Part shown: positions 1 through 64,000 of the stretch, in pieces
Layout of the letters: each line of letters opens with the position of its first letter
Numbering within the stretch: the first letter of the stretch is position 1
NCBI GenBank assembly: GCA_964035545.1
Contig: OZ037765.1
Coordinates: 13,154,698-13,218,697, forward strand
Direction of reading: 5' to 3'
DNA length: 64,000 nt
Origin: Bugula neritina
Taxonomy: Eukaryota > Animalia > Bryozoa
The notes under the pieces: model-generated
Seen by the model: the letters and a program-made list of their open reading frames with translations, nothing else
What the model was told of the DNA's origin: nothing
Database searches by the model: none
Translations under genes and position numbers: made by a program

Positions 1-1771
1 TTCCCCTGCTCAGTTTTGAACTTGAATTATGTTGCTGTCATTGCTATTTTCAGTAATGTTTATTAGTGTATGTTTCTAAGTGTATTGGCAATGCAAACTT
101 TTAAAGGCTGGCCTTTTTTACCAGACTTGACAGAAAAGAACATTGCAAAATAATTAGACAGTAATTTCAGTTTCTACTATTTTAGAGCATTTATTTAACA
201 AAACACACATAAGTCTACAGCACTTAAGTTGCGTAGATGAATCTCAAGCAATATTTCTATATAGGCTACTGGGATAAAAAAATTACTATCTATTTTATTT
301 TTTTTTAATTAATTTAAAGATTATAGCATTTTTTGTGTGGAAGTGTTCTCAAAATAATTCTTAAAATATTTAATGTCAATTTTGAAACTATTCCTCGGCT
401 TACCTGAAGTCTTCGTGCTGAAAAATGAAATAGCAATTATGATGGTCACTCTAGATACCTCCATGCTGCCGTTCTGTTCTCACTGTTCTGCTGATCTAGG
501 TTGAGTAAAACTGTTGACTCTATTCTATTTTTATATGTCACGGGTTTAGCCTATCATATCAGTATTTTCTTATCATTTTCTGTATTGTTATAAGTCAGGG
601 CATAGCCTATTTTCTTATTAGCCCATGTACATTGTTTTTTATTTCAATGTCGTGTACCAATCAAAATTCTTTTTTAAACCCATTTTTAGAATTTGCAGAA
701 CCTTAAAAATTGATCTGAAGTTCTACATTGCAGTAGAAAATCCATGTTGTATCTCTGTATCACTTCAAAGTGTGGTTCACATAATACATGCAATGGTTGT
801 ACAGTGTGATTGCATAAGATTTAAATGTTTCCCATAATATTATTTTGTTACCGATCATAATTATCAAGACTTGCAAATAACAGAGACATTTAATAAAAGA
901 TGTGCTTATATTTTAGCCAACTTCACGTTTCAATTAGTCCCTAAATGTACATCTTGGAGCTTTTTATTTTTACTGATACTTTGGTTAAAAAATTTGAAAA
1001 GTATCATGGTGAAAATGTCACAAGTTGATATGTTTTGTATACAAAGGCTTAGGTAGATTTCTTATATAAGATCAAAATAAGCGCATGGCGCCTGCCACCT
1101 GTCTAATAATTTGCCATTACAACGTAATGTTTTTATTCAAATCTTTCATTTTGCATGTTTACATAATCAGTCTTAAATTTAATTTTGTTCAATATAATTT
1201 CTTTAAGTTTTTTAATCTGCTATGAATAAATATCAACACTTAAATTAATACTAATCAAATATCATTATCTGCTATTTATAAAAATTGTTTTTCTATTGTA
1301 TGCTACTAATTGTATTCGTTATCTTGCTTTGTATTAGTTGTGACTTATGTGTGGGAAAACAATATGTATATAAATACATGCCCTGTTTTGTATTCTATTG
1401 TATAATTGATAGAGACTAGACTTATTAAGTTACCCCCTGTGAGTGTTGAGCAATTATTCTATAGCCATTCTATTTGTAGAGAGATTAATGATAATGTTTT
1501 TAAGAATGTTTTCAAAGTTGTCATATGCTTTGTAGTGTGTTTGTAAAATGATAATATTGTAATAGTAGCTTCAGTATACACTTTGTAATGTCCTTTAACC
1601 ATTAGAATTACTTGAGCAAATGATAGGACTTGGGGGTGGAAACTAGGACATCTATTGAGATCATGTAAAGATTTTCAAAAAGTTTTGATTATTTTGGTCA
1701 CATATTCCAAATAATATAAGTACCTTTATAACATGTGCATTTCTCAAATTCCTTCAATTGTATAATTTCAG

Positions 1772-4748
1772 TGGAAACAGCTAATGAAGGCGCAGAAGAC
1801 TCTAAGTTGATGGCACATATAGCTTATATTGGAAGGAAAAAAGTTCAGGAAGTTAAAACAGATGCGGTTTATTTCAGTCCATCGGAATTTGCGCAGAAGC
1901 TTGTATGTTCCTAACTACTTACTCTAATTTCTATATTGCAAAACATTTTTAATATCAGTTTGGCATGTAATAACTTTTATATCGACTTTCTGTTAAATGA
2001 AAAAAACAATTTCATTTTGTAATGCGGGTAACCTGTTCAATTACTCTAACACCCAATATATATACGTTGTAAAGTACATGTAATTTATATTTGTGCTATT
2101 TTTCTTAGAGCAATATACTTTGTTTTCTTGTATATAAATTATATATGTTGATGAATTATAATATCATAAACGCATAAAATGTTTCATCTTTACAGTCGGA
2201 CTACACACTGCAAGGAGAAGAAGGTGTGTTACAGTCAGAACATTGGACCATGCTTGGTAAAGCTGTGCAGAACTTCTTTAAACGACCGCCAACTTGTACA
2301 TTTCTGTAAATATCTATAAAAAAAAACTCAAGTGGGTTTATAGTCTTCATCCCTAGGGGAACCATTTATAGAAAAGGGTTTTAAAGCAGGCTAAGGACAT
2401 GTTTTCTATTGCGGTAAAGGAGCAATTATGACTCTTCTTAACACCACCCAAGGCTTTCACTGGGATTCAAGCCACTGTCATCTTGTTAACTAGGCCAGCC
2501 CTCTAACTCCTAGACATGCTGTAAATATATATGCCACTGCATGTGTAGTAGACTACATGTGTACCACTCAAACTGAGTTTTATAGAGTTTTTTTAATTGT
2601 TTAATGACGCAGTTTCAAGAGTAGCTGGAATGCTTGTATCACAATATTGGCACATATCTCAGCTCTAGCCGTTGGCCTAAATTAACTTTGTTTATGGGGA
2701 CAATCTGATGTTTTACTTAAGTGCATGTTTTTGTACATAGGTTAGGGTGTGTGCTCTAATATTGCAATAATAATGACAGGTTTTTACTGCTGCCAGTGTT
2801 TTTTCTTACAATATGCTGTGGGTTGGCTGAATAAAGTTGTCGTAGTATGTAGAATACTTACTACAATAGATGGATAATAAAAGTTTTAAAGGCATACATA
2901 GTTATGTAGTTTAATAATGTAATATTTTCAATTTGTGTGTTCTCAATATATGTTGTAGTTTAGGTTCATTTGCTAAAGAAGCACAGCAAAAAAAGGAAAG
3001 AGTGAAACGAGTGAGAGTAGAAAAAGATGATAACAGCAAAGATAAATCTACCGCTGTTAAAAAGGTATAGATAAACATACTACAAATTTCAAAAATGGCT
3101 TTGGGTTGAAAAGTATTATGAAAATGGTGGATAAATCTTGGATAAACAAAAAAGGGTGATTGAGTGAAGGGGAAATTGTTATGTTAAATTCTTGTTGTGC
3201 AACAAATAATTGTTTTTTTTGGAAATTGGCTTTTCAAAGAAAGTCTTCCGAAACCATCTCTAAACCAACTTGAGTAAATGAAAACCATAAGGACAGGGTG
3301 GGAGCAGTTGCTGTTAATGTTTCTTACTATTACATTATATTGCTATAAATTTGCTTTTGTAGGGGTTATCAGTGTATAATCAATTTAGCACATTGTTGGT
3401 AATCTAAATCAACTTCACAATGCAGTTACGTGATAATAGATAACTATATTTATAGAAAAGATACAACAGTAAAACTTTACATTTACTCTGACAATTCACA
3501 ACAACTTAGTCAAGTCTTTACAGTTCGCCTGCCTACTAACAACTGCGCGGGAAGCCACTGTCCTCAATAACATAGTCCAAGTCTATTTCTATTGGAGGGT
3601 TCATCATGATTGGGCCATCTCTTCGTGTACACAATGACCTAACAGTTTACTTAGAAGGAAAATAACAACTTTCCCCTTTTTCTATTATGAGAGTAATCTC
3701 GTGAGCCACCACAATATTCACATTTTAAAGTTTTGTAACTTAAAAGTTTAGTAATTCTATTTAACCAAGTTTGCTAAACTTATGTGAAACTTCAATCCTA
3801 ATGACTAGTTATTCTGCTCTTCTTCTCTGTTTGTCTTGTAAAGTGACTCTAGTTTTCCTTTATTCACAGATTGCTAATGATGATGAAACTCTGGAAACAA
3901 CAGCACATGATGTCAGCAAAAGAGTGCTGCCTCAACTCATTAAGCTGTGTGATCACTCTAGTTAGTAAAATATGATATTATATACAAGAAACATCATGGG
4001 TGACCTTGTAATTTGCACTCAACAGTTTTCTACCATTCAATCTTTTTCTGTCATTAGAAAGTTGGAGGCCTGTTTGAATTTTGTCCATCAGAAAAAAGTT
4101 CTATAGTATTGGGCAAGAAAGGTGTTTCATAAATACATGTGAGGATGAGTGATGGATTTTAGAAATTTTGATATCCCGGAATTGTGAAATGTATTTTTAA
4201 AATTTAAACGGAATTGCTGTTTCAAATCAGTAGGATTTAGCTTTCTAGTGATGCAAAAAGTACTTTAAACTATAAAATATGCAATAATTATTGGAGTATT
4301 GATTATAAAGTATGTGAATTTTTGCCAGTTTTTGAGTTTGCAATGTGTTCCACAGAGGGGCCTATAGACTACTACGAATTTGTTGTTGATCCTGACTCAT
4401 TTGGGAGAACTGTAGAAAACATGTTCCACGTATCTTTCCTTATAAGGGTAAGTTTATTGTATTGTGTAGCAGTTTTATTTCGCCCTACAGTGTTCAGTTC
4501 ATTACTAGTGCATCATGTTGAAAGTATTTTTGCAGGATGGGTTGGCAGAGATAAGCCTTGATAGTGATCATTTGCCGGTGATTAGGCCCACAAAATATGG
4601 CCGCAGTGGCACACTTGAGGGACGGGAAAAGGAACTTCTTGAACTTCCACGGCACCAGGTTGTCAACTATATCACCATCCAGCAATGGAGAGAACTTATT
4701 GAAACATTCAAAATTAAAAAGGCTAGAATCCCACCAAGAAAATCTTAA
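1772..4748 (+). CDS. NSMCE4A: Non-SMC element 4 (Nse4/EID3 kleisin of SMC5/6), 5'-partial; exons 1772-1902, 2196-2305, 2959-3064, 3870-3960, 4356-4447, 4536-4748
   Basis: GT-AG exons join in frame: [36 protein letters not shown] / [26 protein letters not shown] / [31 protein letters not shown] / [25 protein letters not shown]. The [20 protein letters not shown] motif is the Nse4 C-terminal hallmark. No N-terminal exons found in 1-1771. Confidence 0.93.
2318..2519 (-). mobile_element. tRNA-derived SINE (same family as 8376-8586)
   Basis: Reverse complement aligns colinearly with 8376-8586 (gtctagg.gttagag, cctagt, gtcataattgctcct, gtccttagcc, agggat..gactataaac, gagtttttt). B-box degenerate. 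Confidence 0.7.
3394..3713. mobile_element. Putative solo LTR in an Nse4 intron
   Basis: Begins TG, ends GAGCCACCACA (same terminus as 9425-9730), flanked by ACAT/ATAT (4-bp TSD, one mismatch). Confidence 0.5.
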
Positions 4749-4927
4749 TATCGTGATGTAAATAATTTTGTGTACAGATATATATATTTTATTTACTGTA
4801 AATAAAAATATTTTTTACATATATTAACCTGTTTAATTTTGGAAGTAAATAGTATATAAGCCCCAAATACAGTTCAATTTGCCAATTAGTCAATCAGTTT
4901 GTTGATTGTTAATTAGGTTGTCTAAAT

Positions 4928-7900
4928 TTATACTGTAGATTCTGGAATCACTGAAAATTTTCGGACAACATTTGCAGCATGATTAATAGCTTGAAATTTT
5001 TCTTTTTTCTTTCTTGCGAACACTAAAATTATAAGCAGAGCTAATAGACCTACGAGTTGACCGACAGTTACACCGATTATCACGTTGGTATTGTCAATAA
5101 CTGGATGCAATTTTCTCAAAGTTGCAAAAACAACATCAACTGGAATTTTGGAAGAATTGTATTGTGTTGGCTGTGTGTCTAATGTTGTTTGCCATCTATT
5201 GGATGATGCTGGCCTTCCACTCCACGATGTTGGCTGTCCATTAGATGTTGAATGTCCAATTAGCAATGTTGAATGTGTTTTGAGCATGGTGTATCTTTTT
5301 AATGTTGTCTGCTCATTGACAGTTATCTGTCCATTTGAAGTTGTCTGCCCATTCAAAGTTGTTTTCCCACTTGAAAGTGGCTGCTTATTCACAGTTGTTG
5401 GTCTATACCATAATGGTTGCCCATTCACAATTGTCTGCCCATTCAAAGTTGTCTGCCCATCCGAAGTTGTTTGCTCATTTAGGGTTGTTTGTCCATTCAA
5501 AGTTGTCTGCCCATGTACTGTTGTCTGCCCATTCAGAGTTCTTTTCCCATTCAAATTTGCTTGACCATTTATTGTCATCTGCCCATTCAAAGTTGTCTGT
5601 CCATTCAATGGTGGCTGCCCATTTACAGTTGGCTGCCCATTTGAAGCTGTCTGCCTATTTAAAGTTGTTTGCTCATTTGAAGGTGTTTGTCCATTCAAAG
5701 TTGTCTGCGCATTTAATGTTGTCTGCCCATTCGAAGTTATCTGTCCATTCAATGATGGCTGCCCATTCACAGTTATCTGCCCATTCGAAGGTATCTGCCC
5801 ATTCACAGTTGGCTGCCCATTTGAAGTTGTCTGCCTATTTAAAGTTTGCTCATTTGAAAGTGGCTGCCCATTCACAGTTGTCTGCCCAATCGAAGTTTCT
5901 GACCCATTCAGAGTTGTCTGCCCACTCAGAGTTGTTTGTGCATTCAAAGTTGTCTGACCGTTCAAAGTTTTCTGCCCATTCAAAGTTGTTTTCCCACTTG
6001 AAAGTGGCTGCCTATTCACAGTTGTTGGTCTATACCATAATGGTTGCCCATTCACAATTGTCTGCCCATTCAGAGTTGTCTGCCCATCCGAAGTTGTTTG
6101 CTCATTTAGGGTTGTTTGTCCATTCAAAGTTGTCTGCCCGTGTACTGTTGTCTGCTCATTCAGAGTTCTTTTCCCATTCAAATTTGCTTGACCATTTATT
6201 GTCATCTGCCCATTCAAAGTTGTCTGTCCATTCAATGGTGGCTGCCCATTTACAGTTGGCTGCCCATTTAAAGCTGTCTGCCTATTTAAAGTTGTTTGCT
6301 CATTTGAAGGTGTTTGTCCATTCAAAGTTGTCTGTGCATTTAATGTTGTCTGCCCATTCGAAGTTATCTGTCCATTCAATGATGGCTGCCCATTCACAGT
6401 TATCTGCCCATTCGAAGGTATCTGCCCATTCACAGTTGGCTGCCCATTTGAAGTTGTCTGCCTATTTAAAGTTTGCTCATTTGAAGGTGGCTGCCCATTC
6501 ACAGTTGTCTGCCCAATCGGAGTTTCTGGCCCATTCAGAGTTGTCTGCCCACTCAGAGTTGCTTGTGCATTCAAAGTTGTCTGCCCATTCAGAGTTGTCT
6601 GCCCATTCAAAGTTGTCTGACCGTTCAAAAGTTTCTGCTCATTCAAAGTTGTCTGTGCATTTAAAGGTGTTTGAGCATTCAAAGTTGTCTGCCCATTCGA
6701 AGCTGTCTGTCCATTCAAAGTTGTCTGTCCATTCAATGGTGCATGCATATTCAAAGTTGACTTTCCATTTAAAATTTGCTGTGTATTTGAATCTACTTGT
6801 ACTTTTGATGTCACTGGCTGTCTATTTAATGCTGTTGTCAGATGCAAACTAAGAGGTGTTGTAGTGAACAGGTTGCTTGTTGCTGTTGAAGTTTGTATAA
6901 TGTTTAATGGTGCAGTTGGTTGCTCACTTGTTATAAAAGAGGCAGCTGGGGATGAAGATGGTTTATCTAGTGAACAACAATAAACAACATCACTCTTCAA
7001 TAGTATTGTGATCATTACAACACATTTCACAATCTGCTGTTTCACTTATTACTTAATTACTAGTCATGCATTTTATTCACTTTTATCACCATTAATTATA
7101 TTATAGCTTTTTGGCATATGATTTATTCAAACTTTTGAAATGGCTATGTTTAGTTGATCTTTTTTTAATATGTTGAGGTGAATGCAAGGTAATACCTGGA
7201 AGCACAATCCCTGTAATATTTGAGCCGGCCTCTCCAAGCTTAAAAATCATTTTTCCTGGTACACCCACATTGCTGTCTGTTACTATGTCAATTATTGCTG
7301 GTGTCCTGGATTGTGGTGTTGCATAAAAGTTTCTTCCGTCACCAGAATCAAATCCCACCTAAAAATATTTTTTTATTTTAACAGACAGTTAAGATTATGT
7401 TTTAGTTGTACATAACATTGATCCTAGTAGACAATAATAGCTTGAAGAATAATTAATTCTTGATTTAATGTGAGCAGGCTGAATACCAAACAAAATTTCA
7501 AGAAAAATAGTAATTATAAAAAACCCAAAACTATTATAACAAAATAATTCTTTGTATATTAGACTTGTTATAGAACATTACCAGAACTATAAACTTGCTC
7601 TTAAATTGCATGCTTTTTGTTTGTCAAAAACAAAAATTGTAGACTCCTATATTATAAGCATTGCAGTGTTATTTTAAAAAATATGGGTAACCCTCTTACT
7701 GTTTCACTTTGATTCAGCTACAGTAAGTTTACTCTTTGTACATGCAAATGCAGTTAATGTGAATTTAGTCACCTGCGCTGGTTTTGACCTTGCTACAGAT
7801 CCTTTAAGCCATTGTATCTCTTGATAGTTGAACATGGCAAATGTCTGGATACCATTTGATGCAATTATTGCTTGGAAGGTGTTGCCCTGATATGAAAAAA

Positions 7901-10900
7901 CAACTTTTGATAAATCATGAAATTGAAAGCATAAACCTCTATGCTAAGAACTGCATGAATAGTTTGTTTAAATTTGAAGAAGACAAATAGATATGCAGTC
8001 GCAAAAATGAAAAACCAAGTAATTAATCAATATAGCTCAATACAGATTTCGACAAAACTAAAATGCATAAACTCACAGGAGAATTTTCAGGTGGTGTAAC
8101 AGGGCACTGCAGTGCTTGTTTGTTATAAGCTCTCACATCTTCCCATGTTGCTATCATCAACCATGTTGCTTGAAATAATGCACCAGTCCCTAGTCTGTAT
8201 GCATCTCTAACTAATAAAACAACAATTTCATTTTTAGACGTAAGCGATACCTAGAATATATTATATATTTGTAACAATTGGGCCATTTCTATCCAACTAT
8301 TATATTATATATGCATATGTGAGCAGTGTGAATTTATTGAACTGTTTGTGATTTGTGAAATTTACACTGCGTTATGCCACTGGTCTAGGGGTTAGAGCTT
8401 TTGCCTAGTAAACATGAAGTCATGGGTTCGAACCTGACAAAGGCCATTAATGATGTTAGGAAGAGCATCCAGTCATAATTGCTCCTGTGCCCCATCTGAA
8501 CAAGTCCTTAGCCCACTTTAACAAAAACCCTTTCCATCAAGGGTTTTCTCACAGGGATAGCGACTATAAACTTGCATGAGTTTTTTGTGCCACTGCATAA
8601 CAACCTTGAAGAAACGTTTTCGAATTAATCCAGAGAAAGGAACAATTACCTGCTACGCTGCTCTTGTAATCCCAATATTTTTACATAGCTATAACCAAAA
8701 TCATCTTATAATTTGTGCTAATTGTTTAGAAAATAAAACAGTTGTAGTATAATCCAATGATCGCTGTACTCCAAATGTTAGGTATAAATTTATAATAAAT
8801 CATAATGCCTATTGAAATAAACTTAGTAAAATTATCTAAATACAATTTACAATGTACAGCATATGCTCACTATCTTGTGATGCCTTGAGTAATAAAGTCG
8901 AGTCTGTAGTTTCCCGAGACCACAATCTTCCTCCACGGCACAAATCTACGTCTGCCCAAAAAGGACATATCAGTGCAATATTTGCAGTCTTTAGTGGAAA
9001 TGGATAAGGTTTAAACTCTTGAAACTTTCTATCCAATGAAATCGCTCCATTTGTGCAAACCTTTGGATAAGAAGCAGCAAACTTTGAAAAACGTCATATA
9101 TTGCCATAACTTCATCTTGACATTTACTACGGGTTTACTTTATTAAATCAGTATTATTGAGTGTTTTTATAGCTTTGTAGAAAGTACTAAAACATGAAAA
9201 AGTTGACTTTGTCAATCTGTTCTTTTCACCAACGTAGTTCTGTTGTAGTAGCATAACTTGACTAGCCGGTGATGAACGTTTATATAATATATATAACACA
9301 CCAGTGCCTGCATATTGACCCAAGTGTAACTTAAATGTGCACAGCTAAAATCAGGATTAATAATATTTTCTAATATATTGCCAATTATGTACAAATGCAT
9401 GAAGAAAAAATATCTACTTCATATTGTTATGATTTTCAGATTTAGGGTTGATGTGCCACCAAGAGAGTCTATTTATCACTAGAGAAACTTCACCGAGTTA
9501 AGTCGAGTAGATATCGTTATATTTTAATACAAGAATACATAATAAAATCTAATGTACAACAGTAATGATACGCACGTCTATTTAATTTACAGCACTATCC
9601 TCAACTGAGCTAGTAGCGCGAAGCTGCTACTATTACTCATAAAACAGCCTAGCTAATTGGCTAATACATTGTTCCGGGTCAATACGCAACCTTGCGTATT
9701 GTGTTGCTGGTAGCTCCACGAGCCACCACAATATTGCAAAATCTCAGGTTCTTTAGCTTCCCCACTGCCTAGTGTGCAATAAACAATAATATCCCTATTC
9801 ATTGGAATAGCTGCAGTTTATGTGACAAAAAGCTTGAATGATAAATAATATTCTAAATTAGTCAATTTTTATTTTATGGAATCAATTTGTGAAAATTACG
9901 TGTTTCAATATTTAAGTATGCAGTATAAAATGTTAGATTCTGTGTAGATTTGCAAACTTATGAAAGTTATACTTATTAGTTTTTATTTTTGCTTAAATTA
10001 ATTTTAAGTAAATTTTACATTTACAATCATATTAGGCTAAACCTGTTTTAGACAAATGCAAATTGAAAGACGTTAAATTTTAAATAAATGATCTATAATA
10101 TTTTTTATGACAGAATGAATGTAGCCATTGTAACTCTTCTATAATAGCTTATTCTTATGCAGGTCAAGTATAGAGCTCGGTTTTCAAGCTATTTGACTGC
10201 ATGTAAATTTGCATGTGCTTAAAGCAGTTTAGCTAGTGATGATATTTGTTTTTTGCAATTGCATGCTAACTTCCCAACAATTTGTCCGGTTGTTGCAAAA
10301 AAAGTAAGTTATGCACAAGTAAACATGTACATGCAAAGTAAACGCGTAAACATGTAAAGTTTAATAGGTATTTACCATTGCTATACTAAGCTAAAGTACA
10401 GTTGTTGAAGCATTTTAGCTTGGGCCTTGCATGAAGCCGATTTTCACTGCATACGAAATAGATGTGAAAGTTAGCTCCCACACAATACTTAACCAATTAT
10501 AAATTTTCTTACATATATGTTTGAATAACTTTTCCCAAAGAATGAAATGCTCCGTGTGTAGGTTGAACTGCAGTCATCATCTTTTGTAGGTGCTGGAGAG
10601 TCACCTTGTGAGAGTCCAAATGGATAAAGTGTATCTGTGAAACACAAGTAATAGAAATGTATAGTTCAGAATATCTCTAATTCTTAATTATATGGATATA
10701 GTCACGAAGTATTCAATTAAGCCTCATTCTACTTTATAATTTATCTTACTTTATTTGAAAACGTACTGCTCGCATATGCTAATTATACATATTATATAGT
10801 AGTGTTGAGAATAGTTACATTTGATGTAGCAAAATAATTATTATAATGAGAATTACCGAAAAATAATAGAGATATGAACTAATAAAAACTGTATAATGAG

Positions 10901-11257
10901 AAGCGAGTTTTGTTGGAGCATTAAAATTCTTAAATATATTATACTATGTAGAAGTTGGCTTTAGCATAAACCTCAGTCCTGTCTGGTTTTATTAATCACA
11001 CAGCTTTTTATTCAAAAATATGAAACTTACAGCTAGTTAACAACATGGTGCAAAGGTTGGTAGAAAACATATGATATTAATTCAACGATTTAAAGGTCAA
11101 TTTTATAATTTTTTAATAATAATATATTTTCTAAATAGTAGAAATTAGGACTTGTAGAATGTTACTTACTGTTGCCAGTAGTCTCATCTATAGCAGTTGA
11201 CAATAAAAGAGAAGTATATATCAGCAGATAAACAACCTTCATGGTGCTGTCTTTCAT
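4928..11257 (-). CDS. NIDO-domain/hexapeptide-stalk type I membrane protein, copy 1 (~949 aa); exons 11257-11170, 10634-10513, 9060-8871, 8210-8077, 7886-7773, 7358-7196, 6966-4928
   Basis: Signal peptide MKDSTMKVVYLLIYTSLLLSTA; NIDO motifs LYPFG..GD, FFGKSY.IYVCTNGAISLD, ICPFWADVD, WLMIATWEDV, NTFQAIIASNG..TFAMFNY..IQW, VGFDSGDG, SNVGVPG; about 80 NGQTTL-type repeats; TM VIIGVTVGQLVGLLALLIILVFA followed by RKKK; tail ends IPESTV. Exon total 2850 nt, phases compatible. Confidence 0.9.
5290..6775 (-). repeat. Coding 18-bp tandem repeat (NGQTTL)n containing a 627-bp higher-order duplication
   Basis: Plus-strand unit approximately CCATTCAAAGTTGTCTGC; the distinctive string gttttcccac recurs at 5361 and 5988 (627 bp = 209 aa). 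Confidence 0.92.
8376..8586 (+). mobile_element. tRNA-derived SINE in intron 3 of NIDO copy 1
   Basis: A-box-like TGGTCTAGGGG, B-box GGTTCGAACC (8425-8434), T-run end; second copy at 2318-2519. Confidence 0.75.
9425..9730. mobile_element. Putative solo LTR (Gypsy-type 4-bp TSD) in intron 2 of NIDO copy 1
   Basis: TG...CA termini; perfect ATAT TSD (9421-9424 and 9731-9734); absent from the matching intron position in copies 2 and 3. Confidence 0.65.
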
Positions 11258-11802
11258 AAATCTAAAAAGTTTTGGTGAGCTATAAGTGATTATATAATAA
11301 GAATAGGTCGTTAACTAATAATTATATCAAGTAGGTAGAAAGTTTTCAATATTTACTTAAAAGATTAGAAGTAATTAAAAATAAATGAGGTTGCTAAGCA
11401 GAACACTTTATCAATGATTACAGTTCAACAAGGGTGTATGAAATTATTAGTTATATGTTGAAAATTTCATTTTAATAACTCTTGTGCCAACATGATGATA
11501 TTTGCCGTGTGTTAATAATATCCAAGGTCATGCACACTAAAGTATTCAAAGCTCCAGCAATAAATCTAAAATATATAGCTGTATGCATCTAGTATGCCTC
11601 CCCATAGCCTGAATACTATGCATTATCATTTTATGCACACATAGCTGGCCTATTGACAAGCTTTATCTATATTTTAATTGAAAATTTACCTGCTAAAATA
11701 TCATAATTGTATTCAGACTCAGTTGTTTAATTTTCAAACAGAAATTTAAAATTGTGCAACCAATAGCTTGCAATTGGTGATCAAGTGGTCAGCGTTTGTT
11801 TA

Positions 11803-11965
11803 TAGAATTGTTCTGTAAGCAGCTCCAAGTTGGAGGGTGACTGAGTCCAGTAGTCCGGTTCTCAGATTTGGAGTTGGAAGGATTGCAATAAACTGAGCTG
11901 CCCCCACTCTCAAACTATTGCACTTAGTCACCCCCAACCCGGAGCTGCTTATAAAATAATTTTTA
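11803..11965. mobile_element. Short MITE upstream of NIDO copy 1
   Basis: Imperfect ~40-bp TIRs (aattgttctgtaagcagctccaagttggagggtgactgag versus ctta-gtcacccccaacccggagctgcttataaaataattt); empty site upstream of copies 2-4; a related end lies at ~48070-48106. Confidence 0.7.
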
Positions 11966-13324
11966 TTTATATATAAAACCATTGAACCAAAAACTGCGTG
12001 TCTCTCAGTTTTAACAACTGCTAATGGCTCACTGCTATTATTTTTTGCATTGAGGTTACTGTATTGTTGTTTGCAGCATCAGTATCAATATTATCATTAA
12101 TTTATATATATTTATATATATTTATATATTGCTTTTTTACCAAAATAAAATTTGGGTCACATGTGAGATAACAAGTGATATGGGCTAAAACATATAATCT
12201 TATTCTGCTATTTTAAATGAGGAAATAATCATATTCATTTATTACATAGATTCTTGCAATTATTCAAACAAGCATTATAATTTAATAAAAAGAAGGCCCC
12301 AAATGTGTAATGAAAATATTTATGAATAATATGTAAATTAGCAAATGTACAGATTCATCATATAGACCTTTATATTGATTGTATCAATTATAATTGTTTT
12401 TATATTTTTTGCCAATCTGCAAAAGAATTGCAAAGCTAATGTAAACAAAATAATAATACACAAGATGCAATTATAACAGCTAATATAATGCTGCATATAC
12501 ATTATATGCCATTACTGGTGTACACTCACATTACTGGGCCATCAATTTTGGAGTTATCTAAGTTAGTGGGATTAAAGTTTATCAGAAGCTTACAAACAAA
12601 TTTTTGATATGGAAATAATAAGATACTAAAATTTAAAACTCTTCAATTCATTATATTTATTTTTGTACAATTAAAATATCAAATAAAAGCAGTTTGTCCA
12701 GCAAATTAATTAGTGAAGAGCAGAAATTGTTATTAAAGAAGATAATCAAACATTTCATTTGTTGGGCACAAAAATTAAGCATCAGCAGATATACATTAAA
12801 ACTGTTATTTTATAAATGATACACTTTTTAAATCAACTATATAATATGTTGAAAATCAGATGACTAAAACAGAAAATATCATCTAGAACATAAGCCATAA
12901 TAAATATATAAGTATATGAATCAGCTGTAAGCATGAAAAATGGAAACATATATGCAGAAAATTTTTAGCCAATTATACTAAATTTTCATCTGTTTTTTTT
13001 TTCTAAAATATCTATATCTATAGATAATAGAACAACAACAATATGTCATTTCAATTTCTTGTTCCAAAGAAGTATTGTCCAATTATGTAGGATATAAGCA
13101 ATACATGAAACATTGCCATGGGAACTTTATATGAAGGTCTAATCTATACCATGTAATATGTCTTTTCTGATTTAAGTGTGTTCTATGCTTTACTAAAGTC
13201 ACTCCAGCTGGTCATTATTTCATATTAGAGCCCAATCACTATAGTGCCACCACTTTTAACTATTACATTTTAATTCTGTCCATGCATCATTGCTTTTTTT
13301 CACTACAGCCTTGTTATACTCAAC

Positions 13325-14280
13325 TCTTTAGTAAGAAATATTCAGTATTTTGGGTGACCTGCAGTTGGAAGTTGAAGTTCCACTACCGTCTAAAGTTTTC
13401 TATCGACAGAAACTTTGATACCTGTAAAGTCTACTTACTGAAATACATATGTCCTCTAGAAGAAAAAATTTATAGGAAAAGAAGAATTTTTCATAAATTG
13501 AAAACATTTCCTTAATGTAGTGTGGTGGTTAGCCAGTAGTCGCCGTGGTGTAATGGTGAGCGTGCCTGCTTGCAAGCCGCAGGTCTCGGATTCGAATCCC
13601 AGTGGGGGCAATTATTCTTCAAGCTATTTCGGCCTTTAGTGAAGTGTAGTAGCACCTCGAGGGAGTAGAGAGGCCAGGAGAGCCTGAAGACTGAAGGAGT
13701 AGTAGAGAGGCTAGTTGAGTTCTTGAAAACTGGGTGGGATGTAGTGTTGAGATTACCCAGTAGTCCCAGTGGTGTGATGGTGAGCGCGCGTGCACTAGCA
13801 AGCCTGAGGTCTCGAGTTCGAATCCCAGATTTTTCACTTACAATGTGTGATGTATTTTCAAAATGTAAATTACATTACGTTGATTAGAATTAGTCAACAT
13901 TCAGCTTTCTAATGCTACAAAATGTGCTAGTGGCAAAACTTTGAATCTTAGAGTTATGCTGCCATTAGTATTTTAAAAAACTTGTATACTTGTAATTATT
14001 GGAGTATTAATTATAAGATATGTGAAGCTTTGCCAATTTCTGAGTTTACAATGTGTTTTACTGAGGGGCCTATGGAGTACTACGAATTTGCGGTTGATCC
14101 TGGGAGAACATATAGAAAACATGTTCCCGTATTTTTCCTTATAAGGGTAAGCTTATTGTTAAGCATTAACAGGTGTAGCAGTTTCCTTGTAATTCACTTT
14201 TCAGTGCTTAAAGTAAAAGTTATATTAAGTATAGGTTGGTAGAGATAAGCCTTGATGGTGATTGTTTGCTTGTTTAATTT
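13325..14280 (+). pseudogene. Decayed duplicate of an Nse4 intron, the penultimate exon and the start of the last exon
   Basis: EGPMEYYEFAVDP-GRT..ENM...FLIR|gtaag at ~14060-14147 aligns to 4356-4447 with deletions and a mutated acceptor; ggttggtagagataagccttgat matches 4540-4562. Confidence 0.85.
13516..13842 (+). mobile_element. Dimeric tRNA-derived element (two tRNA-like heads 224 bp apart)
   Basis: Heads at 13539-13610 and 13763-13828, each preceded by ccagta, with A-box TGGTGTRATGG and B-box TTCGAATCCC; T-arm and anticodon arm mispaired, so not a functional tRNA. Confidence 0.65.
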
Positions 14281-14364
14281 TTGTTTTAAGTCAGTTAGCT
14301 TGTTTAAATGTACACGGCAGATTCTGGAATCACTGAAAACTTTCGGACAACATTTGCAGTATGA

Positions 14365-17300
14365 TTAATAACTTGAAACTTTATTTTTTTTCTGTCTTGT
14401 TAACACTAAAATTATAAGCAGAGCTAATAGACCTACGAGTAGACCAACAGTTACACCAATTATCACGTTGGTGTTGTCAATCACTGGGTGAAATTTTTTT
14501 AAAATCGCAGAAACATCATCAACTGGTATTTTAGAAGAATTAGATTTTTTTGGCTGTCTTCCTAATGCTGTTTGCCATCTATTGGATGATGCTGGCCTTC
14601 TACTCCATGATGTTACTAGTCCATTAGATGTTGAATGTTCAGTTAACATCATCGAATGCATTTTAGACATGGTGTATCCTTTCAATGTTGTCTGCCTGCT
14701 CAATTTTGTCTGGCCAATCAAAGGTGTTTTCCCTTTCACAGTTGTTTGCCAATTCAAAGGCAACGGTCTTTTTAAAGTTGTTTGCGCATTTGAAAGTTTC
14801 TTTCCATTTGAAATTGTCTGTCCATTCAATGGTGTCTGACCATTCAAAGTTGTCTGACCATTTAATGCCATTTGCCCATTCAAAGTTGTCTGCCCATTTG
14901 AAAGTGTTTGCCCATTCTTAGTTGCCAGGCCATTTATTAGCAGCTGTCCATTCGAAGTTGTTTGCGCATTTGAAAGTTTCTTTCCATTTGAAATTGTCTG
15001 TCCATTCAATGGTGTCTGACCATTCGAAGTTGTTTGACCATTTAATGGCACTTGCCCATTCAAAGTTGTCTGCCCATTTGAAAGTGTTTGCCCATTCTTA
15101 GTTGCCAGGCCATTTATTAGCAGCTGTCCATTCGAAGTTGTTTGCGCATTTGAAAGTTTCTTTCCATTTGAAATTGTCTGTCCATTCAATGGTGTCTGAC
15201 CATTCGAAGTTGTTTGACCATTTAATGGCACTTGCCCATTCAAAGTTGTCTGCCCATTTGAAAGTGTTTGCCCATTCTTAGTTGCCAGGCCATTTATTAG
15301 CAGCTGTCCATTCGAAGTTGTCTGCGCATTCAATAATATTTGTCCTTTTAAAGTAGTTTGCCCATTTGAAGGTCTCTTTGCATTTGAAATTGTCTGCCCA
15401 TTTAATGGTGTCTGCCCACTTGAAGTCGTCTGACTATTCAAAGTTGTCTGACCATTCAAAGTTGTCTGACCATTTTGAGATGTCTTTATATTAAAAGTTG
15501 TCTGCCCATTTGAAGTTGTTTGCCCATTCCCAGTTGCTAGGCGATTTTTTAGTAACTGTCCATTCAAAGTTGTCTGCCCATTCAAAGTTGTCTGACCATT
15601 CAATGGTGTATGCATATTCAAAGTTATATTTCCTTTTAAAGTTGTTTGCCCATTTGAAGGTATTTTTGCATTTGAAGCTGTCTGCCCATTCAATGGTGTC
15701 TGCCCATTTGAAGTTGTCTGACCATTTGAAGTTTTTTGACCATTTGAAGTTGTCTGACCATTCGAAGTTGTCTGACCATTCGAAGTTGTCTGACCATTCA
15801 ATGGTGTATGCATATTCAAAGTTATATTTCCATTTAAAATTTGCTGTGCATTTGAATTCACTTGTATCTTCGATGTCACTGGCAGTCCATTTAATGCTGT
15901 TGTCAGATGTAAACTAAGAGGTGTTGTAGTGAACAGGTTGCTTGTTGTTGAAGATTGTATAATATTTGATGGCGCAGTTGGTTGTTCACTTGTTACAAAG
16001 ACAACTGGAGATGGAGATGGTTTATCTAGTGAATAACAATAAAAAACATTACTCTTCAATAGTATTGTGATCATTACAACACATTTCAAAATTTGCTGTT
16101 TCACTTATTACTTAATTACTAGTCATGTATTTTATTCACTTTTATCACCATTAATTATATTATAGCTTTTTGGCATATAATATATTAAAACTTTTGAAAT
16201 GGCTATGTTTAGTTGATCTTTTTTAATATGTTGAGGTGAACGTAAGGTAATACCTGGAAGGACAATTCCTGTAATATTTGAGCCGGCCTCTCCAAGCTTA
16301 AAAATCATTTTTCCTGGTACACCCACATTGCTGTCTGTTACTATGTCAATTATTGCTGGTGTTCTGGATTTTGGAGTTGCATAAAAGTTTTTTCCATCAC
16401 CAGAATCAAATCCCACCTGAAAATATTTAATTATGGAGACAGTTAAGATTATGTTTTAGTTTTAAACATTTAATTATAATATATCACAACGTGCAGTGAT
16501 ACTGTGCATGTCAAGTCAATTTTTAATAACCTGCTGTGAGCCTATAGGAGTAAAACAAGGATGTGTGATAAAACATACACCATTTTTGATCTTCCTTCTT
16601 ACTGTGTTTGATCTAACGAGTGAATATATATCATCTGGAGTCAAAATTAAATGCAAATTAAAAAGCATCTTTAATATCAAATGTCTTAGAGCTAAGACAA
16701 AGACAGCTTCCAGAACTATCCTTAAATTGCAGCATTCTGAAGACATTATGACAATTTGGCTCATTCTGAAAAGGAGCTACAACTTACACTCACAGTATAT
16801 AGTGCAGCATACACCTCTCTTTTGGTCTCACAGCCAATGCCAAGAAGAGGAAAGTCATGTACCAAGCTCATTCAAACACAAAAATACATGGTGAGTTCTC
16901 CATTATGGTTGGAGACCAAGTATTAGAACAAGTTGCTACCTTCAACTACTTAGGTAACTGTCTATCCTTTGAAGTCTAAAGCAAGCATTGATGCTGACAT
17001 AAGCCAAAGCGTTCAAGTGGGCAGCTTTGGATTTAGAGGGCAGCAGGCACATGTTTTAATAGCATTGATATATAATGCAAACAAACTAAACTAAAAATGT
17101 ACAATAAGCCATCGTTTTCCTGACACTACTTTATGCCTCTGAAATCTGCAGGTGATAAATAGCCATTGCAAAATATGCTGCCTGCAAACAATTTCACTAC
17201 CCAAATTATGGAATCAAGTGGTGAGATAGGCAGACTACTAGCAGTGTCCTTTAGGAACCTCAGACTACATGCATTATTGTCATGGTTGTGCAAAATCAAT

Positions 17301-18085
17301 TGAAGTGGCCTGGCCATGTAGTAAAATGGATGATAATCAACTACCAAAAGCGGATTGTCCCATAGGCGGTTAGAAAAAAAGGTATAAAGACACTGTAACG
17401 GAGAGACTTAAGCAGTGGTTCACTCAACTACAAACTTGAGAACTGCAGGACTTGTACAAGCAACACTGGAGAACTGTTGTGCATCAAGATATGGCTATAT
17501 TCTTGAACAACAACAATGCCAAAAAATAATAGAGAAGCAACAACTAAGTAAACCAGGGAGTTGTGCACTCATCCATTAGTGACTGGCTCTAGGAATAATT
17601 GTTCTTTTGCACTGTAGCAAATTATGGCAATAGCAACTTGAGCTTGTGAATCACACTAGAATGCAAAACCTCTAGAGAAGTTTTCTAGGTTTATGAATCA
17701 CGGCTCAGATCATGGCTTTAAAGCAGACTTCAAACTTGTTAGGTATTCGAGAGATTGCTAATGATAAGTAATATTGTGCACATATGATATATATCATGCT
17801 CTCATTTTATGCCCAGCAATGACATTCAGTGATTGAGCACTTTAAACATGGTCACAAACTCAAACTACTAGCATTCTGCAAAGCTTGTGACTCCTAGGTG
17901 ACCCCTAGAGTCCCTTGAGCACTCTGGCTTGGTTTTACACACCTTTTAAATATGCTTTAGTAAAACTATAAGTTTTTACTATTGCTAAGGTGTAGACCAT
18001 GGTGCTCTGTTCTGTGCTGATGAGGGGACAACTCTCAAAACAGCTGCTGTACGCAGATTGAGGACGCACGCACGCACGCACGCAT

Positions 18086-18168
<83 letters not shown>

Positions 18169-21100
18169 CATGTTATACTAATAGAACATTACCAGAGCTC
18201 AATGTTTTTGAAATGTTTTCTACTAGTCAAAAAGAAGCAAATTCTGAATATATTTATATATATATATATGACATATATATATATATATATGTATATATAT
18301 ATGTATGTATATATGTATATATGTATATATGTATATACATATGTATATATATATATATATGTATATATATGAAGTGTTATATCTAAAAACATGATTAATT
18401 CCATGGAGCCCCTTGTTATTTCAGTTTGGTTAAGCTAAAATAACGTTACTCCTGGTACATGCAAATGCAGTTAATGTGAATTTAGTCACCTGTGCTGGGG
18501 TTGATCCTGCTACAACTCCTTTAAGCCATTGAATCTTTTGATAGTTAAATATTGCAAATGTCTCAATACCATTTGTTGCAATTATTGCTTGGAAAGTGTT
18601 GCCCTGATATGAAAGAACAAATTTTGATAAATCATGAAATTGACAGCATAAACCTCTTATGCTTAGAAATAGGCAAATATAAGTTTGCTTAAAATTGAAA
18701 AAGATAAATAGATTTGCTGTCACACAAAAGACAAACCTATTAAAGGTTAATCAATTGATTGCCTTTCCAATCAACCAGTTTCTCATCTATCAAAGAAAAT
18801 ATTACCTTATAATTGCTTGCAAAGACCAACAAGATCAAAAAATGATATAAATTCTTTAAAAAACTGAACTGATGCTTACTGGAGTATTTCCAGGTGGTGT
18901 AACAGGGCACGGTTTAGCAGTTCTGTTGAAAGCTCTCACATCTTCCCAAGTTGCTATCATCAACCATGTTGCTTGGAATGATGCACCAGTTCCTAGTCTG
19001 TATGCATCTCTAACTGGTAAAACAAGTATTTTATACTTAGAAGTAAGTGATAGCTGGAATATGTTATATATTTGTAACTTGGGCCCATTCTATCAGCTGT
19101 ACAATTAAGTGATTAAAAAGCAAAGATATTTTTGCCATAAGTCAACTTTTAGTCAAGTTAAATACTTTGACATTGTGTCTATTTTAAATATAATTTTCAG
19201 ACAAGTTAACACATTTCTGCCATATTGATGCTACTCGTATCTTATCTTGATCGCCTCTGCATAAAAATATTTAGTAAATTTACTCAGTAAACAGCTGGTC
19301 ATTTCAAGTCAACGGGAATATAACTATACATCTTTTAATAAGGTGCAGAGTAATTTAGTTTAGAATGATTTGGTGAAATTTACACTCAGCTGCACCTTAA
19401 ACTAGTTCTACTGCAAATACCCAGATACATTATGGCTCAATAGAGTTAAACTATTCATAAACCAAGAATATCGAGTTTAAAAATCTTAATCTTAAAACTT
19501 TCTTGCTGAAAGTCTGTGCTATACATTTTAGCTTGACTTTAGATATACATAATCAACTACTAAAAATTTCCAAGTCATGTTATAAGCAGCAGTGTGTTAT
19601 AAAATAAACTCTTTTAAGCTAAGTTCTTTTAATAGATGGTAGATTCTTTATATTTATACTTTGTTAAATTGTTAAATGATGTAAAGGTTTCAAAAAGTTT
19701 AAATGACTCAGCACTATATATAACAATATGAACAAATTATTATGGAGTGCTGTACGTACTGCTTTTGTATATACAAACAATATATAGTTTGTTCAAAATT
19801 GACTTACTTTCAACCGCAAAATCATTCAATTTATTCTGAAAATATGCTTAGAGAAATGAAGCAATAGTGTTATAGTTTATTGACATACTTTCAACATGAA
19901 ATATAAAGACAATAAACAGTGTATATACAGCACTGACTATTGAAATAAACTTAGTAAAATTATCTAAATGCAATTTTTAATGTACAGCAAATGCTCACTA
20001 TCTTGAGATGCCTTGAGTAATAAAGCTGAGTCTGTAGTTTCCCGAGACCAGACTTTTCCTCCACGACACAGATCTACGTCTGCCCAAAAAGGGCAAATCA
20101 GCACAACATTTGCAGTCTTTAGTGGAAAGGGATCTGGTTTAAATTTTTCGAATGGTCCATCTAATGAAATCGCTCCATTTGTACAAACCTTTAAAAAAAA
20201 GAAACAGCAAATAACTTCACGTGAATTCATAAACTATTAGAATTTGACCCGGCCTGACACTTACAGCTTTTACGTTGTTAAATCAATGTTATTGAGCTGT
20301 TTTATAAATTTGTAAAAAAATATTTTAACCCAGGCTTTAGAAAAACTTAGTTTTGCTAATGTGTTCTTTTTATTGAATAGTTGTGAGTATTTGATCAAAC
20401 ATAACTTAAATATGCACAGTTAAGATTGGGTTAATAAGATCTAAACCAACGCAATCGTGTAAATGATTGTGTTGGTATGAATAAATGAAAATTATAGCTA
20501 CTACCTACTGATCTCAACACCTGTTACCTAACTCTGATTTCTTTATATTCAATAATATGCCATGATCTAACACTAAGTGATATTTATGTATATATGGAAA
20601 TAATTATATTTTATAAGTGAAAGTATTTGAATGACAAGTATTTTAAACTATGAAGTGAAGTTGCATGATAGAACATAGCTGCTTCATACTAACTTCAACC
20701 ATCTAGTTTCTCTGCTGACTAGCATGCAATAAACGACAAAGGTTATTTAGGGGAATAACTACATTTGTTAGGTGAAGCTATCATATAAAGGGAAATATCA
20801 TAAACTAGCCAATTTTTGAAAATCAAATATTTTAATAACTTAGTATATGCCAATAAAGCAAGCCGAAAGAAGGTAAGCAAAACAAAGGAAGGCCCAGATT
20901 GAGATTTAAAAACACTGCAAAGAAAAAATATGAAAAATATAGATATGGGCGAAGATAACTGGCAAAAGAAGGCTAAATATAGAGATGGATAGAGAAGTCT
21001 GATCAGACCAAAGTAATAACAGTTATTGTTGTATCAACTCAAGCTACACTTTTACAAACTCATAGAATTGTTCTTATTAGAAATATAAATTACATTCAAA

Positions 21101-22333
21101 ACTATTCATCTAAAGAATTCTCTCAGAAGGTCTTTTAGTGATGTTGTTGACAGGGCTATTATTTTTACCATTATTATTAAAATATAATGAAATGAATATA
21201 ATCATGTGCGAGATAGAAACTACGCTTTCCCTGCTACTGACGATTTTTGTATAGGTACTTTATGAAAATTCTGTTGAATTTAAAATAAATTCATTTCAAC
21301 CATTAACCTATTTCATACAAACTTCGAATTCAATGTTAGCTATTGTTATATTTTATATATTCAACCTAAAGTTATTACATATAATCCAATTGTGTATTTA
21401 ACAAGTAATGCAACAGGTGCCACAACATCAACTTATCATAAATTGTCTTACAAATATTTTTGAATAACTTTTCCCAAAGAATGAAATGCTTCTTGTGTAG
21501 ATTGAACTGCAGTCATCATCTTTTGTAGGTGCTGGAGAGTCACCTTGTGAGAGTCCAAATGGATAGAGTGTATCTGTGAAACACAAGTTATAGAAATGTA
21601 TAGTTCAGGATATCTCTAATTCTCAATTATATAAGAATATAGTAATGAGAATATACTATATAGTAATGAGCTTCATTTTACTAATTTATCTTGTTACAAT
21701 TGAAAACATATCACTCGCATATCTTAAAATTGCATATTGACTATATATAGCAATGCTGACAATAACTTGATTTTAGCATAGTAAAATAATTATTATAAAA
21801 TGAATCAAGAAAAGAATGAAGACAATAAACTGACAAAACATTATAGTTCTGTGAGTTTTGGTGTAGCATTAAAGTTCTTAAATAGATTACATTATGTGGA
21901 ATTGGACACTAGTATAACCATCAGATCTTTTCAATTGCACCGTGAGTGATAGGATTGATTGCCAAATACTGTGTCCTTTTTATTAACACAAATAAAGAGC
22001 TCTGAAGTAACTATAGCGTTTCCTTTTTAACTTAGCTGCAACTAATCACAAAACTAAAATAGGATCATGCGCAGGTTTAACCAGATACAAAAATAATAAA
22101 GTTGCATATGAACTTCCAGCTATTGCCATACAAAGGTAAATAAAAAAATGGTGCTATTTCAGTGCTTTAAAAAAATTGATGATTTTTTAATATACTGTAA
22201 TATTTTCTAAATTGTGTAGATTATGATTTGTAGAATGTTACTTACTGTTGCCAGTAGTCTCATCTATAGCAGTTGACAATAAAAGAGAAGTATATGTCAG
22301 CAGATAAACAACCTTCATGGTGATGTCTTTCAT
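14365..22333 (-). CDS. NIDO/hexapeptide-stalk membrane protein, copy 2 (~823 aa); exons 22333-22246, 21573-21452, 20188-19999, 19013-18880, 18603-18490, 16416-16254, 16025-14365
   Basis: Same first six exon sizes as copy 1 (88,122,190,134,114,163); total 2472 nt, in frame; about 60 hexapeptides including a 180-bp triplication; TM present; tail truncated to RQKKNKVSSY*. Confidence 0.88.
16490..17700 (+). mobile_element. Degraded RTE-like LINE (RT and C-terminal region) in intron 5 of copy 2
   Basis: IGVKQGCV, IFNIKCLRAKTK..ILKLQHSED (decayed ELLFADD region), VLEQVATFNYLG; many stops and frameshifts. Boundaries approximate. Confidence 0.75.
18011..18057 (+). ncRNA. Minimal type I hammerhead ribozyme motif with a G12A core change, probably from a Penelope-like terminal repeat or retrozyme
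   Basis: Stem I UCUGUG/CGCAGA; core CUGAUGA; stem II GGGG/UCUC; AAAA in place of GAAA; short stem III CAG-cug-CUG; GUA cleavage triplet ending at 18051. Confidence 0.75.
18065..18169 (+). repeat. (CACG)n microsatellite directly after the hammerhead motif
   Basis: About 26 near-perfect tetranucleotide units. Confidence 0.97.
18249..18370. repeat. (TA)n/(TATG)n microsatellite
   Basis: Directly visible. Confidence 0.95.
20862..21015 (+). mobile_element. 3' fragment of an RTE LINE
   Basis: aaggaaggcccagattgagatttaaaaacactg (GRPRLRFKNT) matches the reverse complement of 51260-51370. Confidence 0.7.
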
Positions 22334-23678
22334 AAATATGACAGGTTTTGGTGAGCTATAAGTGATTATATAATAAGAATAGGTTATTAACTAATAATTA
22401 TATCAAGTAGGTAGAAAGTTTTCAATATTTACTTAAAAGATTAGAAGTAATTAAAAATAAATGAGGTTGCTAAGCAGAACACTTTATCAATGATTACAGT
22501 TCAACAAGGGTGTATGAAATTATTAGTTATATGTTGAAAATTTCATTTTAATAACTCTTGTGCCAACATGATGATATTTGCCGTGTGTTAATAATATCCA
22601 AGGTCATGCACACTAAAGTATTCAAAGCTCCAGCAATAAATCTAAAATATAGATACTTCTTTTGTTTGTCTCCCATGAGCCAGAATATTTATTATATATT
22701 ATCATTCTATGCACACATAACCGGCCTATCAGCAGGTGTTATCAATATTTTAATTTAAGGTTTATCTGTTGAAAAAATTACAATTATAATCAAAGTCAAT
22801 AAATTAACTTAAAATTTAAACTTAAAACTGCCCCACCAATACCTTGCATGTCAATCATCTAGTAGTCAGCTTTATTCATATATAAAACTGTTGAACTAAG
22901 AACTGCATGTCTTCATGTTTTAACAACTGCTATTGGCTCACTGCTATTAACTCTTGGCATTGAGGTATTGTTGTTATTAATACTATCATTAATCATGTTC
23001 CTTTATATGATTTATATGAGTTGCAAAATATTGTCATATTCTAGCATTTTTCATGGTGAAATTCATGTTAATTTTAATAAATCAATAAAAATAGTTCTAC
23101 AAACCAACATAAATGCAACAACAAAACTTTTCAATCATATTCATGAGAGTTATGTAAATCCGCCAAAGAGTTGATATGAACAAAGCAACAATACACAAGG
23201 TGCCATTATGACAATAGCTAACACACTGCATATATTATGCACCATTGCTGGTGTTTACATTTCATATCAATCTTGGATTTATAATTTAGGTTAATTAGTA
23301 TTAAGAGAAAAATTATTAGATGCTTGCAAATAAAGTTTTAGTAAACAAATGATAAGATACTGAAATCTAAAGTTACTCAATTAGTATCTCTATTTGTACA
23401 CAAAAATATAATGAAAGAAAATTTGGGCTGCAAATGCATTGGGTGTCAAGCATCAAACACGACGAATACACATTGAAACTTTTATTGTATAAATCATAAA
23501 ACATTTTAATCAACCATAATAATAAAAGTGAGGTGCTTAAAAACAGGAAAATATCATCTAAATTCCACAACATAAGCCATTCTAAATTAATTTGTATACA
23601 GATCAGCTGCAAGCATGAAACATGATGACACTAAGGCAAGATTTTCTGCCAAGCAGCTATATACTCCAGCTTTGTCAG

Positions 23679-23960
23679 CATGGTCACAGTGGCACATTTG
23701 AAAAAAGGAAAAGGAACTTCTCGAACTTCCACGATAGCAGGTTGTCAACTATGTCACTCTTCAGCAATAGATCAGAGAACGTATTGAAATATTCAAAACT
23801 AAATAAGCATGAATCCCACCAAGAAAATGCTAACATTGAAATGTAAATAATCATGTGTACAGATATATTTTTTACTGTAGTTTAAAATAAGCTTTGCATA
23901 AATTAGCCTGTTTAATTTTAATATTAAGTAGTCTATAAGCTCAAAATACAGTTCAAGATG
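23679..23960 (+). pseudogene. Decayed duplicate of the Nse4 last exon and 3' flank
   Basis: cagtggcacatttg..aaaggaacttctcgaacttccac..caggttgtcaactat..aatcccaccaagaaaat aligns to 4604-4745 with stops and indels. Confidence 0.88.
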
Positions 23961-24026
23961 CTACAAAATAAACTAGTTTGTCAATTATCAACTAGTTTGT
24001 CGAACTTTGTACCATAGATTATAGAA

Positions 24027-27000
24027 TCATTGAAAACTTTCGGACAAAATTTGCAGCATGATTAATAACTTGAAACTTTGCTTCTCTTGATGCTTACGAA
24101 CAGTTTTCTGCGCATTTAAAGTCTTTTGCTCATTCACAGTTGGCTGCCCATTTAAAGTTGTCTGCCCATCTACAGTTGTTTGTCCATTCAAAGTTGTCTG
24201 CCTATTTGAAAGTGTTTGCTCACTCATAGTTGTCTGCCCTTTCAAAGTCAGTTGCCCATTCAAAGTCATTTGCCCATTCACAGTTGTTTGCCCATTTAAA
24301 GATGTTTTCTGATTCAAAGTTGTCTTTCCATGCAAAGTTTGCCGCCAATTCAAAGTTGTCTGCCCACTTGAAGGTTTTGGCCCACCCATAGTTGTTTGCC
24401 GATTAAAAGCTGTTTGCTCATTCAAGGGTGTCTTTTCATTAAAAGTTGTCTGCCCACTTGAAATTACTTTTCCAATCAGTGTTGTCTGACTATCCGAACG
24501 TGTCTGTGCCTTTAAAGTTGTCTCCTCATTCCACGTTGTTTGCTGATTCAAAATTGTCTTCCCAATTAATGTTTGCTGTGTTTTCGAATTTACTTGTATT
24601 TCTGTTGTTGTCCGTCTCTTGATTGAGGACAGAAGACGTCCGGGTGATGTCACAGGCTGCCCATTTAAGGAAGTTGTCAGATGTAATCTACGAGGTGTCA
24701 CAGTTGACAGGTTGCTTGTTGCTGTTGAAGATTGTATAATATCTAATGGTGTAGTTGGTTGCTCACTTGTTATAACAGAGGCAGCTGAAGACGAAGATGG
24801 CTTATCTAGGGAATAGTAATAATGAAACATAAATCTTATTAATAATGTTATGATAATTGGAAAGCAATTTCAAAATCTATTGCTTCACTTATTACTTATA
24901 ATTAGGTCATGTATTTTATTCACTTCTATCACTATTATTTTACAGCTTTTTGAAAATTTTGAAATAGCTATGTTCAATTAATGTTTTTTCAATATTGTCT
25001 ACCAAATGCTGAGGCGAATGCAAAGTATTACCTGGAAGCACAATCCCTGTAATATTTGAGCCGGCCTCTCCAAGCTTAAAAATCATTTTTCCTGGTACAC
25101 CCACATTGCTGTCTGTTACTATGTCAATTATTGCTGGTGTCCTGGATTGTGGTGTTGCATAAAAGTTTCTTCCATCACCAGAATCAAATCCCACCTGAAA
25201 AATTACATTTTAATTATCGACGGCTAAGATTATGTTTTATTTGGAATATAACATGAATTCTAGTTGACATTAGCAATGAGAAGGGTATTTAATTTAATTG
25301 ATTTAATATGAGCAAGCTAAAGAACAAACAAGATTTTAAGAAAAATTAAGAAAAAATCCAAAATCATTACAAAATAGTTTCGTGTATACATAATACACTA
25401 ATAGACAATTGCCAGAGCTATACCTGTTTTCCAACTGCACACTTTTTATCTGCAGAAAATAAACAAATATTGCAGACTCAGATATTTAAATTGTTGCAGT
25501 AATGTCTTTAAAATATAGGTAAACCTCATCATTGTTTTACTTTGCATGATTAAGCTAAACTAAGCTTGCCCTGATACATGCCTATGCAGTGTATTGCCAG
25601 AGCTATAAACATGTTTTTAAATTGCATGCTTTTTATTTACATGTATCAATAACAAAATATATTGTAGACTCATATATTTGAAGCATTGCTGTGTTATTCT
25701 AAAAATATGGGTAACTCTCGCATTGTTTCACCTTGGTTAAGCTAAAGTAGGTTTACTCTTGGTACATGTAAATGCAGTTAATATGAATTTAGTCACCTGC
25801 GCTGGGGTTGATCCTGCTACAGATCCATTAAGCCATTGAATCTCTTGATAGTTGAATATAGCAAATGTCGCGATGCCATTTGATGCAATTATTGCTTGGA
25901 AGGTGTTGCCCTGATTTAAAATAACATTAACTCTTTATTATAAGAAGTGACATGCTAAGGACTGTATAATTAGTTTTTCTATTTCTCACCTATCTCCGCT
26001 TTGTCCTGTTCAGGTACCGGGAAGGACTGTATAATTAGTTGCTCAAGTTTAAAACTTACTTACAATCCAATTAATTTGCAGTCACAAAAAGATAAGGAAT
26101 CAATATTGCCTTTCCAATTAGCAGTTTCTTGTCTATCAAAAGATTGATAACTACCCAATAATTTACCAAGATCAGCATCAGATGGATAAATACAAGAGTT
26201 TGATATAATTTCACAAAAAACTGAGTTAATATTTACAGGAGAATTTTCAGGTGGTGTAACAGGGCATGGCCAAGCTCGTTTGTTAAAAGCTCTCACATCT
26301 TCCCAAGTTGCTATCATCAACCATGTTGCTTGAAATGTTACGTTGTATGCATCTCCAACTAATAAAAGAGAACTTCAATTTTTATAAGTGACAGTTGCAG
26401 TATTGTGATGACTTTGCGGGTTGTTATTGGAACCTAAGCTAGGAGAACATAAAGCTCTTTGTATTCAAAGAGGAGACATATATCCGGTTGTAGATATCTT
26501 TATTTATACACCTGTAGTAAAAGAAACTCAAGTGTGGCCTCGGACAATTAATCTTGGTAAGTAAAGATAGTAGTGTAGTCCTCGAGCTCCAGTGGTAGAC
26601 TGAATTTATACTGGAGGTTATATACACAGGATTTTCGAATTGCAGTGTCCGAATTCGGCCGAATTCAGACGTCCGGATGGCATTCGGGTGTCCGGGCATT
26701 CAGACATGCGAATGCCATCCGGTTCTGAATCAGAGTTCAGATTAAAGTCCAAATCAGACGGAAGTAGACGCCAGAACCCAGTTTGAGCGTCCTAATTCTT
26801 CCGAAACGGACACTCCAAAATTTGGAGTGTCCGAATTCGGCCGAAATCGGACTTACAAACCTGAACAAAGAAAAACTAAACAAAGAAACCTACACCAATT
26901 AATTATCATAATAATGCAATGATAACTCCCAAAATCTACTGCAGCATTTCATATTTTTGTAATTTTCAATTTCACTTGGAGGTCGAAAACATTCCCTATC

Positions 27001-30000
27001 ACACTGCCAATGTATAAACAAAGTATTAGTATTTTAATATTTATAAGTTGTAACATAATTTTATCCAAAAGAATTCAATTTTTGCTGTAAACTGTGTACT
27101 GAGAAAATGAAGCAATAGAGGCATAAGTTCTATAACATGCATCCATCATAAAATACAAATTCAACAATAAACAGTAGCCTACCGACTACTGAATTAATAC
27201 AATCAGTAAAAATAAATTCATGATAAATAGTATTGGCTATAGAAATTAAATTAGTACAACTATCTAAATAAAATTTACAATGTACTGTATATATAAGCAT
27301 ATGCTCACTATCTTGTGATGCCTTGAGTAATAAAGCTGGGTCTGTAGTTTCCCGAGACCATAATCTTCCTCCACGACACAGATCTGCATCTGCCCAAAAA
27401 GGGCATATCAGTGCAACATTTGCAGTTTTTAGTGGAAATGAATGCGGTCTATACTTTTTGAATGGTTTATCCAATGAAATACCTCCATTTGTACAAACCT
27501 TTGAAAAGGAAACAGCATATACAACTCTATATATCTTCATAAATTATCATGATTTCACCCTGACACCTCGATTTTACTTGATTAGATCAATACTATCAAG
27601 TATTTTTATAGCTTTGTAGAAAATACTAAAACATGCTTTAAAAATGGCTTTATCAATGTGTTCTTTTTGTTGCAGGAGCTTTTTGTTCTAGCTTTAAGTA
27701 AAATATTGTTTGATGAAAGCTTTTTGTGAAAGCTTTCGCAATAGCTTTTTACTGGTAGCTTTTGTTTGATGAGTCAGTACAGCTCAAGAACTAAAGGTGG
27801 AAAGTTTGCTTTTGTTAAAGTTGCAGGCAATTTAGACTGTATTGCCAAAATAATTGTAAGTTTTGTGAGAAATATAAACTGTTGGCATTAGGCAAAAGGT
27901 TGAGTTATGTCCTCTATCCATTCACCCTTCATTAAGTGAATCACAACGCATAGGCATCCGTGCTGGCACACCTTTTATTAAAGTAGCTTCTACATACCTG
28001 CCCAAACGTAGCCTAAATGTGCATTAGTAAAATTGAGTTAGCAATATTTTCCAACGCAATTGTGTAAAGATGCATGTATGAAAAGAGCTATTTCATACTA
28101 TAATATAATCCCCCCTCTAATTTGTCTTCTCACTATAGAGTGCAACAAAAAACAATCACTATTTATGGGAATAACTATAATATTTTATAAAAGAAAGCAT
28201 TTAAATGGTAAACGTCTTAAAATAGCCAATTAGTTGCTAAATAAAATTAATTTGGGAAAATTACATTTTGTATATTTACAATTGAATGAAATTAATTATC
28301 CTTTTTAGGGATTTAAATAACTTTTGTAATTATTAAATAGATGAAAAAGTCTTTCAAAATGTTTGTCAGTCGTATTACTCACTGGGTTATTGTTTTTAAG
28401 ATTATTATTAAAATATAACCTAATACCTGTACAGTAAATAAACTTATATCCTGTTGCTGCTGTAGATGTGTATAACTTATGTAAGTTGTGTTACTTCAAA
28501 ATAAATTTATTTTACCCATTATCTGTTTTGTACAACATTTGTATTTAACTATTTTTATATTTTATATTTAAACCTATTGAAAAGTTGCTACATATATGAT
28601 ATAAGTTATAACCCAATTGTGTATGTAACAACTAATGCAACAACTACCAATCTATGCATCCATTAACCTATTTTGTACAGTTTTTGCATTCAATGCTACT
28701 GTTATATATCTTGTATTTAGGCCAGGGCTGTCCAACAGGCGGCCCCAGGGTCGGATGTGGCCTGCAGCCTACATTTATGTGGCCCTTGAAGGCATAAAGC
28801 TAAAATTATTTTTCACACATATACATGAATTAAAGAAAAAACTACCTTTAAATGCCTTATTTATACACATGCTACAAAACATGCAGCCTGCAGTAACTAT
28901 TAAGGGACTCTACTGCGTAATGATTCATAAAGTTTTCGAATAAAATAGTCTAAAAAATGTTGATGCTGTAGCCCCCAGTTCAAACTGAAGTTTACAATGT
29001 GACCTTCGCCACCAAAACCTTCCCTTTCAGTGGCCCTCGGTCTGAAAAGGTTGAATACCTCTGATTTAGGCTTATTGGAAAGTTGCATTGGCAATGCACT
29101 TAACATAATATAATGCAACTGATACTAATCTAAGCACAGTTGTCAGTTAACACTAACTTATCATAAATTATCTTACATATAGTTTTGAATAACTTTTCCC
29201 AAAAAATGAAATGCTCTGTGTGTAGTTTGAATTGCAGTCATCATCTTTTGTAGGTGCTGGAGAGTCACCTTGTAAGAGTCCAAATGGATAGAGTGTATCT
29301 GTGAAACACAAGTTATAGAAATGTGCAGTTCAGAATATCTCTAATTCTTAATTATATGGATATAGTCACAAAGTATTCAATTTAACCTTATTTTACTAAT
29401 ATATTATGTTACTTGAAAACAGATTCAATCACTCGTGTTAAAATCACATATAGGCTATAATATATTAATGATGACTCTAACTAGATTTTAGTATAGTAAA
29501 ATAATTAATGTAAAATTATAAACTCAAGAAAAATAAGAGGAAAATGAGCTGACAAAACATTATAGTTCTGTGAGTTTTGATGTAGCATTAAGGTTCTTAA
29601 ATAGATTACATTATGTAGAATTGGACACTAGTATAACCATCAGATCTTTTCAATTGCACCACAGTTAGTAGGATTGATTGCCACATACTGTGTCCTTTTC
29701 TATAATAAAACAGTCTGAAGTAATCATAATCTTTCCTTTTTAATTTAGCTGCAACTAATCACAAAACTACAACAGAATCATGCAGGTTTAACCAGATACA
29801 AAAATAATAAAGTTGTGGGCTTACAGCTAACATGATATAAAGGTAGATAAAAACATGGTCTTAATCAAAGCTTTAAAAAATTCCATGATAATTTTTAAAT
29901 AATATAATATTTTCTAAATAGTGAAATGTTACTTACTGTTGCCAGTAGTCTCATCTATAGCAGTTGACAATAAAAAAGAAGTATATATCAGCAGATAAAC

Positions 30001-30024
30001 AACCTTCATGGTGATGTCTTTCAT
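24027..30024 (-). CDS. NIDO/hexapeptide protein, copy 3 (~525 aa), no TM, predicted secreted; exons 30024-29937, 29298-29177, 27498-27309, 26358-26237, 25910-25797, 25194-25032, 24805-24027
   Basis: Total 1578 nt, in frame; exon 4 is 12 nt shorter than in copies 1/2; about 25 hexapeptides; ends VRKHQEKQSFKLLIMLQILSESFQ*. Confidence 0.86.
26420..26990. mobile_element. Unclassified non-autonomous insertion with a hairpin and CCGAA/TTCGG palindromic array, intron 3 of copy 3
   Basis: Absent from the same intron of copy 4; hairpin gagctccagt..actggag (26584-26616) is shared with 50588-50622. Boundaries approximate. Confidence 0.6.
28723..29063. mobile_element. hAT-family MITE (341 bp)
   Basis: TIRs CAGGGCTGTCCAAC / GTTGAATACCTCTG; perfect 8-bp TSD ATTTAGGC (28715-28722 and 29064-29071); empty site atttaagcttattg in copy 4 intron 2. 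Confidence 0.88.
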
Positions 30025-31351
30025 AAATCTGACAAGTTTTGGTGAGCTATAAGTGATTATATAATAAGAATAGGCTATTAACTAATAATTATATCAAGTA
30101 GGTAGAAAGTTTTCAATATTAAAAGATAACAAGTTATTAAACATAAATGAGGTTGCTTAGTAGATCACTTTATCAATTATTACAGGTCAACAAGGGTGTA
30201 TGAAATTATTGGTTATATGTTGAAAATTTCATTTTAATAACTCTTGTGCTGTGTGTTAATAATATCCAAGGTCACACTAAGGTATTTAAAGCTCCAATGA
30301 TAAATCTAAAATATAGATGCTTCTTTTGTTTATCTCCCATAAGCCTGAATATTATATACTATTAACATGTTATGCACATGTAACTGGCCTATCAACAAAC
30401 GTGTTACTTATCAATATTTTAATTTAAGGTTTATCTGTTGAAAAAAATTACAATTATAATCAAAGTCAATAGATTAACTTAAAATTTAAACTTAAAACTG
30501 CCCCACCAATACCTTGCATGTCAATCATCAAGTGGTCAGCTTTATTCATATATAAAACTGTTGAACTAAGAACTGCATGTCTTCATGTTTTAACAACTGC
30601 TATTGGCTCACTGCTATTTACTCTTGGCATTGAAGTATTGTTGTTATTAATACTATCATTAATCATGTTCCTTTATATGATTTATATGAGTTGCAAAATA
30701 TTGTCATATTCTAGTATTTTTCATGGTGAAAGTCATGTTAATTTTAATAAATCAATTAAAGTAGTTCTACAAACCAACATAAATGCAACAACAAAACTTT
30801 TCAATCATATTCATGAGAGTTATGTAAATCTGCAAAAGAGTTGATATGAACAAAGTAACAATACACAAGGTGCCATTATGGCAATAGCTAACGCACTTGC
30901 ATGCATATATTATGTACCATTACTGGTGTTTACATTTCATATCAATCTTGGATTTATAATTTAGGTTAATTAGTATTAAGAGAAAAATTATTAGATGCTT
31001 GCAAATAAAGTTTTAGTAAACAAATGATAAGATACTGAATCTAAAGTTACTCATTTAGTGTCTCTATTTGTGCGCAAAAATTTAATGAAAGAGAATTCGG
31101 GCTGCAAATGCATTGCATGTCAAGCATCAAACACGACGGATACACATTGGAACTTTTATTGTATAAATCATAAAACTTTTAATCAACCATAATAATAAAA
31201 GTGAAGTGCTTAAAAACAGGAAAATATCATCTAAATTCCACAACATAAGCCATTCTGAATAAATTTGTATACAAATCAGCTGCAAGCATGAAACATGATG
31301 ACACTAATGCAAGATTTTCTGCCAAGCAGCTATATGCTCCAGTTTTGTCAG

Positions 31352-31635
31352 TGTGGTCACAGTGGTACATTTGAAGAAAGGAAATGGAACTTCTTGAACT
31401 TCCACAATAGCAGGTTGTCAACTATGTCACTCTCCAGCAATGGAGAGAACTTATTGAAATATTCAAAACTAATTAAGCATGAATCCCACCAAGAAAATGT
31501 TGACATTGAAATGTAACTAATCATTTGTACAGATATATATATTTTTATTTACTGTAGTTTGAAATAAGCTTTGCATAAATTAACCTGTTTAATTTTAATA
31601 TTGAGTAGTCTATAAGCTCAAAATACAGTTCAAGA
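31352..31635 (+). pseudogene. Decayed duplicate of the Nse4 last exon and 3' flank
   Basis: ggaacttcttgaacttccac, ccagcaatggagagaacttattgaaa and aatcccaccaagaaaat match 4631-4745; same junction as at 23679. Confidence 0.88.
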
Positions 31636-31683
31636 TGCTACAAAGTAAACTAGTTTGTCGAACTTTGTACCATAGATATAGAA

Positions 31684-34600
31684 TCATTGAAAACTTTCGG
31701 ACAACATTTGCAGCATGATTAATAATTTGAAACTTTGCTTCTCTCCATGCTTACGAACAGTTGTCTGCCTATTTGAAAGCATTTGCTCACTCATAGTTGT
31801 CTGCCCCCTCAAAGTCTTCTGCCCATTCACAGTTGTTTGCCCATTTAAAGATGTCTTTTGATTCAAAGTTGTCTTTTCATTCAAAGTTGTCTGCCCACTT
31901 GAAGGTTTTGGCCCACTCATAGTTGTTTGCCTAATCAAAGCTGTTTGCTCATTCAAGGGTGATTTTTCATTCAAAGTTGTCTGCCCACTTGAAGGTATTT
32001 TTTCATTCAGTGTTGTCTGACTATCCGAAAGTGTCTGTGTCTTTAAAGTTGTCTCCTCATTCCATGATGTTTGCTGATTAAAAATTGTCTTCCCAATCAA
32101 TGTTTGCTGTGTTTTTGAATTTAATTGTATTTCTGTTGTTGTCTGTCTCTTGATTGAGGACAGAAGATGTCCGGATGATGTCACAGGCTGCCCATTTGAG
32201 GAAGTTGTCAGATGTAATCTAGGAGGTGTCACAGTTGACAGGTTGCTTGTTGTTGTTGAAGATTGTATAATATTTAATGGTGCAGTTGGTTGCTCACTTG
32301 TTATAACAGAGGCAGCTGGGGATGAAGATGGTTTATCTAGTGAATAACAATAAACAACATTACTCTTCAATAGTATTGTGATCATTACAACACATTCAAA
32401 ATATCTGCTGTTTCACTTATTACTTAATTACTAATTATGTATTTTATTCACTTTATCACACTTATTTTATAGCTTTTTGGCATATATAATATATTCAAAG
32501 TTTTGAAATGGCCATATTTAGTTGATTATTTTTTTAATATGTTGAGGTGAATGCAAATTAATACCTGGAAGCACAATCCCTGTAATATTTGAGCCGGCCT
32601 CTCCAAGCTTAAAAATCATTTTTCCTGGTACACCCACATTGCTGTCTGTTACTATGTCAATTATTGCTGGTGTCCTGGATTTTGGAGTTGCATAAAAGTT
32701 TTTTCCATCACCAGAATTAAATCCTACCTGAAAAATAACATTTTAATTATAAACAGCTAAGATTATGTTTTAGTTAGAATATAACATAAATTCTAGTAGA
32801 TATTATTAATGTGAAAGGTATAATAAATTCAATTGATTTAATATGAGCAAGACAAAGAGCAAAAAAACTTTGAAGAAAATTAAGAAAATCTCAAAATCAT
32901 AACGAAATATATTTATATATTTATTAGACTATAGCATTACCAGAGCTAAACTAATATTTTCAAATTTCACACTTTTTGTTTGCAAAATCAAATATTGCAG
33001 ACTCAGATATATTTAAAAAGTTTCAGTATTACTTAAAATTAAAATAGAGGTGAACATTTTCATTGTTTCGCTTTGGCTAAGCTATATATAAGTTCACTCC
33101 TGGTACATGTAAATGTAATTAATGTGTATTTCGTCACCTGCGCTGGTTTTGATCCTGCTACAGATCCTATAAGCCATTGAATCTCCTGATAGTTGAACAT
33201 GGCAAATGTCTCGATACCATTTGATGCAATTATTGCTTGGAAAGTGTTGCCCTGATTTAAAAAAACAACTTTTGGTAAGAATTGACATGCTAAGAGCTGT
33301 ATAAATAGTTGCTCAAGTTTAAAATTCACTTAATTTATAATACAACTGATTTGCAGTCACACAAAGGATAAAACTTTGAAAAGGAATCAATATTGTCTTT
33401 CCAGCTAGCAGTTTTTGCCAATCAAAAAATAAACTACTACTCAATTATTTGCAAGGATCAGCATCAGATGGATAAATACAAAAATCATATTTTGAGTTAT
33501 GCTACAATCATCCACTTACACAACTTGTTTGTTGTTTTACTATTTGTTTGTAACAACAGTTTATTACAGCAGGAAGTAGAGTTCCTTCATGTTACTTCAT
33601 AATAATGTATAATTGTACACTGTCTATATAAATGGTTCAGTTTTATGGAATAAAACAGTTATGTTATAGCAGCACTGCCGAGTGTTGTGTCAGCTATAAT
33701 TGAACTGAAATAACATGCAATGTATTAAAATACTCACAGGAGAATTTCCAGGTGGTGCAACAGGGCACGGCTTTGCAAATTTGTTAAAAGCTTTCACATC
33801 TTCCCAAGTTGCTATCATCAACCATGTTGCTTGAAATATTACGTTATACGCATCTTCAACTAATAAAAGAGAAATTATGTCTGTTTACAAGTTACAGTTG
33901 GAGTATGTCATGTTTTTGTGATTTTCCACCTACTGCCCATGTATAAACAAAGTATTAGTTTGTTAATATTCACATAATTCTAACCAATTTAATTCAATTT
34001 TTGCTGCAAACACCGTACTGAGAACAGAAAGCAATAGTGTATAGTCTAATGACATACTTTCAATGTTAGGTTTAAATTCATAATAAATAATAATACCTAT
34101 TGAAATAAACTTAAAGTAAAATTATCTAAATGCAATTTTTAATGTACAGCATATGCTTACTATCTTGAGATGCCTTGTGTAATATAGATGGGTCTGTAGT
34201 TTCCCGAGACCACAATCTTCCTCCACGGCACAGATCTGCGTCTGCCCAAAAAGGACAAATCAGTGAAACATTAGCAATCTTTAGTGGAAAGGGATCTGGG
34301 TTAAATTTTTTGAATGGTTTATCCAATGAAATCACTCCATTTGTACAAACCTTGGAAAAAGAACCAGCAAATAACTAATCTATATACTTTTACAAGTTGT
34401 CATGACTCCAATGTGAGACTTAATGCTTTTACTTGATTAGGTCAGTATAATTGTTTACAGCTTTTTCTATAAACTATTAAAACATGCTTTAGAAAAATTG
34501 GCTTTGTCAATGTTCTTTTTATTAAAGTAGTTTCTTGCATACTAGCCCAAACATAACCAGTTTTCACTGTATGAAATCCTTTATTATATTAATTTATTTT

Positions 34601-35758
34601 TATTAATAACATTATAACCTAATACCTGTAGACTGTAGATTAAAACAAACTTATATGCTGTCCCTGGTGCTAGATGTGTATAACTTTATTTACTTCAAAA
34701 CAAATTCATTTCACCCATCACCTGTTTTATACAGCTTTTGTATTCAATGCTAAAGTTCTATTGTTATATCCAATATTTAAGCTTATTGAAAAGTTCTTAT
34801 ACATATAAACAAAATGTATTTAACATATAATGCAACAGTTGCCAATCTATAAAGCATAGTTAAATGATAGTTATATTTATCATCATAAATTATCTTACAT
34901 ATAGTCTTGAATAACTTTTCCCAAAAAATGAAATGCTCCGTGTGTAGCTTGAATTGCAGTCATCATCTTTTGTAGGTGCTGGAGAGTCGCCTTGTGAGAG
35001 TCCAAATGGATAGAGTGTATCTGTAAAACACAAGTTATAGAAATGTATAGTTCAGAATATCTCTAATTCTTAATTATATGGATACAGTCACAAAGTATTC
35101 AATTAAAGCTTATTTTACTAATATATTATGTTACTTGAAAACAGAACGCTCACATATGTTAAAATTACATATAGGCTATAATATATTAATGCTGACTCTA
35201 ACTAGATTTTAGTATAGTAAAATAATTAATGTAAAATAAATAAAGAAAAATAAGAGGAAAATGAGCTGACAAAACATTATAGTTCTGTGAGTTTTGATGT
35301 AGCATTAAAGTTCTTAAATAGATTACATTATGTAGAATTGGACACTAGTATAACCATCAGATCTTTGTGTTTGCACCACAGTTAATAGGATTAATTGCCA
35401 CATACTGTGTCCTTTTCTATAATAAAACAGTCTGAAGTAATCATAATTTTTCCTTTTTAATTTAGCTGCAAATAATCACAAAATTAAAACAGAATCATGC
35501 ACGTTTAACCAGATACAAAAGTAATAGAGTTGTGGGCTTACAGCTAATATGATATAAAGGTAGATAAAAACATGGTTTTATGTCAAAGCTTTAAAAAATT
35601 CCATGATGATTTTTAAATATAATATTTTCTGAATAGTATAAATTAGGACGTGCAGAATGTTACTTACTGTTGCCTGCAGCAGTCTCATCTATAGCAGTTG
35701 ACAATAAAAGAGAAGAATATATCAGCAGATAAACAACCTTCATGGTGCTGTCTTTCAT
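31684..35758 (-). CDS. NIDO/hexapeptide protein, copy 4 (~484 aa), no TM, predicted secreted; exons 35758-35668, 35020-34899, 34350-34161, 33859-33738, 33251-33138, 32727-32565, 32336-31684
   Basis: Total 1455 nt, in frame; about 19 hexapeptides; ends VRKHGEKQSFKLLIMLQMLSESFQ*. Confidence 0.86.
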
Positions 35759-36393
35759 AAATCTAACAAGTTTTGGTGAGCTAAGTTATTATATAATAAG
35801 AATCGGTTATTAACTAATAATTATATCAAGTAGGTAGAAAGTTTTCAATAATAAAAGATAATAAGTAATTAAAAAAAGAGGTTGCTTAGTAGATCCTTTT
35901 ATCAATGATTACAGGTCAACAAAAGTGTAGGAAATTATTAGTTATATGTTGAAAATTTCATTTTAATAACTCTTGTGCCAACATGATAATATTTGCTGTG
36001 TGTTAATAATATTCAAAGTCACCCTAAGAAATTCCAAGCTCTAATAATAAATCTAAATTATATATGCTTGTTGTGTTTGTGTTTCATATAACCTGAATAT
36101 TATATAATATTCTTATGTTATGCACACATAACTGGCTCATTAACAAGTGTTATCAATATTTTAATTTAAGATTTATCTGTTGAAAATATCATAATTATAA
36201 TCAAAGTCAATAAATTAACTTAAAATTTAAACTTAAAACTGCCCCACCAATACCTTGCATGTCAATCATCCATTGATCAGCTGTATTCATATATAAAACT
36301 GGGAAACCAAGAACTGCATGTCTTTCAGCCTTAACAGCTGATAATGGCTCACTGCTATTAACTCTTTGCATTGAAGTATTGTTGTTATCAATA

Positions 36394-37700
36394 GAGGTAA
36401 CAGGGTGTAGGAGGGGGGGGCACAACGGGCCAAATTTTGCCTTTGTTGCTCTCATTCATCTGTTTTTCAAGTTACTAGTTCAATAATCTCTAGTCTTAAT
36501 GCTGCATCTGTTGTCTATTACAGGTACCAGCTTGTTGTTTCTATCTCTCTCACAACTTTCAGAATAATGAAATTTTCATGACGAAAAAATTGGCCCATTG
36601 TGTCCCGGTACCGGGGTACAATGGGCCACTGGGTGGGACACAACAAATATATTGAAATTTTGCGTATTTTGTTACATCTGATCTTTATTTATTTAATATT
36701 ACAAATAAATAAAGATACTCTTTCAGATCTACAGCAACATTCATGTTTTAGCTGTAAAGTTTGTGCCACTACGGATAGCAGAGGAAGGCAAAATCAAACG
36801 CACGTCACTCGGTTCTGCAGTGTCATTGTCATTACTGTTTAGAACTAAAATGTTCTGTTATTTTCACCTCAGAGGAATGTTTATCAAAAAAAAACTTTAG
36901 TAACATGAACTACAAAATTCCGAGTGGACTTTTTTCTATGAACTGTAGCTAAGGTGCATGGCTGAGGTTTGTGACTAGAGTACGGAAAGGAGAGGGGGAG
37001 CAAATGAGCAAATCACAATTTATTTTAGTCAAATACATGTATATTCCTTGAATGGTGTAATATATAATGAATATTATGACTATCTACTAGTAGCAAGTAG
37101 CAACAGCAGAGTGTTTTGTATTATGTATAAAATAGCAAAGCTTTAACCTCACCAGATGTATATATTAGGATAGCTTCAACTTGTAGTTTTGTAGTCTTAC
37201 CATGATGTCTTTGATATTTTACGAAAAGGTCAGAAATGGCTCTATCTATAGATTTTAGTAACATTTCAACCAACTTTTTGAGCAAAAAAGTTAATAACAG
37301 TGATCAGGGTGCAATAATCAGGTGGCCCATTGTGCCCCGTGTGGCCAAATTGAAAATAAATGTGCCTCAAAGAAAATTTATTTCAGAGTTTACTGTTATA
37401 CTAGTTAAGCAATGTAGAGACAAGCAATGGCAACAATATTAGTAAAATATAGGCTTCTTGCCTTTGAGTGTAAAAAGTTATAAAGCTTTAACGACATCCT
37501 AAAAATTTTACAAAAAGTAGTTAAAAACAGTTTTTTACTCACCTTTTCAACATGTATGTTCCGCAAGTAGTGAAACTACAAAGGCTGAATAATTATGTCA
37601 TTATCTTTTTATGAAAAAAAATCACAACTCTATGTAAATAAGTTCTCTCACAATTTGGCCGGCTTTTTGTACCCCTATGACCGTTGTGCCCTGTTACCCC
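36394..37700. mobile_element. Non-autonomous DNA transposon with TA target duplication (Tc1/mariner-like targeting), 1.3 kb
   Basis: TA|GAGGTAACAGGG..CACAACGG at the left, CCGTTGTGCCCTGTTACCCC|TA at the right; paralogous upstream regions show the empty site (ttaaTActatcattaatc); internal ggcccattgtg repeats. Confidence 0.78.
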
Positions 37701-39637
37701 TACCATTATTAATCACATTGCCTTTATTAGAAAAGACTTTGGCTACATAGTGAATGATATGGAAGAGGATGGCCATATTCTAATATTTTGCATAGTGAAA
37801 TAATCCTATTAATTCAAATTCTAATGGATGGATTGTGGTAACCTCACAAATGATTATTAAAAAAAGTTGTGACAATTACGTAAATTAACAAATTTAAAGT
37901 GTTCATTATAAAAAAGCTTTTTTTTACAGCATACCTATGTTTAATTATATACTTTGGCTTTATAACTATGGATTGTAAAGCTTGCTACATTTTTTGCCAA
38001 CCTGCAAAAGAATTGCTATGTTGATATTGACATAATAATGATAATACACATGGTGCAATTATGACAGCTAATACACTGCGGTCTGCATCTGTTATGTACC
38101 AACAAAGGTGTTTACCTTGCCCATCAATTTTTGATTTATTCAAGTTAGTAGGAGCAAAAAAATTTAAAGCTTACAAATAATGTTATGGCATGCAAATAAA
38201 ATTCTGAAATTTAGAATTACTCTATTAGTATTATATATATATTTGCATACAAAAATGTTAAATGAAAATAGTTTGGGTTAAAAATGCATTGGTAAGCATT
38301 AAACACATCAGATAGATATACAGAGGGAACTTTTATTAAAATATAATTTTATTTATTTATTATGATGAAAACCAGGTGCTTAAAAACAGAAAATGCCAGA
38401 TAGAACATTATTAAACTACTATGAATAAATAAGTATATAAATTAGTTGTCAGCATGAAAAAATGGAAACACCAAAGCAAAATTTTCAGCCAGCTATACTT
38501 CGACTTTGTCTGTTTATTCTAAAATATCAGTAAACCATAACAGTTGATTTTAGGAGTTTTTGGAATTTTGTAAATATCATTAAATGCCATCATTAGATAC
38601 AAAAATAAATAACTCCTAAACTTTATAAGCTCTATACATGATAAAAAGTATTTAATTCTAAATGACAATACAGTAGCTAGAATCACTAGATGGATTAGTT
38701 ATCAAAATGTCATAAGCAAATCATTGTTCAGAAAAAAAAAATTTAACATGAACCTCCAAGTTTAAGATTTTAAATTCATTTCTTGTACGTCAAGTTGGGT
38801 CAAAATAATGTTTGATTACCAATATTATAATTGGTTAGCAATTAAAAGCAGTTTTTATGTCAGTTCATTTTCTAGTTCCAAAAAAGTATTGTCCAATTAC
38901 ATATTATAAACTATGCATAAAATATTGCCATGGTTACGTATGAAGGTCTAGTTTTTTGCCATGCAATATGTCAACTCTGAAAATTTTGTTTTATGTCTTA
39001 CTGAAACCACTCTAGTTAGTCACTATTTCATATTAGAGCTCCATCACTTTTAACTATTATATTTCTTCCACTACAACTTCATTACCTCAAGTCTACTGCA
39101 TAATATTGACTTCTTTTAAGAACACATGAACACTGAAGAATGTGAAACAAATGATGAATACTTTTTACTGGCCCATGATCAGAACTTGAAGCCGTAGGAT
39201 TGATGCTTGGCCTTACAGGGGTGTGCTGATTTTCAAATGTAGTATTCTTATAAGAAGAATTAAGATACACAGAAGACCAAACTGTTGAGCAACCCTGGGA
39301 ACCGTAACAAACTTTTATAATTAGTTACAGCTCTTATATATAAATACAACATGGAAAAAAGTAGCAGCACAACATTATGCATTATTGCTATATCTTCCCT
39401 GTAGCTACTGCCGAAATATTGGGTGGTATCGTAGAGAGCATCCTTGTGAACACCCTCACAGCCAATCCCCGTATTCCCTTTGCTTCAAATGAGTCCGTAC
39501 TTTGCATTAAGTACTTTGCATTAACTTACAATTGTGGTTTCATTTAATTGACCTGCTCGAATGAAAAATCCATTCCATCATGCGAACTAGTGGGAGTGTA
39601 GTGAAAGGCACAGAGTATGAACACAGCCAGATTTCAT

Positions 39638-42600
39638 TCAACCACAATGATACTCCCACATCTGAAGAGTACCGTCCCAGCCTGAGCTTATAATATTATT
39701 GTCATAAGGGTGCCACGACACATCCCGAACCACTTCTTCGTCATGACCTTCTGAGTGCCCCGTCACAGAGTTGTACGTCTTTTCCAATATCTGACAAATC
39801 TTCCCGGACAGCAAGTCATAAATCACAACTCGGCCGAAGCCGTCACCGCAGTATATGTACTGCTGGCCAGTGTTGAAGGATGGAGAGAACCGAGCCCGAA
39901 TAAGTGTTCTAATAACACTGTGGCCGTAGTATGTCATTAGTGAACAGTCCCCAGGTAGTTTCTTCTTCACAATCTTACCACTGTATGGGTGCCACCGGTA
40001 GTCCCAGTTTTGTCTAGATATAGCCTTTCTAGTAGCTTCAATACCTTCAGTAGAAGCAAACTTTCTGATGTCCCAAAGTTTAATAGATTGATCCTTGGAA
40101 TTTGTGAGCAAGTATCTCGCATCGTTTCTGCTGTCGATATAAGTGACGGAATCGTAGTGGCCGGCCAGCTGTCCAACAGGAAGTGGCGACTCCTCTCTTA
40201 GGATTCTACGATCCCAGACTTTGATGATGCCATCCTCTCCGCCACTGTACAAGATATGTCCACTATCATCTGCAAAGCAGACGCATGAGAGATCATCATC
40301 GTGAGCGTGAAGTTTCATGGTTCGGTTATTCAGCTCTCTGTTATATATGTATATGAGGCCTCCATTGGCTCCGGCTATTATTTCAGAATCATCAAAGTTA
40401 AATTGAATGGAGAAAATCCCCGACCGATTGTAAATGTCATCAGGGTTGAGATGCAGGGCTTGGTGACTGTCTGAATCGCCCCTGATGTTACAGATATGAA
40501 TGTACTCTGACCAACTAGAGTATATCACGTGATTTCCTCCATGACTGAAGTCCACATCTAACACACTCCAGCCCACATCCTTACACGGAATAGACTTCAG
40601 CTCCGCCCATTGACCGTTGGCTGTGTCAAAGATTCGGAGTTGTGCATCTTGGCATGACGACATGAAGAGATCTCCTTTTTTATTATATACACCTGCAGTA
40701 CATAAACCAAACATGGCATTGCAACTGGATATATACATTCATCATACTGTATCATATGCTAATGGTAATAGTAATCTCTTTTAGGCACATGCTATAGATT
40801 ACAGCAGTGGTTGAGAATGTAATAGAAGGAATTTGGTACAAACATATCTCTATAAATAATTTTGTTCTTTGTAATAGAACTCTGGTTTAGACTAAAGTTT
40901 CTGGTTATAATATGTAGCGGAAACTTAAAGGAAAGTAATGAATTGATAATACATGCAGTCTTTAATAGGACTTGTGTAATTTTATACAATTTGTGGTTTC
41001 TATTTAAAATGGCAGCTAAAAACTAAAAAAATATGTTTTCTTACAAAAATAGACAAAATCTTATATTCACATAAAACACATTTGAATTTTAGCAAAAAGT
41101 AGACATTAAAGCTATTTGAGATGAACTTTTCCAGTGGGCATGTGCAGAAAATATGTATGTTATAGACCTGTTCCAGCCAATGACTGCACCACTATATCCA
41201 TTTTAATGCCACTTATTGTTACAGAAGTTTACCATACAGTGAACTGACTAATGTTTAGTATTTTTGCAAATAATTTGGCTTTTGGAAGCAATTAAAACAA
41301 TTTTTTATTTTTGTTTTACCAATTTTCTTAATAAAATGCTTTTGCAAAGTGAGGCAAAAGCCCTTGTTATCCCATGTTTACTTTCACAACAGCTCACCAC
41401 AAATAACTCATTTTCATTTACTTTCCATAACATAACGTTCCAAAATAACTAAAAACAAAATTGGTTGGCCCATCAATTCCCTAATTGCAGCAGCATCAGT
41501 AGAAATTTATTTCACAAAACCTAATTCTGTGTTCTGCTGAGTAACGCAAAGCTCACTAAATTCACAAATTTAATGTGTTGCGCTGAAAGAAGACCCGTAT
41601 TGCCAGAAACTCTTATAGTGCCCTATATGGTAAGACATGCCTTTATTTATTTTATCCTACAAGGAGCTGAGTTCTAACTCCACTTGAAGCAGATGAAAGC
41701 TTATTCACTATTAACTACATTTATATTTCATCTTACCCACACTTATTTACTGATGTTAATCACTGTTAAAATCTGAGTACAAAGAGAAGAGATGTAGCTC
41801 TAACATCTAGTGTGGACAAAGCTGGGTTATTCAGCCTAACAATAGGAGTTGCCCTGCAAATGGCAGCCTGTAATCCATTATATTAATTTGATAAATAATT
41901 TGACACTTTTTTCATTATAGCAACAATCATTTAGCATTCTATTTCACTTGTTTACTTAATATTTTAGATAACAGAATAAATTAGCTGATTAAACTGACAC
42001 GTTCATAAAACAAATAATTTTAGAATCTTTAATTAATGAACTTCATATGCTGTGTAATACTTTGCCCATTTCTTCCAACTACTATGAGTAATAATAAGCT
42101 GACAAATGAATATTTTTGTAAACTTTTTGAATATAACAACCAATTAGTTTTTCTACAAAACCAAGCAACCCGAGGGGAAAGGAAGGGGAGGGTGTAACAA
42201 GTCATTCTGCTTTCTCCAACTGAGCCTAAGCCTAAAACTATACTGCACCTTGAAAAACAGGATAATAATATATTAATTTAGATTCTCTAGTTTATAAATT
42301 AGGCAGGAACAACCTAAACGCTACAAAATATTATTTTAGTAGTTGCCTTCTCATTGTTGTAAATCATTTTCGCCATTTAAATATTTTATATGAGCCATTA
42401 TGTAAAACCAAGATAGTAAATAATTGATTGTCTAGTTATTATTAAATTCTCACCACAAAAGAACTTTTGACGCATCTTCAAAAGTCTCTTTGGATTATGT
42501 TTGGTAGGGAGAAAAGCAGATGAGGCCTGTATTCTACCAGCAACGCTAATGGAGCCGTTGTCACCCAAACAGCCGATCTCTCGCATGCCAATGAGTCTCG

Positions 42601-44711
42601 GCAGAGAGGAACGCATACAGGAAGTGTGCGTATTAGGAGAACTAGTGCAACCAGACTCATAAGCCATTTGGTGCTTCAAATCACCTACAGCATAGTAACA
42701 CAGTTCTATTGATATTCAAGCATATTGACATCATATCAACAGATATACTTGCCATTTACCTGTAGAAATAAAACATTTTAATAGAATTCCTCTTTTCAGT
42801 ATTAAGCATCACAGAAGGCAAGACAACTCCTTGCATATTTCAACAGAAAATCAAACCAATTTTGAAGCATTAAATACTATGCATAATTTATAACAAACTT
42901 GAAGTTGAATAATTTTGTGATGCTGATAAAAATTTCATAACAATCACAGTTCTATGTTTTCACCTCACAATAACATCAAAAATTTCTTTATTTAAGAACC
43001 GAAAAATTCCCTTACTCTGGTCTAGCACGGAGGTATCAGGAGAATCGGGAGGTTGAGGTATTCGCTGACGATTATAATGCCTGGATGTTAAGAAGCTGCT
43101 ACTGACATAGTCCAGGCCCTCGTCACTGCTGTCGCTGTCATCTCCATTTCTGTTCATAAGTAAGCGAACTCCTAACTGTATGAAATGTTAATGAATTATA
43201 GCAATGATGCCAGATATAAATGTTATTGTCTATTCTTGAGAATATTACAGTCTTACAACCAAAGTAGTAAAATTTTGATCTCCAAAATACATTGATAATA
43301 TAAACATATCAATTGCAAAGTGAAGAATTTTTTCATCAAGTCCTGATACTTTATTAAATCCCATACTTGTCGAAAAAAACTAGTAGCAATGAATAGTAAT
43401 TAATATACCAGCAGCATTTTATTCTATTCGTTACAGAACAGTCCACTAAAATAACTTATATATCTCATCAGAAGACTACAATAAAAAAGTTTATTAAAAT
43501 GTAAAATTTAGTACTGAAGGTGACAACATCAATTGAACGAATAGATAGGGGAGACAACTCACATTTCCAGCAGCATTCCCCTGAAGTATGTATTGTAAAA
43601 CTTCCAAGAGTGCAGAGCCTCCAGCAGATGCTTCCTCCCCATCAGACTGTTGAGGAGAATCACTTTGTTCATTGTCTGCCTCTACACTGAGCTCAGCATG
43701 ATCTGCCTGGGAGCTGCCGTCTGTATTGCCTTCTTCGGACAACTCCGACGTTGATACCAAATCTGACATGCTTAATTCTAAAGTGGTTATGAAAGGATAA
43801 CTACCACTAGACATGCAGAAAATAGATTTCTATATTTGTGCATAAAAATAGCTAAGCAGAGAAATTACTAGTACGGCACATGATTCACAAATAGGCTGAC
43901 ATAGACTAATGCTAAACATAACTATAACTAAAACACTACTATAGTTTGCTGTAAGCTCTCAGCTTCTGAAGAAAGTAGTAACATTCTCCGACCAAGCATT
44001 AGAATAAGTTGACTAAATTCATTAAACAGATTAGTACACCATAAAAATAAATTTGATGACATGAAGGGATACAAAGTCTTGAATGAATAAATTATTCAAA
44101 TAAGAATGATAATTAATTTTTAGAAAATTTCTGCATTCTTATATTGAAGAAATGAAGTTGAACCCTGTTGGTGAAATATTTTAATGAATCAAAAAGGTAG
44201 AAAAATAAAACCAAAATATTTTTAGTAAAAATACACATTGTAAAACAAAAAAATGTATTTTTACCATAAAAATATTGTGATTTGTAACAGTTGTACACAG
44301 AAGAAAATTCATATTATATTCACATATCATAAGAGAGTGAAAACAGTAAAAATCTTACAAGAGAATCCTTGCAAAATAAAAACACAAGTATCCAACTTTA
44401 AACTAAAATTTCAAAAGGATAATGGTGCATGCTTTTTTCAGCATTATTTTTGCAAGATAGCAAAACAACAAACGCAAAAATAAATAAATAGAAGTTTGAA
44501 TGTATCATTTTCAAAGCAATTCGCTAAGTTTATTCCTTGCCAGGTAAGAGATTTACACATAAAACGCTTTGGCCTGAGCTTAAAAATACTTGCTACATTT
44601 TAAGGCATAAGATGGCGTTACAAATTTGCTAATTAATATTGATGTTGTCACTTCCAGTAAACTAGAAACATAAAGAAAAACAGGTTAAGAAATACTTACA
44701 GATTGCCCCAT
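39638..44711 (-). CDS. DCAF11: DDB1- and CUL4-associated factor 11 (WDR23), ~574 aa; exons 44711-44700 (tentative), 43829-43563, 43175-43016, 42684-42454, 40692-39638
   Basis: LEVLQYIL..GVRLL, PDTSVLD, QKFFCG|VYNKKGDLFMSSCQD, DVGWSVLDVDFS, YSSWSEYIHICNI, WDRR, NSKDQSIKLWDIR, NWDYRW, GHSVIRTLIRARFSP, VRDVSWHPY are DCAF11 signatures. Exon total 1725 nt. The 5' end is less certain. Confidence 0.93.
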
Positions 44712-45039
44712 CTTTAACTGCCGAAAAAAGCCAATGGAACTGAGGTTAGTATATCATTGGGTGCTACAACCTACAAATACCAGGTGACACTACAGCTAAA
44801 ATTTCAAGCCAGCAAAACAGTTGGATTATGAAAAAAGAATTAAACATATTTTACATTTCTCTACCAAACAGCACTTTTTACACCCTTAGCAAGTTTGAGG
44901 CTCACCATTATACAATACAGGAAGTCAACAGCTGCAAGTTATACTATGGAGTTTATACATTATACAGATGCACGTGCACGCACATATATAATCATCATTG
45001 CACTACCATCGCAGTTCTTTGAACGCTGGTGATGCGACT

Positions 45040-45970
45040 CACTGCAGATGCTATTTTAATTGCTATCGGTGCGGTGTTAGTGCAGAGTAATGGACCTGTA
45101 GAACATGCAGCAAAATCATTGTCTGATACTCAAATGAGATGTGCTAAGATAGAGAACTAGTTGCTTACTGAGAGGTTAAAAGAAAAATGAATGGATTGTT
45201 TCTTGACTCCACCCGAGACACCAAGGACAACTAATAGTGTGATGAATGAACCCAGCAGGTCAACCAGTACAAGCTAAAATCAGCATCACTATAGGAGCGT
45301 ATGTCACTGTAGTTTAAGCTAGAGTGAATGATACTAGGGCCGACAAACACATTTAATTTACAGAGATCAACTATGAGACATCTCAGCTCAAGTATTAGAG
45401 CAACATGCACATGTTAGGTCAAGGTACAATTGTAATACAACAGATAAGAAAAAGAAGCTGAGCACTTTCTTAATTGAGCAACAAGATGTCTTCCGCAGAG
45501 AAAATGGAGATGTTGGAAAGACATAAACAGTAGATCAAAGGACGCTGAAGTGAAAAGACATGTTAAAGAGGCATGATGGAGCCAGCTAGTAGTAATTTTA
45601 GCTTTTTGGTCACGTTTAGTACAAAAAAAGATAACTCCTGGAGGTTTTGTGTAGTCTATAATGCCAGCTGAGCTCTGTCACTCAACAGCATGCTTATCCG
45701 CTACCTCACAAAAGTTAGAGTTTTTATGCACTGGCTGCGGGCCAATACTTTAGCACACTAGAACTAATTAATGAACATTGGCAAAAGCCTGGATAATGAT
45801 GCTCGAGGAAACTCTGTTTTCGGTACTCGTTCTGGGTTGTAGGAGTGGAATGTTCTCCATTTGGGTCGACTTCAACTTTGCTACACTCTGATTTTTGATA
45901 GAACAATTTATTCATGGACTACACTGGAAAACTTTTCTTCTGTACCTAGATGACATTATGGCCCTGGAAT
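45040..45970 (+). mobile_element. Ty3/Gypsy pol relics (RNase H fragment, then RT fragments)
   Basis: TADAILIAIGAVLVQSNGPVEHAAKSLSDTQMRCAKIE (RNase H, ~45041-45156); LVQKKDNSWRFCV, HAYPLP, LLYLDDIM (RT, ~45570-45965); heavily disrupted. Confidence 0.75.
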
Positions 45971-48133
45971 TCCTAATTCAGGCTGAATGACTAAGAAGAG
46001 TAACCTGGATGCAAGTCAGATTTCAGCGCTTTCATTGCTACACTCTAAACACAGAATGATGTGTGTCAAGTAAAAGGAACCTGGGAATAATCACTAATAT
46101 ATCTCAGCTACAGATGCCCTATCTGACCAGCAACTTCAATTGGTGCCCCTGAGAACGCTAATGAAAGGGAAGTATATGTGATGGCCAGCTCCTTAAATGA
46201 TGGACAGACATTTCAGAGGTCTTGCTTTTTGTTGTCATATAGTTGGTTTGAAGTGTCTAACTTAGGTAAATGTTGTAATTAAAGTAAATATTTAATTCCT
46301 TACAACTGCCTTTAATGCTATGTAACATGGTGTGCATCTTCGAGTGTTGTTTTTCCCGCAAATTTGTTTTTTATTGCATGTAGAGTGACGTTAAATTCTT
46401 GCATCTCCTTGCATGGGTGTAAGGGCCAATGCAGTAGTGACAGTCTTTACTGCAGAAATTACATGTGGAGCTAGATTTGTTATTTTTTCTTGACTATGTA
46501 GTCGGTATGAATCTGCTCTGCTTGCTTGGTGCTGCTCTGTACTGCAGACCTCCAGTAATCCCAAGATCCCTAAAGGCTTTCCCATGAATACATTTTAATC
46601 TCATCAATCTTCATGCCTCTCTTGCAAGTGTCCTTTAAGGACAATCTAGAACAGCTATTAGGTCTGCCATTTTCTGAAAGCTCTTCATGCAATAGATCCT
46701 TGAGAATCTGGTCATTTCTCATTCTACACATGCTCAAGCCATCGAAAATACTGCTGATTTGAAGGTGTGAAGACTTTATACAATTGATGTATTATTATAT
46801 TTATCTTTATTAATAATCATAATTAAAATTGAATTCTTATCAAATTTAATAAATTAATTGACATAAATATAATAATATCAGTATGAAGATCAACATGAGT
46901 TTCCCATGACTTATGAAATTAAGCTTAGGCATTGAAACTCACATTGTTATTGTATTTGATAACACTAACTTCTCATTGACTTACTGAATAGGATTTTGAA
47001 CACAATCCAAGTTACTGACACATTTATTTTCATTGCGATTGCATTACAAGTTATAACTATATAAGTATTTAGTTTTACTATTTTAGTATTTACTATTTAG
47101 TAATTTACTAATTTAGATTTTATCATTATCATAGCCATAGCCCATGGCCATTGGCATACTCATACTCATAGGCTTACTGCTAGGCATAAGTTTAAGACTT
47201 TGAACTACTTCTACTACTAGTACTACTGCTACTACTAGTGTTACACTTACTCTTAGCGATTAAATTTAGTCACCACGCAATAGTATCCCCTGTAAGTGTA
47301 TCAGGATCAGTATGAGTATAACTATCAGACCATTACTCATTACACTGATTACAGTCAGTACTTATTAGACTTAGTGATTACAATTTACATTTACTGATAA
47401 ACTTTAAGTGATGACAATAATACTCACAATGTCAATTGACATTTACAATCTGAATCACTGATGGTGATAGTGATATTCATATTGATAACATTATGATTAA
47501 CTTCAAGTGATCACTTGTTGGTTTTTGCCGTTGGCCGTGTAGGTAAATTTAGAATTTTCAACAATAACTATACTATTAGTATTAGTATTAGTTGATCGAC
47601 AACCTATTGATTTAAATGCAACCTTTTGCAGAGTTGATACTTATTTATCAACCGTTGCTGTGAAGTGTAAAAGCGTTGCAGTAAACTTGTGCAGAGTCAT
47701 TGCTGTAGTTATTATCTCGATACTACCGAGCGTTCGTAATTTATATGTTGGCAAGAATAAATTTGTTATGTAATTTTTAAACCGAGACATCGCGCAAGCG
47801 AAATTTCTTATGGTAAAACAACTCCACAATTTAGCTTCTAGTCCTAAAACTGAAATAGATTCATAAAGCATACTCATAATGATACTCGCTGAACCATAAG
47901 TTTTAGTTTATTGGGGGTACTGATAGTGATAGGCTAGTCATACTACATACTCATAGTCACCGTCAGTCTGAATGGAGTGATTGAGTGTAATAGTTTGCAA
48001 TTCTCAATTCTGGAGTTAGGGGCTCCAGGCTCTAATTATACCCCCTACTGGCTACTACTACTACACTCCGTCACCCCCAACTCAGAGCTGCCTATAAAAC
48101 TATTTCAATTTGGCCAGCATTAGCATAGTCATA

Positions 48134-50070
48134 CCCCTCATTCACACTTACCGTACCGTACGCCGTAACAGCAAATTTTAGCGATTTTTGTTAACATCCG
48201 GGCTAAATCGTACTCCGGTATACGTTGCGGCGTTGATCAAGCAGTGCTTGATTCAAAAAATCACGGCGGGCTCCTATTGGGTAGAGTTGATCTGGTACTA
48301 AAATTTAAAGAACATTTTCGCTAGTTTATTTTAATCGCTTATTTTTTATTTAATTTAATCAATTCAAAAGTTTTAAAAGATTAAAAAATCTTTATCCGGC
48401 TTGTTTGAATTAAACTCAGCTTAAAAATCTAGCTTTCCCTAATTACAAAATCAAGCAAACCATGATGATGATGAACTCTTTATTGATAAAATAATACAAG
48501 AAAAAAAGAAAATACCTCTATTTGCAGGCAAAGATGAAAGTTAATATTTTCGAATGTATAAAAAATACAATCTACAGTATATTTGTATAACAGTTTTTTT
48601 GTTTTTGTTTTTTTTTTAATATTATAAGGTACATATAATATTATTATATAAATACAGTATGATGCTTGAAAATAAAGATTGTATTGAGTATTATATTGAG
48701 TGTATGAGTGTTATAGCCTGGCCTTGGTTGTCATCTGTTCTGGGTAATTAGAACATCAGTCTTCTAGTGAGGTTCAAGAATGAAATGACTGATTCCCAGT
48801 TATCCGTGGAGGGGTTAGTATGAGCTCTGGCGACATCATAGTCTGCACACAAGTACATGTAGTGATATGCTGTTTCTTCTTCTATTAAACAAGTACATAC
48901 TGGGGTGTATGTAAGATTTATCCTGTATTGGAAAGAAAGGAGCCTGCTGTGACCAGTGAGAAGATCACATAATGCCCCAACATCTTTTCTCCTGTTGTTC
49001 AATGGTAGTGGTTTGTGGAACAAATGTTCCGGTTCCAGAACTGAGAGTATGCCATATGGGCACATCCCAGTTGCGAGCTGTGCATTCCATTGGCGTGTCC
49101 ATTCATTTTGTATGCAGTTGGTGATCTTGTGCCTTGTAAGATCTACTGGTTGTAGATCTGTTAATTTAGTTGTCCGGTGGACCAGTTTCTTTATGTCTGA
49201 CATGAACTTTAGGGTAATTGCGCTTCGAGGTGTGTCCGAGAGCATGGATACGTTATCAGTTTTTACCAATCCTCTGATTAATTGCAATCTTTCTTTGGTG
49301 TATACAAGGTTTACTGGTGGGATGTTTGCCAACAAGTGTAGTGATTCGGTGGGAGGGTTGTAGTGAGCTCCGAGTAGCAGTTTGATATAAGTGTGCAGGG
49401 AGATCTTGGTTTTGTAGTCCCATAGAGAGGCGCCGTAGAGAGCTTTTGGCATGATCACTTGTGTGAGAATTTTCTTTGAGGTGTCTGGGCTAAGCCCAGC
49501 GTAGATAAATGGTTTCAGCATATTCATACGTTGAGTGAGACATTTAGTACTTGTGCTGTACTGTTTTTCGAAGGTTAGATGGTCATCAACAGTTATACCA
49601 AGAACCTTGGAGGAGGTGGAAATTTGTATGGTGTTAGCATTTATAATTGGGGGTGTGATAATTAAATACCACAATTTCTGTTTTCTGGTAGTTGATGAGT
49701 AGGTTCCAAGCAAACCAAAAACTTAAAAATGATTTGGACGGCTTAAATATTCATTATTTAAATTAGTTTGCACAATTATTTTAAAAACGAATATATTTAA
49801 AAAAAGATTCTTTTCATGTAATTGCTTTTATCTAGTAAATAGCATTTATATAACATCTTTTGATAAGAATGTTGCGAATAAGTTGTAAATAGTATTCAAA
49901 GGCGTTCAAATCACCGCAGACAAGAGTTGGCTTTATTATGATTGGTCACAGCTCAACGTCATGCATTGTACTTTTACGGCAATGTGTGAACACCCGTTGA
50001 CAAAATGCAACAGCGTCGCCATTTTATTTTCGCTGTTACGGCGTACGATACGGTAAGTGTGAATGAGGGG
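48134..50070. mobile_element. PIF/Harbinger-like MITE (~0.7 kb of own sequence) interrupted by a LINE
   Basis: 39-bp TIRs CCCCTCATTCACACTTACCGTAYCGTACGCCGTAACAGC (one mismatch); 3-bp TSD ATA (48131-48133 and 50071-50073). Superfamily inferred from TSD length. Confidence 0.8.
48463..49706 (-). mobile_element. 5'-truncated non-LTR retrotransposon (RT thumb plus C-terminal CCHC knuckle)
   Basis: ORF 48748-49713: SKVLGITVDDHLTF, LLTGHSRL..PVCTC..EETAYHYMYLC; AATAAA then a (CAT)n tail; 11-bp TSD CAAGCAAACCA (48452-48462 and 49707-49717). Clade not determined. Confidence 0.9.
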
Positions 50071-50559
50071 ATAGTGTAACTACGTCTACATGTCGTACTC
50101 GTATTGATATATTCATATATAGTATGTCGTCATAATGACACGAACGTAACCATAATGATAGTCACTTTATCATAGTCATAATGATAATGTTGAGATTAAA
50201 AAATAAAATTCAACATGAAGAATGTAACGCTAACACTCCATCAGTGTTTAGTAATTTACAAAAATTAGTTAATTACTATACCAATAATTTCAATATTAAT
50301 ATAAATATTTAAATAAGGAATAATTGTAATAATAATTATAATAATATGATATTCAACTCATATTCATATTAATATGAATATGGTGGTCATTTATGATATT
50401 GATGATTATAATCAACAAATCGTTACTATTAGTATTAGTATTACTATTGTGATATTTTTGTGGGTTGAATAGAACTAGTGCCTGAACATACTCTTTGTTA
50501 GAGAGAACAAGATGTATTCAGTATTGTATAGTTGAAGAAATCTTTATTTAGTCGAATTA

Positions 50560-50815
50560 TATATAATAGTGAAGGTCCTCTGCCAGTGAGCTCCAGTAGT
50601 AGACTGAACTACACTGGAGCTCGCTGGCTTTTATATACAACAAGATACAGTGCTTTTTCATTGTTGCCGAGATCGGAGGCCCGAAATGCCGAAAATCGGC
50701 ATTTCGGTAGTCCGAAACACCGAATTTCGGCACTTCGGGCTTCCGGTAGCCCGAAATGCCGATTTTCGGTATTTCGGCATTTCGGAAAACCGAAATGCCG
50801 ATCTCGCAACCGGAA
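50560..50815. repeat. Hairpin plus CCGAAATGCCGA / TCGGCATTTCGG inverted-tandem array
   Basis: Perfect 10-bp arms GAGCTCCAGT/ACTGGAGCTC, then at least six ccgaaatgccga-type motifs in both orientations (50680-50805). Confidence 0.75.
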
Positions 50816-51140
50816 ACAAGTACATGCAAAAATCTACTACACAATTACAGCATAAAAATTGATACGCAACATTAGTACAAGAAATATTACATAACTTCAG
50901 AATGCGTATTTCAGTAAAATTACATTATGTTGAAAGCTTCAACAGTAATTACCATACTTAGGCATTAGCAAGCTAGCTTACTTAACTATAATTACAGAGT
51001 TAATAACGATACGCAACAGTATTTATAATATACTGTTGCACGCTGTTATTTCGCAACTAATAGAGGGTAAAAATCCATTACACTATTAAACTTAGTATTG
51101 GTATTACATAAAGTGATAATATAATATTACTCGGCTATTA

Positions 51141-53000
51141 ATCATCATCACCATAGCAGTCTCAGTCTGTCAGTGCGATAATGACTGTTTTCAATTTGGG
51201 TTAAATTCAATTAAACATCTCCATCCGCAGCGTTTCTACATTTACAATTACTGATTTAGTCTTCCTTTGCCAGCTATCTCTGTTTATATCTATCTTTTTC
51301 ATATTTTGCTTTACAGTGTCTTTAAATCTCAGTTTGGGCCTTCCTTGGTTACGTTTACCATCTTTCAGCTGCAAATAAAAAAGTTGTTCAGGTAAGCAGC
51401 TATGGTCCACCCTCCTGAGTTGTCCTAGCCGGTGTCCGGTAAAAATGGCGCGGGTAAAACTGGCACAAATAGCAAACACTCTTTTCTATCACCTTTCTTA
51501 AATAATCGGAAAATTCTTGCATCCTTCCAGTCTTGTGTGATCAGATAATCTTTCTAATATTTTCTCATTTTCTTATAGAACTGTGGTTCCATTGTGGTCA
51601 CAGGGTTGAATGATTCCTCTTGATTTGGGGCCACAAGCTTCTTTTAAGCCTATATAGAATGCTTTCATGTCCCTTTTGTTCGCTGCCACTTGAAATTCTA
51701 TTGCATTTTCTTCCCACCATCTACTTTTCATCTCTCTGGTATATCTCTAAAAACTGCCTTGTGCTTTTGAGTAGGTCTTTCTTTTCAATCTCGTATTACA
51801 CTGGAAGAAAGCTTGTCTTGCCTTGTTTTTCTTCTCATTCAGCTGCCGTAGCAGTTCATCATCTCATTAAACCAATCCTGATGTTTCCGGCCTTGCTTAC
51901 CAAGCACTTCACTTGCAGTCGAAAACACTGTTTTCTTCAGAACTTTCCACATTTGCTCTATGCCATAGTTATTTGCATCCCAGCACTTTAGATTCTCATC
52001 TAATTCCTTTTCAAGTTGTTCTCTTTTTTTTTTATCTTTCAGCATGCCAGTGTTTAGTTTAATTAGTTACTTAGGTCCAATTTTTTTGCGATGCAATTTT
52101 CTTTTGATCCTCATTTTTGATCTTAGTATTACATTATTTGTGCCACAAATGCATTCATGTATTTTGTGCGATTTCTTGTGTTTAAAGATGGTACTAGTTA
52201 CCACAAGACTGTGCTCTGAACAAAGAGGTAGAAGCAACTCTCCATTTCAATGCACCTACATACACCATGACTACCAAGTACTCCTTTCCATTTCTCAGAA
52301 TTTCAGCCTATCCTCGCATTACAATTACCGATCAGTATCAATCTATCGTCAGTTGGAACACAATTAAATGTGTCTTCCACTCTGCAACGGTTCTTTTACT
52401 TCTTCTGTATTAGTCCTAGTAGGAGCATATATGCTAATGAAAGTAGCGTAAAATCTCTTCTGGAGAGGAAGTCTCATTGTCATGATTCGGTTATTCACAG
52501 GAGTTGGTTCTTCATCCAAGGTAGCAGCGATCTCATTTTTTGGGGAAAATCCCACACCTAATTCTCTTCTTTCATCAGCTGACTTTACACTCCAGTAAAA
52601 GCTATACCCATGATCTTGTTTCACTAAGTGCGGGCACATCGATGCCATATTTGTCCATCTTCATGGCCACAAGAGCTGTCTGTCTCTCTGTGCGCTGTGA
52701 TTGTAATCGATCCATTAGTCTCCATATATTCCATTCTGGTACATATAAGGGGAAATCTCTTCCCTTTTTCCTTTTGTCTCCTAGCGCACTTTTCGCTGAC
52801 TTCCAGAGCGAGAACGGATCAGCACAAACCTTGTTATTCTGGGGGATGTCCGAGCCGGCATGAATTTGCTTTTGACTTACCATGAAAACTGCTTGCAAAG
52901 GATTTAAGGTACCACTGGTTTTTACATGACCAATAGCACACACTTGGCAGAAAATGGGGTTATCAATGGCAAGGACAAGCCTAGACAGACTAATCTCCAG
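51141..53000 (-). mobile_element. Degraded, internally deleted RTE-clade LINE
   Basis: APE N-terminus WNIWRLMD..RTERQTALVA..YGIDVPALSETR, GYSFYWS..GVGF, RIMTMRLPL, ISIYAPT; RKHQDWFNE; C-terminus LPEQLFY.QLKDGKRNQGRPKLRFKD; (TGA)n tail at ~51141-51152; RT core missing. Confidence 0.88.
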
Positions 53001-54090
53001 AAAATAAGTATGTTAATCCCTGCTCTTTTGGAAGTGTGTGTCACCTCACACTGACTGGCATGGCCCACCACAGACCTCAGGATGTTTAGTCTCACTCATT
53101 TCTCAGTTTAGTCGCTGACCACTCGAACTATAAAACAGATTTTACCAGCTTTTTGGTTATCCAGTAGCAGGCATTCTACCTGACCTGGACTAGGCTGTTA
53201 GTATTTACGTATATCATATTGATATTGTTATTGTATAGCTATAAGTATAACATTAATGGTTGAATTTAATGATTAATCATTATTCATTATCATTATGATT
53301 TTTTTAACATCGTTCATTAACAATATTTTGGGCTTAGTCAGTTACTCTAAGTTGCTACACTTACAGTCACTCACCCACTCACTTACACGATTTTCATAGT
53401 TGTACTAAAAAATTAATCATTTTGGCTATTACTATTAGTATTAGTATTAAATTTTATATTGAAAATCTGTAATGGTATTCATATTATTTATATTGATATA
53501 CACTTTGACTTTTGACTTTAAGTGCAATGCTAAATCTAAGTGTGTGCGTGTGTGTTATGAATTAATTAGTCTAGCATTCCGAAATTAATATGAATTAAAA
53601 TGAAATAAGTCCTTTATTCTTAGCTCCATGTAGTTGTCACTACCTCAATAATGTACTGGTGGCCATATATTGATAATACAATTATTTTTAACTTTGTAAA
53701 CCAGCTAGTAGAAAATTACTTGTAATAAACTAAAATAGTAGAAACACATTTTCAGCATATGCTTAAACTCATGTGTTTATTGCTAGTTTTTAAAGCCACT
53801 TTCACAAAAACTTTTTTTGCTGAATATAATATAGTGAGGAATATTGCACCAAAAGCAATGTAGATTTTAAGACATAGCAGCTTTATCTCTGTCAAGATGT
53901 TTATCCCACTTATAGTACATAATTTAGTTTGTAGGCCAAACTAATAAAAAGAAAATTAACCAACTAGCCTACTTATTCCTGGTGATGATAATTCAACCAT
54001 CTAAGCCTCATCACTTGGATATGGGATGTGAATGAATAATATAATTATTTTGTTAACAATAGTGAAGAATATTTCTAATATTTTCTCTAG

Positions 54091-56756
54091 ATGGCAGAGT
54101 TGGATGTAGGTTCTTCACCACAGTGTTTGTTTGAAAGTATCATGTCTGAAACTATGACAGAACCTACGGTGTTTGAAGGGTTTATCAGCCATTGGGGGGC
54201 AATTACTTGGTCACCAGACACTTTGGCAGAATTGGAATCTATTTCTAAAACTAAACTCATATGCAGAAAATCAAAATTAAAAGAAGATGGCTGCTGTAGT
54301 GAGCCACCACATAAAGTTCCCAAACATGGTAAAATGGTATAGTGAGTCTATATCTATTACTAAACTGCTATTATGTTTTAGAATTTAAATTATGCCATTG
54401 TTTTCCAGTTTGCATTTTGTTTTGAAATTTTAAAAATGAATTTAGATTTTGTTATACGAACAGCAATTTTGGTATTGCCTTTTTGTCAACAAGTATGTAA
54501 AGCTTTGCACTATTAATTTATGAATGCTGTTGGTTTTAATGACTTTTCGAAAAACACTTATTTTGGTAACATTTGGGTAGTTACTTGGAGTTATCTTATT
54601 TTTACGTAGAGTTTTGTAATAATGAACTCTCAAAAATCCATAATGATTTTCAAGTTGTTTCAAATTATATAAAGCAACTAAATTTTTCATGTTAGCCATC
54701 CTTCGATATGATTTTAGAAATTCAATGGGAAAATTTGAGTGAATATGAGACCTTCACATTTAAAGAGTTTGCAAATTACGACAAACAAATAAGTTTGAAG
54801 CCGAATCATTGTCATCAATGGCTTTATGCTGATTACAAGCACATGAAGGATATTTTTCATGATTCTCTCTCGGTCAGTGTATTACCATAATTGTTGCCAT
54901 CAAATTATATAAACTTTAGTATGCATGTTATTATAACATCAGCAGCGCAGATATTTCTGACTGTTATACTTTTGTTACTTGTAGATGTTGGAAGATGTTG
55001 ACTGGAGTACTTTTGGGTTTCATGGAAGAAATGGCAACAGTTCGACATTTTGGATGGGCACAGCAGGATCAAACACTCCCTGTCATTATGACACATATGG
55101 CTGTAATCTAGTAGCTCAACTATATGGCAAGTGAGTTTATGTCATTTGACAATTGGCGATTTCATGCATAGAGTTGCTTGCTATACTTGCTTGAGTTGTT
55201 TGAGTTTTCTTTCCAACATTTTGTCTATGAATTATATTAAAGGGCTGTCTGTAACTTTATGTTTACCATGTTGTAAAGTACATTTTATTTTTTAAGCGTT
55301 TCTGTGTTGAGTAAAGACTCATGTGTGCTGACGAAATTCCTAATGCTGACACCACTGGATTTTGTAGGAAGCGGTGGATTTTATTCCCTCCATCGGATTG
55401 CAACTTTTTGTATCCTACAAGAATTCCATTTGAAGAGTCCAGTGTATTTAGCCATGTCAATGTCAAGAACCCAGACCTTCGGAGACACCCACTCTATTCG
55501 GTGAGTGGCATATACTAAGCGTTGCACTAATAATCTTACAACATACATACGTTCACCCAGTTCTATGGAAAACTAAATGTACATGCATTTTGTTGTTATC
55601 TAGAAAGTGTCTAAGTATGAGGTAGTTCTAAAGCCAGGACAAGTTCTCTATGTACCTAAACACTGGTGGCATTATGTGGAGTGTGAGAGCACTGCGATCT
55701 CTGTAAATACTTGGGTTGGTTTGGTGAGTTACCACTTGACTTACCAAATATTGTTACCACATTATTGTTGTGAAACTGGTTGGGTACCCACTGATGTGAA
55801 GCATCCAACAATATGGCTTCCTAAATACATAGCTCAATGCTAATCTGCTACATGCAAGACCAATTTAATCTGAATATTACTTTACTCATTTTTATGGGAA
55901 CAGATATGGTAGAACTTATTTATGCTCATAGTCCTTGGTTAGTAAAAGCTGGTTTCTTGTTGTGGTGTAGTTTAGTCTGTAACAAAGCTATTTTCCTACA
56001 GTTAGTTGTATATCTTGAATGACTTTTCTAGTTTTGTTGGTTGACTCAAATTGTATAAATGGCAAACTAATAAAAATTATTACTATGTAGTGTAAACAAT
56101 AATATATACTCTAAAGTGTTCATGTTTTGCATTGCCACAGACAACTCAAAGCAATGTATTCCAAAATTATGTTTATTTGCAATGTAGTTTTACTTTTTGA
56201 ACCAGGCAAGTGACAAGGATGACCATGTTAAAGAAAATCTTGCTGCAATGTTAACTAAAAGCATGCTGGATTACGCTGGGCACCTGAACGACCTTGAAAT
56301 TTATAATCCCAAAGAGGTAAATTACTCTTGAAATTTTTAATAAGTCCAAAACAACTATAGTATTGTATACTAGGTTTCATAAGTTGTGTTTTTTAAAGTT
56401 CTGCAAATACTGAGCAAATGAAAATCTTTCTGCAGGTACCCTTAGAATACAATGAAGGAATGAACATACTTAATAAACTTCTGCTTACTGAACCAAAGAT
56501 TATAGAAGAACAAAAACGGGTTAATGCTAAAACTCATGAAAAATTTTGTTCATGCTGTAAGAAAACAGTTACTCCATTGCAAAGAGTTGAAAAAGCTGAG
56601 GCTGCACCATCTGAGCTCGACACTCTACTACCTGGTGAATGTGAGCCAGGCAACCAACAGCACATGACACTCTCTGGTCTATTAGACTGTGTTATTCATC
56701 CAGATGTTCTTCAACTTATGAAAGATATTTTAAACACGCAAAGAAAATTGCCATGA
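54091..56756 (+). CDS. HSPBAP1: HSPB1-associated protein 1 (JmjC/cupin-8 oxygenase), ~407 aa; exons 54091-54328, 54718-54872, 54985-55130, 55368-55500, 55604-55723, 56206-56316, 56436-56756
   Basis: WLYADYKHM, FWMGTAGSNTPCHYDTYGCNLVAQLYGKKRWILFPP, LYPTRIPFEESSVFS, PGQVLYVPKHWWHYVE; HxD...H triad intact; total 1224 nt, in frame. Confidence 0.93.
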
Positions 56757-57077
56757 TATTTTTTTACATATTTTTTATTAAAATAGAAAATATATTTCAC
56801 TCTGCCAGTATAAATAAAACAAAATACATTTATATAAACTTGGTATTGAAAAACCTGTTTCGTACATCATATCGATTCCAAAAACTCAAATTTATTTGGT
56901 AGGATGGATAGAAAATAAAACGTTTTATGAATTAAAATACTTGTATAGATTATTATGACACATGATTAAAAATAAGCAAGACAGATGCCCTTTAAGGATG
57001 CTAATACAAGAAATAATGAATATTTGCAAAATTTGGGAATGCAGGCTTAGTCTATGTTGTGTAGTTCATGTTGAATT

Positions 57078-60000
57078 TTAAGCAATAACCAGTGGTTCGT
57101 CATCAGAGAAGCCTTGAATCAACGGAGTGTCGTCATCATCTGCAATAAATAACTCCATGGTATACAGTATACATTATCACTCCATGATATACAGTATACA
57201 TTATCACTCCATGATATATAGTATAAATTATCACTCCATGATATATAGTATACATTATCACTCCATGATATACAGTATACATTATCACTCCATAATATAT
57301 AGTATAATTATCACTCCATAATATATATTATATAGTATACAATATCACTCCATGATATATAGTATACATTATCACTCCATGATATACAGTACACATTCTC
57401 ACTCCATAATATATAGTATACATTATAATTCCATAGTGTATATAGTATAGATTATAACTCCATAACATAAAAGTAAGTTATCTATCAAAATTTGCATAAT
57501 AAACAAATAATGAGCAACATTATTAATTCAGCTAAAATATTTGTTATGGCTCAACTTCAAAACTGAAGCTTTTGGCCACAGCTATCAGCTGCTTTACAGT
57601 GTATAGCCCAGTGTTCAAGTATGAGGCATTGTGCGTGAATAGCCAACTTGTAGCAAACAGCAACCACAAAAAGTATAAAACAATAAAGTTCCACATTTGC
57701 AGAGGAATCTACTAGAAAAGTAAAGACCAACCATTAGAAAATGTAGCGTTGTCTGTTCTGGTGTTGTAATGGCTAGTGGTGAAATCAAGAAAACTTCTCT
57801 GCAGTCTTCGATGTCTGACACACCATACAGTGAGCAGGGTACCGAGTATGAGCACCACCACCACTGACACAATTATACCGACGTACATGCCTACTGGTCC
57901 CTTGTTGCTCTCCTTACCGGTATGTGGTGCAACAGGGCCAACTAAAAATAATGCATTATTAGTCGTATGTTTCTAGACTAGCTGTAAAAACCACTAGGGC
58001 TAAGGCTAAATCTTGGTGTTGAAATACAATTAAAGTACAAGCTAATTACGCCTGGTTGATTACTTAACTGGGATTACACTGCAATGTTCCATTAGTCAGT
58101 TAGAGTTTAGTCAAGTCTATTAAATTTTTGTTTTGTTATTCAACTCTTCAATCTACTGCTATCAAAGCACTCAAAAATGACAAAATTCAATTTCCAAACT
58201 TTAATTTCCGAACATAAAAACTGCACACACAGGCTTTGGCACATTTTGAACACTACAGCTAGATTAGACCACTGAAAACTCCTCTACCACTACTAAACTA
58301 AGCAACTTTCACCCAGATGTGTGTTATATCTTTTCACTACTATACTAGCTTACTACTAAGTAGTACTAAAATAGAGCATGGCTAAAATTTCAACACTGAA
58401 AATAAATAAAAAAGTAATTGGTATTGACAATTTCTTTTATTGCTAACTGCAATTTTTGTACTACAAAGTGAACACTAGCAAATTGTCTGCTTACCAGCTG
58501 GTGCTTTTTCACCAGTATTGATTGTGATTGAAGCAGATCCGTATTTTCCGTAATACTGATGACCGTTATAAGATCTGACATATCTCATCTTGATGGTATA
58601 ATCATGCACTCCTGGCTGCAGAGTGACGTTGCAAGCACCCTTAGCCGAAGCTATAAATTCATGTCCGTTGTCAACAAGCTCCCCATCGCCATACTGATAC
58701 TGAATGTTTACATGCTGCAAGTAAAATAAGCAAAGATTAAATAAAAAGATAAAAAAATTACTTGCCAGCTGCCTACAAGTGTTCAGATAAATAATATTAT
58801 GTGTAGATTAAAATACACAAAACAATTTTTGCTATGTCGCAGTTTATTGACCACCAGAAAGGCATGTCTGTGCTCAATAGAACTTCAAGTAGTAATGAAG
58901 TTGTCCTCACCACTGGTGCTACTTTTCCCAGAAAAGAAGATCCATACAAGTCGGTGTAATAACTTTTCAGTGTGTAGTGTAACTGATCACTCTCGTTGTA
59001 AATAGTGAAAATGGGCGATTTGTATGCAGCTGCAATAAATAAGTATAGAATTAATTCGCTGACAAAATCACAGCTCATAGGGAGTTTCTAATTTAGCTGA
59101 AGAGTACTGAGCACCCCTTTTAGCTTTACTAAAACTTGTTGAAATCAGAAAGATGCAAAAGATCACTCTAATAGTAATACATGACTCATTAACTCACTAC
59201 TTAATTCGTAATGAAAAAAAAGATGTATTCCTAAAGTCAATCGCATGAATTCAATAATGATTTTAATAGCTAATTCAATTTTATAAGAAACTTTTACTTG
59301 AATCGCTAAAGGTCTTAAGTAAGTCATCAAATGGACAAAGTGATATATAAATACAATATATTATAGGATTTATCATTTTAAAACATCACAAGACAATCAT
59401 TTTTATGAGTTGCTTTTACAACGCAAAATACTTGTACAATTATCAGCTCTGCTGAACTGAATTCTTGACTGTATATACAGTATATATATAAGCATGCAGG
59501 ATGGGATAGTGTAATTTTATCAGATAATCACAGAAATTTGAGTCTAAAAATAGCATATACAAGGAAAATGTTAGCAAGCCAGGTTATAATTATTTATTAC
59601 TACCAATATTCTCCAAATGTGAAACCAGCTGTGGTACAAGTAAACGCCAGAGTTACAAGGCTCAAGAAGATCACATTCAGATCACGATTTGTGACGTAAC
59701 ATAAAGATATATATTATTCATGTTGGATGTGGCGGGCTAAATTTTCTATCCCAGGCAAAAACATAGAATATTGTAATATGGAAGGATATAAATATATACA
59801 TGCACAGTGGCCCATGATAGTTGACAACAAGCATGCAATTAAGAACACTGTTAAGCCACACATATGTCTTGTGAAACTCTCTTCTCTATAGAAATAAACT
59901 TGTCATGCTAAATCCTGTATTTGTGTGCATCCAAAACGCAACAGACTGAAAGGGTCTTATTGGTTGTACCAGTAATCAACACACCTGGCTTGAAGTGATG

Positions 60001-63000
60001 CCTGCTGCTGTTAGAGCCACCCTGTAGAGCATTCTGAATAGTAACAGTATATTCGCCAGACCTCTGTAAGGTAACAGTCTTGTGATGAATGCCCTTCGGT
60101 ATTGTTAGGGGTTTGGTGTCTATGTCATCTCCAGCTATGTAGAAAATGTGAGCCTACAAAACATATCATATTGTGATAAAGCATAAAAATAAGAATTGTC
60201 GCACCGGTGAATAATTAAATTTCACTAATACTTTTAATTTAAAATCGGTGAACTATCATTGAAAATTTAAGCATTCATCAAGGATATCGTTATATTATAT
60301 ACAAGTGAACACAATTTTTTAGCCAGTTTTGTGCCTCAGTATGAATTGCATTTAAATGCACCATGAACTATATAAAACATACATAAAAATAGAGTTTAGT
60401 TCAAATAAATATATAAATCAGGCTGAAGCTTACAACAACCATTGCGCTCTCATGATTATACCACTTAAAACAGAGCAACTCTGGGGTCACTTCAGTCTCA
60501 ATAAAACCATGAAGACCAAAAAAACTATATATAGCAGTAAGCCGTTATTGCAGTATATTATATTTAATATTCGCAGTTCCCCTACAGTCAAAAGTACACC
60601 TGCAGATATTTGTAAAGAAGTTACATTAAACCATCTGCTCACCCCTTTGGACACATTGCAGGAAGGTATCCAACTAATGGTGACATCAATAGGATCACTT
60701 CCCGTATCTCCAAATATACTGGGATATAGAAGAGCGGTGAGACCATCTCCAGGAGGACTACTAGTAGAGAGGTGGCGGGGAGGGCCAAGGTCATCTGCAA
60801 CACGTAGTACATCACCATATTCAATAGAAATCTTGATAGGGTAAATGACATCACGCTACACCACATTATACTAATGTGTCTGGGATGAGATACATTCATC
60901 AGAACTTGCTAGAGACACAAAGTTGCTTTACTTTGACATATTACAACTACAACATTTATGGTACAAGATCCATAAACCTCACTGAAAAGTTGAGACTCAG
61001 ATCACATGCTTGATTAAAACCAATTCAGTTGATGAACAATACAAGCAAAACAGTGGAACTGAAGCTACAGTTATTAGACTATAGATCTTACCCTCCAGAG
61101 TACGAGTATGAACAGGAATAGAGAGAGGGCCAGAGTAAGGTGACTTGGATCTAACAGCAAAGAAGTACGGCTCACAACTTAATAAATCCTTTATTTCAAT
61201 TTTGTTTGTCACTGAAGTGTATGTATGCTTATAGTTTCCTTCTTCAAGCTTAACCTTTTGAGTGGCAACGACAATCTCATAGAGCTTGGTCTACAAAATT
61301 AACCGCAACATGAGAACCTTCTAAACGCAAATGAATGCAAATAAAATCTCACTAAAAAGCTTAGAGCCAAATACTAAGGCTAGATTTCATCTTATTCACA
61401 AAGAAATATCACAGCGGAAATAATTATAGTGAATATGATTTATTTCTACACTGAATTTCGCAAGTGTTTTTAGATTTGTGATATGTAATAAATCATGATG
61501 ATGTTGGCTATTTTGTACTAGCCTCTAGCAGTAACATGTTAACCCCTTGGAATTGATTTGAACATTCTATAAAATCAATAATAGTTTGATGAAGATCTGT
61601 TGTTGAGAATTAGTAGAAACATGCTATTAGTGAGCTTCATATATTTACATAAAGTAAGCCAGTGTCAGCGCAATATCATTGATTAAAAGAAATTCAGTTA
61701 TTGTCATGGAATTGAGTTGACGGTAACAAAATACAAAAACTACCAGTAAAGAGTAACTGATTAGTGAATTTATGACTTACTCCCGATACTGGTGTCCATT
61801 CCAGCTGAGCAGTGTTGGTTGTTACTTCTGTCACGGTCAATCCTGTTACTGCTGACATGAGAACACCTAAAGAGTAGACAACACAACATGTTAGCTGCAT
61901 ATTTGATACACCGCAGATGAGCCTATGGCAAATGAGTAACATGCAACAGATGAGTAATATGTAGCAGATGAGTAATATGTAGCAGATGAGTAATATATAG
62001 CAGATGAGTAATATATAACAGATGAGTAATATATAACAGATGAGTAACATGTAACAGATGAGTAATATATAACAGATGAGTAATATGTAACAGATGAGTA
62101 ACATGTAACAGATGAGTAATATATAACAGATGAGTAATATGTAACAGATGAGTAACATGTAGCAGATGAGTAATATGTAACAGATGAGTAATATGTAACA
62201 GATGAGTAATATGTAACAGATGAGTAATATATAGCAGATGAGTAATATGTAGCAGATGAGTAATATATAGCAGATGAGTAATATGTAACAGATGAGTAAT
62301 ATGTAGCAGATGAGTAATATATAGCAGATGAGTAATATGTAGCAGATGAGTAACATGTAACAGATGAGTAATATGTAGCAGATGAGTAATATGTAGCAGA
62401 TGAGTAATATATAGCAGATGAGTAATATATAACAGATGAGTAATATATAACAGATGAGTAACATGTAACAGATGAGTAATATATAACAGATGAGTAATAT
62501 GTAACAGATGAGTAACATGTAACAGATGAGTAATATATAACAGATGAGTAATATGTAACAGATGAGTAATATGTAACAGATGAGTAATATGTAACAGATG
62601 AGTAATATATAGCAGATGAGTAATATATAGCAGATGAGTAATATGTAACAGATGAGTAACATGTAGCAGATGAGTAATATGTAACAGATGAGTAACATGT
62701 AACAGATGAGTAACATGTAACAGATGAGTAGTATGTAACAGATGAGTAATATATAACAGATGAGTAATATATAGCAGATGAGTAATATGTAGCAGATGAG
62801 TAATATGTAGCAGATGAGTAACATGTAACAGATGAGTAGTATGTAACAGATGAGTAATATGTAACAGATGAGTAATATATAACAGATGAGTAATATATAA
62901 CAGATGAGTAATATATAACAGATGAGTAACATGTAACAGATGAGTAATATATAGCAGATGAGTAATATATAACAGATGAGTAATATATAACAGATGAGTA

Positions 63001-64000
63001 ATATATAACAGATGAGTAATATATAACAGATGAGTAACATGTAACAGATGAGTAACATGTAACAGATGAGTAATATATAACAGATGAGTAGTATGTAACA
63101 GATGAGTAATATATAGCAGATGAGTAATATATAACAGATGAGTAATATATAGCAGATGAGTAATATATAGCAGATGAGTAATATGTAACAGATGAGTAAT
63201 ATATAGCAGATGAGTAATATATAGCAGATGAGTAACATGTAGCAGATGAGTAATATGTAACAGATGAGTAACATGTAACAGATGAGTAACATGTAACAGA
63301 TGAGTAGTATGTAACAGATGAGTAATATATAACAGATGAGTAATATAGAGCAGATGAGTAATATGTAGCAGATGAGTAATATGTAGCAGATGAGTAACAT
63401 GTAACAGATGAGTAGTATGTAACAGATGAGTAATATGTAACAGATGAGTAATATATAACAGATGAGTAATATATAACAGATGAGTAATATGTAACAGATG
63501 AGTAATATATAACAGATGAGTAATATGTAACAGATGAGTAACATGTAACAGATGAGTAATATATAGCAGATGAGTAATATGTAACAGATGAGTAATATAT
63601 AACAGTGTAGTAGTTGCATTCAACTGATTCTATAGTAAGGTGTAGCCTTTCAAATACTTGTAAATACTGAGTGTTGGAAATAAAACATGTCAACTGAAAT
63701 ATCTAACTAAAATCTATTTCATTCAAAATAGTGAAAGAGAGAAACTAATAAAAGATGATTATTCCCAAGTGCACATCCAATGAATGCTAATTATTACCAA
63801 AATTACACGCATGCTGTCACCCTATATATTGAATAAAATGGCGCACCTGATGTGTTGCAATGAACTTTAGTAAAGTCACTTGTACAAGAAGGTGTATCAC
63901 TGCTAAGGGAGGAGATTTCCCATCTCTCTACTTCAGCTGAGATATCATATACTCGACCAGCTCCAAGGTTTCTAACTATAAAGTAGTTCAGCAGAAAGTA
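57078..64000 (-). CDS. SORL1: Sortilin-related receptor (SorLA), 3' part: FN3 domains, TM, tail; exons >64000-63880, 61866-61781, 61290-61092, 60794-60643, 60153-59985, 59029-58824 (donor tentative), 58714-58495, 57941-57732, 57139-57078
   Basis: FN3 motifs (VTGLTVTEVTTNTAQLEWTP, IKDLLSCEPYFFAVR, LGPPRHL); TM YVGIIVSVVVVLILGTLLTVWCV; tail RHRRLQRSFLDFTTSHY...DDDDTPLIQGFSDDEPLVIA* matches the SorLA tail pattern. Confidence 0.9.
57152..57465. repeat. 27-bp minisatellite (~11 copies) in the last SORL1 intron
   Basis: Unit CTCCATGATATAYAGTATACATTATCA. Confidence 0.93.
61930..63605. repeat. 18-bp minisatellite (~93 copies) in a SORL1 intron
   Basis: Unit CAGATGAGTAAYATRTAR, no length variants seen. 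Confidence 0.97.

What the first reader, a model, noticed from the sequence alone, without database searches (positions are those of the whole stretch)
4928..35758. Four-gene tandem system of NIDO-headed hexapeptide-stalk proteins with membrane and secreted forms
Seen: four intact 7-exon paralogs with signal peptide, a single NIDO domain and an (NGQTTL)n stalk of graded length (about 80, 60, 25, 19 units). There are three C-terminal states: TM with full tail, TM with stub tail, and no TM (two copies). Known: NIDO normally occurs in multi-domain matrix/adhesion proteins (nidogen, alpha-tectorin, SNED1, MUC4), and I do not recognise a NIDO-only head on this stalk. Inference: a lineage-specific recognition or adhesion cassette with signalling-capable, anchored-only and soluble members, as in paired receptor/decoy families (immunity, allorecognition, settlement adhesion or gamete recognition).
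Basis: partly seen in the sequence, partly recalled or inferred. Interest (0 to 1): 0.88.

Follow-up and report, generated by a model that had tools for sequence, protein, structure and literature searches.

The report
Bryozoan NIDO-headed surface protein array
This is a real cluster of duplicated genes in the bryozoan Bugula neritina for 'lollipop' cell-surface and secreted proteins (one nidogen-like head on a repeat stalk); a similar cluster expanded separately in another bryozoan, and the heads vary in exposed loops, so they are candidates for surface coating or recognition, though no signalling motif or function is shown.

Summary
Observation confirmed: four open 7-exon genes (949, 823, 525, 484 aa; all 24 introns GT-AG, same phases), each with signal peptide, one NIDO domain and a degenerate LNGQTT stalk. 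The genome is Bugula neritina tzBugNeri2.1. A fifth, older paralog with a short stalk and TM starts at window 464, and Watersipora subatra has a related array of at least seven genes beside DCAF11 with unrelated S/T stalks, TM and no-TM forms; the two arrays expanded independently. B's stub tail is real (seen in independent DNA and a sister lineage). C/D lost the TM by one shared out-of-frame deletion. Short tails look ancestral, and A's tail has no tyrosine, only a PDZ-type end, so 'signalling receptor' is unsupported. Two thirds of NIDO codons are invariant; two loop codons test as positively selected, and that loop also varies in Watersipora. Best reading: apical coat/adhesion proteins working like DEX-1 or MUC4 with diversified ligand-binding heads; non-self recognition is an open rival. 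NIDO-only plus S/T-linker proteins also occur in frogs and fish. Splicing is only indirectly supported. The scan noted the variable patches before on this same DNA (s1-478972). New variant of a known kind; interest 0.55.

The parts
4928..11257 (-). Gene A, 949 aa: exons 11257-11170, 10634-10513, 9060-8871, 8210-8077, 7886-7773, 7358-7196, 6966-4928; SP-NIDO-stalk-TM-28-aa tail ending ESTV
5267..6790 (-). A hexapeptide stalk, about 83 units, with an internal 627-bp duplication (98% identical)
5015..5083 (-). A transmembrane helix (aa 899-921)
8106..8118 (-). Variable loop of exon 4 in A: codons 165 and 167 (Q/T/R/F and L/K/W/K in A-D) next to Cys169, one of two Cys that A-D have and E lacks
9000..9033 (-). 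Variable loop of exon 3 in A (aa 80-91), also variable among Watersipora paralogs
14365..22333 (-). Gene B, 823 aa: exons 22333-22246, 21573-21452, 20188-19999, 19013-18880, 18603-18490, 16416-16254, 16025-14365; TM 14466-14398; 10-aa tail
14384..14391 (-). A8 run that puts B's tail in another frame than A's; same length in X1 contig and stub tail shared by sister-lineage contig L034
14650..15855 (-). B stalk, 67 in-register units, with a 180-bp triplication
24027..30024 (-). Gene C, 525 aa, no TM: exons 30024-29937, 29298-29177, 27498-27309, 26358-26237, 25910-25797, 25194-25032, 24805-24027
24092..24104 (-). C deletion junction (stalk joined to the DNA just after the TM); holds a phase-1 donor-like GTAAGC at 24097
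31684..35758 (-). Gene D, 484 aa, no TM: exons 35758-35668, 35020-34899, 34350-34161, 33859-33738, 33251-33138, 32727-32565, 32336-31684; same junction, donor-like GT at 31754
404..464 (-). Exon 1 (signal peptide) of gene E, the fifth paralog; exons 2-7 lie upstream of the window (G000:C1 about 13,150,437-13,153,701); 334 aa, about 48-aa S/T stalk, TM, 12-aa tail
1773..4748 (+). Nse4 (NSMCE4A-like) gene between E and A, convergent with A (internal exon ends approximate)
   Evidence: Nse4_C PF08743
13993..14269 (+). Copy of the Nse4 3' part carried in the B unit
23680..24000 (+). Degenerate copy of the Nse4 last exon/3' UTR carried in the C unit
31354..31680 (+). Degenerate copy of the Nse4 last exon/3' UTR carried in the D unit
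39638..40738 (-). WD40 (DCAF11-like) large exon flanking the array; a 60% identical counterpart sits inside the Watersipora array

Best explanation
A cheilostome-bryozoan family of 'lollipop' glycoproteins of the apical cell coat (glycocalyx, cuticle or mucus interface). Each has one NIDO head that binds an extracellular partner through exposed loops, held away from the membrane by a low-complexity spacer. Spacer length sets reach (E very short, B and A long); C and D release the same head-plus-spacer into the matrix. It works like DEX-1 or MUC4 (tether and coat, no tyrosine signalling; A may be clustered by a PDZ scaffold). The array evolves by tandem duplication, repeat slippage, loss of the TM and gene conversion that keeps promoter/exon 1 and exon 6 alike while the middle of the head diverges, which spreads ligand specificity. 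Shown: anatomy, conservation, purifying selection, variable loops, independent expansion. Inferred: apical location, glycosylation, ligand binding, PDZ use.
For: Open frames and shared intron phases in five genes; about 67% of NIDO codons at omega near 0; no stop in 196 stalk units, pN/pS about 0.65 (crude); same layout with unrelated S/T stalks and short basic tails in at least seven Watersipora genes, so composition and not sequence of the stalk is kept; separate clades per genus; promoter/exon 1 at 90-98% and exon 6 at 96-99% against exons 3-5 at 85-94%; DEX-1 is a NIDO-TM protein that works as a secreted apical-matrix protein even without its TM (PMC6325711); exon-enriched depth in the probable RNA run X8.
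Against: No spliced joint was displayed and X8 is only guessed to be RNA; no tissue data. Stalk S+T is 27-33%, below the 40% PTS rule (PMC4948705), so it may not behave as a mucin bottle-brush. Positive selection at head loops fits recognition as well as it fits a coat. The B-type copy of the sister lineage has a frameshift in exon 4 and lacks the exon-6 donor.
Confidence: 0.5

Rival explanations
1. Non-self recognition cassette (allorecognition between colonies, symbiont or microbe recognition, or gamete recognition) in which NIDO is the variable domain, TM forms are receptors or self markers and C/D are soluble decoys.
For: Codons 165/167 under positive selection (M1a vs M2a LRT 21.7, p 2e-5 for A-D); the same loop and the exon-3 loop differ among near-identical Watersipora paralogs (LRT 9.3, p 0.01); soluble forms arose in both genera; the B-type copy of a sister lineage is about 14% diverged from B, against about 6-10% for DNA around A, hinting at turnover or deep alleles; bryozoans are listed among animals with allorecognition (PMC9546547).
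Against: No ITAM/ITIM or any tyrosine motif; the whole selection signal in Bugula rests on two multi-nucleotide codons and vanishes without them (LRT 0.4); gene conversion can inflate such tests; X1 contigs are nearly identical to the assembly (no sign of high allelism, but probably the same or a close colony); nidogen domains have not been reported in allorecognition proteins (10.1101/2022.03.25.485889).
Confidence: 0.25
2. Structural or adhesive matrix protein whose stalk is the working part: Gln-periodic hexapeptides cross-linked by transglutaminase (cementoin-like) or stacked as beta-hairpins or a beta-solenoid in cuticle or larval glue.
For: Pfam Cementoin (52 bits, cut-off 27) and Bactofilin (30.5, cut-off 27.9) hits on A exon 7; Gln at position 4 in 73% of units; NG turns; basic pI 10-11.7; short hairpins in the low-confidence model.
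Against: Hits follow from 6-residue periodicity; AlphaFold pLDDT 35; Atlas hits under 0.9; Lys only 2% in A; E and all Watersipora members lack the hexapeptide.
Confidence: 0.12
3. C and D are not separate secreted proteins but spliced-in modules: the phase-1 GTAAGC at their deletion junction splices to the phase-1 exon-2 acceptor of the next gene, giving a D-C-B multi-NIDO membrane protein like those of frogs and fish.
For: Donor-like sites at 24097 and 31754 are phase 1, as is intron 1; multi-NIDO plus S/T-linker TM proteins exist.
Against: Each copy keeps its own conserved promoter, signal exon and poly(A)-like signals; the donor differs from A's sequence by one C-to-T change.
Confidence: 0.05
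4. Redundant duplicates in decay: A/B carry the function, C/D (and some B alleles) are drifting towards pseudogenes, and the three C-terminal states are accidents.
For: C/D arose by an out-of-frame deletion; lesions in the sister-lineage B copy and in Watersipora W3 (stop in exon 2) and W6 (no exon 5).
Against: C and D keep open frames, all splice sites, and dN below dS in exons 3-6.
Confidence: 0.08

Closest known systems
C. elegans DEX-1 (PMC6325711)
   Same: NIDO ectodomain, low-complexity region, single TM; can act as a secreted form in the apical matrix
   Different: Two NIDO plus an EGF domain, single gene; no paralog array or variable-loop evidence
MUC4 / Mesh / SUSD2 (NIDO-AMOP-VWD) membrane proteins
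   Same: Nearest named sequence relatives of the head (about 40% identity to mesh-like proteins); MUC4 joins NIDO to a tandem-repeat region (own knowledge)
   Different: No AMOP, VWD, Sushi or EGF; the stalk lies C-terminal to NIDO and misses the PTS composition rule
Uncharacterised frog and fish NIDO-only proteins (XP_068098040 Hyperolius, XP_041425685 Xenopus, XP_040182910 Rana, XP_066520069 Hoplias)
   Same: Only NIDO domains plus S/T-rich linkers, some with a C-terminal TM or hydrophobic anchor
   Different: Several NIDO domains per chain; outside the bryozoan clade in the tree, so convergent; pipeline names only
Hydractinia Alr family (PMC9546547)
   Same: Tandem array of TM genes with diverged ectodomains and pseudogenes in a colonial animal
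   Different: Ig/Fn3 folds, ITAM/ITIM tails, 41 genes, proven polymorphism and linkage; none of these is shown here
Trappin/elafin cementoin repeat (PF10511)
   Same: Gln-containing hexapeptide repeat attached to a globular head
   Different: No WAP domain, few Lys, no homology beyond periodicity; cross-linking untested
Sponge MAFAP1 (PMC11670116)
   Same: Signal peptide, globular head, long short-period repeat stalk (69 pentapeptides)
   Different: Ig-related heads, acidic repeat; the Bugula stalk is basic

Membership tests
NIDO-domain proteins (PF06119) | Full-length NIDO domain | tested here: met
   Exons 3, 5, 6 above the cut-off singly, exon 4 at 21.8 bits; profile 6-185 covered
Nidogen / alpha-tectorin / SNED1 / MUC4 / Mesh | Partner domains (EGF, G2, VWD-C8-TIL, ZP, AMOP, Sushi) | tested here: not met
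   No such domain in exon 2 or exon 7; models end at TM/tail or stop
Membrane mucins | PTS domain with at least 40% Ser+Thr and over 5% Pro (PMC4948705) | tested here: not met
   S+T 27-33%, best 100-aa window 33-39%; some Watersipora stalk exons reach about 38%
Membrane mucins | Dense O-glycosylation | not testable with these tools
   Needs glycoproteomics
Paired immune receptors / Alr-type | ITIM or ITAM in a cytoplasmic tail, or a charged TM residue for an adaptor | tested here: not met
   A tail has no Tyr; B has one terminal Tyr; E none; TMs carry no Lys/Arg/Asp/Glu
Paired immune receptors / Alr-type | Tandem paralogs with diversified ligand-binding ectodomain | tested here: inconclusive
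   Variable loops and significant site tests, but two codons drive the Bugula result and conversion is present; enrichment of variation outside strands not significant, p 0.10
Allorecognition loci | High allelic polymorphism and linkage to fusion/rejection | not testable with these tools
   Only one same-lineage data set, near-identical
Cementoin / transglutaminase substrates | Gln/Lys hexapeptide repeat that is cross-linked | tested here: inconclusive
   Pfam hit above cut-off, Gln 11-13% but Lys 2-6%; cross-linking untested
Hexapeptide beta-helix / bactofilin-like solenoids | Confident beta-solenoid fold | tested here: inconclusive
   Single-sequence model pLDDT 35
GPI-anchored proteins (C, D) | C-terminal hydrophobic signal of about 15-20 aa | tested here: not met
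   Only about 9 apolar residues followed by a polar end; no KD window above 1.6

The most novel reading that the evidence does not exclude
NIDO serves as the variable recognition domain of a bryozoan self/non-self system: an array kept beside DCAF11 across cheilostomes, re-expanded in each lineage, with membrane and soluble members and hypervariable loops, which would be a first molecular candidate for bryozoan allorecognition or symbiont recognition and a first function for a stand-alone NIDO domain.
Probability: 0.15. Interest if true: 0.85.

Novelty: new variant of a known kind. Interest (0 to 1): 0.55.

Why it matters
NIDO has no solved structure by sequence or fold search here and no settled ligand; small single-NIDO proteins with natural loop variants are a clean system for finding what it binds. 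Bryozoans show colony recognition, host specific symbionts and foul ships, yet my paper searches found no text joining bryozoans with NIDO proteins. A conserved-position, independently re-expanded array gives concrete genes to test in a tractable species. If it is only a coat protein family it is a modest example of convergent NIDO-plus-spacer design.

Tried and rejected
B stub tail as a homopolymer assembly error: rejected (X1 contig 14222-14430 has no gap, X2's B-type contig has gaps only past the stop, L034 ends RRKKNKVLSY). Low word share of runs X2-X8 as locus-specific hyperpolymorphism: better explained by a sister lineage about 6-10% diverged in introns (B. neritina is a cryptic complex, PMC11480708). 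Homolog search with the non-repeat start of exon 7: nothing. Search with the Watersipora head region: only itself and one mesh-like hit. AlphaFold on B exon 7 alone: pLDDT 35, unusable; a repeat-segment alignment failed on a frame slip and the last fold job went to NIDO. PDB sequence and Foldseek searches: no match; VIA-align best Z 5.0 to beta-supersandwich domains of glycoside phosphorylases, below the trust level. Atlas features search on the stalk: under 0.9. Hexapeptide elsewhere in the genome: none. Nse4 was not found in the 161 kb of Watersipora DNA held. The joined spliced proteins were not sent to any search or folding tool; searches were exon by exon, and joined models were used only inside local scripts.

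Full report
Source. The assembly has 216,009,554 bases in 321 pieces, C1 is 35,640,107 and C9 10,879,868 bases. This matches Bugula neritina tzBugNeri2.1, GCA_964035545.1 (216.00 Mb, 320 scaffolds plus mitochondrion, longest 35.64 Mb, chromosome 9 10.88 Mb; PMC11480708). The nearest named protein hit is from the bryozoan Watersipora subatra.

Observation. Four minus-strand 7-exon models are open from ATG to stop (949, 823, 525, 484 aa) with 24 GT-AG introns in phases 1,0,1,0,0,1. Searched exon by exon, exons 3-6 tile the Pfam NIDO profile from 6 to 185 of 186. Exon 7 holds the stalk: 83, 67, 27 and 19 in-register 18-bp units with consensus LNGQTT, strongly degenerate. This repeat occurs nowhere else in the genome. 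No stop lies in 196 units and pN/pS against the consensus is about 0.65 (crude, as units share ancestry), so the stalk is kept as protein. A and B have a 23-aa TM; C and D have none. The joined proteins were used only in local scripts, never sent to a search or folding tool.

The array is larger and older than four genes. A fifth paralog, E (334 aa), begins at window 464 and runs upstream; it has the same exon phases (intron 3 GC-AG), a roughly 48-aa S/T stalk without hexapeptides, a TM and a 12-aa basic tail. Nse4 sits between E and A, and units B, C and D each carry a copy of the Nse4 3' end, so A-D arose in place by tandem duplication. In Watersipora chromosome OY755158.1, 161 kb hold at least seven NIDO genes with the same exon layout and a DCAF11-like exon among them on the same strand. 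Their stalks are unrelated S/T-rich sequences from about 150 to 1,790 aa; four end in a TM with a 13-26-aa tail and two end without a TM. In the tree, Bugula A-E plus the Watersipora genes form one side of a 97/90 branch; A-D group together (92/99) and the Watersipora genes form their own clade (97/94), so each genus expanded its array separately (partial rows for some genes, W1 left out).

C-terminal states. B differs from A by one base in an A8 run (14384-14391). I suspected an assembly error, but the X1 contig covers it without a gap, and a metagenome contig from a sister lineage (L034) has the same stub tail. C and D share one deletion that joins the stalk to the DNA just behind the TM, out of frame. 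One stretch of DNA is thus read in three frames. Since E and the Watersipora TM forms have short basic tails, B's state is at least as likely to be ancestral as A's. A's 28-aa tail has no tyrosine; it ends ESTV, which fits a class I PDZ ligand (own knowledge) that no other member shares. The TMs have no charged residue. The 'signalling-capable' label is therefore unsupported.

Head variation. Promoter and exon 1 are 90-98% identical among A-D and exon 6 96-99%, while exons 3-5 are 85-94% and inner introns 58-88%; dS follows the same pattern. This points to gene conversion at both ends around an older, diverged core. About 67% of NIDO codons have omega near 0. Site models favour a positively selected class (LRT 21.7 for A-D, 27-33 with L034), but it rests on two codons, 165 and 167, and disappears without them; multi-nucleotide changes and conversion can inflate such tests. 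Independent support: near-identical Watersipora paralogs W4, W6, W7 differ in the same exon-4 loop and in the exon-3 loop (LRT 9.3, p 0.01). On a confident model of a 41%-identical mesh-like NIDO (pLDDT 96) 11 of 15 positions with three or more states fall in loops, though the overall enrichment outside strands is not significant (p 0.10). A-D have gained two cysteines (111, 169) in loops, possibly a new disulfide (inference). The model has no solved relative.

Expression and turnover. All four runs laid were contigs. X1-X3 are DNA. X8, guessed to be RNA, has depth about 33-48 at exons 2-3 and 168 on the B-type 3' end against 0-8 in most intron bins, and contigs of equal depth (32.8) stop near both sides of intron 2; no joint row was displayed for it. 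This suggests but does not show splicing. L034 is B-type but about 14% diverged from B, more than the 6-10% seen around A (a figure biased by the 85% cut-off), and has a frameshift in exon 4 and no exon-6 donor; Watersipora W3 and W6 also carry lesions. The array turns over by birth and death.

Mechanism. Most likely (0.5) these are apical coat or tether proteins: a ligand-binding NIDO head on a spacer whose length, not sequence, matters, with soluble versions in the matrix. DEX-1 is the functional precedent: NIDO, low-complexity region, TM, and full rescue by a TM-less form in the apical matrix (PMC6325711). If the stalk is extended at about 0.25 nm per residue (own knowledge for mucins), A would reach roughly 150 nm and E about 12 nm. 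Rivals: non-self recognition (0.25), a cross-linked or beta-structured stalk as glue or cuticle (0.12; Cementoin and Bactofilin hits, no confident fold), decay (0.08), D-C-B read-through splicing via the phase-1 donor-like sites (0.05).

Comparison and novelty. It is a NIDO-domain family but not a member of nidogen, tectorin, SNED1, MUC4 or Mesh, fails the PTS rule for mucins (PMC4948705) and lacks ITAM/ITIM motifs that mark Alr tails (PMC9546547). NIDO-only proteins with S/T linkers and a TM exist in frogs and fish under pipeline names, so the design is convergent rather than unique. No paper in the library joins bryozoans with NIDO proteins of this kind. Verdict: real, new variant of a known kind, interest 0.55; the recognition reading has probability about 0.15-0.25 and would deserve 0.85.

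Noticed in passing
window 9421-9730: About 310-bp high-copy insertion in intron 2 of A, absent from X1, X2 and X3 contigs: a polymorphic MITE-like element
   Followed up: partly
window 61932-63605: 93 copies of an 18-bp minisatellite, open in all three minus frames (ORFs of 566-641 aa), apparently intronic in an fn3/LDL-receptor-type gene; not related to the LNGQTT repeat
   Followed up: partly
window 54091-56756 (+): Multi-exon gene that reads like a JmjC-domain protein; the pieces tested gave no Pfam hit
   Followed up: no
window 16500-17500, 48748-49713, 51200-53000: Decayed LINE/reverse-transcriptase remnants
   Followed up: no
window 13515-13830: Two tRNA-like SINE copies, very high copy number in all runs; ARAGORN finds no tRNA
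   Followed up: partly
window 57149-57469: 27-bp tandem repeat, 11 copies
   Followed up: no
G000:C1:20.70-21.01 Mb (L018-L030), C5:6.60 Mb (L032), C6, C7, C9, C2: A second, distant set of NIDO genes, several joined to long T/S-rich repeats (L021 1,160 aa, L023, L030) and VWD-type exons; they form a separate branch
   Followed up: partly
Watersipora array, L033 (DCAF11-like exon): DCAF11-like exon lies inside the NIDO array, with stops upstream of a 285-aa frame; RefSeq models XP_067934148 and XP_067934158 appear to fuse neighbouring paralogs
   Followed up: partly
L013-L016, upstream of gene E: Dense LTR and LINE remnants, including Gypsy-type pol frames
   Followed up: no
window 5335-6852 (+): 505-aa antisense ORF over A's stalk, a by-product of the repeat
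   Followed up: yes
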